Counted from the stretch's first letter, positions 1 to 48,864 are shown. The stretch: 48,864 nt of DNA from a virus (IMGVR_UViG_3300017758_000014:1-48864); one strand, 5' to 3'. Numbers and translations: made by a program. The notes: generated by a model from the letters alone, not told the origin.

Positions 1-68
1 TGAAATTTACCGATTATCTCAGCACCATTAATTAATTGAATTGTAACAACATCATTTACTTTAAGCAT
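1..68 (-). CDS. 5' part of a small protein, possibly Sm/LSm-like fold (truncated by window edge)
   Basis: Not in the ORF track. Read manually from ATG at 68: MLKVNDVVTIQLINGAEIIGKF..., overlapping the stop of the upstream gene. The VTIxLxxGxEIIG pattern resembles Sm-like proteins of T4-like phages. Confidence 0.5.
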   Translation of the reverse strand, partial: MLKVNDVVTIQLINGAEIIGKF

Positions 69-720
69 TTAAAATCTCATATTCATTATTGTAATTATGT
101 TTTGCAACACATCCCTCAGTGTTTTGTATTGTACTGAATGTGTCTCTTGCCTCACAAACCCATGGAGAATATTCTTGAATCCACGGGAAGTAATGTCTAT
201 TTAAAAATAGATCAGTAGGTCTTGCTCGTTCTCTCGCGGTTTCCATTAATGCAAATGCACCCTCTGGTTTGATTATGTATCCATGGGCACCACCGAAATA
301 TTCTTTTTGTGATAAGTTTCCGACACCTATGAAGTTTGGTATCTCAAACCCACCATACGAAGGTCTTGAGAAAGTCATCACTTTCATGAAATTTACATCA
401 ATAGGAATCTTACCAGTGACAATAGCATCATGTTCAAACACAACTGTTGGTATTCCTGAAAATGCACACATCTCCCAAATTTTATAATGCGACATAAACG
501 CTGCTAAAACATTGTAGAGTCTTGAGTATTTCTCTTCAAACATGTCAATGTTCATGTTCATACCCATCATCATTTCCCTTGGGCGATCTGCTGGTGTCAC
601 TGCTTTAAATTTTTGTACATCAATCTCTCCCCACCTCTTTGCGGATCTGATGCATTTATTTGCTGCATTTTGAGACTGTTCGTGATCTTCAATAGCAATC
701 ACATATGCTTCATAATTCAT
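61..720 (-). CDS. Glycosyltransferase, GT25-like
   Basis: FKAVTP, AAFMSHYKIWE, VVFEHDA and GAHGYIIKPEGA...PTD match the GT25 (Lex2B/LgtB) pattern SH..lW...ilEDD...aY.i...A. Confidence 0.8.
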   Translation of the reverse strand: MNYEAYVIAIEDHEQSQNAANKCIRSAKRWGEIDVQKFKAVTPADRPREMMMGMNMNIDMFEEKYSRLYNVLAAFMSHYKIWEMCAFSGIPTVVFEHDAIVTGKIPIDVNFMKVMTFSRPSYGGFEIPNFIGVGNLSQKEYFGGAHGYIIKPEGAFALMETARERARPTDLFLNRHYFPWIQEYSPWVCEARDTFSTIQNTEGCVAKHNYNNEYEILNA

Positions 721-723
721 ATC

Positions 724-1419
724 TTATCCTGTCGTCGTAGACGGTAATCCTTGAACCTTAGTGTAAAAGGTTCGAGTGACTCCCATTTTAGGAATAATTT
801 GTTTACACATTAGTGCATCATTTGGCCATCCGCCAAATCGTTTTGCCGCATCAAGAACATTTTTTGCTCCATCAGGTTTTATTATATAGGCACTGTTTCC
901 AGCAAGACCTTGCGGAACATTGAACTCATCAATATCCGGAACCTGCTGAATCTCTTGAGGGTGTTCTTTTATCATATCGTGAAACAGTTTTGCTTTACGT
1001 GTCGCCATTAAGGGGTTATTGATACCAATGATGTCGAATTTAGATTCAAGGATATAATCATAATTTAATTTCTGTAAGAACAAAGAATCATGTTCGAGTA
1101 CAAGAATGGGTTCATCACGTTTGATACATTCATGCCACAATCTAAAGTGACTCATGAAACAAGCAATACGACGTTCTTTATACGCTGTTGGGTATGATTT
1201 CAAAGTCATCCCCGAAGCAATATCAATTTTCTCACCTTCCCAAGGATATGTCCACTTGATACCATTACCTGCCAAAGATACGTTTGCAAACTCAGGTGTT
1301 GTCGCTTCAAACCTTTCTACTTTAAAATCGTTCTTGACTTTCTTAGAAGATCTCTCTAAATTTTTAAAACCTGTTTCGGATGTTTCTACACCTTTAACTA
1401 CGATAGCAAATGCTTTCAT
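724..1419 (-). CDS. Glycosyltransferase, GT25-like
   Basis: RIACFMSHFRLWHEC, ILVLEHDS and GNSAYIIKPDGAK...PND motifs; paralogue of the neighbouring gene. Confidence 0.85.
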   Translation of the reverse strand: MKAFAIVVKGVETSETGFKNLERSSKKVKNDFKVERFEATTPEFANVSLAGNGIKWTYPWEGEKIDIASGMTLKSYPTAYKERRIACFMSHFRLWHECIKRDEPILVLEHDSLFLQKLNYDYILESKFDIIGINNPLMATRKAKLFHDMIKEHPQEIQQVPDIDEFNVPQGLAGNSAYIIKPDGAKNVLDAAKRFGGWPNDALMCKQIIPKMGVTRTFYTKVQGLPSTTTG

Positions 1420-2150
1420 TTCACCACTCCTCTTTTCACTTGATCGAGGAATATCCCTCTACCATTACCGCCAGCAAAATGGACAAAATTCACATTAGAG
1501 TAATCATCTGTTCTCACATATACACCAGTCATATAATTCCAACTCTCATCAAGAACAAAAGATTTATCAGGATTCAGAGAACGCCATTCATTCATATATG
1601 CTTGATCAGTATGAATCATTGGTAGGTCTCTGTTTATAATTTTCTTTTGAACAAATTTACATATTTTAGAACCTGTTGGTCCATCAACGATTTGAACTCC
1701 ACCGTTGATAAATTTATCATGGGGAAGTTTATATTTACTTCTAAACTCTGCCCATGGTTTCCCTAGATCAACACAACCAGCGTGACCTTTGACCTCAGGA
1801 ACTGGTGAAGCGTGATCAGGTATCCAAACATCACAATCTAAAGAAACAATCCTGTCATACCCTTCTATCCCCATATTTAAATATCGAATCAAAGTTGAGC
1901 ATTTGTTTTTACCACCACCCGAATAATCATGATCTTTTGACTTTGTATTTCTATTGAAATATGTGATGTCAAAATCTTCAGGATACTCGGTAATCATTTT
2001 GTAATCGTAATCGTGTTTTTCTGCATAACGTTTAACACTAGGGATACAAATATCACGAAACAATTTTGCACTTTCTTTTGCATCAGGAATGCTGTCGTAA
2101 ACATATGCAGCAGTGTTCCCCACTTGAACCTGTACAACCAACGTTTTCAT
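1416..2150 (-). CDS. GT-A fold glycosyltransferase (GT8/GT34-like)
   Basis: DxD motif (SLDCDVW), INGGV, TDQAYMN, WNY and FVHFAG. Start placed at ATG 2150 (ATGA overlap with the upstream stop). Confidence 0.75.
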   Translation of the reverse strand: MKTLVVQVQVGNTAAYVYDSIPDAKESAKLFRDICIPSVKRYAEKHDYDYKMITEYPEDFDITYFNRNTKSKDHDYSGGGKNKCSTLIRYLNMGIEGYDRIVSLDCDVWIPDHASPVPEVKGHAGCVDLGKPWAEFRSKYKLPHDKFINGGVQIVDGPTGSKICKFVQKKIINRDLPMIHTDQAYMNEWRSLNPDKSFVLDESWNYMTGVYVRTDDYSNVNFVHFAGGNGRGIFLDQVKRGVVK

Positions 2151-2947
2151 TTTAGCATCTCCAAACACTTTTCATACACCATATCAACACTTATGTATTC
2201 GTTTGCTTCGAGGCAATGTGGGCAACTGTATGTTGCTCCGCATGGTGTTTGAGGGTGATCATATCCTATGTGTTTATGGATATCATAAGACATTTGACGA
2301 GGCATAATTAACCCACCCTGAATCACTGTCATTGGTATCTCAAAACCAGCAAAGATATGCATAAGCAATCCATCATAAGACGCACCACCCTTCGCATGCG
2401 CCATAACAGAAACTGATCTTCGGATATCAGTGATTTGAGTGTTCAGCGCATTTTTTAGATCAGGTTCTCTATAATTATTTCCAGGGTGAATTCTCACAAT
2501 TGGAATATGCTTTGAAAGTTTATCAGTAAGTTCTTGCCACTTTTTAAATCCCCAGTTTTTATTCTCTGAAAAAAATGTAGATTTGTAATCGGGATTTATC
2601 AAGAAAAAACTCTCTGGGATTCTAAGTTCTCTCATGGCATTTTTTGCCCACGACTTTTCTTCTTTACTTAACCTGATTCTAAATGGTGTTGGTTTGAAAT
2701 CATTCCATACCATTTTTTCACCTAATATGGTTTTCTCTTTTCCTTTAACATAATAATCTACATGACGGTCAGAATTGCGGGAGGTGTCTCGCGCATTGAC
2801 TGTTAATCCGCCATCTTTAACTAGGAACTCAACGTTTTTATATAAAGGACTCCACCCAGAACCATATAGAGGTGTAATCTTTTTTCCAGTCTCTTTGTAT
2901 ATTTCCTCTGCTTTTCCTAGAAATATAACATCATCACCTAATCCCAC
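2147..2947 (-). CDS. GT-B fold glycosyltransferase, GT9 (heptosyltransferase)-like
   Basis: N-terminal GLGDD, KNWG..KW..L, DGLLMHIFA and a C-terminal PCG...CPHC..I.VD.V, all typical of GT9. Confidence 0.75.
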   Translation of the reverse strand: MGLGDDVIFLGKAEEIYKETGKKITPLYGSGWSPLYKNVEFLVKDGGLTVNARDTSRNSDRHVDYYVKGKEKTILGEKMVWNDFKPTPFRIRLSKEEKSWAKNAMRELRIPESFFLINPDYKSTFFSENKNWGFKKWQELTDKLSKHIPIVRIHPGNNYREPDLKNALNTQITDIRRSVSVMAHAKGGASYDGLLMHIFAGFEIPMTVIQGGLIMPRQMSYDIHKHIGYDHPQTPCGATYSCPHCLEANEYISVDMVYEKCLEMLK

Positions 2948-3651
2948 AACTCTGTCCTCGCAAAATATTCTATTTCACCTTGTGATGGAGTTTCACAATA
3001 ATTCATTTTTGCACCTCTCCGGAATATTTCCCTTGCCATAAAAGCAACGTTCCAGTCATCCGGAAATCTGACATCATTATACCTGTTTCTGATGTTAATG
3101 TAAACATGAATCTTTTCTATTGACATCAAAAACTTAGCAATATGCATCATGCCCGAGTCTGCGCCAATATGATAATCAGCACCTGCCATTATTGCTATAG
3201 TATCATCCAAAGGCATTTTTCCGTTTCCGACATCAATTAATTCATATCCAAGATCCTGATAGTAATGCTGGATTTTACCGATACGATGCGGTTCAAGTTT
3301 TCGATACTTTTGTTTTGCGTCCCATTGCGTGGTGATATATTTCTCAGGCAATGGTATTTTTGTTTTTGGAATATTTAATGCAGGTGGAATCTTTTCAAAT
3401 TGTTTTGAGCAATCGCTATAAAATTTTTGATCTTTAGTGTTACTGTATTCTATAACTGTGCCACTGATGGGTCGATTTACATGAACATAACCCCAACCGA
3501 TAAAATTCTTAAAATAATCTAGTAGAGGAGAATCTGGAGAGTAGATATTAACAGGTTCTCTGTTGATGACACTTATCATGCATCCAAGAAAAACTGCATC
3601 TAATTGATCACCCAAAGGTTTTGGGCGTTGTAAAACATCTAATGTAATCAT
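2938..3651 (-). CDS. GT9-like glycosyltransferase
   Basis: PLGDQL at the N-terminus and L..TIAIMAGADYHIGADSGMMHIA (GT9 DSG.MHlA signature). Confidence 0.7.
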   Translation of the reverse strand: MITLDVLQRPKPLGDQLDAVFLGCMISVINREPVNIYSPDSPLLDYFKNFIGWGYVHVNRPISGTVIEYSNTKDQKFYSDCSKQFEKIPPALNIPKTKIPLPEKYITTQWDAKQKYRKLEPHRIGKIQHYYQDLGYELIDVGNGKMPLDDTIAIMAGADYHIGADSGMMHIAKFLMSIEKIHVYINIRNRYNDVRFPDDWNVAFMAREIFRRGAKMNYCETPSQGEIEYFARTELWD

Positions 3652-4322
3652 GTTCCGTATGACGTGCTAAGATTAACTTCAGCGAATTTAACAGGTGATG
3701 GGAGTACGACTTGAATATTAACATTGTATGAGTTAATCATAAAGTCACTTTGATCGAAACCATATACATCTACAGCGGAAAGCAACCTCTTTGCTCCCTT
3801 CGGTGTTAATGCATAAGCACCTGTTCCTGGTGCCATATCAGAATCTTTCCAAGAATTTTCCCTGTAATATTTTAAAGGATAATCGTCAGGAAGATCCGTG
3901 ACTCCAAACCCAGACCATTCAAAATTTTTGTATTGTTGAAGAGCAAGTTTATTTGGTGGTCGAAATACAAACTCACCGTTTAAAATAAGATATTCATCGA
4001 ACTCATAGTCTGCCCATGGCATAGTGACTACTGCATCATGTTCGAGAAATATCATTGTTTCGTTTTGTTTGACGACCCTTTCCCAAAATTTGATATGGTT
4101 ATGAGCGCATGCACATTTTGTTAAAAACCTATTAGCATTTTCTTTTTTAAAATTATGGAGTCTGCTCTCTTGAATTATATTACGCTGAACATGAATTGTG
4201 TTTTTTGTAAATCCTTCTACAAGTTCAGGTTTTAATCCATTCTTCCACGCTGATTTGTAAGCAGCGTTTGCTTGTTTTTCGGAACCTTCGTGCCCTTTAA
4301 CATAAACAATTTGCGCTTTCAC
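3648..4322 (-). CDS. Glycosyltransferase, GT25-like
   Basis: CACAHNHIKFWE, IFLEHDA and GTGAYALTPKGAKRLL...SD motifs. Confidence 0.8.
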   Translation of the reverse strand: MKAQIVYVKGHEGSEKQANAAYKSAWKNGLKPELVEGFTKNTIHVQRNIIQESRLHNFKKENANRFLTKCACAHNHIKFWERVVKQNETMIFLEHDAVVTMPWADYEFDEYLILNGEFVFRPPNKLALQQYKNFEWSGFGVTDLPDDYPLKYYRENSWKDSDMAPGTGAYALTPKGAKRLLSAVDVYGFDQSDFMINSYNVNIQVVLPSPVKFAEVNLSTSYGT

Positions 4323-4948
4323 TTTTTCAACCTTATAATATAAGAATCAGGTTCTCCGGATTTTTTACGAAGATCAAACTTTACGATTTTAAGATCTGAC
4401 ATCTCAAGAGTAGTCAAGAATTCATTATTCACTGCTGAATTATAGACCTCAGGTTTTGCACGCAACCAATAATGGTCTAGTTCATCACCATACATGATAT
4501 GAAGTGGCCAGACATCTTCGATGAAATATTCACCACCATCTGCTAAAAAAGGACTCGCTTGTGTAAAGGTTAGCATATTTGCTAGTGGGGTGTGTTTACC
4601 ATCATCTATGATGTAATCAAACTTGATATCCTCACCGAATGCTTCTTTAATTTTTTCACCAAAGTTTTCACTCGTAGAGTCTGCTTTAACAAACTTGCAA
4701 CGATCAAATTTATAAGGTTTGATCGTTTCCATAGTAAACCGTTCAAAAACATCAGCACCATATAAGTTAGCATTTGGAAAATACTTATGGAGTGCCATCG
4801 TACTAGAACCTTGGTAAACACCAATTTCTAATATATTAATTTTTTGGTCTCTGCGTTTTTTAAATGATTTCTCATAAACTTCTTCATAACCATGCTTTGA
4901 TGTTTTATCAGTTTGAAATAAATTGAATAAATCACCCAACTCAGACAT
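4319..4948 (-). CDS. Class I SAM-dependent methyltransferase (sugar O-methyltransferase-like)
   Basis: TDK...HGY...Y, ILEIGV..GSS, FDYIIDDGKH and GGEYFIEDV; resembles rhamnosyl/mycinose O-methyltransferase-type enzymes. Confidence 0.8.
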   Translation of the reverse strand: MSELGDLFNLFQTDKTSKHGYEEVYEKSFKKRRDQKINILEIGVYQGSSTMALHKYFPNANLYGADVFERFTMETIKPYKFDRCKFVKADSTSENFGEKIKEAFGEDIKFDYIIDDGKHTPLANMLTFTQASPFLADGGEYFIEDVWPLHIMYGDELDHYWLRAKPEVYNSAVNNEFLTTLEMSDLKIVKFDLRKKSGEPDSYIIRLKK

Positions 4949-5583
4949 TATGTTCTCCTAATGTAAATATTATCATAACCAAATCTTTTGATATGTTTAT
5001 ACCCCAAACTATCTAGAAGTCTGTGTGAATGTTTGGAAGGTTTTGTTGGATGCTCATATTTCGTTAAGAACTCAACCATAATCACTGGAGAGTTATTAGT
5101 TAAAGTTTCGAGTGCTCCATTCAAAACAAAATACTCATAACTCTCTACATCGATTTTTATAAAGTCGATATTGATGAATTCAAAACTATCAAGCGTCTTG
5201 ATGTCTATCGTTCTTGTTTTCGTGCTTTCTAATTTCATCCACTTTTCTCTTGCCTTATGAGGGACAATAGTGGAACCGCCAGTCTTTTTTTCCATTATGT
5301 ACATGGTCTCGGTTTTTTCTTCATCACCTAATCCATATGGATACACGCGAACGTTAGGAAGATCTCGAGTATTTAATTCTGTCCAATAATGAAACGATGG
5401 TTCAAATGTAGAGACTTGTGTGAAGTGCTCAGCAAACATACGAGACATTGCACCCATATGCCCACCAATATCAAGAGCATGTCTAGTCTTTACAAGTTGA
5501 GATTTCGAAAACTCCCATGCTTTTTTCTCATCCGCATAATCTCTTCTTTCGATATCTCCAGGTGGTGATTGAAAATTAAACAT
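4948..5583 (-). CDS. FkbM-family methyltransferase
   Basis: ALDIGGHMG, FEP, TLDSF, IDFIKIDVESYE..VL.GA and PVIMVE. Confidence 0.9.
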   Translation of the reverse strand: MFNFQSPPGDIERRDYADEKKAWEFSKSQLVKTRHALDIGGHMGAMSRMFAEHFTQVSTFEPSFHYWTELNTRDLPNVRVYPYGLGDEEKTETMYIMEKKTGGSTIVPHKAREKWMKLESTKTRTIDIKTLDSFEFINIDFIKIDVESYEYFVLNGALETLTNNSPVIMVEFLTKYEHPTKPSKHSHRLLDSLGYKHIKRFGYDNIYIRRT

Positions 5584-6364
5584 CCACTATCCTCATAAGT
5601 TCTTCGACATTCTCACCTTTATTGGGAAGTTTGTCTTTCAAGAAAAAGTGCACAAAATATGCGTCCTTTAAATTCTTATTATCTATAGCAGTGTACAATG
5701 TATTATATTTCCATGAGAGTGGTTGCTCAACCATATTCTCTTTTCGAACCCAATAGTTCAACAAAGTTTGATCAGTCGACCACTTCCATGCTCCCTGTCC
5801 ATCAACAAAGTCTTTAAACTCAGCACGCTGAATAAATTCTTTACCGCTATCCCCACGAAGATATTTCACTATTTTTTTATCCATGAGCATAAGACCCATG
5901 TTATAAAAACGACCACCACTTTTACCGAATTGCCAATCAATCTTATTGAGCGGTTGGTATTGCATCCGAGTGTAATTTACAAGTTTTTGTTTATACCAAT
6001 CGAGCAGTGGAAGGTCACGTTCAAGCACACCTGCGAATTCAGTATCGTCATTCAGTTCTTCAAAAATGTTTGGAGCATCTGGTCGAATCCAAATGTCTGC
6101 ATCGACAATACAGATTTGATCGTATGTATCCCAATGATCAAACGCATTTTCTTTTTCGTAAATAGGGAGGAACCCACCATATTTCTCATAAGACTCTTTG
6201 CTTCGATTAGTCACGAAGACATCAGGTTTGATTTTCATGATAGGGTGTTTTTGAATTCGGTGGTCGATTCCGTGACGTTCACAATATTTCATCACGGAAT
6301 CTGTACACCAATCATACAATTTAGAAGGTGCACCAGTGTACACCTGATATATCAATCTTTTCAT
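5576..6364 (-). CDS. GT-A fold glycosyltransferase (GT8-like)
   Basis: VDADIW (DxD), YNMGLM, TDQTLLNY, KYN and FVHFF. Start moved to ATG 6364 (MKRLIYQ). Confidence 0.8.
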   Translation of the reverse strand: MKRLIYQVYTGAPSKLYDWCTDSVMKYCERHGIDHRIQKHPIMKIKPDVFVTNRSKESYEKYGGFLPIYEKENAFDHWDTYDQICIVDADIWIRPDAPNIFEELNDDTEFAGVLERDLPLLDWYKQKLVNYTRMQYQPLNKIDWQFGKSGGRFYNMGLMLMDKKIVKYLRGDSGKEFIQRAEFKDFVDGQGAWKWSTDQTLLNYWVRKENMVEQPLSWKYNTLYTAIDNKNLKDAYFVHFFLKDKLPNKGENVEELMRIVDV

Positions 6365-6374
6365 TTCACATCGT

Positions 6375-6719
6375 TTACTTTTTTGGGTTTGTCCTTGACT
6401 TTTGGTATGCTTGTGCACCAAAGAAAGCACCAACTAATGCTGAGATTGCAACAAAATATGTTGGTGCAATATCTGCCAATAATTGTCCTGTGGTATCATA
6501 TCCGATAATATCAGCAACGACGATGCCGACGGGATATACTAATAATCCCCATAAAGCAAACCACGCCATACGACGGATTTGATCTTCTTTCTTATCTTCA
6601 TTATCAGCACGCATCATTTCTCTTTCTAATGCAAACTCTTCATCAGTAATGACGCCATCGCCATCTTTATCGAAATGATCATACTTCGATCCAGGTTCTA
6701 GTTGCTTCTGCGCATTCAT
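6375..6719 (-). CDS. Small two-TM membrane protein with an N-terminal EF-hand-like loop
   Basis: DKDGDGVITDEE loop followed by two hydrophobic segments and a basic C-terminus. Confidence 0.65.
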   Translation of the reverse strand: MNAQKQLEPGSKYDHFDKDGDGVITDEEFALEREMMRADNEDKKEDQIRRMAWFALWGLLVYPVGIVVADIIGYDTTGQLLADIAPTYFVAISALVGAFFGAQAYQKSRTNPKK

Positions 6720-6912
6720 TTGCGTAATCCTTTATCTTTATTGCGACTTCCATCGCATCTGAAAAACCATTACGAAGTGAATTCGATCTGTGACCGTTTT
6801 CAATAAACCAATCTACAGTATCTATACAGGATCCTTTATCCATCTGAAATCCTCGAGTCAACTCTTCGAACAACTCGCGATGTCTTAAATTTTCCATAAA
6901 AGATGTTGACAT
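6679..6912 (-). CDS. Hypothetical protein
   Basis: 77 aa ORF abutting the upstream stop within a co-oriented operon. Confidence 0.6.
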   Translation of the reverse strand: MSTSFMENLRHRELFEELTRGFQMDKGSCIDTVDWFIENGHRSNSLRNGFSDAMEVAIKIKDYANECAEATRTWIEV

Positions 6913-7446
6913 TCAGTATTTCCTTTTTTCAAGTGCTTGTCGTATCTCACTGAACAGATATTCTAAATCATCTTGATCCGCTTGAAAGCGAATACCGATG
7001 CCACCTGCATTATTGAAACGCATGATGTTTTCAGGTTTATCGTCAATAAGGATGTTAGGACGTGAGTCCATCTTTGAGAAAGCATATTTATGCTTATTAG
7101 ATGTGAAGATACAATCCTCAACCTCAGGCATGAAACCCATTCGAATCAACCAGTTTCTTTTATGCCAAGCGGAGTTCATCGTATCACCCCTCATCGGAGA
7201 AGAACAGATACCCCACTTGATATCATTTTCCCATGCTGCCATTTTGACATAGGTAACGATTTTAGAAGAACGGTTAGATTTATCATCATCGAAGAAACAG
7301 GGAAGTGTGTCAAAGAAATCAGTGTTTGCTAGTTCAGCAAACCTTACTTCTTTATCTTGAATAGACTTCCAATGCGTAACATCAAAACGTCTAGCGACTT
7401 CACTGAAAAAATCGGCAATCACGCCATCCATATCCAAATAAATCAT
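6913..7446 (-). CDS. HAD-family 5'(3')-deoxyribonucleotidase
   Basis: IYLDMDGVIADF (HAD motif I), K..W and ILIDD...N. Start at ATG 7446, preceded by GAGGAG. Confidence 0.85.
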   Translation of the reverse strand: MIYLDMDGVIADFFSEVARRFDVTHWKSIQDKEVRFAELANTDFFDTLPCFFDDDKSNRSSKIVTYVKMAAWENDIKWGICSSPMRGDTMNSAWHKRNWLIRMGFMPEVEDCIFTSNKHKYAFSKMDSRPNILIDDKPENIMRFNNAGGIGIRFQADQDDLEYLFSEIRQALEKRKY

Positions 7447-7475
7447 ATAAAACTCCTCATCTCTATTATACAATG

Positions 7476-7504
7476 ATTATATCACATATCTTACAAGAAG
7501 TAAA
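7476..7504 (-). promoter_or_regulatory. Sigma70-like early promoter
   Basis: Minus strand TTTACT-17 nt-TATAAT with extended -10 TG, in an intergenic gap upstream of the nucleotidase and GT operon. Confidence 0.75.
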
Positions 7505-7513
7505 GGATTTTCT

Positions 7514-8191
7514 TCACGAATGAAACATTTTTCTTCGATTGTATTCTTGGATGGTATCTGTCAAAAGTTTTGTGTAATTATCTCTATGCTCAGTAAATAC
7601 GCAAGGTCGCTCATTGTCAACATCCATAACGATAACTGTGTTTGGAATGGGCATACCTGTTCGTTCTTCATACATGATTGCGTATGCAGATGCCTGAGCA
7701 AAATAATTTGAAATTTTATCTTTAGTCTTTGGCCATCTTGAGGTCTTGAAATCTATAATAGATGGTACACCATTCCATTCTGCTACACAATCACAACGTC
7801 CAGCAAGTCCTAGATGTTTTGAATATAAAGCAACTTCAAGACCAAAGATACGACCAATCCCTTCATCTAAGATCGGTGCAAGATTTTTCAAACTTTGTCT
7901 GATATGAGGGAGAAAGTCTGTTGTGTCCTCGTTCAGTAAATACTTTTCAACAATGGAATGTACAGCAGTCCCACGATTAGATGCGCGATGACCAACTTGA
8001 TTAGCAACATCATCCCCGACTCTCTCTCGCCATTTCCTGATAGAATCTTCATTGATAATACTTAAAACTGTTGTAACGCTAGGATACTTATGACCATCAG
8101 GAGCAGTATATAAGCGACCACTCTTGCCTGTATTCGCAACCAAATCATCATATCCAAGATCAATCTTTTCATGTTCAAACTTCTTCACCAT
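7514..8191 (-). CDS. PD-(D/E)XK exonuclease (phage exonuclease, Cas4-like fold)
   Basis: YPSVTTVL, RGTAVH, E..LYS...AGRCD, IIDFKTS and Q..AY motifs. Confidence 0.85.
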   Translation of the reverse strand: MVKKFEHEKIDLGYDDLVANTGKSGRLYTAPDGHKYPSVTTVLSIINEDSIRKWRERVGDDVANQVGHRASNRGTAVHSIVEKYLLNEDTTDFLPHIRQSLKNLAPILDEGIGRIFGLEVALYSKHLGLAGRCDCVAEWNGVPSIIDFKTSRWPKTKDKISNYFAQASAYAIMYEERTGMPIPNTVIVMDVDNERPCVFTEHRDNYTKLLTDTIQEYNRRKMFHS

Positions 8192-8414
8192 CGTTTATCA
8201 CTTCCAACAATTGTACTTCATCAACGCAAACCACACTTTTTACTGGTCTGCCATCATATTCTTGTGAGGCAAGGTTTATTGCCAGTTGTTTATTCTTATT
8301 TAGAAAACCTCTACATGACCACTCGTCCGGAAAGGGATAAGTCGTAAATGCGAATATGTCAGTGCCGACTGTTGTCGGGGCATTGAACATAATTACGAGA
8401 ATAAACCATTTCAT
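8175..8414 (-). CDS. Small hypothetical protein with hydrophobic N-terminus and a Cys pair
   Basis: MKWFILVIMF... FPDEWSC ... SVVCV; coupled to both neighbours. Confidence 0.6.
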   Translation of the reverse strand: MKWFILVIMFNAPTTVGTDIFAFTTYPFPDEWSCRGFLNKNKQLAINLASQEYDGRPVKSVVCVDEVQLLEVINDGEEV

Positions 8415-8821
8415 GGAATATCATCCCAACCAATCAAATCATTTAACTTTTCTGGATCAAATGTAACGTTTCCTGTGCCGCCAGCAATAAGGCATTGAAA
8501 TCCATTATCTTGGCGTTCAACAACTACAATTTGCTGTTCGTCTGCATCATATAGAATAAAATAATCTACATCAAATTTTCTTCCATCATCTAAGAATGAA
8601 TTACCACGAAATCCTAATAGTGGTTTCATATCATCTTTTTTAATTTGTGCCCACATTCCCATCGCTTGTTCTAGCGGTGTGCACATAACTGGTTTGCCAT
8701 AAAAGTTTGTTGTTCTTTCTTGAGCGTACACAGCAATGTATGTGGATGATATAAAGATAAATAATGCTGCTAAGAATATTTTATCTTTGATAAGTTCTTT
8801 CAAAAGTTTTTTAAACATCAT
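8411..8821 (-). CDS. Hypothetical secreted or membrane-anchored protein
   Basis: Signal-like hydrophobic stretch ending AVYA, plus KPVMC...CLIAGG. Confidence 0.6.
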   Translation of the reverse strand: MMFKKLLKELIKDKIFLAALFIFISSTYIAVYAQERTTNFYGKPVMCTPLEQAMGMWAQIKKDDMKPLLGFRGNSFLDDGRKFDVDYFILYDADEQQIVVVERQDNGFQCLIAGGTGNVTFDPEKLNDLIGWDDIP

Positions 8822-9501
8822 TTCATTCCTAACATTTCCTTTGTCATGATATAATCACGAAGGAAATCTGATCTTACGATATCTTGCCAACCGTATGTGA
8901 TCACACTGAAATTCTTCAGTTGTTCTATGATCCGTAAGAATCTTTGAATTCCACCACGTTCTGATTCATCTTTGAAATCAGATTGGTGGTAGTCTCCGCT
9001 CAGTATGATTCTGCAATTTTCTCCAACTCGTGTGATAACAGAATCAAGTTCATGGAAGTTTAAGTTTTGCATTTCATCAACGATGATAATTGCATTATCG
9101 ATAGTCAACCCTCTGATAAAAGAAGTGGTTGTAAACTCCAACTGATGACTATTTATCAGTTTATTATATGCCGCATTTTCGCCAAATAATTGCTGGCAAA
9201 TTGCTTTATAAGGTGTTTCGAAAACTTCTTTCTTTTCTTCTACTGTTCCAGGCAGGTATCCCATATCTCTTGTAGGGACTACTGAACGAACAATAATGAC
9301 CTTATCGTATTCGGGGTGAACTTTATCTAAAATGCTCTCGAGTGCAAGGTACATTGCAACAAACGTTTTACCTGTACCTGCTGATCCAGCAAGAACTAGA
9401 TTATCACCATCGTCCCATGCTTTATATGCAAGTTCTTGATTTTTAGTTTGTGGTTCAAATTCAAAAAGATCTTCGTAAATTGCTTTTGATTTATTAGTCA
9501 T
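8818..9501 (-). CDS. phoH: PhoH-family ATPase
   Basis: GSAGTGKT (Walker A), GYLPG, FIRGLT, IIVDEMQN, GD..QSD and DIVRS. Confidence 0.95.
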   Translation of the reverse strand: MTNKSKAIYEDLFEFEPQTKNQELAYKAWDDGDNLVLAGSAGTGKTFVAMYLALESILDKVHPEYDKVIIVRSVVPTRDMGYLPGTVEEKKEVFETPYKAICQQLFGENAAYNKLINSHQLEFTTTSFIRGLTIDNAIIIVDEMQNLNFHELDSVITRVGENCRIILSGDYHQSDFKDESERGGIQRFLRIIEQLKNFSVITYGWQDIVRSDFLRDYIMTKEMLGMK

Positions 9502-9646
9502 GTTCTTCTACCCACTTTAGTTCTTGGATCAATCTCCAATACCATTTTCTATCCATAGGATCACTTGCTTTATCGATGTCTTCTCTTAGTTGCACAATCC
9601 GAATTTTTATATATTCGGATTTGCTTTTTTTCTTCCCACGCCTCAT
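9494..9646 (-). CDS. Small basic hypothetical protein (50 aa)
   Basis: Not in the ORF track (below size cutoff). MRRGKKKSKSEYIKIRIVQLREDIDKASDPMDRKWYWRLIQELKWVEEHD fills the gap exactly, with an ATGA overlap upstream and an 8-nt overlap with phoH. Confidence 0.7.
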   Translation of the reverse strand: MRRGKKKSKSEYIKIRIVQLREDIDKASDPMDRKWYWRLIQELKWVEEHD

Positions 9647-9876
9647 GATTTTATTGTGTTATTTCTACCTGCACCCTTTTTAATTCTATCTAAATGCTGT
9701 CTCCAATCAGAACCTGCACGTGATAAAGTTCCTCTTCCACCATCTGTACTAAATCCTGGAGTAGACAAAACTTTGATAATATCATCATCTTCTAACATTC
9801 TAGCAAGATCATCAAATGGAACATTAACATCCCATTCTTCATCTGTAGAAATACGTTTAAGCGTGTAAACTGGCAC
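9643..9876 (-). CDS. FmdB-like small protein (degenerate zinc ribbon)
   Basis: A GTG start gives MPVYTLK... with C-terminal DW...L..IKK..G..NTI, the pattern of the small gene usually near phoH in T4-like marine phages. Confidence 0.55.
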   Translation of the reverse strand: MPVYTLKRISTDEEWDVNVPFDDLARMLEDDDIIKVLSTPGFSTDGGRGTLSRAGSDWRQHLDRIKKGAGRNNTIKS

Positions 9877-10462
9877 CTTGATATCCTTTCCACCAAGTTG
9901 GAGCAGGACGACCTTTTTCCCATTTTGCAAAAGGTTTCGCTGCGTGATAATAATTTTGATACGACTTAATCGGATCATTCTCTACAATACAATCAGGAAA
10001 CTTTTTCATCGCTGTTGGAAACTGGGTCAATCCGATATTAGGGATGTTTCTCGGTATTCCCTGAAGTGGCCAAAGCAATTCTCTCTGAGTCTTTGTAGTT
10101 TTGTATGGTTCTTTCTCTGTACTAAATCTATATGTATATTCATCGCAAAGTGCTTTCATATGGTTCCAGTGCCATCTATAGTTATCTGCACTTTGCATAG
10201 TCCAAACTACACAAGGGTGTCCTGTATGAACTGCCTTATAGAATAGCAACTCTGCTTCGAGGTCATCTTGCCCCTCGTATAAATCCCAGTATCGAATCAT
10301 GGTTTTACCAGAAACTGATGGTTTCTTAGTTAGTTTACCATCGAGCATACGATGCACCGTAGAGAGCATCTGACCACTCTCCACGATCATTTTAGGAACG
10401 TGTTTGTCGCACATCATTTGTGCAGATACTTCAGGACACTCATTCAAGAAAAATATGTTCAT
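9857..10462 (-). CDS. Pyrimidine-dimer DNA glycosylase / DenV-like protein
   Basis: MNIFFL...A....DKHV.KM..E..Q.LST, HPC..W...S..NY and L..EY..R. Start at ATG 10462 with GGAG upstream. Confidence 0.75.
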   Translation of the reverse strand: MNIFFLNECPEVSAQMMCDKHVPKMIVESGQMLSTVHRMLDGKLTKKPSVSGKTMIRYWDLYEGQDDLEAELLFYKAVHTGHPCVVWTMQSADNYRWHWNHMKALCDEYTYRFSTEKEPYKTTKTQRELLWPLQGIPRNIPNIGLTQFPTAMKKFPDCIVENDPIKSYQNYYHAAKPFAKWEKGRPAPTWWKGYQGASLHA

Positions 10463-10499
10463 AATATGGATACTCCACTGCCTCAACAATTACAATGTA

Positions 10500-10528
10500 A
10501 TTATATCACAGTGTCAAGCGTTCGTAAA
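10500..10528 (-). promoter_or_regulatory. Sigma70-like early promoter
   Basis: TTTACG-17 nt-TATAAT with extended -10 TG, intergenic. Confidence 0.7.
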
Positions 10529-10554
10529 GGATTATCTTTGTTTTTTGTGAAAAT

Positions 10555-10707
10555 TTATGCTGACATCTCTATCGTTCGAAGTATGAACTCTCGTTTTTTT
10601 AAAATCTTTTCCGCTCTGGGTGTATCCCCCTTCTTAAAGAGTTTTTTTGCATAGATGCTAAGTTCTTCAGTGTCTTTTTTTAAGCGTTCGATTTGATTGT
10701 ATGTCAT
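10555..10707 (-). CDS. Small hypothetical protein (50 aa)
   Basis: MTYNQIERLKKD... with AGGA upstream. The longer ORF-track start runs through a terminator. Confidence 0.6.
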   Translation of the reverse strand: MTYNQIERLKKDTEELSIYAKKLFKKGDTPRAEKILKKREFILRTIEMSA

Positions 10708-10720
10708 TTCTGTTCCTAAT

Positions 10721-10749
10721 AAAAAAAAGCGTACGCAATTGGCGCACAC
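10721..10749 (-). terminator. Intrinsic terminator
   Basis: Minus strand GTGTGCGC-CAATT-GCGTACGC hairpin (with G-U pairs) followed by T8. Confidence 0.65.
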
Positions 10750-10786
10750 TTTGATTTGTGTTGAAGTTGTTAAGATGTGAGTTAGA

Positions 10787-11209
10787 CTATTTGTTATCTG
10801 ATAATAATCCTGGGAAGGTTTCATCAACAAGTTTTCGCGTGACTCCTTTAGGTGCTTTTTTGTTTATCATATCTAAGACAAGTTCGGCATCCTTAGGATG
10901 AACACCCTCTAACAGTCCGATAAACAGTCTTTCTCGTTTAAATTTTGGAAGATCCTTACCTTTACCGCCCACAGCAAAGTATGAGAATTTCACATTCTCC
11001 CTCAGCAAATTTGCTGGGTGATTGTGTGCTTCTGCTGGTGTATAGGGTGGTTCTCCAGGAGGCATATTCCATTTGATGTTTTCATCAATAGACCCTCGAA
11101 GAATATCTTTAAGTGCCCATGATTCGTTTTGTTTGAGGACATTGATTTTATCCTCTTTCTTCTTTGCTTTAGATGCTTCTTCTAAAACTTCATAAACATA
11201 TTTTGCCAT
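10787..11209 (-). CDS. Conserved T4-like hypothetical protein
   Basis: W..P.G.PPY and KRE.LFI.LLEG.HP..A motifs, commonly seen beside rnh in marine T4-like phages. Confidence 0.7.
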   Translation of the reverse strand: MAKYVYEVLEEASKAKKKEDKINVLKQNESWALKDILRGSIDENIKWNMPPGEPPYTPAEAHNHPANLLRENVKFSYFAVGGKGKDLPKFKRERLFIGLLEGVHPKDAELVLDMINKKAPKGVTRKLVDETFPGLLSDNK

Positions 11210-12063
11210 CAGTTTATAAATTCCTCTACTGATTCAATCAACATTTTCATATTTTTATTTATAAGATATGGAAACACTAAACCCTTATTGTGCCAAGGAT
11301 CTTGTGAATTAAACACATCTAATATTTGATCTTTTAATCTCTGAGGGGTTTTACTCAGGTCGATTAAAGTCTCATTTCGTTGATAATTACGATACCAAGA
11401 TGCAGCATACAGTAATTCACCTTCTGCTAGATCTTCTTTGATTGCTTCTTTCTTTTTCTTACTTAGCGGAATTTGTCTACGACCTTCCACAAACACATCG
11501 TCGTCTGATAATATGTTAGGAACACCGTCACCAGCGTCGCCTTTCATGATCTTTTCCATCAAACTAACAAGCGGAGTTTCTTCTTTGTATTCTTTCTTTA
11601 AGAGAGGAGAATACTGTCTCACATTAGGAAAACGCTGCAACTGTAAAAAGTCTTTGTCTGCAGATATGATCATCACATCTTCATATTGACCAAACTCTTG
11701 AGTGTTTTCGCATAGTGTGCCGATAATATCATCTGCCTCACATTCGTCAACCTGAACCACTTTATAGGGAAAGTTCTCTTGAATCTCTTCACGAACATTC
11801 GTTAGGATCTCAAATGCCTTCGCCCAATCGAATGTATCTTGTTCACGTTTTTTCTTGCGGTTTGCTTTATATTGAGGATAGTAACCACGACGCCAATTGT
11901 TTTTGCCATCGCAACATAACACGAGTTCTCCAAATTTATCTTTATAAGAATTTCTGTACATACGCAAACTATTCAGGATCATGTGCCTGAGTAAGTCTTC
12001 GTCATCTACTTTATTCACTACAATGGTTGCGATCGCTAGACCGCTGAAATCTACCAATATCAT
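11209..12063 (-). CDS. rnh: T4-type RNase H (5'-3' exonuclease)
   Basis: ILVD, WRR.YYPQYKANRKK, EADDIIG, ISADKDFLQL, GD.GDGVPN and NETLIDL. Confidence 0.95.
   Translation of the reverse strand: MILVDFSGLAIATIVVNKVDDEDLLRHMILNSLRMYRNSYKDKFGELVLCCDGKNNWRRGYYPQYKANRKKKREQDTFDWAKAFEILTNVREEIQENFPYKVVQVDECEADDIIGTLCENTQEFGQYEDVMIISADKDFLQLQRFPNVRQYSPLLKKEYKEETPLVSLMEKIMKGDAGDGVPNILSDDDVFVEGRRQIPLSKKKKEAIKEDLAEGELLYAASWYRNYQRNETLIDLSKTPQRLKDQILDVFNSQDPWHNKGLVFPYLINKNMKMLIESVEEFIN
11256..11263 (-). promoter_or_regulatory. Possible T4 late promoter
   Basis: TATAAATA inside the 3' end of rnh, ~47 nt upstream of the next start. Confidence 0.4.
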
Positions 12064-12278
12064 TTAGCGAGTTCCCTTGTCATTTCCCTTGCTATTTTAT
12101 TTTCCCATTCTATAACTTTATGAGATTCCATTTTATATTCTTCTTTGGTTATTTCTTTATATTCTATCCCATCCCAAAGATGAAAGTTTGGGTCGTTCAA
12201 AAATTGATATTCAGTGTAAACCCCATTTTCCATATACGGGGATAATGAAAGGTTAGTAACCCTATAGTATTTTTGCAT
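12060..12278 (-). CDS. Hypothetical protein
   Basis: 72 aa ORF with a strong AAGGAG SD, directly downstream of a promoter. Confidence 0.7.
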   Translation of the reverse strand: MQKYYRVTNLSLSPYMENGVYTEYQFLNDPNFHLWDGIEYKEITKEEYKMESHKVIEWENKIAREMTRELAK

Positions 12279-12307
12279 TATATTCTCACTCCTTTAAGTG
12301 TACGATA

Positions 12308-12336
12308 ATTATATCATAATTCTTACAAGAAGTAAA
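12308..12336 (-). promoter_or_regulatory. Sigma70-like early promoter
   Basis: TTTACT-17 nt-TATAAT with extended -10 TG; nearly identical to the promoter at 7476-7504. Confidence 0.8.
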
Positions 12337-12350
12337 GAAAAAATTGTTAG

Positions 12351-12752
12351 TTATTTCTTGATATGTTTGGAGTGTATCTTACAACCTATAAATTCGTTGT
12401 AATATTCGTCGCTCAGGAGGACGTCATTATCGAACTGCAACTTTGCTTCGTAATAAGACATTTCACCTTTAGTGCGACATAGTCTTAATATTTCTCGCCG
12501 ATAATTATCTTGCCCCTTGGATTCAAGGAGAGTTTGTATCTCTTTATTAGATCCGAAATACTCTCTCCAGTCAGACTCGACTCTCGTTCGTACTCGTCTA
12601 TTTCTTTTTGAATTTTTAGGTAATGTCTTTGGACGCCAGAAGTTCTTTTTACCGATATATTTTTTCTCTGTATCCAGTTCTGTGATGACATATACGAATC
12701 CTTGATATTCTTCTGGGGTGTCATCAAATTTTTCATTTTCATATGTCCACAT
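12351..12752 (-). CDS. GIY-YIG-like nuclease-fold protein
   Basis: GFVYVIT...KKYIGKK, W..Y.GS, REIL..C and YYN..I; catalytic-domain-sized only. Confidence 0.7.
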   Translation of the reverse strand: MWTYENEKFDDTPEEYQGFVYVITELDTEKKYIGKKNFWRPKTLPKNSKRNRRVRTRVESDWREYFGSNKEIQTLLESKGQDNYRREILRLCRTKGEMSYYEAKLQFDNDVLLSDEYYNEFIGCKIHSKHIKK

Positions 12753-12764
12753 ACACCTATATAG

Positions 12765-12947
12765 TCAACCGCTAACATATGTTTTGGTTTTTGGTCTATA
12801 CCAAACTTTTTGGTGGTAAAACTTAGCAAGCAATTCTTGTATTTCTTTTTGCCTATTGCCTTGAGTGGTACTATATGCGATGAGAGACATCTCAATTAAC
12901 TGCAATTCTTTTACAGACAAATTAAAATTTTCGTTTGGTTTTGTCAT
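12765..12947 (-). CDS. Hypothetical protein
   Basis: 60 aa, co-oriented, with C-terminal QK.WYRPK...YVSG. Confidence 0.6.
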   Translation of the reverse strand: MTKPNENFNLSVKELQLIEMSLIAYSTTQGNRQKEIQELLAKFYHQKVWYRPKTKTYVSG

Positions 12948-12948
12948 T

Positions 12949-13083
12949 TTATTCTTCTGTTATGTTTTCTACTGTTGCTTCTTCCCCACAACATGAACAA
13001 TATATGGGTTCGCATCCGTTATCAACTAGCACCACTGTGACAGAATCGCATTCTTCGCACTCTAAGCGATACTCTTGGTTCAT
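12949..13083 (-). CDS. Small zinc-ribbon-like protein (44 aa)
   Basis: Not in the ORF track. MNQEYRLECEECDSVTVVLVDNGCEPIYCSCCGEEATVENITEE has CxxC...CxxC and fills the gap exactly. Confidence 0.7.
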   Translation of the reverse strand: MNQEYRLECEECDSVTVVLVDNGCEPIYCSCCGEEATVENITEE

Positions 13084-14268
13084 CTATTTTATTCCCTTCA
13101 GCAGAGGGATATGTTCATATATATCAATCCCTCTTGTTAAGTTCAACCATTTAGTGTATTGAACGAATTCTTTTCTCCATTTTATAGTGCTTTCATAATT
13201 ACCGATTTTTGTAAAATTGTAAAGATTGCGATTTACAAATTTGCCTTCACTTTCAGAGAAATATTTCGTAATATTTGGACTCATGACTATCTCTTTCAGT
13301 TCATCTAATTCCCTTTGAAATAATACCCTTTGTGGAGATATGTAAAATGGAGAATTAATCCATTTATGAAATACCACAAATTTTACTTCTTCGCGCAAAT
13401 TATTACTAAAGAACTCTAAAACTTCTTTTAAGTTTAGCATATTATACATTGAATAAAAAGTTTGTACATTGACTTGATGTCCAGTTTCTTTGTACCAATA
13501 TTTGATATTGTCTACAGTCTTTTGGAAAGGGGTTGATCTAATGTATTCATACACTTCATAAACCCCATCCATCGAAACATTAATCGTAGGTTTTGCACTA
13601 GACTTTTTAAATAGATCTATATGTTTTTGCGGAACGCTAGAAAAGTTGGTTGAGATACTTATTACGCAATTAGGATTAGTTTTCAACAACTCATCTAAGA
13701 TAAAGAAGTTATTTTTATCAGCGAACGGTTCACCACCCTTAATATCTATCTTATCAAGTTGGGGCAGCAGTTTCATTATCTTAGAGATATCTTTATCTTC
13801 TATTCTTGATATTGGATGATTGTAAGAATTAAACCCTATGTCATTTTTTGATTTAGCATTTTGCAAAAATCCTAAATCAATTAATTCTTCTTCGAGGTGC
13901 CTCCACTTTGAACTGAAATAACTTGAGCAAGAAGCGCAAGTTTGATTACATATATTAGAAGTCGTGAATTCTAGATATCTGATTTCATTGTCATTTCTAA
14001 TTTTCAGGTAACGAGGTTCCTCATTCACCAAATGCCAACGAGTTTGAAAAGTTTCAGTTTTTCTTAAACAACTTCCGCATGCTTCCATCATTTTCTGAGG
14101 ATCATCATTTCTGAGTTTAATCATGTCAGGATGATTTTTCCAATGCTTATTGAGATCATCTATTTCAGATATATGTCCTATGTCCCAATTTCCATTGTTA
14201 GAGCAACAAACGGATATATTACCGTCAGGGTTGATAGTCATGCCGTTGCTGTTTAATCTACAGTACAT
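13084..14268 (-). CDS. Radical SAM protein with N-terminal SPASM/twitch-like domain
   Basis: CNQTCASC (CxxxCxxC), GGEPF, STN and SMDG...YEYIR; N-terminal C...I.PDG....CC...CxxC. Confidence 0.9.
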   Translation of the reverse strand: MYCRLNSNGMTINPDGNISVCCSNNGNWDIGHISEIDDLNKHWKNHPDMIKLRNDDPQKMMEACGSCLRKTETFQTRWHLVNEEPRYLKIRNDNEIRYLEFTTSNICNQTCASCSSYFSSKWRHLEEELIDLGFLQNAKSKNDIGFNSYNHPISRIEDKDISKIMKLLPQLDKIDIKGGEPFADKNNFFILDELLKTNPNCVISISTNFSSVPQKHIDLFKKSSAKPTINVSMDGVYEVYEYIRSTPFQKTVDNIKYWYKETGHQVNVQTFYSMYNMLNLKEVLEFFSNNLREEVKFVVFHKWINSPFYISPQRVLFQRELDELKEIVMSPNITKYFSESEGKFVNRNLYNFTKIGNYESTIKWRKEFVQYTKWLNLTRGIDIYEHIPLLKGIK

Positions 14269-14271
14269 CTA

Positions 14272-14472
14272 TCAACCAGTACAATCGTTGTCGATTCGCA
14301 CTCTATTCGGTATTCGTTTTCCACTTTGCTCTAATATCTCCTCTTTCCTAGAATCATCGCAATAAAACCATTCTTTTATTTCGTCAGAGGAACGACCACA
14401 ACCTTCACAGTGGTCGTCCTCTATTTTACATACCTTTACACAAGGTGACGGAATACTAGAAATCGATATCAC
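14272..14472 (-). CDS. DUF1289-like small Cys-rich (Fe-S) protein
   Basis: SPCVKVC...C.GCGR...EI..W. Probable GTG start at 14472, overlapping the end of nrdJ. Confidence 0.75.
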   Translation of the reverse strand: MISISSIPSPCVKVCKIEDDHCEGCGRSSDEIKEWFYCDDSRKEEILEQSGKRIPNRVRIDNDCTG

Positions 14473-16672
14473 AAGCACCACCAGCACATGCTGCTGCACC
14501 AAGAGTATCAACGTCAGTGAAAACTTTCTCAGTTAGATCTGTTTTCCAATTGATTGGTGATAAGTTCTTTTGAATCTTATTCCACTTATGTAGTAAATAT
14601 GCGTCTTTCAGGCAATATTCAGTTTTCTTCATATCACCATCAAGATAGTTTTCAGCAAACCGTTCGAATCTACGAACCCAGTCTTTCTTTGCACTGTTTG
14701 TGCTAGACTCGAGTGATAAATCTTCACCCATACCTTGCGCTGTTGAGCAAGCATTCCATAAATTGTCGAAACACTTCATTGCATCAACAACCATACCAGA
14801 GGCAAATACTGCACCGTCTTGATATTTTGCAACCATAGTCTCAGAATCAATGACCTGAGTATTTGGTGCTTGGTTGTAGTCTTTATCACCTGTTGGTGCG
14901 AGGAATGAAATACCTGAGAACGAGTAACGATTCTCGTAAACATACTTTTCTACATCATCCCAGTCATCAACGATAATTGTGTTTGATACATTGTGACGGA
15001 TACCTTCATCCGCACATAGTTCTTCGTTTGTGCCTTCAACGACCCAGTTCTTTTGTGCTTTCTTTACGAGTTCAAGATGTTTCACGCCAAGCAATTCATC
15101 CTTGAACATAGAACCTCTGTTTGGAACAATAGGAAATGAAATCACAACATCTGTACCATTAGCAGACCATACAGATTCTTCAACCATATGCGGATTTGCT
15201 TTGATGATTGCATTTGTAATTTCAGATTCTTTATTCATCTGAATGTTACGGATGTACATTGACGAATGTTCAGCATGGATTCCTGAAGCAGTTTGGAGCA
15301 ATACGGATGCATTTCCACTCGGTTTAACACAAGTAGTACGAGCAGCAGGATTAATGCCGATAATGGCAGCAATCTCTTTATTGACTTTCTTAACAATGTT
15401 TGCCCCTTTTTTCAGAATTTTAGTATCGAAAAGGATATCCGGATTATTCATCCAACCTGTAATTGATACGCCAAGCAATGCTTCACGATCAAAGATTTTC
15501 TTAGATGTGTCTGATAAAAATTTGAAGTCTGTATAACCTGCTTGCATTGTGCCAAGAATAGCACCTGCACGACATGCTTTATAGAAGTCTTCTTCTGTGT
15601 TACACATACCACCGTTAATTTCAGTCAGGTTACAACCTTGCCAACCTGTTTCACCTTCATATTGCGGGAACATACCAATTTCAACACAAGGGTTAGTTGT
15701 ATGCTCTTTTGATGTTGTAAAGTAGAATCCTGGTTCGCCAAACGACTTAACTGATTCCATAATTTTTGCAAACATCTCAGGTGTTGCTTCATCACGTACG
15801 ATAACTGCTGAATTGTTCGAACGACCGCGTTGAGCGTTATCCATAAACCAGTTACCAGTTTTTGCATTCATCATCTCATCATCTTCAGGAGAGAACAAAC
15901 AGATAGTTGCTGAACGACGCACGCCACCCGATAGTACAGCATCAGCAGCATGCATACAGATATCATATACAGCGATAGGACGAAGCGGTTGTGGTTCTTT
16001 TGCATCCATAACTAATGCTTGAAGCATATGCTCAATCTTATCAAGTGATTTGCGAAGACCCTCTGGTCCAGGTGCTTTAAATCCACCAGAGATCTTTGCA
16101 CCCTTCGGACGAATGTTTGATAAGTCAAAGAATACACGACGACCTTCATAGTCTGGATATTTACTATCACCAACAAAATAAGATGACATCAACACGTCAA
16201 GTGCTGATGCCCAACCTTCAATTGAATCTTCTACGACAAAACCCTTTGCTTGTTTTGTACGTTGTTGAATTTGTGGTAATTTTCCGACGTGATGTTCTTG
16301 CACAGAAAACCCTGCACCTGCACCACATAATAAAATATAGAAGAATTCACCAAAGAATGCAGGACGATCTGCATAGGATGATGTACAATTGTACATACGC
16401 ATCTGGTGTTTCTTTAATTGTTCACCGCCAAATTGTAGTGCACGTTGTGCACCAAGAACACGTTGTTCTTTGTATGCAGTTCTTGCTTCTTCAATGAACG
16501 GTTGTAATTTTTCTAATGCCTCTGAATAATTTTCTTCGTGCATTGATAGCACACGATCTACTGCTTCATCCCAAGTCTCATACGTTCCTTCTTCTTCTTT
16601 GAAACGTGAATACGAGTCATAAAACTTGGTTTGGGACAAAAACTCTCTCGTGTCTGCAAACTGATTTTGCAT
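14456..16672 (-). CDS. nrdJ: Class II (adenosylcobalamin-dependent, monomeric RTPR-type) ribonucleotide reductase
   Basis: YNC, GGVRRSA, TNPCVEI, GCNLTEI, TCVKPSG, SGISFL...YNQAP and C-terminal CAGGAC. No class I YY pair and no adjacent nrdB. Start at ATG 16672 with AAGGA upstream. Confidence 0.85.
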   Translation of the reverse strand: MQNQFADTREFLSQTKFYDSYSRFKEEEGTYETWDEAVDRVLSMHEENYSEALEKLQPFIEEARTAYKEQRVLGAQRALQFGGEQLKKHQMRMYNCTSSYADRPAFFGEFFYILLCGAGAGFSVQEHHVGKLPQIQQRTKQAKGFVVEDSIEGWASALDVLMSSYFVGDSKYPDYEGRRVFFDLSNIRPKGAKISGGFKAPGPEGLRKSLDKIEHMLQALVMDAKEPQPLRPIAVYDICMHAADAVLSGGVRRSATICLFSPEDDEMMNAKTGNWFMDNAQRGRSNNSAVIVRDEATPEMFAKIMESVKSFGEPGFYFTTSKEHTTNPCVEIGMFPQYEGETGWQGCNLTEINGGMCNTEEDFYKACRAGAILGTMQAGYTDFKFLSDTSKKIFDREALLGVSITGWMNNPDILFDTKILKKGANIVKKVNKEIAAIIGINPAARTTCVKPSGNASVLLQTASGIHAEHSSMYIRNIQMNKESEITNAIIKANPHMVEESVWSANGTDVVISFPIVPNRGSMFKDELLGVKHLELVKKAQKNWVVEGTNEELCADEGIRHNVSNTIIVDDWDDVEKYVYENRYSFSGISFLAPTGDKDYNQAPNTQVIDSETMVAKYQDGAVFASGMVVDAMKCFDNLWNACSTAQGMGEDLSLESSTNSAKKDWVRRFERFAENYLDGDMKKTEYCLKDAYLLHKWNKIQKNLSPINWKTDLTEKVFTDVDTLGAAACAGGACDIDF

Positions 16673-16712
16673 CCGAATGTTCCTTCTTTTCAATGATTTC
16701 TTTATAGGTGAT

Positions 16713-16741
16713 ATTATATAGTAAAATGGGGATCTAGTAAA
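16713..16741 (-). promoter_or_regulatory. Sigma70-like promoter for nrdJ
   Basis: TTTACT-17 nt-TATAAT. Confidence 0.7.
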
Positions 16742-16749
16742 CCCCCATT
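16723..16749 (-). terminator. Hairpin / probable terminator of the late structural transcript
   Basis: Minus strand AATGGGG...CCCCATT inverted repeat followed by a short T run, downstream of the holin. Confidence 0.5.
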
Positions 16750-16788
16750 CTGCCTATATTTCCGAATTATCTTTGTGTTTTATGAGAA

Positions 16789-17247
16789 TTATTTTTTGCG
16801 TGATTTCTCGATTGCACGTGATCCGAACCAGAACGATAATATTGCAGCAAAGATTGCCTTTGTATCTTCATCCCATAGTAATTGAATTGCTACAGAAAAA
16901 TCTGTACCTTTTTCTAATGCTTGCATTAGCAGCGTGATTTCAATAGTTGCAAACAAAAGAAAGAAAGCATATGTGATAACTGGACGTACAGATTTTTGTA
17001 GTGCAGCAATCCAACCTGTCCCCTGATTAATTGAAATATCGTGTTTAATCAAACGTTCGTGTTCTTTGTCTGCACCCATAGTATCATACATCTTAAGATC
17101 GAAATCCATTCCGTCTTTCTTAAGTTCTGCCATGAGTCGCATTTTATCAAGTTCAAGTTTTCGATCACCTTTTTTTGCAAAGTGATCTGTGATTGAAGGG
17201 ACTGCTGAACCAGCAAATCCAATCAATGATCCTATTAATGATAACAT
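16789..17247 (-). CDS. Holin, 3TM (GTA-holin-like) family
   Basis: Hydrophobic N-terminus, SVRPVITY and I.SFWFGSR followed by a basic tail. Confidence 0.7.
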   Translation of the reverse strand: MLSLIGSLIGFAGSAVPSITDHFAKKGDRKLELDKMRLMAELKKDGMDFDLKMYDTMGADKEHERLIKHDISINQGTGWIAALQKSVRPVITYAFFLLFATIEITLLMQALEKGTDFSVAIQLLWDEDTKAIFAAILSFWFGSRAIEKSRKK

Positions 17248-17259
17248 AATGTTTTATCC

Positions 17260-19764
17260 TTATCCATCAAATTCTGAAGATTGTGGTGTAAAGTTTGTGG
17301 TGTATCTCGCTAAACCTTTTGTATATCTAGCATCTTGCAAATATCCGTTAAACCATTCGCCTGAAGTTCCACCCCCAGATGCAACGGTATCACCTAATGC
17401 AAAGTCTTGTCCTGTATATGTAGTCGTATTTGCCCAAGTTGCTCCAACTGAAGTTCCATTAACATATATTGAAAATACACCGTTATATCTTACAAGCGCA
17501 AGATGTGACCAAGTTGTATTGGATACTGTACCTGCTTGAATTCTGAAAGAACCTTTCCATAAAAATGGTCTACTCGCACCATCAATACCAAAATTAAATC
17601 CTGTGCTAGTACCTCTGTTCATACTAAACACGCACTGATAATTAGAATTGGCATTTGGATATACCCACGTTTCGAAAGTTAGATCGTTCGATCCACTAGC
17701 ATATGTTCCCACGAAACCATTTTCATCCCAACCTATATAATCACCACTACCATCAAAAGAAATTGCAGATGATGTGGTAAATTTTCTTTGAGTATCACTT
17801 GCTGCAGCGTTTCCAACAATATTCAACATTTTTGACGAACCAACATCCCATACACTTTGTTGATTAGTACATGTGCTGAAAATTGTTTCTGCGTGAATTC
17901 CTACTGGTCCAGTTGGGGGAATAAAATCTGCAGTGTATATTCCATCCTCTGTAAATCTAATATCTGCCATAAATGTATCGCCTGCAACTTTTGTTGCCCC
18001 TGCGCTTGTTGCTCCTATTCCAAATTTAGGATCTGATGAAGCACCGCCATCTCCTGCATTAGTTTCACTCCACATAGAAATTCCATTTACATAGAATTTA
18101 TAAGTACCTGAATGTCTAACCAATGCCCAATGATTCCAATGATTCGGTATAAAGTAGTTTGCTGGACCTCCTGGAATACCCCATTCAATACCATTAACAT
18201 AAACTCCACCACCGTGCATTATGTAGATACCATCAACACCACCACCAGAATTCAGTGCCGCAAAAGTACCAGTGGCAGCATTTGCGCCATTCCACCAACC
18301 CTCAAATGTCCAATCCTTTGTACGATCCCACGTGATAGTTCCTGTGCTTAACCAACTTCCCCCAGTGTGGTGTATAGAACCGCCATGCGTACTCTTTAAA
18401 TATTGCGCTGATATTGTATATGGACTAACTCTTACCGCTTTTGTGCCTGCTCTAGTTACTGCATTATAATTACCAGAAGCGTCTATTGGAGCAGCATGAT
18501 TACAAAGCAATAAGTCAGTACCAGATATTGCTGTTAGAGGTGCTTCCGGAGGTGTAAATGCTGACGTATAAACTTCAGTTCCAATAACATATCTAAAATC
18601 TCTTATATATCCTGTCATTCCATAAGCAGTAAAATTAGCATCACAACCAACACCAAAGTTAGTCTTTGCAGGTATATCATGTGTGGTGCCTGCTTGTACA
18701 GCAGAAGTTCCTTCTAGAACACCATCAATGTACATTTTTATTGTATTACTAGTGACAGATCGTACAAGTGCAATATGATACCATTGACCGATTGCCATAG
18801 TCTTTGATGCTGATACTCGTCCTTGACCGCCAATATAAAGCGTTGGAGTATTCAAATTTGTATTAAGAAACATTGGATCGTTGGTTGCTGCACCAAAATT
18901 TCTATTTTGACTTGAAGTGCCTGAGTTTGCAGTGTGATATACCCACCATTCTATAGTCCAAGCAGCAGTACCAGACGTTGCCAAATTAGTTATAAGATGC
19001 TCAGAAGATGACGCAAAATATGTACTGTAACCGCCAGGATGATATGGACTAAATGCACTTGATGTTAATGCTGTTGCACTTGTGTTTTCAGTAATAGCAT
19101 AATTATTAGTAGAGGCATCAACTTGGTTATCTGTTCCTGCTGTATCTGCTTTCACCAAGAAATTTGTATATTCACTATTTGGGATATTAAACGTTAAGTT
19201 GAATGTTGTATTGTGCGAACCGAAACTAATACCATCTGATGCCTTGAATGTAAGACTAGCACTGCCATCAAATCCTAGTGCCGTTGCTGAATCTTCTGAT
19301 CTTGGTGTAATAGTAAAGACAGATGAATCTTGACTGAGTGTTGCAATTTTATAGAAGTCTCCACCAGAATCAACAGTTAATGATAACGACGCATCTGCAT
19401 TATCAGAATCTGTAGCAGATAATGTTATAACTGTTGGTGATACTCCATCTGTAGCAAGTGTGATTGAACCACTAGGACTAACTGTTAGAGATGGTGTCGC
19501 ATTAATCAGTGCAACATTATACCATCCTGATCCATTAGAAATATACATTCTACTGTTCGATGAAACATATGCTTGATCACCAACAGTCAGATTAGATGTA
19601 GGAAGGGAATCGAGAGCACTATAAACAGTCAATCCAGAAGAAGATGCAATAGTTGTAACCTGCGAAGAATCTAATCCAGCAGAAGCATTATCAAGTGCAG
19701 AAGAGTTAATGTCTCCAGTAGGGGTGATTGCATCTGCTAATAAACGATTAATACTTTTTGCCAT
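17260..19764 (-). CDS. Tail fibre/adhesin with LamG (concanavalin A-like) repeats
   Basis: Three WT/FT.E.W...W.H.A.VR...Y.NG...G...D.R repeats after an N-terminal anchor/Ig-like module. Confidence 0.8.
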   Translation of the reverse strand: MAKSINRLLADAITPTGDINSSALDNASAGLDSSQVTTIASSSGLTVYSALDSLPTSNLTVGDQAYVSSNSRMYISNGSGWYNVALINATPSLTVSPSGSITLATDGVSPTVITLSATDSDNADASLSLTVDSGGDFYKIATLSQDSSVFTITPRSEDSATALGFDGSASLTFKASDGISFGSHNTTFNLTFNIPNSEYTNFLVKADTAGTDNQVDASTNNYAITENTSATALTSSAFSPYHPGGYSTYFASSSEHLITNLATSGTAAWTIEWWVYHTANSGTSSQNRNFGAATNDPMFLNTNLNTPTLYIGGQGRVSASKTMAIGQWYHIALVRSVTSNTIKMYIDGVLEGTSAVQAGTTHDIPAKTNFGVGCDANFTAYGMTGYIRDFRYVIGTEVYTSAFTPPEAPLTAISGTDLLLCNHAAPIDASGNYNAVTRAGTKAVRVSPYTISAQYLKSTHGGSIHHTGGSWLSTGTITWDRTKDWTFEGWWNGANAATGTFAALNSGGGVDGIYIMHGGGVYVNGIEWGIPGGPANYFIPNHWNHWALVRHSGTYKFYVNGISMWSETNAGDGGASSDPKFGIGATSAGATKVAGDTFMADIRFTEDGIYTADFIPPTGPVGIHAETIFSTCTNQQSVWDVGSSKMLNIVGNAAASDTQRKFTTSSAISFDGSGDYIGWDENGFVGTYASGSNDLTFETWVYPNANSNYQCVFSMNRGTSTGFNFGIDGASRPFLWKGSFRIQAGTVSNTTWSHLALVRYNGVFSIYVNGTSVGATWANTTTYTGQDFALGDTVASGGGTSGEWFNGYLQDARYTKGLARYTTNFTPQSSEFDG

Positions 19765-19767
19765 TGA

Positions 19768-22317
19768 TTATCCCTTAAATTCTGCAGTTGGTGGTGTAAA
19801 ACTATTATCAGACGTGTATCTAGAAAAATCATTTGTAAATCTAAAGTCTTGAATATATCCCGCATAGTTACCTTCAGTTGTGACATTACATGAACCAATT
19901 CTAGGTGTTGGTGTACCAGTAAATCCGTGCGTCCAATTGGTAAGGTTTGTTCCTTGCCTAACACCATCGATAAAGAAACGTACAGTGCCCGATGTCCGAC
20001 TTACTGCAATGTGGTGCCAGTTATTGTCATTGATAGCAGTTTGTGATGAGATACCAGTATTATTATTTGATCCATCTTGTGCCCATACCAAAATTGCGCC
20101 ATTTGGACCGTATCCTCCATCTCCAACATCAATCAATATTTGGAAATTATTAGCGATGTTGCCGCCATCATCTGCCATAAAGATTCTACGATATAAGGTA
20201 TCGCTGGATGCTATACTGAAATTGACCCACATTTCAATAGTAAAATCATTGCTTGCTAGTGCGAATACATTTTGGTGGGCAGCGAGAAAATGTAAATGAT
20301 CACTATTGCCATCAAAATATACTGCAGAAGATGTCGCAAATTTTCTTTCTGTATTGCTTGCAGTCACATTACCTGTTTTTGTTATTGAAGTAGATGAAGC
20401 AGTGTCCCAAATATTATTCTTATTTGTGCAAGTTAAAACTTCAGTGTTTGTTATTGCTGTTAATGGAGCAGTTGGTGGATCAAAGTTTGCTGTATAAACT
20501 GCAGATTTAACTATTCTGAAATCAGTTATATTGCCATTGAAAACACTCGACCCTGTTCTATTTGTGCCTATTTTCAGATCACTAGATGTAAGGTTAACAG
20601 AATGAGAAGCAGTTCCGTCAGATTTACCATTAACCCAAAGAGTCATTGTATTGCCACTTCTAGTTACTGCAATGTGATTCCAACTATAATCTGCCATAAC
20701 TGTAGAACCTGTTATATATGCAACACCTGTACTACCAACATATGCTACATTATTAGATCTAAATTGAATGTTAATTCCAGTTGTATTATCAGTGCTTGTT
20801 GGTCTAGTATCACATATCACTTGGTTAGCAACACTGTCATCTATATAAACCCAACATTCAATCGTAAAATCGCTGGTTCCAATAGCATTAAAATCTAAAT
20901 CAAGATTATCGTTACCATCAAAATATACGGAACCGCCATATTCTGCTGGGGTGTATTCACTATGATTATATGGTCCAATCCTATCAAAATGTCCACTTTG
21001 ATATGAAACATTTTCAACACCAACCGCATCATGTCTTCTCGCTTTTCCAAAAAGTAATAATGATGTGCCTGTGATTGCAGTTAGTGGTTCATTAGGTACA
21101 GGGAGAGTCGTACCAGTTCCATATACAGAACTTCCCTTTACTACACGATAATCTCGTATCCACCCACCAGTACCATCATTGATACCGCCACCTGGATAAG
21201 CATTTTTGAATAAACTAAATTTACCCACAAGAAAATTATATTCTGTAGTGGTTGTATATTCTCTAACACCATTTACAAAAATGTTTGAAGTTCCAGATTC
21301 ACGATTTAAAACTATATGACTCCATTGACGTGTTGAAACTGGAGCACCAGATGTTATGAAACCCAATTGTGAACCAGATTGTCCGTTAAACCCAAGAGAT
21401 ATATTACCACTACTAAAACCCAAAGCACCAATGTATGGACCGTTTGTTGATGCAGGTCTCATGTCTGCTAATATGCTTGCCGTTACATCAAAAGGATATA
21501 TCCACAGTTCTAAACAAAAATCACCTGTACCAAAACTTAATGCCGATGTAGGAGACTCAATTGTAAAATAATCAGTGCCATCTCCTGCCCAACCCCAACT
21601 ATATCCTCCAGGATGGTAAGGTGTAAGTGCAGATGACCTCACGCCACTTTGAGTAATCGTATGTGTATTAGTAGAAGCATCGACTTGCTGATCTGTAGCA
21701 GCAACATCTGCTTTCAATAATATAGATGTATGTTTTGAATTATCTACTTTAAACGTGAGATTTAATACACTTGTTCCAGTACCAAATGATATGCCGTCAG
21801 ATGCTTTAAATGTCAAAGTACACGTAGACGTAGTTGCACTGTCTTCACCTAGTGGCGTGATTGTAAACACACTTGAATCTTGACTGATTGTGCCCATACC
21901 GCCAAAATTTCCATCAGAATCTACACTAAACGTTAATCCATCAACAGCGTTATCGGAGTCAGTTCCAGTTAATGTAATTGTAGTTGCTGCACCTTCTTTC
22001 GAAAGTATTATAACACCTGTTGGATCAATTGTTAAACTAGGAGTGGCATTGATAAGTGCAACATTATACCACCCTGATCCATTTGAGATATACAATCTAC
22101 TTGTGTCGGTTACATATGCTTGGTCGCCACTAGTAAGTCCAGATGATGGTAGGTTTTCTTTAGTGGCATAGACAGTTAATCCTGCGGCATTTGCAATAGA
22201 TGATACCTGTGCAGAATCTAACCCCACATTGGAAGTTGAATTAAGTAAAGCAACATTAGTTGTGTTAGCAGATTCAGTTTTACCTAAGAATTCTGCTATG
22301 TCTCTAGATCTACCCAT
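19768..22317 (-). CDS. Tail fibre/adhesin with LamG repeats (paralogue)
   Basis: Same architecture as the downstream gene; shared YISNGSGWYNVALINATPSL and SQDSSVFTITP. Confidence 0.8.
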   Translation of the reverse strand: MGRSRDIAEFLGKTESANTTNVALLNSTSNVGLDSAQVSSIANAAGLTVYATKENLPSSGLTSGDQAYVTDTSRLYISNGSGWYNVALINATPSLTIDPTGVIILSKEGAATTITLTGTDSDNAVDGLTFSVDSDGNFGGMGTISQDSSVFTITPLGEDSATTSTCTLTFKASDGISFGTGTSVLNLTFKVDNSKHTSILLKADVAATDQQVDASTNTHTITQSGVRSSALTPYHPGGYSWGWAGDGTDYFTIESPTSALSFGTGDFCLELWIYPFDVTASILADMRPASTNGPYIGALGFSSGNISLGFNGQSGSQLGFITSGAPVSTRQWSHIVLNRESGTSNIFVNGVREYTTTTEYNFLVGKFSLFKNAYPGGGINDGTGGWIRDYRVVKGSSVYGTGTTLPVPNEPLTAITGTSLLLFGKARRHDAVGVENVSYQSGHFDRIGPYNHSEYTPAEYGGSVYFDGNDNLDLDFNAIGTSDFTIECWVYIDDSVANQVICDTRPTSTDNTTGINIQFRSNNVAYVGSTGVAYITGSTVMADYSWNHIAVTRSGNTMTLWVNGKSDGTASHSVNLTSSDLKIGTNRTGSSVFNGNITDFRIVKSAVYTANFDPPTAPLTAITNTEVLTCTNKNNIWDTASSTSITKTGNVTASNTERKFATSSAVYFDGNSDHLHFLAAHQNVFALASNDFTIEMWVNFSIASSDTLYRRIFMADDGGNIANNFQILIDVGDGGYGPNGAILVWAQDGSNNNTGISSQTAINDNNWHHIAVSRTSGTVRFFIDGVRQGTNLTNWTHGFTGTPTPRIGSCNVTTEGNYAGYIQDFRFTNDFSRYTSDNSFTPPTAEFKG

Positions 22318-22355
22318 TCTATGTTACCTTTGCTTAATTGTTATTGATTGTGATT

Positions 22356-22727
22356 CTATGCGTATGGTGAATCACCAAGCGTGTCTGTATCCCATGCTGC
22401 TTTTAATTCTGCAATGGTTGTTGCATCAGTAATTGCAGATGCAGCAGGTGCATTACGAAGTGCAGTTTTTTTAGTTGCTGCTGCTGACTTTGCAGTAGAA
22501 TCATCGTCCTCAATAGCACGCATGTACTTTACATCTTCTGCTTCTAATAGAGGTTTGCGAACCTCACGAATTTTATCTTTGAATAATACTTTTGCGACAT
22601 CTAAATCTTCACTGATAATATCACCAGATAAAGACCAAGCACCACGAAAATGACGATTAGATGGAACAGTTAATTGAGCAGCATCTGCTTGATTACCATC
22701 CTTGTCAACGATATAAGTAGTTGCCAT
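22356..22727 (-). CDS. Tail fibre assembly/chaperone-like protein
   Basis: FRGAW, D...AK...K..IR..R..LL...D and K..LR.AP pattern; located in the fibre cluster. Confidence 0.55.
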   Translation of the reverse strand: MATTYIVDKDGNQADAAQLTVPSNRHFRGAWSLSGDIISEDLDVAKVLFKDKIREVRKPLLEAEDVKYMRAIEDDDSTAKSAAATKKTALRNAPAASAITDATTIAELKAAWDTDTLGDSPYA

Positions 22728-22738
22728 TTTATTTTCTC

Positions 22739-23200
22739 CTAAGCAATTTCTTTACTATTTATATTAGGATCTATCTTCCAAGCATTTCGCCACTCTCTTG
22801 TTTGTGGTAGTTGCTCTTTCTTACAGATGACCATCTTTGGTTTATTACCTTCATTCCATGTACGCCAAACGTGATTGGGAATGTCTTTCATAATCAAATA
22901 TTCAATTGCCTCTTCTTCATTCATAGGAGGCATTGGTTCTGTTTCATGTAACAGATAACCGCGAGTATGTTTCTTAAAATTTTCCTGCGCTTCATCCTTT
23001 GCCAGTTCGTGATATACCCATACTGGAGGAAGAATACCGCCATTCATTGCACATGCCATCCAATTTGGATCAGGCACAAGCACACTTGCTGGAGTATCAA
23101 CGTCAACTTCATAGACAACACGATAGTCTGACTGATGTGGTTCTAGATTTTCCTTTGCCCAACATAGTCTATCAAATAATTTTAGTTCTTTCAATTTCAT
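22739..23200 (-). CDS. Tail-fibre-associated hypothetical protein
   Basis: KDIP...LP..R.WRNAW motif. Start at ATG 23200 (TAATG coupling). Confidence 0.6.
   Translation of the reverse strand: MKLKELKLFDRLCWAKENLEPHQSDYRVVYEVDVDTPASVLVPDPNWMACAMNGGILPPVWVYHELAKDEAQENFKKHTRGYLLHETEPMPPMNEEEAIEYLIMKDIPNHVWRTWNEGNKPKMVICKKEQLPQTREWRNAWKIDPNINSKEIA
22756..22763 (-). promoter_or_regulatory. T4 late promoter
   Basis: TATAAATA ~29 nt upstream of the 22727 start, which has an AGGAG SD. Confidence 0.6.
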
Positions 23201-23592
23201 TATGCAAGGTCTCCGTGCCAAACAATAGTCGCCATTTGTAAATCAGCAAATCCTGCACTTGCATTCCAAGCATATGCTGATCTATATCTAAATGTCGTAG
23301 TTGTCCAAGTTAAACCTTTACTGTGATATGATGCGGCATCATTATATCCACCATCATCATGGCCATGAGAAAACATATAATAAGCATCTGACCATGAATT
23401 GGTAAAATTAGCAGTAAAATCGCCAGTGGCGTTATCCGTAGACGAACTTATATTAAGACTTTTTTGCAAGGTGTTAGTTAGTTGTTCTAAATGTTGATAT
23501 GCCTTTGCACTACCACTCACAACATACTGTGTATCGACAGTTCCTTCTGAACTGTGCTGAATCTGATCTGCTACTATCTTACCATATGCCAT
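23200..23592 (-). CDS. Short tail-fibre-type protein, GDLA array member
   Basis: AKAY...SLNISSSTDNATG...GDLA. Confidence 0.7.
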   Translation of the reverse strand: MAYGKIVADQIQHSSEGTVDTQYVVSGSAKAYQHLEQLTNTLQKSLNISSSTDNATGDFTANFTNSWSDAYYMFSHGHDDGGYNDAASYHSKGLTWTTTTFRYRSAYAWNASAGFADLQMATIVWHGDLA

Positions 23593-24008
23593 TATGCAAG
23601 GTCTCCAAAAATTCCTATATGCCCTGCACCAATATCTAGCGCAGAACTAGTGTCAGACCTTTTTCCTTCGTGTCTAACCTGAGTAGTGGTCTTTAAATCT
23701 GCCACATTATTTTCCGCGCTTGATCTAACTTGCAAAAGAATAGCAATAGAACTAGTGCGCTGTCTGAGTTGTCCCCCTACTATACAAAGATAATCTGTGT
23801 TATTCATTGCTGTAGCAAGCGTTGGTGTGTAGTCACCAGTCGCATTATCTACGACTGAACTCATATTCAAACTTTCTTGAATAGCAACAGTGCCAAAACC
23901 ATTAAAGTTAACATATGCTTTCGAAATACCACTTTTTATAGAGGTATCTACAGAACCATCTCGAACCAGAAGATCGCCGTTTTGACTTTTTAATCTTGCT
24001 GCGGTCAT
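23592..24008 (-). CDS. Short tail-fibre-type protein, GDLA array member
   Basis: SKAYVNF...SLNMSSVVDNATGDY...GDLA. Confidence 0.7.
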   Translation of the reverse strand: MTAARLKSQNGDLLVRDGSVDTSIKSGISKAYVNFNGFGTVAIQESLNMSSVVDNATGDYTPTLATAMNNTDYLCIVGGQLRQRTSSIAILLQVRSSAENNVADLKTTTQVRHEGKRSDTSSALDIGAGHIGIFGDLA

Positions 24009-24391
24009 GCTAGTTCTCCATGTGTGTGCATCATAACATCATCAGGGTCTCTAACACTGTTATCTGTATTATGCAGGGTTCGAACTTGGGTCGAAGATGT
24101 TATTTTGTTGCTTAGATTATATTCGCAAAAAACTGCTTGGCCATTGCCATTTCCTTGTGTGCATCCACTATATGCATAATCGTTGTTACTCATGATGTTG
24201 GTAAAGGCAATTGTTGTATATGCCGATTGTTCATCAGTCAGACTGCTTTGATTAAAACTACCAGCAACTGTTAATGTACCACTTTGATTCCAACTCGTCC
24301 AATGTTTCGCAACACCGCTTGTAACAAAAGGAGAGGTAACGGTATTTCCGTCGGTATCTTGTATAGTTCCTACTGTAATTTTTCCTGTCAT
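24005..24391 (-). CDS. Short tail-fibre-type protein, GDLA array member
   Basis: AKHW...SFNQSSLTD...GELA. Confidence 0.7.
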   Translation of the reverse strand: MTGKITVGTIQDTDGNTVTSPFVTSGVAKHWTSWNQSGTLTVAGSFNQSSLTDEQSAYTTIAFTNIMSNNDYAYSGCTQGNGNGQAVFCEYNLSNKITSSTQVRTLHNTDNSVRDPDDVMMHTHGELA

Positions 24392-24395
24392 AACC

Positions 24396-24869
24396 TTATC
24401 CTACGAAAACAATATCCATCCAAGTTTGCCCTAGATAGAATGTGGTTGTTGTATCCGTTTTCCAAGATGCTTTAATACTATAACTTTCAGTGGTTTCAAG
24501 TTCTGACATTGTCGAACCGCCCACCGTAGTAAAACCTCCTGAACCACCTTCTCCATGACTAAGAACTAATTTTTCTGTATATAAAGCACCAGTTCCTTGT
24601 TTATTGACGTACCAGTACACCCAATCATCTTCTCTACCAACTCTAATGGATCCTGAAAAATGATATAATCCTGAAATTGGTACTGTAAATGTATAATCAG
24701 TTGTATTCCACACAATACCGCTAGAAGATGTTACAGTATTATAAGGAACTTTGCTACTTCTAGCATAACTTGTACTTGTATATGCATTTAATCCTGGTCC
24801 AACTCTTACTAATGAAAATGGTTTATTATCAAATTTAAGATGGCCACCAGAATTTGTTATGGTACTCAT
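24396..24869 (-). CDS. C1q/TNF-like domain protein
   Basis: V.YNTV......WNT..YTFTVPISGLYHFS, a C1q-type signature. Confidence 0.65.
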   Translation of the reverse strand: MSTITNSGGHLKFDNKPFSLVRVGPGLNAYTSTSYARSSKVPYNTVTSSSGIVWNTTDYTFTVPISGLYHFSGSIRVGREDDWVYWYVNKQGTGALYTEKLVLSHGEGGSGGFTTVGGSTMSELETTESYSIKASWKTDTTTTFYLGQTWMDIVFVG

Positions 24870-25279
24870 GCAAGATCTCCGTGGACTGTTACGCCATTAT
24901 ATGTTCTATCAATAGCACTATTATCATTAATGTTCCGAGTACCGCATACTGCACCATCAGATCTTCTCCAATCGGATGCGTAAGTACCACCATCATTGTA
25001 ACCAACAACACTCACTCCGAATGTAGTCTGACCGCCGTCAGATGTTGCTGCCGCTGGATATGCTTTATCAGTAAAATTACTGCTATAATTGATTGAGAAT
25101 ATTCCCGTTGCGTGATCAGTTGATGATGAGATATTCAAAGAGTGATTATCACCTCCTGTAAAGATAGTCGACGACTGTGAAAAAAGTAATTTCGCTTTCG
25201 CTGCTGCCTGATTAGTCAGTGCCGCTGGACCATTACCAGTTGCATTCGATAATGTTGTTACTCTGAGTTCACTGGCCAT
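24866..25279 (-). CDS. Short tail-fibre-type protein, GDLA array member
   Basis: Start at ATG 25279 (MASELRV); AKAK...SLNISSSTDHATG...GDLA. Confidence 0.7.
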   Translation of the reverse strand: MASELRVTTLSNATGNGPAALTNQAAAKAKLLFSQSSTIFTGGDNHSLNISSSTDHATGIFSINYSSNFTDKAYPAAATSDGGQTTFGVSVVGYNDGGTYASDWRRSDGAVCGTRNINDNSAIDRTYNGVTVHGDLA

Positions 25280-25650
25280 TATGCGAGGTCTCCTACAATC
25301 GACCAATTATGAGATGTATCAACATCAGCATTGGCATAAGTAGATGTGTATGTAGCAGCAACTGATGCGGTACAGTCGTTATTTCTCCATCTAAAAACTC
25401 GTGTTGCCTGTCCGCATGTTCCGGTTGCTCCGACTGCATCTACTTCATATAAAAATGCATTTGTTAAATTGTAATGATATTTACCGACACCATTATCTGT
25501 TTGACTTGATACATTTAAACTCTGATCTATACCTGCTCCATTGTTATAATTAGTGCCATTGCCCATCCATGCTTTCGACGCACTTTGTTGAGTCAGCGTG
25601 ACTGGACCACCAGATGATGTCTCTACTGTATTTGCGTGTAATGTACTCAT
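25279..25650 (-). CDS. Short tail-fibre-type protein, GDLA array member
   Basis: SKAW...SLNVSSQTDNGVG...GDLA. Confidence 0.7.
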   Translation of the reverse strand: MSTLHANTVETSSGGPVTLTQQSASKAWMGNGTNYNNGAGIDQSLNVSSQTDNGVGKYHYNLTNAFLYEVDAVGATGTCGQATRVFRWRNNDCTASVAATYTSTYANADVDTSHNWSIVGDLA

Positions 25651-25904
25651 GCTATCACCAGTGTTGCACTATCGTTAATTGTTATTGTTACACCGCTATC
25701 AATAAAAAGTGGACCAGCGAGCAATCCATTCCTAGCAGAATCAAGTGTGTAATCAGAATCTAATGTATGACTATGTTCTCTTACTATCTTATCAAAAATG
25801 CTGCCAGCAGTACCTGCACCACTACCAGTTCCCAATGCAGTATTCGAAACATTTACTGCTTCGGTTCTTCCAAGGATTTTAGCAATATCTGAATTTCTAC
25901 TCAT
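25647..25904 (-). CDS. Small virion/fibre adaptor protein
   Basis: C-terminal T.DSA.N...AGP...DSGV..TI..LVI module shared with the upstream gene. Confidence 0.6.
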   Translation of the reverse strand: MSRNSDIAKILGRTEAVNVSNTALGTGSGAGTAGSIFDKIVREHSHTLDSDYTLDSARNGLLAGPLFIDSGVTITINDSATLVIA

Positions 25905-26473
25905 TAACTTATCACCAAGTTTCCATTGATTGTTAGCACTACACCACTATCAAATGATATTGGTCCAGCAACATGTGCATTCTCTGCGCTATCTATAGTT
26001 GTATTTATACTGAGTGACTGCGGATTAATTCTAAACATATTACTTTTCACTTCACCACTTAGTGTAATAACTGTGGCAGAATCCGTGCCACCACTACCAG
26101 CAATCGCTGATACATCTGCAGAATCCAAACCTCCGGAAAGTGCACCTCTAAATGCTGTAATTATAACAGTATCGTTCGAATCTGTAGCATTTCCTAATAC
26201 AACTGATGTTCCATTTGTGGCAGTATAATCAGATGAATCTATGAGCAAGATACCGTTATGAAATACTTGGATTTGATTTTCAATATACGATAGTGTTGCG
26301 CTATTATCATCAGCACCAGTTATTGTTGTTGTCGGACTTGCAGTAGTATAAACGAAATGTGTGGATCTAAATGCATCACCACTACCACCACCACCAGCAC
26401 CCAAATTTGTAGACTTCACATCACCAGTTGAAGTAATCAAATTTGCCATCAGTCTTGCTTTAGAAATTGCCAT
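25904..26473 (-). CDS. Virion/fibre adaptor protein
   Basis: TG.DDN..TL.Y...QVF.NG.LL...DYTA.NGTSVVL domain plus the C-terminal AGP module. Confidence 0.65.
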   Translation of the reverse strand: MAISKARLMANLITSTGDVKSTNLGAGGGGSGDAFRSTHFVYTTASPTTTITGADDNSATLSYIENQIQVFHNGILLIDSSDYTATNGTSVVLGNATDSNDTVIITAFRGALSGGLDSADVSAIAGSGGTDSATVITLSGEVKSNMFRINPQSLSINTTIDSAENAHVAGPISFDSGVVLTINGNLVIS

Positions 26474-26755
26474 TTACGATATCCATCTCTGAGAAGAACC
26501 ACTGCTTGATGATGCATCATCAAGTTCTGTCCTGAGTGTTGCTATTAAATTATTTGCAGAATCTAAAGTAGATTGCTCGATACCACTTCCACCACCACCG
26601 CTCAGTGATGGAGATAAAAGTAGACTAGAATCTAAACCTCCCGATAATACGGACAACACCTCTGAATCAGAATACTGTATTAACTCAGCAGATGTGTTAG
26701 TCAGTATTCCGTAACCAATTGAATCGGAAGGTATGTTTAGAAGAACATCTGCCAA
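26474..26755 (-). CDS. Hypothetical Ser/Gly-rich virion protein
   Basis: 93 aa with a TTG start, filling the gap in the structural operon. Confidence 0.55.
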   Translation of the reverse strand: MADVLLNIPSDSIGYGILTNTSAELIQYSDSEVLSVLSGGLDSSLLLSPSLSGGGGSGIEQSTLDSANNLIATLRTELDDASSSSGSSQRWIS

Positions 26756-26758
26756 TTG

Positions 26759-27955
26759 TTAGTCGCCTCTTCCCTCAGGGAACAAATAGCATGCATTTCT
26801 AAACAAAGAATCTGCAACGTTTCCATAACCACCGCCACATCTGTGTATTCTGAAACAGCGGTAATATTTGCCGTCCTTTTCTACTCTTTCACCATAACCG
26901 AAACTTTCATCATTAGTTCTAAAGATATTCATCAACCTTGGAAATGCATGATAATCATAATGGTTATTACTTCTATTAACATAACCAATATAAGACCATG
27001 CTGTTAATGGTTGCATCAAATATCCAGTATCACCGTTTGCTACAGGTATTTGCGTTGGCATATCATACCATGGTGGTGGGAAGATAGATGGATACTCTGA
27101 ATAATTCGCGTTTGTAGTTGTATAACCCCAATGATAATGACTCCCCAGTCCAGCAGAAGTATTTTTAATTCCATTTGCTCCTGGTCTGTGTTTCATACCA
27201 ATTGTCAATCGCTTTGAATATGAGGTCGATGATGTCGATCCTGCTGTAGGATCAGCATCATTTCTTAGTCTTCGATCAGCAGCATTGATGGTATATTGCG
27301 GACAATAGAAGTTATTCCCACCCCATAAATGTCTCATCAAGTCTGGACTAAATTCAAGGTCTGATAAGACATGTGTGTAAAAATTACCTGTCACCACATT
27401 TGAAAGTTCGACCCACATACCAAATAATTTATCAGTCATCAGAACGTGAATTGCATAACATTGACTAGGATTTAGTGGAGTTCTCCACTGTGATGAACCA
27501 GTATCTCCAGTCCAAGAACCTGTAGTTGTACCTGTACTATATGGAAATGCCTGTGAGTCTGCTTTATCAGTAGTACGACATATCAACCCATAAGTGTTCA
27601 TCCATTTAATTGTGATATAATTATAAGAACCAAAGTTTGCATCTGTGCTATCAGTTTCTTGATTGCCGTAGTGATATTTTTTAAATGTAATGTACTGAAG
27701 ACTATACGCAGCATTAGAAGTATTGTTTCCAGCAATGTTTCTATAAATATTTGCTGATGGTCTATCTGACGCACCGTTTATAATCACTGAAGAAGCAGTA
27801 TTAATTACTGTCGAATCCATCTGCGCTGTTGTGGTACGAGATCCACTCAAGAATAATTGAATTTCATTCAGAACATTGCGTCGATAAGTGTCAACAGCGA
27901 GGTTTGTAGAACCACCCCAAGATGTATGATTCATTACTAGTTTTAAATATGCCAT
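26759..27955 (-). CDS. Hypothetical virion structural protein
   Basis: 398 aa, rich in Thr/Ser/Gly/Tyr, within the fibre cluster. Confidence 0.55.
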   Translation of the reverse strand: MAYLKLVMNHTSWGGSTNLAVDTYRRNVLNEIQLFLSGSRTTTAQMDSTVINTASSVIINGASDRPSANIYRNIAGNNTSNAAYSLQYITFKKYHYGNQETDSTDANFGSYNYITIKWMNTYGLICRTTDKADSQAFPYSTGTTTGSWTGDTGSSQWRTPLNPSQCYAIHVLMTDKLFGMWVELSNVVTGNFYTHVLSDLEFSPDLMRHLWGGNNFYCPQYTINAADRRLRNDADPTAGSTSSTSYSKRLTIGMKHRPGANGIKNTSAGLGSHYHWGYTTTNANYSEYPSIFPPPWYDMPTQIPVANGDTGYLMQPLTAWSYIGYVNRSNNHYDYHAFPRLMNIFRTNDESFGYGERVEKDGKYYRCFRIHRCGGGYGNVADSLFRNACYLFPEGRGD

Positions 27956-28230
27956 TAGTGTAACTCCTCTAAGTCGCTATTTGACGAATCATAGTCATGC
28001 CCACCCAAAACAAATATGTTTGTTACACCGCCTGACTGATGACCGATCTCTTCTGTACCGAATGAATAGTTAGTAATCAGATTTGGTAGATCATCATCAG
28101 ACACTCCGATAATACGATACCAATGGGCAGAATCCCAATTTATGTTGGACGCTGTTAGTGGAGTTCCTACTGAATCTGTAAGTTTAAATAGATCGAGCGC
28201 ACTTTGTTTAGCGTCTGAATCCCATGCCAT
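27955..28230 (-). CDS. Hypothetical virion protein
   Basis: 91 aa with an AAGGAG SD. Confidence 0.6.
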   Translation of the reverse strand: MAWDSDAKQSALDLFKLTDSVGTPLTASNINWDSAHWYRIIGVSDDDLPNLITNYSFGTEEIGHQSGGVTNIFVLGGHDYDSSNSDLEELH

Positions 28231-28242
28231 TATTTTTTCTCC

Positions 28243-29754
28243 TTATTTATACGATATAACGACATTCAAATCAGATCCTGCTGTCGAAGAACCAATCTGT
28301 GTTATGTCAATAGTTAGATAGTCACCTTCAGCGACTGATAAGTTTAGACCTGTTGTAACATCAGTGGTAGAACCAGCAGCGATGTTGAAAGTTTGTATTG
28401 ATGTCCCATTTTTCTTTAACGTCATATTTAGTGCTGCTCCAGCAGATGAAGTCGCAACATGTGTTCTTATTTTCGTAATGGTTACAGCACGAGGAGAATA
28501 CCATCTTGCAGTACCAGTGTTCACAGTAAGAACACCATCTTGAACAAATGTAGTGTTATTCTCTTTTTGTACATCCGTATTTGTAGAGATTATACCTTCA
28601 ACCTTTGCGGAATCAAGAGCACCTGACACAAACGTTTCGCTTGAATCAAGGATATTTTTCTCTTGCATAAATGCTTTCATTCTATTTTCATTTATGGAAT
28701 TTACACCTATTTCTTCTTTAATACGATCTACAAATGAGGTGGTTTTATCCATATATTCTCTAAGGTCTTGTGCGACAAATTTACCTTTCGCCTCATCAAA
28801 CGTTAGACACATCTGACTCTTTATAGATGGAAGATCCTTTACAGGAACTTCAGTAGCATGCCCTTCTTGAGAATGCTGTAGATAAATTATATCAATCCCA
28901 CTGCCGTCTGAATCTACTTTAAGATCTTGAATTGTGATAGTACCACGCATTGCAGCATGCACACCACATTGATATGTTAGTGTATCAGGCGCATCAGCAG
29001 GAACAATAAACGTCATTGTTGCGTTATTATTTGCTCTTGAATTTGTAACACCAGTTGTGTATTCACCAACGTAGTTACCAGAAACAAAGTTAGCACCATC
29101 ATCTGTCGAAAGATAAATCGGATGTCCGCTTGTTGTTGCATCCATAACAAACTGATATGTGTTGCCTCTATACAATGGACCGAGTGGTGAATTGTTTCCT
29201 GTTCTAATTCCAGTAAAAACATATGCTCCTGAAACAGCACCAATATTGTATGTGTGCGTTGAAGTATTCAATGTTGGTATTGTATAACTAGTTGGAACAG
29301 ACCATGTTAGTCTTTGCGCTCTTGTTGCAGAATCAGTTCCAGACGTGTCTGTTACTCCAGCAAAAGAATAGTTTCCGCTGTCATACGTTACCCAATCAAC
29401 GAGGTTTGCTGATCCTGCCTCTTTAACCCATTTCAAAAATATTTTATGAGTTTGTGTTGATTCGCCTCGTGTTCTAAATGCAGTAAAATTATCTAGAGTA
29501 TATGTTCCTGCTCTGTAAATAGGAACATCGTTTTGTGGTTGCATAGTAATTGTGACTCTTTCATATGGAAGAGTCGTCGGTTTCCATGACCATTTCCAGT
29601 CAGGCATACCTCCTGCTGAATCTACATCAGCAGCAAAAAGTAATGTTTCTGGTTCGATCGTTTGATCAATCAAAGCATCAAAGGCAGTAGATTTAATATC
29701 GCCTGAAGAATCTTCAATCAGCGATGCCATTTGTCTATTTCTTGATATGGGCAT
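28243..29754 (-). CDS. Virion structural protein with cupredoxin-like domain
   Basis: LYRGNTYQF...GHP...F.VP.DAPDTL.YQCGVHAAMRG, plus a C-terminal beta-sandwich ending GDYLTIDITQIGS..AGSDL.V. Confidence 0.7.
   Translation of the reverse strand: MPISRNRQMASLIEDSSGDIKSTAFDALIDQTIEPETLLFAADVDSAGGMPDWKWSWKPTTLPYERVTITMQPQNDVPIYRAGTYTLDNFTAFRTRGESTQTHKIFLKWVKEAGSANLVDWVTYDSGNYSFAGVTDTSGTDSATRAQRLTWSVPTSYTIPTLNTSTHTYNIGAVSGAYVFTGIRTGNNSPLGPLYRGNTYQFVMDATTSGHPIYLSTDDGANFVSGNYVGEYTTGVTNSRANNNATMTFIVPADAPDTLTYQCGVHAAMRGTITIQDLKVDSDGSGIDIIYLQHSQEGHATEVPVKDLPSIKSQMCLTFDEAKGKFVAQDLREYMDKTTSFVDRIKEEIGVNSINENRMKAFMQEKNILDSSETFVSGALDSAKVEGIISTNTDVQKENNTTFVQDGVLTVNTGTARWYSPRAVTITKIRTHVATSSAGAALNMTLKKNGTSIQTFNIAAGSTTDVTTGLNLSVAEGDYLTIDITQIGSSTAGSDLNVVISYK
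28244..28251 (-). promoter_or_regulatory. Possible T4 late promoter
   Basis: TATAAATA formed by the final codons TAT AAA TAA of the upstream gene. Confidence 0.4.
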
Positions 29755-30251
29755 TATACTAACTCAAAATATGTGAATCGGAAAGATGCATTAAATGTAA
29801 TAAACTCCGAACCAGAAGCAGTAGATTCGAAATTTATATCACCAAGCGATGTTGGAACAGCATCTAGATACCTAATTTGTTTCGTTTGATTATTGTGACT
29901 TGATAAAATTGATAATGTTATATCAGCATAAGTTGGCGGTGCTGTCATGCTGACACGAGACTGACCCATGTTAGTTTCTAATAACCTTCTCACCCAATTG
30001 AACATTTCGCTGTAACCTTCCAAATTTTCGTCAAGTAAAATATTGCAAGAAAGTTCATTGAAGGTTAATGATTCGCCTGGAACTGGTACACCTGATATCC
30101 TACGAAAAGGAACTTCTACTGCAGTCATCAACATCCCTGGATGCGTCACGTTTTGGCAGAAGAACTCCAAATTTGGATAGTTCTTACGATCAATAACCAA
30201 TTTAAAACTGGTCGGTTGTAAGTAATTAAAATTCTCTGTTAAAGTCGCCAT
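29754..30251 (-). CDS. gp3: Tail completion / tube terminator protein (T4 gp3-like)
   Basis: NYLQPT.FK, FFCQ....PG, DE.L..Y.E...W, DITL.ILSS and P.SL....F; located directly after gp23. Confidence 0.8.
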   Translation of the reverse strand: MATLTENFNYLQPTSFKLVIDRKNYPNLEFFCQNVTHPGMLMTAVEVPFRRISGVPVPGESLTFNELSCNILLDENLEGYSEMFNWVRRLLETNMGQSRVSMTAPPTYADITLSILSSHNNQTKQIRYLDAVPTSLGDINFESTASGSEFITFNASFRFTYFELV

Positions 30252-30256
30252 GAGAC

Positions 30257-30264
30257 TATTTATA
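30257..30264 (-). promoter_or_regulatory. T4 late promoter
   Basis: TATAAATA 5 nt upstream of the gp3 ATG, just past the gp23 terminator. Confidence 0.8.
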
Positions 30265-30277
30265 AGAAAAGCAAGTT

Positions 30278-30307
30278 AAAAAAAAGGAGCACCCGAAGAT
30301 GCTCCTC
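30278..30307 (-). terminator. Intrinsic terminator after the major capsid gene
   Basis: GGAGCATC-TTCG-GGTGCTCC hairpin (cUUCGg tetraloop) followed by a T run. Confidence 0.95.
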
Positions 30308-30327
30308 TTTTATTGATATTAAATCGT

Positions 30328-31659
30328 TTATGCTCCGAGGATGTTGTCCACGCGGAAGATACGATAATATTGGTTTGTCTTTGCTGCTGCAAGACCAGAT
30401 GCTGGTGCTGCTCCAACGTATGGATTTGAGACCATGCCGTAGCGAGTCTTGAATCCAATTTTTGGTTGGAAAGTGTCTTCACCAACCGCACGCACCATTG
30501 TTAATGGAACGTATGGGCAATAGAAGATACCAGCGTCATATGGGTTTGTACCCTTATAACCAACGTTTACATAGTCTGCTGTTGCATATGGATCAACATA
30601 TACACGCATACGACCGTTCATTACACCAGCGAATGTGTTGCCTGTGTCATCAACGTTCAGGTTTGTTGACAATGCTGGAGCATAGTCAAGCATGCCTGAT
30701 GCTGCAAGTGCAGATGCTACGTCAGAAGAACAGACCATGAAGTTACCTTTGCCCCGACGTGTGTCTTTAGCAATTTGGTTCGCTTCGCGCTCGATCTGCA
30801 TGATCAGACCTTTGAACTTCTCAACTGACCAGCGACCGTCTGCATCTGTCTGTACGTCGAAGATACCATTGATTGCTGTGTTACCAGTGCCTGCACCAGT
30901 TTTTGCCTGTGAGTTGATTGTGCGAATTACTTCACGGTTGATTTCCGCCATGATTTCTGTTGACAGAATATTCGCTAGTTCTGTTTCTGCGTCAAGACCA
31001 TGAATCGCTTTCAAGTCCTGTGCAAGTTCTAGAGTGTATTCTGCTTTCAGCGCACGTGACTTTGCAGTCACTGTTGCTTTTTCAATGGTGAAACCCATTT
31101 CAGCAAACTGCTCTGCTGCTGCTCCACCCAACTCTTCTGCTTCTGCAGTTGTGTATGGGTCGATGCCTGCCAATGGATCATTACGCTCGTTGTCGATGCT
31201 TGAGTCGCTGTTACCATCTGCAATACCTGCTAGACCTGATGGATCTGCAGTTTGTGTTGTTGTGTTTGAATCGCCTGAGAAGTTAGCAATTGCTTCGTTT
31301 ACTAATGCTTCTGTTCCGACGTTTGCACCTGATTTTTGTGTCTTATACTGTGACTTCATTGCGAAGATCAGACCAGTTGGACCTGACATTGGCTGAACAC
31401 CACAGATATCGTATGCCATTAGGTTTGGCATTGCACGACGCACAAGTGCGATTAGTACTGGGTTCCAGTTTGCAACTGAACCAGTGTTGTTTGCAGGAAC
31501 TGCTTCGTTCAACTGTGCTGCTTGCTCAGCGAAGTCACGCTCCTGGTTTTCGAGAATTGCAGCAGTTACTGCTTTACGATGGTTATCTGTGATCTTACCT
31601 GCTGACTCTTCGTTCAGTACAGGTGCCCACTTTTCCATCAAGTTATCGTAAGATGACAT
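30328..31659 (-). CDS. gp23: Major capsid protein
   Basis: LVRRAMPNL.AYDICGVQPM.GPTGLIFAM, KSRALKAEYT.ELAQDLKAIHGLDAE.EL, YCPYVPL and FQPKIGFKTRYG. Confidence 0.99.
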   Translation of the reverse strand: MSSYDNLMEKWAPVLNEESAGKITDNHRKAVTAAILENQERDFAEQAAQLNEAVPANNTGSVANWNPVLIALVRRAMPNLMAYDICGVQPMSGPTGLIFAMKSQYKTQKSGANVGTEALVNEAIANFSGDSNTTTQTADPSGLAGIADGNSDSSIDNERNDPLAGIDPYTTAEAEELGGAAAEQFAEMGFTIEKATVTAKSRALKAEYTLELAQDLKAIHGLDAETELANILSTEIMAEINREVIRTINSQAKTGAGTGNTAINGIFDVQTDADGRWSVEKFKGLIMQIEREANQIAKDTRRGKGNFMVCSSDVASALAASGMLDYAPALSTNLNVDDTGNTFAGVMNGRMRVYVDPYATADYVNVGYKGTNPYDAGIFYCPYVPLTMVRAVGEDTFQPKIGFKTRYGMVSNPYVGAAPASGLAAAKTNQYYRIFRVDNILGA

Positions 31660-31673
31660 ATTAAGGACTCCCT

Positions 31674-32738
31674 TTATTTAGATGTCTTTTGGATTGCTTG
31701 AAGATACTGTGACATTGCGTTAGATGATTCAACGACAGTATTTGTATCGTCTAGATCTTCTTCGATGTCAACAGACTCGGATGCTTTTTTGGTGAAGTAT
31801 GATTCTTTGATGGTGTTTACTTTTTCTGCGAAAGTATCGGCATCATCAAAGTCAAGGTCTTCTGCCAATTTTTTCAATTTCTCAACCTGAGTTTCTGCTA
31901 AGTCTGTTGCTGCTTCACGAATGATAGCATCACGCTTCAGCGTTTCCAGTTCCTCTTGCATTGAAATTTGTTTTGCAACTGCAGTGTTTACAGACTCTTC
32001 GAGTTCTGCGTTTTCTGCAGCAAGTTCGTCAACCAGATCGACTTTAGACTCTGGCACTTCGATGTATGATTCTGTGAACAGATCTTTCAGTGAAGTCATA
32101 AACTTCTCTGCAATTTCTGTGCGCAGACCATTTTCTACTGCCAACTTATTGTCTTCCATCCATTGCTCGACAACGTAGTTCAGATAATTATCCACTTTTT
32201 CTACGAGGTCTGATTTTGTTGAGGCAACTTCCTCAGCAAGTTCTTCTTCGTATTTTTCTTCAAGGCGATCAATCTCTTCAGATAGTTTTGATTTGATTGC
32301 TGCTTCAAAGATTGTAGATGCTTTACCTTTAAACTCATCAGACAGAGTTGCCTCTGACTCAACAAGTGCATTAAGATCAGCAGAGAAATCAACGTCAACG
32401 TCTAATTCAGAAGTTTCTGCAACGACTTGTGCATCATCTGCATAGTCATCGAAGTCTTCTGTCTTGTACATTGCCATCAATTTTTCTTTGTTCATGCCTT
32501 GCATTTTTGCTACCATAGATGCCATTAGCGCACCTTTAGTTTTAGGCATTGGATCCTGCTTGGTTGCGTCACCTTTACGTTTTGGTGCAGAACCTGTAGC
32601 ATCACCTGCTTTATCAACTGCAGCAACTGATTGTGCTTCAGCATTTTTAGGATCGTGAGTATTTCCTTCCACAACTTCGTCTGTTACTTCGTCATGGAGT
32701 TCAACGTCTTGATCTTCGATCATTTGATCATCAGTCAT
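31674..32738 (-). CDS. gp22: Prohead core scaffolding protein
   Basis: LSDEFK.KA.TIFEAA, VD.YL.YVVE.W..N..A...GLR and M..Y; acidic coiled coil between gp21 and gp23. Confidence 0.95.
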   Translation of the reverse strand: MTDDQMIEDQDVELHDEVTDEVVEGNTHDPKNAEAQSVAAVDKAGDATGSAPKRKGDATKQDPMPKTKGALMASMVAKMQGMNKEKLMAMYKTEDFDDYADDAQVVAETSELDVDVDFSADLNALVESEATLSDEFKGKASTIFEAAIKSKLSEEIDRLEEKYEEELAEEVASTKSDLVEKVDNYLNYVVEQWMEDNKLAVENGLRTEIAEKFMTSLKDLFTESYIEVPESKVDLVDELAAENAELEESVNTAVAKQISMQEELETLKRDAIIREAATDLAETQVEKLKKLAEDLDFDDADTFAEKVNTIKESYFTKKASESVDIEEDLDDTNTVVESSNAMSQYLQAIQKTSK

Positions 32739-32752
32739 GAATGACTCCTTTT

Positions 32753-33409
32753 TTATTTAGTTTTGAGTAACGAGAGGAAATTCTTAAACTCACGAACATT
32801 TGCCTCATAGAGATCTGCACGCGGAGTCCTTTTAATTTCTGTCTCAATTTGTTCAATTGCTTGGCGTTCGATAATGCCATTATTCCAAATCCAGTCTACA
32901 CCTTCCATAACGCCATTTACAAATGCTGACGGTGCTGATGGATCTTGCACAATGTCTACCGCATTGAGGAGAAAATCTCCCTTAACGATCATTGCTTCAT
33001 TACCTCTTTCCAAACTTCCCATACCACGAGTCGAGACGCCCAGTTGCACGCCACCATCGAGTAGACCTTTTACAATCTTTCCCATTGGCGTGTCCAAAAT
33101 AGTCGCCTTGCCCACAACATCATTACCCTTCCAATCAAGGGATTCGATTTTGTGAGAAACTTTATCTAGATTAACGGTTGGACCTTCGGGGTGATTCAAT
33201 TCACCAACCGCTCTACCCTTAGACACTTGCTCGTTATTATATTTTGCGAGTGCCTTTTCCATAATTGGTTTAGGATAGATCCGACCGTTACGATTCTTTT
33301 GTTCTGCTTGCATGAAGACACCTTCAATAGCATATGTCTTTTCACCGTTATCTTTCGATTCGGTTATAACTTCCAAATGTTGATCTGTATATTCTGCAAT
33401 CAGTTTCAT
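32753..33409 (-). CDS. gp21: Prohead protease
   Basis: IEGVFMQAE.KNRNGR.Y, GELNHP, GVSTRG.GS and DIV.DPSAP.AFV. Confidence 0.97.
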   Translation of the reverse strand: MKLIAEYTDQHLEVITESKDNGEKTYAIEGVFMQAEQKNRNGRIYPKPIMEKALAKYNNEQVSKGRAVGELNHPEGPTVNLDKVSHKIESLDWKGNDVVGKATILDTPMGKIVKGLLDGGVQLGVSTRGMGSLERGNEAMIVKGDFLLNAVDIVQDPSAPSAFVNGVMEGVDWIWNNGIIERQAIEQIETEIKRTPRADLYEANVREFKNFLSLLKTK

Positions 33410-33618
33410 TTGTTAAGAACCTTTATAAATTCTGTTGCTGCTTTTTCCGCTTCTTTCTCTGACTTGTATGCATCAAGTCTATCACCGTCTACATAGGCAA
33501 CATATTGGTTGCGATCTTTATAGACCATAATCTGGATCTTGCCAAGTTTTTTGTTGACAACAAGTTGTCCGCTTGGTTTTCTTCCAGTTAATTCTCGAAT
33601 TTGCGTAAAAGTTTTCAT
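33406..33618 (-). CDS. Small prohead core protein (gp68-like position)
   Basis: MKTF..IRE N-terminus; sits between the portal region and gp21 with its own late promoter. Confidence 0.55.
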   Translation of the reverse strand: MKTFTQIRELTGRKPSGQLVVNKKLGKIQIMVYKDRNQYVAYVDGDRLDAYKSEKEAEKAATEFIKVLNK

Positions 33619-33625
33619 TTGACTT

Positions 33626-33633
33626 TATTTATA
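33626..33633 (-). promoter_or_regulatory. T4 late promoter
   Basis: TATAAATA 7 nt upstream of ATG 33618. Confidence 0.8.
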
Positions 33634-33688
33634 ACATTTTCAATTTTCAGAGTCTAAACATTGAAGAATCTTTATTTCTTCAATTTCA

Positions 33689-34009
33689 TTATTCCTCGGA
33701 TTCTTCACCTTCTTCAGAATCCACTCCGACTTCCACATCATCACCGGACTCTGGTAAATCTTCTTCGCTTTCTTCCGAATCGGATTCAGTTTCGGTTTCT
33801 TCTTCATCATCCTCCAACTCCAGTTCTAGTTGGTCATCGTCATCCTCATCTTCGATGCCATTGTAAATCTGGTCGGCAAGACGAACCTTCTCTTGATCCA
33901 TAATGTCTGATAGTTTGACTGTCATAACATCGCCAAAAGTTTTGTTCGCACTGTTAAAGTCTTGATCAATTGCTTGTTGGATCAAATCTTTTACTGCTGC
34001 TTCACTCAT
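33689..34009 (-). CDS. Acidic prohead core protein (gp67-like)
   Basis: Helical N-terminus and a very acidic C-terminal half, directly downstream of the portal gene. Confidence 0.7.
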   Translation of the reverse strand: MSEAAVKDLIQQAIDQDFNSANKTFGDVMTVKLSDIMDQEKVRLADQIYNGIEDEDDDDQLELELEDDEEETETESDSEESEEDLPESGDDVEVGVDSEEGEESEE

Positions 34010-34018
34010 TATATTCTC

Positions 34019-35560
34019 CTAATTATTTTCTAAATCATTATCATTCTGTTGTTGAGAGTCACCCTCATCATCAGATTCTTCGTCGGAAGGATCTTCTCCT
34101 GCCATTTGTTTATTCATCTGCTCAATATCTTCATCAGAAAGATGAAGTACATTCTTTTGTATATATTCCTTTGAGAAATACTCACCAACATAGTTTGAGA
34201 CACGGTCTAATGTTTCCAAACGCTCACGAAGCATTTCAGCATCACGAAGTTCGGTAAAGTGATTGTCCTTTTGATAATCGACTGTGATATCATTTTTCCA
34301 GTTGTCCCAATCTTCTTCGGTAATAATACCCTTCATGATAAGTTGGGTTTTTAATATACCATAGAAAAGGTGAGAGAATCTAGAACGAAGTCTATCAACA
34401 AACTTTTGAAATTTAAGTTCATCTCGGTTGATTTCTGTAGAACGACCGAGGATACCCGATACTGATTCTACATCCAATCTACTGATAGGAACGTTTAAAG
34501 AACGATACATCCTCTTTTGGAAATAAACGATATCGTCAATCTGACCTAAGTTTTCTCCACCAGGAAGTGTAGAAATTTCTGTACCTCTACCACCTTCACG
34601 ACGTGGTAACCAAAAGTCTTCAAGCAATGACTGATGTTTACGATCATCTCTAATCTCGCCAGTCTTAGCATCATAAACAAGTTTGTTTCTATACCTTGCC
34701 ATGATATCTTTCATGTATGCTTCTGCCTTACCCCTCGGCAAGTTGCCCACATCGATATAGAACATACGACGTTCAGGTGCACGAGCAAGACGATAGATTA
34801 CAACAGCGTCTTCCATCATGCGAAGTTGGTTAATTGGTTTCAGTGCCTTGTGTATGTGTGAAACAATTTTTTTACGATCTTCAGAAAGCAATCCTGAAGT
34901 CACGTATGAAACAGAGTCGTTTGTCATCTTTACACCAGATGTTGATGATCCTGGTTTTTCTTGATAGATGTAAAACTCTTCAGTTTTTTCAACAATTTTT
35001 GCTCCAGTGACTGGATCTTTTTTATGCTTAACTTTTTTGACCTTGCGCATTTTTGCAGCATCGATCGGACGAATCTCTTGAATCCCATCTTTAGGGTTTG
35101 ATTCGTTTAAAACTAAATGATGAAACAAACGTCCATCTACATACCAACGACGGAAAATATCATGACCTAATTCTTTGAAATTAAGCATACCATAGATGTT
35201 ATCAAATTCTTCTTTGATAAGTTTTTTCACGCGAGTTGGTGCATCGATCTGATCCATATTGAGATCGAGTGTTTGTTCTTTATTACTAGATGTTATCGAT
35301 TCGTTTACAATATCTTCAATCGCTGCATCGACTTCAGGATGCATAGCATTGCCACGATATTTCATGATTAATTGATAATTGTCTTTCGAGTCGTCACCAT
35401 CAAGATTTAAATATTGCCCATAATGTGAACCAGACGCAGTTGCATAACTTCCACCTTCGTCATCCCGTGGGGGGACGATTGAAGGAAGTTTCTCATCTTG
35501 TTTATTTTTTGATCTCTTGATTTCAAAACCAAAGAGTTTTAAACCATCATTTTCTGACAT
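34019..35560 (-). CDS. gp20: Portal vertex protein
   Basis: HPEVD.AI..IVNE, FRRWYVDGR, YRL.RAPERR.FYIDVGNLP and EDFWLPRREGGRGTEI.TLPGG. Confidence 0.99.
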   Translation of the reverse strand: MSENDGLKLFGFEIKRSKNKQDEKLPSIVPPRDDEGGSYATASGSHYGQYLNLDGDDSKDNYQLIMKYRGNAMHPEVDAAIEDIVNESITSSNKEQTLDLNMDQIDAPTRVKKLIKEEFDNIYGMLNFKELGHDIFRRWYVDGRLFHHLVLNESNPKDGIQEIRPIDAAKMRKVKKVKHKKDPVTGAKIVEKTEEFYIYQEKPGSSTSGVKMTNDSVSYVTSGLLSEDRKKIVSHIHKALKPINQLRMMEDAVVIYRLARAPERRMFYIDVGNLPRGKAEAYMKDIMARYRNKLVYDAKTGEIRDDRKHQSLLEDFWLPRREGGRGTEISTLPGGENLGQIDDIVYFQKRMYRSLNVPISRLDVESVSGILGRSTEINRDELKFQKFVDRLRSRFSHLFYGILKTQLIMKGIITEEDWDNWKNDITVDYQKDNHFTELRDAEMLRERLETLDRVSNYVGEYFSKEYIQKNVLHLSDEDIEQMNKQMAGEDPSDEESDDEGDSQQQNDNDLENN

Positions 35561-35582
35561 GTGCGATCCTCAAGTAATATTA

Positions 35583-35607
35583 GGGAGACCGAGAAAATCA
35601 GTCTCCC
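35583..35607 (-). other. Stem-loop between gp19 and gp20
   Basis: GGGAGACTGA-TTTTC-TCGGTCTCCC inverted repeat with no U tract. Confidence 0.6.
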
Positions 35608-35619
35608 CCATAAGTTTAT

Positions 35620-36147
35620 TTAGGACGTTGTATTAGAGTCCCAATACTGGTACGACCATGTACAAGTAAACCGCTCAATGTTGTCGTTATCGCCATATGC
35701 CAGAGCAATCTCTGTCAGGTTCAATGGATATGCTCCACGGAAGTTATATGTCTTGATAACATCGCCATTGCGATCTAACTGCTCAACTTTCAGGTCTGCT
35801 TCATATGCAACAGGAACTGAAAGACCAGTATTTGCACTGTGTGCATTAATACCGTTCATCCAACGCTCGATTGCATCACGAACAGCGAAGTCTGTGTCGT
35901 TGATGACAGTTGTTGACCATTCAGTAAATGTACGATCACCTGCCATTTTCAACTGGCGACCTCTGAATGGAACAACGATCTCACCAAACTGTGATGCTGG
36001 CAGCGACGCTGCTTCACACATGAATGATGTCAACTCAGCATCGCCATTAGCAAATCCTGGATAGTTAATCGTTACCTGAAAGAGATTAGGACGTGCGCCC
36101 CCACCCCTTAGTTTTGCTTTAAAGTCATCTACACCTAATATTGCCAT
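35620..36147 (-). CDS. gp19: Tail tube protein
   Basis: GGARPNLF.V, F.CEAASLP, V.FRGR.LK.AGDRTF..W and QLDR.G. Confidence 0.97.
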   Translation of the reverse strand: MAILGVDDFKAKLRGGGARPNLFQVTINYPGFANGDAELTSFMCEAASLPASQFGEIVVPFRGRQLKMAGDRTFTEWSTTVINDTDFAVRDAIERWMNGINAHSANTGLSVPVAYEADLKVEQLDRNGDVIKTYNFRGAYPLNLTEIALAYGDNDNIERFTCTWSYQYWDSNTTS

Positions 36148-36158
36148 TTTTTATCTCC

Positions 36159-37913
36159 TTACACCGTGCCTACGACTTCTTCGAAGTCTACACCAGAACG
36201 AACAGCAACAAAATTGAGTGTAACGTAGTTAATAGACCGAGCAGGTTTGATGAAGATATTCGCAATAAATTCATTACGATCTACAACTGCTGCAGTGTTA
36301 TTAGTTTCATCACATACGACCTTGAAGTCTGTGATACCACGACGACCCTTTACTTCGCGAAGCACAGGTTCAATAATGTTTACGAATTCGGCACGAGTAA
36401 ACTCATCATTGAATTCGAACATAACCTGCTCAGCAGCACGACCAATTGCACGCTCGAGTACCAAGAAGAGGCGACGAACGTTGATGCGGTCAAACGCTGA
36501 AGGGCGACCAAGTTTAGTCTTATCACCGAACAACAGTACACCCTGACCAGGAATATTGGCGATTGGGTTTACACTTGCTTTGTACAATGTATCACGCTGC
36601 GATTTGGTCGGTGACCAAGAAATCGCTGTGATGCCAAGATACTGACCACGACGTGAACCTGCAGGTGAGAACCATGGGGCACGATTTAAGTCTGTCGCTG
36701 CCATAATACCTGCTGTAGAAGACGCTGCAGGGATATGGATATATTGGTCGTTGTACTTATCGTAGACCTTCAGGAAGTTACCGTCATGAACCAAATAAGA
36801 GGAGTTCGTGAAAGTATTTGCTGTTGTTACGATGTTAGATGTGATTGTTGCGGTGTTAGTGAGTTTTACAACATCTGTACGAGCAGGTGATGCTGCAACA
36901 ACGCAATCTTTACGTGTTGATTGAGCAGTTGAGATCAAGTCGTTTACAATTGTTGTTTGATCAGTGCGAGAGTTCATTGAAGGAGCAATCAAGAAATCTA
37001 CCTCTACAATGTCTTTATCTTCAAGCAAATCAAACCCTGTAAGATATTCTGTTGTAGTTAGTAGTCCTGAATTCGCACCTTTAGCGAAATCAAAATCTGT
37101 ATCTGTAGTAAGACCAGGAGAGAAATTATCACCTGAGTCAATAACGCCATTGCCACGTGCTACACGATAGTCTGAATCAAAGTCCACAAAGTGAACATAA
37201 TCAGAACGTGTATTAACAATGTCTTTTGCAAAAAGAGTAGTTCCATCTGCATTCTTCGCATCTGAAGCAATAGACATGAATGGATAAGTTTCAAGAACAG
37301 TACCTTTTGTTCCTGTGAACTCACCTTCCTTATCGATAACAACAAGATGAATCTCGTCATTAGATGCGTTCCGCTTTGAAGCATAGTCTGATGTTGCAGG
37401 TGCTGCATCAAAATCTTTTGCATATGCCCAAGCATTAAATGCTGTTGTGCTTGGTGGGCATATTGAAATTGATAGCGAGTTACCCAACTCACCAGGATAA
37501 CGTGCGATGAATGTGTGTGAATCTGAATCTAACGCACCTTCTTGCGCTTCGAAGTCAGGAGTATTCTTTACCAACTCTGTGGGTAAAGTAGCATCGTTGT
37601 CTGTTGCCAACTGACCACGAATCGAACGTGCGTTTAGTGCTGCAGAAGTTACTTCACGAACGACTTGGAGTGATCCTGAGTAGCGTAAAAAGTATGCTGC
37701 AGAATGAAAATCTATTGTATTGTCAGAATCAGGAGAGGCAAAAGTATTAACGAGACTGATCTCATTATCGATCAATGCCCTTTGCTCAACTGGACCCCAA
37801 CGAAAGTTCCCCACATATGCGCCAGTAGTCGACTGAACGTTTGGAACGCCACCAGTCAGATCTATTTCTTTGACGACAACCGCTGGGGATGCAGACGGTG
37901 TTGAAAGTGCCAT
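36159..37913 (-). CDS. gp18: Tail sheath protein
   Basis: SP.V.VKEIDLT, F.WGP, PWFSPAG..RG, AFDRINVRRLF and IKPARSINY..LNFVA. Confidence 0.98.
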   Translation of the reverse strand: MALSTPSASPAVVVKEIDLTGGVPNVQSTTGAYVGNFRWGPVEQRALIDNEISLVNTFASPDSDNTIDFHSAAYFLRYSGSLQVVREVTSAALNARSIRGQLATDNDATLPTELVKNTPDFEAQEGALDSDSHTFIARYPGELGNSLSISICPPSTTAFNAWAYAKDFDAAPATSDYASKRNASNDEIHLVVIDKEGEFTGTKGTVLETYPFMSIASDAKNADGTTLFAKDIVNTRSDYVHFVDFDSDYRVARGNGVIDSGDNFSPGLTTDTDFDFAKGANSGLLTTTEYLTGFDLLEDKDIVEVDFLIAPSMNSRTDQTTIVNDLISTAQSTRKDCVVAASPARTDVVKLTNTATITSNIVTTANTFTNSSYLVHDGNFLKVYDKYNDQYIHIPAASSTAGIMAATDLNRAPWFSPAGSRRGQYLGITAISWSPTKSQRDTLYKASVNPIANIPGQGVLLFGDKTKLGRPSAFDRINVRRLFLVLERAIGRAAEQVMFEFNDEFTRAEFVNIIEPVLREVKGRRGITDFKVVCDETNNTAAVVDRNEFIANIFIKPARSINYVTLNFVAVRSGVDFEEVVGTV

Positions 37914-37972
37914 TTTTATCTTCCTTCGTTAAAATTATATGGTTCCATGATACGAATTCGTCAACTTGCCTT

Positions 37973-37980
37973 TATTTATA
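37973..37980 (-). promoter_or_regulatory. T4 late promoter
   Basis: TATAAATA in the gp17-gp18 intergenic region. Confidence 0.85.
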
Positions 37981-37991
37981 ATATTCTACAA

Positions 37992-39605
37992 TTACAGATC
38001 AGGATCCCAAATAACCCGATCAGTCTCCTCACTCAAATTCCAAGGATCCTCTTCATGTGTAACTTGTTGAGAATATTGTTTGCCATCATCTATAAACCCG
38101 AAAGGAACTATATCGTTTTCGATATCTGCCATTTTTTGTTCAAACAACATTTGCTTTAGATTTATATCAGTCATATCTGAGAAATATTGTGTTGAAACGA
38201 AATAACCAAACATCACTAAATTCATCATAAGATCGTCGTGGTTTCCGTTACTCGCTTCATAGGATTGACCCTTTGCCTCGAATGTTGATATTTCAAGGAT
38301 GGTTTGTTCGTCAACGATCTCAAGTTTGTTGTTTTCTAAGATGTCTTTAATTGCTGAACATCCAAGTCTTTTCGACTTACGAGTTATCTCGATTCCCAAA
38401 GCATTTGCTTTAACCGATGATTCAACATGCATATTTTCATATTCTAAATCATGATACAATCCTGTGCAAACAACACCTCCCTGATCATTTGCTTCAACAA
38501 CAACATATGCTTCATTGTAGACTTTCGCATATTTATAAATAACGTTTGGGAAGAGAATAGGTGAGATAGTGTTATTGCGATATACAGCGACCTGTCTAAA
38601 TGGTTTAATGCTAATGTCGATCACGGTAAAAGTAGAGTAATCCTGTCCTCTTCCCTTTGATACATCAACGGTCATGACATACTCATGACCTTTTATTGGT
38701 TCATCATAAATTTTTAATAAACCACCCTCAAGCAATTGTTTATACGGTTTTGCTCGCAGACTTAGTAAAGTGTCTGCTGCAATAAGAGTATCTCCAGTCC
38801 CAAAAAATGTATTACCAAATTCTTGATCGAATTGTAACTGACTGGTGTTTGATATAGTTTGCGCTTTCCAATCATCGTCACGTCCAGGAACATCGTGCCA
38901 ATCAACGCGAAACGATTTGAACTCATTAATATTTTGTACAGACCCTTCCCAGATTTTATGAAACTGGTTACCGATACCATTAGCAGTTGAGGTGATAATA
39001 ACTTTAGTGTCTTTACCTGATGATACAACGGGATATGTAGAAGTGTAAAACTCTGCAGCACGTTCTACGAAAGCAAACTCGTCTAAGTATAGAAGATTGA
39101 CTGACATACCACGAATAGAAGAACCAGAAGTAGCAGCAGCAATGATCCTCGAATTATTGCTGAATTCAAGTGATCCTTTATTAAGTGCTTTATTTCCTGG
39201 TTGAAGAAAGAACGGAATATTCTCGAGCATGAGCGTAATGCGCGAGAGCATCTCCCGAGCAGTCGCACCCTTGTTCGCCAAGATGGCAATAGTCTTTTCA
39301 GGATTGAAGAGCGCGAACCATAAGAGGTATGCGCAGGCAGATATTGACTTACCTGATTGACGACATGCGAGAACGACATTGAAACGATTCTCCGTGAAAT
39401 GGGTAAACATTTCTTTTTGATATGGATATAATTCAAAGGGAACTAATCCACGATCAAGTGAAATAACTTTTACATATTTTTCTGTGAAATATACAGAATC
39501 CTGCATACATCTTTTATATTCTCGTACAAGTTCAGGAGACCATGCTTGTTGAACACCGTCCCTTTTTACATTAGGATTCCCTAGATACGATTCGTTCTGG
39601 ATCAT
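37992..39605 (-). CDS. gp17: Terminase large subunit
   Basis: YLGNPN.K, RQSGKS (Walker A), LYLDEFAF (Walker B), STANG, DVSKG.G.DYS and HDDL.M.L. Confidence 0.98.
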   Translation of the reverse strand: MIQNESYLGNPNVKRDGVQQAWSPELVREYKRCMQDSVYFTEKYVKVISLDRGLVPFELYPYQKEMFTHFTENRFNVVLACRQSGKSISACAYLLWFALFNPEKTIAILANKGATAREMLSRITLMLENIPFFLQPGNKALNKGSLEFSNNSRIIAAATSGSSIRGMSVNLLYLDEFAFVERAAEFYTSTYPVVSSGKDTKVIITSTANGIGNQFHKIWEGSVQNINEFKSFRVDWHDVPGRDDDWKAQTISNTSQLQFDQEFGNTFFGTGDTLIAADTLLSLRAKPYKQLLEGGLLKIYDEPIKGHEYVMTVDVSKGRGQDYSTFTVIDISIKPFRQVAVYRNNTISPILFPNVIYKYAKVYNEAYVVVEANDQGGVVCTGLYHDLEYENMHVESSVKANALGIEITRKSKRLGCSAIKDILENNKLEIVDEQTILEISTFEAKGQSYEASNGNHDDLMMNLVMFGYFVSTQYFSDMTDINLKQMLFEQKMADIENDIVPFGFIDDGKQYSQQVTHEEDPWNLSEETDRVIWDPDL

Positions 39606-39927
39606 TCTCAATTACATCATCTTCTCTCAGCAACTTTTGAAGATCAGCAGTAGAACCAAGATAGTAGTTATTCTGTTGATTTTCGACTTGCGCTGGTTTT
39701 TCAGTTTCGTTCATCTGTTTTTGTTTCTTATTTAGATCCATGAGTTTATCATTTGTGTCTGAAACATTTTTAATCAATCCAGATAAAACTTCATATGCGC
39801 GAGGGTGCTCACTTTCGCGAGCAACCTCTACCATGTTTTCTAATGCATCTTTACCTTTTTCAATCAATTCGTAAAGAGTGTCTCGTGAATAATCATAATC
39901 ATTTTTTACATTATCATCGCTTGACAT
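39571..39927 (-). CDS. gp16: Terminase small subunit
   Basis: DY.YSR..LY.LIEKG, A.ES.HPRAYEV and N....GST..LQK.L. Start at ATG 39927. Confidence 0.92.
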   Translation of the reverse strand: MSSDDNVKNDYDYSRDTLYELIEKGKDALENMVEVARESEHPRAYEVLSGLIKNVSDTNDKLMDLNKKQKQMNETEKPAQVENQQNNYYLGSTADLQKLLREDDVIENDPERIVSRES

Positions 39928-39928
39928 T

Positions 39929-40864
39929 TTAGTGTCTCTTAAATCCTGTCGGTGGCGCATAAGTTGTATCATTACCACACTTGATTGTGACATCGATAGA
40001 TCCACTTGAATCACCTGCATTATCATTTAGACCTTGCGGTTCGAATCCAATTGACCAGAAATCACCTGTTCTGCTTCCTGATAGAGCAGCACCTTTTGTC
40101 AAAATTGTTGCACCAACACCACCGCGACCAGAAGTTTGGTTTGCGTTGGTGTAATGATCAGGATTCATATCAACCATTGTGGAAGAATCGGTCGGATTAC
40201 CCCACTGACCGTTGTAACCGACAAACACGCGACCTTCATTTGTTGCGTTTACATTGTTATCATATGCAATCATGATAATGTCATTCGCTTTTGTATCAGA
40301 GTCTGCACTACCAGATGTCCACTGGTAAGTACTGTTCCCCAAAAGTTCTGACACCACGCGATCATTAAAATCAAAGAACATTGTACGACCAATATTAGTC
40401 TCAAATGCAGAGGATAGATTCCAGTTTGTTGGAGTAAAAGTAAGGTTTTGTCCTACAGCACCGCCTCTTTGAGAAATGCTATTCACATGGATTTCGAAAT
40501 AATGCTTTCCTTTTTTCACAGGAGCAGACTGAATATGATAGTCTATTTCCGAATTAAGTGGTCCACGCATTGCATAGGTATCACTATCATAATCAAAGTG
40601 CATAGTGACTTGTCCATCACTATCTACATCATGCGTATCTGGTCCACCAATTTGATATGCAGGAGGCAATGTTCTGCCTGCAGGATCAAACGTGATTTGA
40701 CGTGACAGGTTTGGATAGTTTTTATCCATCAGGCGAAGAACATCTTGCGCACCGATATCAATGAATGATCCACTAAATGCGTTCAGGTCAATAGTGTTTC
40801 CTATCTTATCAGCGAAGTAAAACGCCATAGAAACTTTTTGTCCGTTTACTTTAAAATTTGACAT
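39929..40864 (-). CDS. Virion-associated protein with SPRY/B30.2-like beta-sandwich
   Basis: GKHYFEI, DIIMIAYD, G.V.VG.NG.W and C-terminal YAPPTGF, a SPRY-like pattern. Confidence 0.55.
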   Translation of the reverse strand: MSNFKVNGQKVSMAFYFADKIGNTIDLNAFSGSFIDIGAQDVLRLMDKNYPNLSRQITFDPAGRTLPPAYQIGGPDTHDVDSDGQVTMHFDYDSDTYAMRGPLNSEIDYHIQSAPVKKGKHYFEIHVNSISQRGGAVGQNLTFTPTNWNLSSAFETNIGRTMFFDFNDRVVSELLGNSTYQWTSGSADSDTKANDIIMIAYDNNVNATNEGRVFVGYNGQWGNPTDSSTMVDMNPDHYTNANQTSGRGGVGATILTKGAALSGSRTGDFWSIGFEPQGLNDNAGDSSGSIDVTIKCGNDTTYAPPTGFKRH

Positions 40865-40874
40865 CTATAACTCC

Positions 40875-41393
40875 TTAACTGATTGACAATGATGTGATTG
40901 TGATAAGGTGATCTGAATCGATACCTGTAGACGTTGTCACAGTATTCTTACCAGTCAAAGTATAATCGAGGACTGGGTTGAGAAGCAGACCATTTAAATA
41001 AACTTGCGTGACGCCAGAATCAAACAATAATGTGTTACCGTTATCATCAGAACCTGTGAATGCAGTTTGTCCAGAATCAGCGATATAGTCAAATCTATTT
41101 AATGTGATTGTCGGTGTCGCTTCTCTTGCTTGGACATATGCCGAATCAATAACGGTTGATACAAATGCAGAGTCACGAACATCTATCTGCCTCGCTTGTA
41201 TATATGCCGAATCGATTTGGGACGTCACCGTTGTAGTAGATACTCTTGCGCTGACATATGCGGAATCTATCAAACCTAAGACTTGTGAAGAATCAGGAAG
41301 GTTTGTGACCCTAGTGTCTAAATCTGAGAAGTTTCCATCTAGTTCTGAAAAAGATAGTGCACTTCCCTTTGTGTTCCTTAACGTGATTGCCAT
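40875..41393 (-). CDS. Virion fibre/adaptor protein with DSAY repeats
   Basis: N-terminal ITLR..KGS.L...ELDGNF..L, three IDSAY(V/I)xAR repeats and a C-terminal GQT.FTG.DDNG...VYLNG.LL...DYT domain. Confidence 0.7.
   Translation of the reverse strand: MAITLRNTKGSALSFSELDGNFSDLDTRVTNLPDSSQVLGLIDSAYVSARVSTTTVTSQIDSAYIQARQIDVRDSAFVSTVIDSAYVQAREATPTITLNRFDYIADSGQTAFTGSDDNGNTLLFDSGVTQVYLNGLLLNPVLDYTLTGKNTVTTSTGIDSDHLITITSLSIS
41120..41275 (-). repeat. Coding repeats IDSAY(V/I)(S/Q)AR x3 plus DSAFV
   Basis: Plus-strand atatgc(c/g)gaatc occurs three times, near 41136, 41202 and 41256. Confidence 0.75.
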
Positions 41394-41404
41394 TTACTTA
41401 TCTC

Positions 41405-42202
41405 CTATGTAGCACTATCTTGTGTTAGAACTATATTATTATCAAATCCAAAATCACTATCAGGCATTCCAATAGTGGATAATGGTTTTGGTGTTGTTGT
41501 TATCGTTTCTACTTTGATATCTGAATCGCCTCCAACACCTGCATTCATAAAGAACACATCGGATACGACTTCGCGAACGATATCCCCCTCTGTAATTGCA
41601 CCGTAGAAACTGACTTTCATTTCGAAATCTAGTGTGTAGACGATAGTCCTTCTTTGTTCGATAGATCCCTCATAATCATCCGAGAAAGAAAGTGACTGGA
41701 TGATAATAGGAATATCTTCTTTGAAATCAGGATAGTCTACAGGAAATGGTTTAATTGTTAATGTATATTGCGGATTGAAAGTTGGTACAATTTGTTCTAC
41801 TATTTGTAAAGCATCATCCTGACTTTTAGCATAAATGTTCAATTGAAAATTTATAGTATATGGAACAGGTGAATAAAACTTTTGTCTTTGTTGAACAGTC
41901 GAACCAAAGGTTTTAAAATTGCTGAGTTTTGTCAATTGCCTTGTATTATCATATACAAACGATGTAATTTCAAATGACATTCTTGGCAATTTGATCGCCA
42001 CTTTTGAGTCTGTATCTAAATCAGTGTTTTGCCTAATCCGCTCTAAGAACTTTTTTCTTGGAGCATAAGACAGAGGAACCTTCAGTTGGTTCAATACACC
42101 ACCAGCACTATTTTTACGAATCACATAGATGTTGTTAAACAGTCTTCCGAATAGGGAAACTGATTTACGAATCTTCTCGTGATAAAAATATGTACCAAAC
42201 AT
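41405..42202 (-). CDS. gp15: Tail sheath stabilizer / completion protein
   Basis: YFYHE.IRK...FG.LFNNI, VPLSY.P..KFL.R, LPRMSFEI and DDALQIVEQI.P.F.P. Confidence 0.95.
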   Translation of the reverse strand: MFGTYFYHEKIRKSVSLFGRLFNNIYVIRKNSAGGVLNQLKVPLSYAPRKKFLERIRQNTDLDTDSKVAIKLPRMSFEITSFVYDNTRQLTKLSNFKTFGSTVQQRQKFYSPVPYTINFQLNIYAKSQDDALQIVEQIVPTFNPQYTLTIKPFPVDYPDFKEDIPIIIQSLSFSDDYEGSIEQRRTIVYTLDFEMKVSFYGAITEGDIVREVVSDVFFMNAGVGGDSDIKVETITTTPKPLSTIGMPDSDFGFDNNIVLTQDSAT

Positions 42203-43396
42203 TTATTGATTCTCCGGATCACCGAATGGATTGTTTTCTGTGAAGTCTAAGAAGATATCTGACTGACCGCTGAATATATCGTTTTGTTCAGTTTCTGATA
42301 TTTTATTATTTTCTGTCACAGAGTTAACAGTCAATCCTGTTATCTTGTTTTGCGTTTTATTTATAAGCGCAACATCGTTGATGAAAGTGTGATATTTTCC
42401 ATCATCAGCACCAACATGCGCAAGAGAATAACATCTAGAAGAATCACCTGCTGAATCTAGTCTGATACTCTGAATCTCACCAGTGATTTTCACGCCACCA
42501 GATAATGTTTGTTCTACAGTATCTCCTACAGAATATCCACTATCAATTGCTGATCCACCAATAAATTGAACTGTGATCGCTGAGTCAGTCGTGTAAACAC
42601 CACTATCGGTGAGAGTGATTCCTGTTACTGCGCCACCACTGATCGTTGCAATTGCATTAGCAGAGTCGGAAGTTGTTCCACCAATGAACACGACAGTAGG
42701 AGCAGTTGTGTAATAATTTCCACCCTGTATAAGAGTGAACTGATCGACCCCTCCAGGATGAACTAAACCATTAACAGCGTATCCAGAATCCATATATGGT
42801 GGTCTGTATACAAACGACGCTGTTGCTTTCTTCGGTGCCGCGACGCAAACCTTATACTGATATGCACCATCTTTTTCAATTGCTTGAATATCATCGACGC
42901 CAGTATCGAAATCTTCTCCAGTATATTCAAACAGAGTACAACGCATTTTGTAAACTGGAAGATTTTCTATTTGATAAAATGGTTGCTCATGCTCAACATG
43001 ATTAATCTCAAACATCTTGTTCGTTAATGGAAGGTAAATGAGATCACCTTCGGTCGGACGTGATGTCTGAATATCGTTATCTGGTCGTTGAACTTGAGTT
43101 GCGAAACGAGTTCGTGCGACAACAAAAGTTGCCTCATCTCTAATTTCTACTCCAAACCGAGTAAAGAGATCTCCTTCTCCATCAAACCCTTCAACATTTT
43201 CGATGTACATCTCAATTTTATGTGATGTTGGAAAACGTGAAGTGACATCATCTCCTAGCAAAACATCTTCATTTACAAGATCTCGCGGAAGGTAATATAC
43301 ATCTTGACCATAGATCTTTAATGCCTCAATAACGAGGTCACTGTAAAGATCCATTTCTGATCTTACTTTTTCTGAGAAGTAAAGATTGCGTGCCAT
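42203..43396 (-). CDS. gp14: Neck protein with a beta-rich insertion
   Basis: E.LKIYGQDVYYLPR, F.G.GD...FG.EIRDE.TF, RP.EGDLIY.P, EHE.PFYQ and C-terminal DFTE.NPFG. Confidence 0.93.
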   Translation of the reverse strand: MARNLYFSEKVRSEMDLYSDLVIEALKIYGQDVYYLPRDLVNEDVLLGDDVTSRFPTSHKIEMYIENVEGFDGEGDLFTRFGVEIRDEATFVVARTRFATQVQRPDNDIQTSRPTEGDLIYLPLTNKMFEINHVEHEQPFYQIENLPVYKMRCTLFEYTGEDFDTGVDDIQAIEKDGAYQYKVCVAAPKKATASFVYRPPYMDSGYAVNGLVHPGGVDQFTLIQGGNYYTTAPTVVFIGGTTSDSANAIATISGGAVTGITLTDSGVYTTDSAITVQFIGGSAIDSGYSVGDTVEQTLSGGVKITGEIQSIRLDSAGDSSRCYSLAHVGADDGKYHTFINDVALINKTQNKITGLTVNSVTENNKISETEQNDIFSGQSDIFLDFTENNPFGDPENQ

Positions 43397-43399
43397 GTT

Positions 43400-44155
43400 T
43401 TATCCCAAGAAAAAGTCAGGTGAAAGTTCGTGATCTAATCTGATTCTTTCCCTCAGTCTTTCAATCTCCTGTGTGCCGTCGTCATACAACTGACGACCGT
43501 TAAACGTGACCCCACCTGGAAGTTGCACTCCTTCAAATTTAAGTAAATTTTGACCCCACTGTTGTTTAAACAATGCAGTCGTGTATTCTTTTAACCACAA
43601 GTCATTCCAAATTTGAGTATGTGAAGTTCCATCAACCTTTACGAATGCTTCGGCAACGATGTAATCACCTGCTTTGATATCTTTATCTTTAAACTCACCA
43701 TGAATATAAAGTCTATCCTGATGCCTTGAATATGTTGTTTGAGGAACACCGTTTAAAGTTGAATCAAGCAAAGACAAATATTGTTGCATTTGTTCATAAT
43801 ATGCAAGGTCACCAACAATGCTATGCATGTCAGCGATATCATTTAGATGCATTTGATACTTAATATCGAAGAAATTTATAGAAGATTTGCCAGCACTTGA
43901 TGTAGGGAATAATCTTGTTAGATACATCACATTTGAACTGATAGGGATATACTCATTTGTCACATCAGTCGCCGTGACGAGGTGTTTTAGATAAGTTCTT
44001 ACAATTGCGTCAGAATGATATTCCTGCCAATATTGCAATGCTTCATCGACCCGATCTTCCATCTGGTCTTCATCTATATTTAATTCTAAAACTGGATCCC
44101 CAAGTCGACGTTTTGCATAGTCGATAAGGTCTTGTCTGCTTGCTGGTATCGCCAT
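43400..44155 (-). CDS. gp13: Neck protein
   Basis: P.SR..L.DY..R.LG.PV, WLK.Y.TAL.KQQWG.NL.KF.GVQLPGG. Confidence 0.95.
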   Translation of the reverse strand: MAIPASRQDLIDYAKRRLGDPVLELNIDEDQMEDRVDEALQYWQEYHSDAIVRTYLKHLVTATDVTNEYIPISSNVMYLTRLFPTSSAGKSSINFFDIKYQMHLNDIADMHSIVGDLAYYEQMQQYLSLLDSTLNGVPQTTYSRHQDRLYIHGEFKDKDIKAGDYIVAEAFVKVDGTSHTQIWNDLWLKEYTTALFKQQWGQNLLKFEGVQLPGGVTFNGRQLYDDGTQEIERLRERIRLDHELSPDFFLG

Positions 44156-44183
44156 ATCATATCCTCTTAAACTTCTGTATTGC

Positions 44184-44191
44184 TATTTATA
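44184..44191 (-). promoter_or_regulatory. T4 late promoter
   Basis: TATAAATA in the intergenic gap upstream of gp13. Confidence 0.85.
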
Positions 44192-44195
44192 ACAA

Positions 44196-45398
44196 TTAAT
44201 ATTTCAGAGGCGCAGACCATATCAAATTAGTGGTGTCTGCTGTTTCAGCATAAAGTCTTACTTCGTGAAATGGTTGACAAGAACCAGTCGTAGATCCACC
44301 TGATACCCCTGCTGTACCAGTGTTATGGTAATAGGTTGTGTTTCCGCTTCCATCGTTGAAAACTGTAGAAGTTCCAAACAACCCATACTCCCTAAACCCG
44401 AATGTTAGTGTTGCCAAAGAAGTGTCAGTGAAATTTTCAGTGTCCCTTCTATGATAGTGTGTGTCAGAAGGAAACTGATCTGACGCAGTTCCAGCAGCAA
44501 CATTTGTTGTTCTACCACCCCAGATACCGCCACCAGACGCTCCTTGAGAATCGGGATCATAAAGGTATGCTTGCGCAGGAAATCCTGGGGAAGCATTGTT
44601 ACGACGAATTCCTGCAGCATAAGTACAACTATTGCTATCCCAACAAGTTATATACATTGTGCCATACGGAACAGTTGCCGCTGTGTGAGTGTGTGATCCA
44701 GCACCCTCTACTGCAGTTGTTATATTTCCTGCAAGATGAGTCATGTTTGCTGAAGTATAATTCGCATCATCATCTTCTCTAAATTCAAATACAGGTAATG
44801 CTTGTGCCATTCCACCATATACAGCGTGGACGTGATATGGTGTAATCATTCGCTGAATAGGATTAAACTGATCAATGGTGAAATTCTTCGTCAGAGTTCC
44901 AGTAGATACACCATCGGTCGCAGTAAATGATATGCTGAAATTTGCTATTGTCGCTGAATCTTGAATCTTGATATTAAATTCACTTGAATCTTGTGTAATT
45001 GTTACAGCACTGTCAGCAGCACCTGTCGGGAACAACTGATATCCATATGAAGATATAGAATTATCTGAGTCGGTTGCAATAACAGTATAATTTGCAGACT
45101 CACCCACATTGAAATGATTTTTAAGTGAGAATCCTGCTATACTATCAACAGTCGTGTTTATATTTACAAGACTTGCATTATACCAACCTGAACCATCTGA
45201 GATGTATAATCTAGCACCAGTTCCTGATGATTCAACAAATCCACGATCACCGAGTGTTAAGTTTGCAATTGGTAAAGAATCAAGAGTATCGAATGCAGAG
45301 ACGGTATTGGGTGCCAAAATCGCAGAAACTGTAGCAGAGTCTAAACCAACAGTTCCCATTACCGTTTGTTTGTTTTTTCTTTGTGTCGATAGTCTCAT
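44196..45398 (-). CDS. Virion fibre/adhesin-type protein
   Basis: N-terminal module homologous to the two LamG proteins (LDSLP..NLT.GD, LYISDGSGWYN, TQDSS, F.ATDG) with an unrelated C-terminal domain. Confidence 0.7.
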   Translation of the reverse strand: MRLSTQRKNKQTVMGTVGLDSATVSAILAPNTVSAFDTLDSLPIANLTLGDRGFVESSGTGARLYISDGSGWYNASLVNINTTVDSIAGFSLKNHFNVGESANYTVIATDSDNSISSYGYQLFPTGAADSAVTITQDSSEFNIKIQDSATIANFSISFTATDGVSTGTLTKNFTIDQFNPIQRMITPYHVHAVYGGMAQALPVFEFREDDDANYTSANMTHLAGNITTAVEGAGSHTHTAATVPYGTMYITCWDSNSCTYAAGIRRNNASPGFPAQAYLYDPDSQGASGGGIWGGRTTNVAAGTASDQFPSDTHYHRRDTENFTDTSLATLTFGFREYGLFGTSTVFNDGSGNTTYYHNTGTAGVSGGSTTGSCQPFHEVRLYAETADTTNLIWSAPLKY

Positions 45399-45421
45399 GA
45401 TTTATCATACCTTTCTTGAAA

Positions 45422-45697
45422 TCAACCGATTCCCTTTTCGGTATAATAATCCCTAAACCTTTTCAATAATAGAGGATCGCCCTTTTTCTTTCGCCTATCA
45501 TGCACACGTGAAGGACTCAACTTTGGACCCATAGCAGTTTGCGCTGGATTTGGAATATCTGCTGTTGTAGTCGACTCACCTTTAGCGGATGCCATCTGCG
45601 CTGGTGTGGGTGCACCCTTTTCACCTTTTTTCCGCATACGTTCTCCACGTGCTTTCTTAGCACGGATGTTTGCCCAAAGTCCTGGTCGTTTGCTCAT
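45422..45697 (-). CDS. Small basic protein
   Basis: PGLWANIRAKKARGERMRKKGEKGAPT motif; highly basic. Confidence 0.65.
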   Translation of the reverse strand: MSKRPGLWANIRAKKARGERMRKKGEKGAPTPAQMASAKGESTTTADIPNPAQTAMGPKLSPSRVHDRRKKKGDPLLLKRFRDYYTEKGIG

Positions 45698-46281
45698 TTG
45701 TAAATCTCGCTTATTGTGACATATAACTTTTGATTTGTTCTTACATGGGTCGCTTCATAAATGTCGACTCCGAAAACATCACCAACAGGAAATGCATCAT
45801 CGTTCACGCGAATTTGATCCTTTGCTCTGACAATTTCTTCAAATGTACTGTTAACAATTTTTGTTTCTTTAATTCTATAAATGCCAGGAGATAACTGTTG
45901 ATCTTCTAAAACGAACCATTGGTTTTGCTCGTTTAAAAAGTCTAATATGTTGATATCACATTTCTCACAAATTTCTTGTAATTTAGTATCATCAAGTCCA
46001 TATTTCTCTTTGATCAGAAATAAACCTGCAGCAAAACTACCAAGTTTCGATCCTCCTCCAGGGATTTTACTGAGCAACCGCTTAGTGTTAGCAGCGAGGC
46101 GAATAAAAGCAGTGTATGCAGATTTTTTGGCATCAGTGTCCATCTTGACTTCTTTAACTCGTTTACCATTTTCATCTATCAGACCTTCTTTATATGCGTC
46201 CCAATCTTTCCAATCCATTACAAGCATACGAATGAATCGAAATGTATAGGCAAGGTCTGCTGCTCTTTTGACTAATCCCAT
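45694..46281 (-). CDS. Conserved T4-like hypothetical protein
   Basis: D..Y..RFI..L...W..W.AYK.G.IDE.G and AYT.F.RL..N.KRLL. Confidence 0.7.
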   Translation of the reverse strand: MGLVKRAADLAYTFRFIRMLVMDWKDWDAYKEGLIDENGKRVKEVKMDTDAKKSAYTAFIRLAANTKRLLSKIPGGGSKLGSFAAGLFLIKEKYGLDDTKLQEICEKCDINILDFLNEQNQWFVLEDQQLSPGIYRIKETKIVNSTFEEIVRAKDQIRVNDDAFPVGDVFGVDIYEATHVRTNQKLYVTISEIYK

Positions 46282-46637
46282 TAAATTTTCCTCAATGCCT
46301 CTACGACTCTCTTATCCATATCAATCCCAGTGTACTGTTCGTTGGTGATAAACTTTAAAAATATCAAAAACGGTTTTACAACTTTCCACTGATCGCCTTC
46401 CAACTTTACCTCTAAGATTTTTAGAGATGGTTCTATACCAAAGACATTGAATATGACTATCAAGTGGTTGAGAATCAATCTTTCAGATAATTCTTTATCA
46501 TCTAGATAACGATTCACCAACCGCTTGAGATATTTAAATCGTTTCAAATCCTCATGAAACTCATCTATATCTGAGAACCGAGGATTATAATAATGTTTTG
46601 CTGCATACAGCAATAGATTTTTTTCATTTAATATCAT
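46281..46637 (-). CDS. Conserved T4-like hypothetical protein
   Basis: L.YA.K.Y.NP, EF.EDL.RFKY.KRL and ERLILNH.I..FNVFG. Confidence 0.75.
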   Translation of the reverse strand: MILNEKNLLLYAAKHYYNPRFSDIDEFHEDLKRFKYLKRLVNRYLDDKELSERLILNHLIVIFNVFGIEPSLKILEVKLEGDQWKVVKPFLIFLKFITNEQYTGIDMDKRVVEALRKI

Positions 46638-46651
46638 AGCATGTCTATGTA

Positions 46652-47002
46652 TTAAGAAAATAATCCTTTCACTTTACCGACCAATGATGCTTTTGACTCG
46701 CGACGGTCTAATTCTATGCCATGTTCGCGACCGATTGCTTCAAGTTCAAGTTTTGTCATATCATCGAAGTCTACAGTTTCATCTTCCATCACTTCAGTGA
46801 CAAACTCTTCTTCTGTGGTTGGTGCTTCGGTTAACATTGTTGGAGATGCTACAGGAGCAATTTCTTCTACGACACCATTGAACTCATCGATATCTGCTTG
46901 AGATATTTTCATCGCCTTCAATAGTTCGCCTGTGCGTCCATCTGTCCAACCGCGAGCAGTTGGGACTCCATTTTTAATCCATGCTGGGGGTTTAATCGCC
47001 AT
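46652..47002 (-). CDS. Hypothetical protein with C-terminal Rho-N/HeH-like motif
   Basis: FDDMTKLELEAIGREHGIELDRRESKASLV. Confidence 0.6.
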   Translation of the reverse strand: MAIKPPAWIKNGVPTARGWTDGRTGELLKAMKISQADIDEFNGVVEEIAPVASPTMLTEAPTTEEEFVTEVMEDETVDFDDMTKLELEAIGREHGIELDRRESKASLVGKVKGLFS

Positions 47003-47016
47003 TATACTTTCCTTCT

Positions 47017-47913
47017 TTATGGTGCGCCAGTTTTACTTGTTGCAACATGATGCGGCACGTTATTCATACCATGTTTATCTAATTTTTTACGAACTTCTTT
47101 GTGTCCGAGATATGAATGAGCAACTTTTCCATTTTTGTTTGCCCAATTACCATCTCTTGTTTTCTTTCGTAAAGTTGAAACTGCTTTATCAACATCTTCA
47201 CCGATATCTTCTGCTGTCCAATCTTCATACATTGAAGCATATGCCTCAGCGACGCTTGTAGCACTCTTTTTAATTTTCTGTTCTCCAGAACGAACAGCGT
47301 CACCGGAATTGCGAGCAGATGCTGGTTTAGTTACACGACCTGCTTTTGATGCATCATCATGACCTTTTGTTTCAGTGTCATTGAGTTCGACAGGTTGATT
47401 AACCATATCCTTGGCACCTTTGCCGCTTAACTTATCTTGCATTTCCTCAGGTTTTGTAGCACCTTTATAATGCGCATCCTTTTTCTCTGCAAGGACTGCT
47501 TTTAGCGCAGAACGAATTCTTGATTCTTTCTGTGTAGATTCTTTATCTAATTTTGGATTCATTTCAACATCACCTTCTTTATCCTTTGATTTCTTAGATA
47601 TCGCTTTACGACGTTTGTGAAGATACTTATCGGATGAATCAACATCACCATCATTATCGATGTCTTTATCTTTACGATCTTTAAACTTTTTCTTCACTGC
47701 CTTTGGTTGCACTTTATCCATACCATCACCATCGTCTGACTTATCGTTGGTGTTATCTTCAACCTTTTGACCTGCTTTTGCTGCTTGACCTACTGCTTTT
47801 TTCTTTGCAGCATCTGCTTGCTTTTGCATTTCTTTAGCACGCTCAGCACTAGTCATTAATTTTTCTTGGATCTCTTGATACGCCTGACCCACTGCGTCAA
47901 TATATTTGGACAT
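47017..47913 (-). CDS. Lys/Asp-rich low-complexity protein, probable internal head protein
   Basis: Highly charged; contains DKDIDNDGDVDSSDKYLHKRRKAI and several (I/L/V)xE motifs. Confidence 0.55.
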   Translation of the reverse strand: MSKYIDAVGQAYQEIQEKLMTSAERAKEMQKQADAAKKKAVGQAAKAGQKVEDNTNDKSDDGDGMDKVQPKAVKKKFKDRKDKDIDNDGDVDSSDKYLHKRRKAISKKSKDKEGDVEMNPKLDKESTQKESRIRSALKAVLAEKKDAHYKGATKPEEMQDKLSGKGAKDMVNQPVELNDTETKGHDDASKAGRVTKPASARNSGDAVRSGEQKIKKSATSVAEAYASMYEDWTAEDIGEDVDKAVSTLRKKTRDGNWANKNGKVAHSYLGHKEVRKKLDKHGMNNVPHHVATSKTGAP

Positions 47914-47925
47914 TATTTTCTCCTA

Positions 47926-48201
47926 TTACATCCACATGTGGGCAACATACGTCCCAACCGCTGCAACAACAGCAGCATATACAACTTTATTTATAATGTT
48001 GACAGTTCTACAATTGTCATCAACCTTTTTCTCTATATCATCAAGTTTTGTTGATAAACGATTTAAACGCTCATACATTTTTGTGTGATCATCATTCAAT
48101 GCACTAATCTTCTCTTCTGCTCGTGCCATAGATACCATGGCATCAGTTAAACGATCGAGTTTTTCTTCGATTCTTGTTAATCGTGCTTCGTTATGAGGCA
48201 T
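47926..48201 (-). CDS. Coiled-coil protein with C-terminal TM helix (XhlA-like architecture)
   Basis: RL.RIEEKLD.L heptads, then hydrophobic VVYAAVVAAVGTYV. Confidence 0.6.
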   Translation of the reverse strand: MPHNEARLTRIEEKLDRLTDAMVSMARAEEKISALNDDHTKMYERLNRLSTKLDDIEKKVDDNCRTVNIINKVVYAAVVAAVGTYVAHMWM

Positions 48202-48212
48202 TGTGTTTATCC

Positions 48213-48467
48213 CTAAAATGGTTTAAGATCACTCTTTTTTATATCAACGAAGTTTACGATTCTATTCGAATCATCAACTTCAACTGTTAATTTTTTACAT
48301 GCTAATCTCATGGAACCTTTATATTCCCTCGATTCTGGTGATTTAACATTGCGTGTAATTGTACGCTTTGCTTTCAAACATTCACTTAATCCATCACGAA
48401 CAGTGAATTCTTGTATTTGCAGAGGACTGCCAAAGAACATCAATAATACAATTGCTTCTTTGACCAT
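48213..48467 (-). CDS. Small hypothetical protein with a Cys pair
   Basis: IVLLMF...ECLKAKR...LACKK..VEV. Confidence 0.65.
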   Translation of the reverse strand: MVKEAIVLLMFFGSPLQIQEFTVRDGLSECLKAKRTITRNVKSPESREYKGSMRLACKKLTVEVDDSNRIVNFVDIKKSDLKPF

Positions 48468-48468
48468 T

Positions 48469-48744
48469 TTATCCTCCTAATTTCTCGGTCACACTCTTTG
48501 CTTTGATGCGTGGGTTTTCTTCTGTGTCTAGCAAACGAATGATATAGTTGTTGCCTTTATCATCTTTACCGACTTCTACAAGTCTTTTTTGGCAAGTAAA
48601 CCTGAATGGTTTGCCGCCATCATAAGTTCTCTCGCTAACTTTTTTTGCCTTCAGGCAATCTACCATTTTATGATGTCCAACGTGTGATTCTACTACGCCA
48701 TTGACATACAATAATAGTGTGATACAAACCATTTCCACTGCCAT
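48469..48744 (-). CDS. Small hypothetical protein with a Cys pair (paralogue)
   Basis: ITLLLY...DCLKAKK...FTCQK..VEV. Confidence 0.65.
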   Translation of the reverse strand: MAVEMVCITLLLYVNGVVESHVGHHKMVDCLKAKKVSERTYDGGKPFRFTCQKRLVEVGKDDKGNNYIIRLLDTEENPRIKAKSVTEKLGG

Positions 48745-48745
48745 C

Positions 48746-48864
48746 TTAGTGTCCGTTCTGTTGTTTAATTTCTAATTGAGTGTCTTTAATTTTTTCAATT
48801 TGTTCTTCTAATGAATTAATTCGTTTTTCAAAAAACTCCATCATCAACTTTTGCTGTTGATCAA
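48746..48864 (-). CDS. 3' end of a coiled-coil protein (truncated by window edge)
   Basis: Manual translation ...DQQQKLMMEFFEKRINSLEEQIEKIKDTQLEIKQQNGH*, stopping just before the next ATG. Confidence 0.6.
   Translation of the reverse strand, partial: DQQQKLMMEFFEKRINSLEEQIEKIKDTQLEIKQQNGH

Follow-up and report, generated by a model that had tools for sequence, protein, structure and literature searches.

An uncultured, marine, T4-like phage raises the question of whether it marks serines on its own particle for modification and, if so, which enzyme reads the mark. The window (the whole stretch analysed, 48,864 nucleotides) encodes virion proteins rich in Asp-Ser (DS) together with glycosyltransferase (GT) and methyltransferase genes, and a sequence-only reading had proposed that the latter glycosylate the former. 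A recount reproduced all the per-protein DS counts of that reading (Table 1); DS was absent from gp22, gp21 and RNase H, and occurred once in gp17 and four times in NrdJ. The enrichment withstood correction for composition: in the virion block (27 proteins, 7,823 aa) 88 DS were observed compared to 50.5 expected (P 1e-6), ranking DS first of 400 dipeptides. None of the controls proposed earlier was raised (SD 60/50.5, DT 42/54.3 and ES 16/24.5, observed/expected), and NS was 34/48.1. Per-protein significance was determined by shuffles of each protein, giving P values of 0.0004 for the proteins at 40875 and 44196, 0.002 for those at 25904 and 25647, 0.004 for gp14 and 0.025-0.047 for those at 27955, 28243 and 26474. 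By the same shuffles DS was not significant in gp15 (0.06), the protein at 39929 (0.09) or gp18 (0.32), nor in either LamG protein over its full length (0.44 and 0.56). The pattern is patchy, as the LamG domains are almost free of DS and DS is missing altogether from the six small tail-fibre proteins at 23200-25650 (5.9 expected). DS was 3/8.6 in 6 assembly proteins, 11/7.2 (not significant) in the 9 GT and methyltransferase proteins and 9/17.7 in 27 other non-structural proteins. The low non-structural rate noted earlier was seen, but it is close to a normal baseline, since cytoplasmic phage proteins of the clade avoid DS no more than those of outgroups (0.77 vs 0.82 in orthologs), a point against the glycosylation reading.

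Although DS is enriched, as first read, the real motif is a tripeptide, D-S-[A/D/S/N], rather than a dipeptide. The residue at +2 of the 88 virion-block sites was A in 24, D in 16, S in 14 and G in 10. DS[AD], a definition derived from the same clade data on which it was counted, occurred 37 times compared to 6.4 expected in the T/G-rich proteins of this genome (~6x chance) and was enriched 1.8-7.9x in 22/22 clade contigs, with no significant excess in 11/11 outgroups. In the T/G-rich proteins of 21 clade contigs, DSA (436/87), DSD (313/69), DSS (205/95) and DSN (116/64) were raised and DSK, DSR and DSM fell to 0.27-0.41x, whereas the 11 outgroups were flat (DSA 67/71, DSD 56/62). Both serine codon families were enriched at DS (TCN 1.59x, AGY 1.77x), indicating that selection acts on the protein. 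Enrichment of a CcrM/GANTC DNA motif was rejected on these codon values and because frames 1 and 2 were not raised.

The tag is found on outer parts of the virion (the capsid insertion loop, the gp14 insertion, the gp15 C-terminus, gp8 and the fibres) and is scarce inside. Outer core orthologs of the clade had DSA 150/29.6 and DSD 185/27.3, compared to 13/15.3 and 16/14.4 in outgroup orthologs of the same folds and 5/14.6 and 6/16.6 in inner orthologs, where the assignment to inner or outer is one that we take from general knowledge and T4 homology. The tail tube gp19 is untagged in the clade (5/11.3). Among 16 capsid sequences, 41 DS were in the insertion and 6 elsewhere, a count inflated because nine of the long contigs had been picked up through a capsid pattern that itself contains DS; the I domain of T4 is described as protruding from the capsid surface (PMC9546572). 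DS was located within the last 7 residues of gp15 in 14/17 clade orthologs compared to 1/10 outgroup orthologs, and since no helix can follow, helix capping is ruled out there. The tag, its preferences at +2 and -1, its restriction to outer parts and its protein-level nature are established by these data, which support the view that DS behaves as a tag that an enzyme reads on the parts of the virion facing outward.

Table 1. Tagged and untagged virion proteins and the GT/methyltransferase operon in the window
Feature	Position	Strand	Remarks
Small ORF start, not gene X	1..68	(-)	Cut by contig end
GT25 gene C, conserved core	61..720	(-)	Pfam PF01755; operon order in 80 loci
GT25 gene B, conserved core	724..1419	(-)	
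GT-A, distant paralog of gene A, variable cassette	1416..2168	(-)	Gene A profile match E 2.7e-6
GT9-like, variable cassette	2147..2947	(-)	Atlas features 0.98, TM 0.89 to PF01075 clusters
GT9-like, variable cassette	2938..3651	(-)	PF01075 21.6 bits, slightly below cut-off
GT25, variable cassette	3648..4322	(-)	
Methyltransf_24 O-methyltransferase-like, variable cassette	4319..4948	(-)	
FkbM methyltransferase, variable cassette	4948..5583	(-)	
Gene A, GT8/GT24-fold GT-A, first operon gene	5576..6364	(-)	Conserved in clade
LamG protein	17260..19764	(-)	6 DS in N-terminal ~155 aa, 0 in three LamG domains
LamG protein	19768..22317	(-)	5 DS in N-terminal ~155 aa, 1 in LamG part
Six small tail-fibre-like proteins	23200..25650	(-)	0 DS; negative part of the pattern
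Three small DS-rich ORFs	25647..26755	(-)	85, 189 and 93 aa; 4, 6 and 4 DS; 93 aa ORF with TTG start and no homolog in fetched loci
Accessory virion proteins	26759..29754	(-)	398, 91 and 503 aa; 4, 4 and 7 DS
Major capsid protein gp23	30328..31659	(-)	Both DS in insertion matching T4 I-domain region
Tail sheath gp18	36159..37913	(-)	5 DS, alone not significant
Accessory proteins between gp16 and gp15	39929..41393	(-)	311 aa, 5 DS; 172 aa (40875), 8 DS
gp15	41405..42202	(-)	4 DS, one two residues from C-terminus
gp14 neck protein	42203..43396	(-)	7 DS, all in insertion in C-terminal half
Accessory protein	44196..45398	(-)	400 aa; 9 DS

The seven GTs and two methyltransferases read earlier in the window were supported: three GT25, two GT9-like, the GT8-fold gene A and its distant paralog at 1416, with a Methyltransf_24 and an FkbM enzyme. 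The proposed operon of nine genes is longer and continues past the left end, where GT25 gene C is followed by a ~100 aa ORF and then by genes X and Y. The two GT9-like GT-B genes of the variable cassette are not conserved in the clade, and gene A had no homolog among 50,697 phage records. Among relatives, the clade contigs carry the tag, but its presence does not follow that of the seven GTs in the window. The contig G019, from a distant phage, has homologs of gene A and of both terminal GT25s and lacks the tag, so gene A alone does not predict it; GT-rich cyanophages and pelagiphages are also untagged. Conversely, six small phages and the T4-like G032 are tagged and lack these homologs. Since the tag is present without gene A and the terminal GT25s, and these without the tag, the earlier view of the nine genes as the tag readers is not supported.

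The best follower of the tag is gene Y, which lies just beyond the left end of the window in the same genome. Y was found on the same contigs as window positions 1-904 in three runs (length or depth match), and X and Y are both present in this genome. Y ends the operon, in the order B-C-X-Y in 46/72 loci, and encodes a single domain of 199-231 aa. The best match of its structure model (pLDDT 91) among 48,161 chains was the Maf protein 5mu5 (Z 11.2, rmsd 3.9, 167 aligned), to residues 271-506 at 9% identity, and the sialyltransferase CstI gave Z 10.0. A weak PF01973 match, below cut-off, was seen in 5/14 members, and Foldseek with the model gave no match at E<=0.001. These matches suggest a predicted Maf/CstI-like fold for Y. 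The fold also occurs in proteins that are not GTs, namely SteA (Z 10.3, tied with Maf), the kinase MptE (9.3) and thiamine pyrophosphokinases (6-7.5).

Outside the clade, a second lineage of six 30-35 kb phages lacks gp23 and genes A, B, C and X, and 6/6 have a Y homolog. In each of these phages DSAG occurs 7-12 times, spread over 5-8 different proteins, compared to 0.14-0.31 expected, and DTAG, NSAG, ESAG and DAAG only 0-1 times. In G032, Y is outside the operon, no A, B, C or X is found in 68 kb, and DSD (21/3.05) and DSA (11/3.1) are raised. In two phage groups that are not related to each other, Y homologs and DS tags occur together. In the T4-like clade the tag and the operon never part, which counts as one evolutionary event, and the six small phages are mutually related, making them a second event rather than six. 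Some phages with Y homologs count against this link. The only Y among the 50,697 phage records is that of C48C1 (complete, Y at 43%), which has one tagged fibre only and no virion-wide excess (DS[AD] 15/11.9); in favour of the link, all four DS positions of the repeat in this fibre become DG, DT, DG and DA in distal copies, with the Asp kept. For G033 (complete, Y more distant), DSA was 4/4.1 and DSD 4/2.8, and DSSG alone was raised (5/0.44). Mosig and HTVC008M, with genes weakly similar to Y (E 2e-15 to 5e-8), have no tag.

Since the tag travels with Y, whose predicted fold is like that of flagellin sugar-transferases, it is likely that the phage decorates its own particle with sugars at these serines. 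The best reading of these sequences, and in our view a probable one, is that Y initiates cytoplasmic O-glycosylation of virion serines. Glycosylation of DS serines by the phage is therefore retained from the sequence-only reading as the most likely use of the tag, but not the nine genes as the enzyme. In the cytoplasm, Y would attach a sugar to the tag serine, and the particle would thereby acquire a coat of glycans. The Asp may cap a turn or helix start and thereby present the Ser, and the donor may be a CMP-activated acidic sugar from a host or phage pool. The GT8, GT25 and GT9 enzymes and the methyltransferases of the window could extend and vary the glycan, or act on another target, with A, B, C and X as a conserved core and methyl-, sulfo- and pyruvyl-transferases as a swappable cassette. 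Lectin and receptor-binding domains would stay bare, and the coat could shield the particle or alter its charge and stickiness. More tentatively, the system may be a portable one-gene device, in which a minimal Maf-like transferase reading a 3-4 residue tag (D-S-A/D in the large T4-like phages, D-S-A-G in the small ones) has spread among marine phage families that are not related, and each of these then wrote the tag into dozens of sites facing outward; the T4-like core-plus-cassette operon would then give a variable virion 'serotype'. A literature search found no description of such a tag.

Y may instead read the tag and add something other than a sugar, such as phosphate, pyrophosphate or a phospho-polyol from a CDP donor. 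The breadth of the Y fold (MptE, thiamine pyrophosphokinases and SteA, Z 6-10.3) and a cytidylyltransferase-like gene (PF01467) in 10/10 compared long clade contigs are consistent with this, but the aligned stretch is longer for Maf and the sialyltransferases (159-167 vs 106-145 residues), Y is at the end of a GT operon and the cytidylyltransferase has no match in the six small tagged phages, making this unlikely. That one of the window's seven GTs starts the DS glycan is highly improbable. The most plausible candidate would be gene A, the first and most conserved operon gene, with 2,254 homologs and present in 40/50 Y loci, whose fold neighbours include the chlorovirus capsid glycosyltransferase (2p6w/2p73), UGGT, XXYLT1 and LARGE1. 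However, G019 has A (48-50%), B and C, yet DS[AD] is 9/7.1 (on a contig only 17% complete) and its fibres of 1,570 and 2,265 aa have no DS excess; in G009, which is strongly tagged, another GT occupies the first slot of the operon, and the small phages and G032 are tagged without A, B, C or X.

A further possibility is that no enzyme is involved and DS is a structural or metal-binding device (an Asx turn, helix N-cap or Ca2+ loop) that drifted to high frequency in these marine virions. Many sites lie just before a short helix or a D-x-x-G turn (in the clade tag, G at +3 is 1.6x), the second capsid DS is often within a Dx[DN]xD[GS]xI loop, which we take to resemble a calcium site, and repeats inflate the fibre counts. 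Against this, outgroups with the same folds lack the tag, variants with Thr, Asn or Glu show no enrichment, and a tag at the C-terminus has no helix to cap. Nor does such a device explain why DSAG is kept so strictly in 5-8 unrelated proteins of each small genome, or the link to Y, and we judge it distinctly unlikely. It is very unlikely, too, that a decoration protein docks at the tag, or that a host enzyme reads it, while the GT operon modifies host LPS. Similar pelagimyophage GT islands are interpreted as host O-chain modification in PMC7029224, GT9 and GT25 are LPS families, and the Y matches in GTDB (12 contigs in MAGs of unrelated taxa) name no host; but GT-rich outgroups are untagged (DS[AD] 8/16.9 in S-SCSM2R, 7/10.0 in Mosig), the +2 preference varies between lineages with different Y subfamilies, and the Bacteroidota system is described as periplasmic.

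Y-initiated glycosylation resembles several known systems in part. PBCV-1 glycans are Asn-linked at non-standard sites. This chlorovirus encodes its own capsid GT, a fold neighbour of gene A (PDB 2p6w, 2p73; E 7e-8, TM 0.45-0.54 by query), but PBCV-1 is a eukaryotic virus, and similar folds are no evidence of a common acceptor. Assembly of virion proteins takes place in the cytoplasm. Bacteroidota O-glycosylation is described as lipid-carrier based and periplasmic, with non-cytoplasmic targets (PMC12871550). The match to its D-(S/T)-(L/I/V/T/A/S/M) sequon that had been suggested is limited to an Asp before a hydroxyl residue and to Ala or Ser allowed at +2. Thr is unused here (DT 557/804, 0.69x, in clade structural orthologs), DSL (0.91), DSI (0.85), DSV (0.80) and DST (0.90) are not enriched in the clade, and DSD is 4.5x here, with Asp the second commonest +2 residue in this genome, compared to <1% Asp there (PMC12871550). 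Staphylococcal SdgB and SdgA act in two steps, SdgB modifying Ser in a minimal DSD peptide (PMC8561734), a form that the tag shares. They are, however, GT-B enzymes that use UDP-GlcNAc on long Ser-Asp repeats, whereas the tags here are isolated, with SD at 1.03x in clade structural orthologs and Ala as often as Asp at +2. GT clusters like that of the window are reported as islands in other marine T4-like genomes and interpreted as modifying host LPS or DNA (PMC7029224, PMC12801897), but the cultured pelagimyophages and cyanomyophages compared lack the DS tag and a gene A homolog, unlike the clade. Mycobacteriophages, as here, encode their own GTs, which are reported to glycosylate capsid and tail tube as a shield (Freeman et al. 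2023, via PMC11256854, PMC12619734); their sites are described at capsid and tail-tube C-termini, whereas the tag here is dispersed over fibres, baseplate, neck and capsid loop. The predicted fold of Y is most like those of Maf (M. magneticum, PDB 5mu5; PF01973) and the GT42/GT29 sialyltransferases (CstI 2p56, CstII 1ro8), and its model has the MAF_flag10/MptE-like GT-A domain that resembles GT29/GT42. Mafs transfer Pse or Leg from a CMP-sugar to Ser/Thr of flagellin. They are described as soluble enzymes of the cytoplasm, by which a filament protein receives CMP-activated sugars prior to its assembly (bioRxiv 2022.03.25.485807), and flagellar O-glycosylation as having no known sequence motif (PMC12871550). 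Maf 5mu5 has 632 aa in three domains and modifies flagellin, whereas Y would be a stand-alone catalytic domain of ~200 aa, without the flanking domains, whose putative targets are many unrelated virion proteins.

The phage is T4-like, and the window's 48,864 bases are the entire contig, with every gene on the minus strand. Besides gp13-gp23 and gp3, they encode NrdJ and further replication genes, a block of accessory fibre and LamG proteins, and an operon of glycosyltransferase (GT) genes that is interrupted by the left end. Twenty seawater or marine viral metagenome runs from 12 studies contain the stretch; among complete records, phage C48C1 is nearest (capsid 66%) and HTVC008M next (60%). 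The sequence-only reading had counted Asp-Ser (DS) dipeptides in the virion proteins and proposed that their serines are glycosylated throughout the virion. Its counts were all reproduced, and the enrichment survived correction for each protein's composition, with 88 DS against 50.5 expected in 27 virion-block proteins (P 1e-6). By this measure DS ranks first of the 400 dipeptides for over-representation. The controls were not raised in these proteins (SD 60; DT 42 against 54.3; ES 16 against 24.5; NS 34 against 48.1), and the remaining non-structural proteins of the window hold 9 DS where 17.7 are expected. DS is unevenly distributed: six small tail-fibre proteins lack it entirely against 5.9 expected, the LamG domains have almost none, and the DS excess is not significant for gp18 or for the LamG proteins as wholes.

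We compared structural proteins, chosen by composition (T+G minus K+E > 0.06), from 22 contigs of the same clade and 11 outgroups. Capsid identity of at least 69% placed 17 contigs in the clade, the window not counted, and operon, gp14 or sheath genes placed four that have no capsid gene; pooled counts exclude G012, which duplicates G007. Observed-to-expected DS ranged from 0.87 to 2.43 among clade contigs and from 0.75 to 1.03 among outgroups. The clade excess resides in the tripeptide (DSA 5.0-fold, DSD 4.5-fold, DSS 2.2-fold, DSN 1.8-fold, DSG 1.4-fold), with K, R, M, W, P and Q depleted at +2 and aromatic or aliphatic residues preferred at -1; the outgroups are flat throughout. We refer to D-S-[A/D/S/N] in virion proteins as the tag. 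DSA and DSD together (DS[AD]), a class derived from the very clade data on which it was scored, are raised 1.82- to 7.93-fold in 22/22 clade contigs (P<0.05 in 20), nine long ones of which were retrieved by a capsid pattern that itself contains DS, against 0.47- to 1.84-fold in the outgroups (P<0.05 in 0/11). The window has 37 against 6.4 expected. Fibres of some relatives hold 33-49 DS, and one fibre of 2,084 aa is saturated with DS.

The tag is concentrated in the outer virion. We divided the core orthologs into an outer set (gp7 N-part, gp8, gp9-like, VrlC-like, gp14, gp15, gp18, gp23) and an inner set (gp3, gp6, gp13, gp19, gp20, gp25, gp26, gp48, gp53, hub), a split that we presume from T4 structure. 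Outer clade proteins contain 150 DSA against 29.6 expected and 185 DSD against 27.3 (outgroups, 13 against 15.3 and 16 against 14.4), and inner ones 5 against 14.6 and 6 against 16.6. The capsid proteins of the clade (16 sequences) have 41 DS inside an insertion and 6 outside it; in the window this insertion falls between blocks aligned to T4 gp23 residues 135 and 232, and the available text of PMC9546572 describes the T4 gp23 I domain as protrusions on the capsid surface. In the clade, 14 of 17 gp15 orthologs have a DS within their last seven residues, compared with 1 of 10 in the outgroups. LamG domains hold 2 DS against 9.9 in clade genomes and 20 against 38.2 in loci, but the outgroups supply three domains, too few for a usable control. 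A regular expression on VrlC-type repeats, too strict a pattern, gave 2/71 versus 1/112. Selection acts at the protein level: a DNA-level cause (GAY-TCN, which makes GANTC) was rejected because both serine codon families are enriched. The HTVC008M genome as a whole strongly avoids GANTC (43 sites versus 240 expected; Mosig, 0.78). No avoidance of DS was seen in cytoplasmic proteins (orthologs 0.77 in the clade versus 0.82 in outgroups); summed cytoplasmic DS[AD] counts were 119 against 178 expected and 94 against 111, respectively.

Across 80 loci the operon starts with A and a variable cassette and continues with B, C, X and Y, where X is a GT-A gene. B-C-X stands immediately ahead of Y in 46 of the 72 loci with enough flank, and among 50 loci with 9 kb upstream of Y, C and B are each present in 49, X in 46 and A in 40. 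The cassette varies in content (methyl-, sulfo- and pyruvyl-transferases, epimerases, GT9s). X and Y are absent from the window, in which a different small ORF comes after C, and public contigs extend at most 3.9 kb beyond its left end. Contigs that match those over window 1-904 in length (2,648) or depth (6.37, 14.4, 25.8) match pieces of X and Y when a relative's X-Y stretch is the reference, which indicates that the window genome has C, an ORF of ~100 aa, X and Y. Many clade genomes, including G024, have a second block of GT-like genes in the fibre region, whose first gene lies ahead of Y in the T4-like G032 and near Y in C48C1. About half of the long clade contigs, G024 among them, carry genes of the Asp/Asn beta-hydroxylase family (PF05118), which might act on the tag's Asp. 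G023 shares a two-gene stretch with G024 and G006 only; the genes, which we take to resemble Kdo-8-P synthase and CMP-Kdo synthetase, may supply Y's donor.

Coordinates of features in the window and in related genomes
Feature	Location	Strand	Observation
Gene A	window 5576-6364	(-)	GT8/GT24 fold
Gene B	window, at 724	(-)	GT25
Gene C	window, at 61	(-)	GT25
Small membrane protein	window 6375-6719	(-)	EF-hand-like loop; directly ahead of gene A in most clade genomes
Small tail-fibre-like proteins	window 23200-25650	(-)	five of six are paralogs (phrog_11355), ending G-[DE]-L-A; DS absent from all six
93 aa ORF	window 26474-26755	(-)	TTG start; homolog absent from every fetched locus; may be a remnant
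gp23	window 30328-31659	(-)	capsid insertion loop
gp14	L020:10001-11856		198 aa ORF plus separate downstream ORF with the DS-rich insertion; also L018, L022, L028, L029, L032, L035, L043
Fibre-region GT-like block	L436:16145-16852; G023 33274-36088		
PF05118 genes	L433:343-837, 7023-7610		
Two-gene stretch	L429:18244-19752 (G023 98244-99752)		
C48C1 fibre	126305-131011 (L082:20114-24820)		88-residue repeats

The enrichment had also been expected to accompany the GT operon. This held within the clade, all 22 contigs of which are enriched, but G019 (capsid 35%, contig 17% complete) carries A, B and C and has no excess (DS 45 against 50.9; DS[AD] 9 against 7.1), which contradicts the idea that these GTs read the tag. 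As a marker of the tag, gene A is contradicted by G019 and G009, and gene X by HTVC008M, its sole cultured homolog, which is untagged. S-SCSM2R, credited with 13 GTs in the accessible text of PMC12801897, has 8 DS[AD] against 16.9. Y tracks the tag better than A, B, C or X. Among 50,697 phage records Y matched C48C1 only, a phage with a single tagged fibre (DS[AD] 15 against 3.2) and no virion-wide excess; the proximal repeats of this fibre have DS at four positions where the distal ones have DG, DT, DG and DA. A profile search revealed more distant Y families, one of which adjoins fibre genes in phages of 29-35 kb that lack gp23. All six such genomes examined, of which one was covered for 20 of its 29 kb, carry 7-12 copies of DSAG where 0.14-0.31 would be expected. 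These copies are spread over 5-8 proteins per genome, mostly ones that lack T4-like homologs, and none of the six has A, B, C or X. The tag and Y co-occur in two lineages. These near-complete non-T4 phages (G027-G031, G036; L730-L739, L749) are the simplest system for testing tag and Y. G032, with Y outside the operon, has 21 DSD against 3.05 and 11 DSA against 3.1. No clear tag was found in G033, a complete 98 kb genome with a third Y family (L740-L744), or in Mosig and HTVC008M, which have weak Y-like genes; G033 has collagen-like GPQG repeats and 5 DSSG against 0.44. Twenty-three distant loci with relatives of a module gene of the small phages and no visible Y, all fragments, had 10 DSA versus ~19 expected; two with Y had 5 against 2.9, a weak control. 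Y3-family loci hold structural sequence too scant for tag counts.

For the structural model of Y (pLDDT 91), the best match was the Maf catalytic domain from Magnetospirillum (5mu5; Z 11.2, rmsd 3.9, 167 residues); SteA (Z 10.3), CstI (10.0), MptE kinase (9.3) and sialyltransferases of mammals (6.9-8.4) came next. Foldseek returned weak CstII/ST8Sia rows only, and searches of PDB sequences with A and Y profiles gave no match. Mafs are soluble and, in the available text of bioRxiv 2022.03.25.485807, are thought to put CMP-activated Pse or Leg on flagellin in the cytoplasm. The predicted fold of Y would be compatible with sugar or phosphate transfer and does not settle the chemistry.

Our favoured reading, which we hold to be probable, is that Y initiates glycosylation of the tag serines. 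Asp would cap a turn or the start of a helix, which it does in proteins generally, and the lineage may have fixed Ser and a small residue after it, leaving an exposed hydroxyl open to modification by Y. A, B, C, X and the cassette may lengthen and vary the glycan, and receptor-binding lectin domains would be left bare. That Y makes a non-sugar adduct instead is unlikely. Among the 35 of 41 clade-conserved G024 genes scanned, a set apart from outgroup-common genes, there was no kinase, PPTase or ATP-grasp. It is more doubtful still that DS serves structure or calcium binding alone. The capsid insertion loop of gp23 relatives often reads Dx[DN]xD[GS]xI[DA]D, presumably resembling a calcium-binding loop, and the second DS lies inside it. 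Two short relatives (L026, L036) have the gp14 insertion with 0-1 DS, so this insertion's fold does not need DS. We give slightly less credit to the tag as a docking site or as a mark read by a host enzyme, and least to a window GT as initiator, since G019 with A, B and C is untagged and the small phages are tagged without A, B, C or X.

If Y-initiated glycosylation is correct, it would represent sequon-directed O-glycosylation across the virion in an abundant group of uncultured marine phages: IMG/VR contains ~900 stretches with a match to one capsid pattern and ~720 with a match to the gene Y patterns. It would bear on the interpretation of virion charge, adsorption, grazing and proteomic detection, and would provide a cytoplasmic transferase of 200 residues together with a short tag, a combination largely missing from bacterial glyco-engineering. 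The GT islands long noted in marine myoviruses, interpreted in the accessible part of PMC7029224 as modifiers of host LPS, would gain a testable role other than host LPS change. Searches of open-access article texts turned up no earlier report of a tag like this in phages. The Bacteroidota D-(S/T)-x sequon, cited earlier for comparison, does not fit, as the tag departs in Thr use and in the +2 residue from the sequon data available in PMC12871550. SdgB, which acts on DSD in the text available from PMC8561734, is comparable, but the enzyme here is predicted to be Maf-like. The proposed system would work like virion glycosylation in mycobacteriophages as outlined in the accessible literature.
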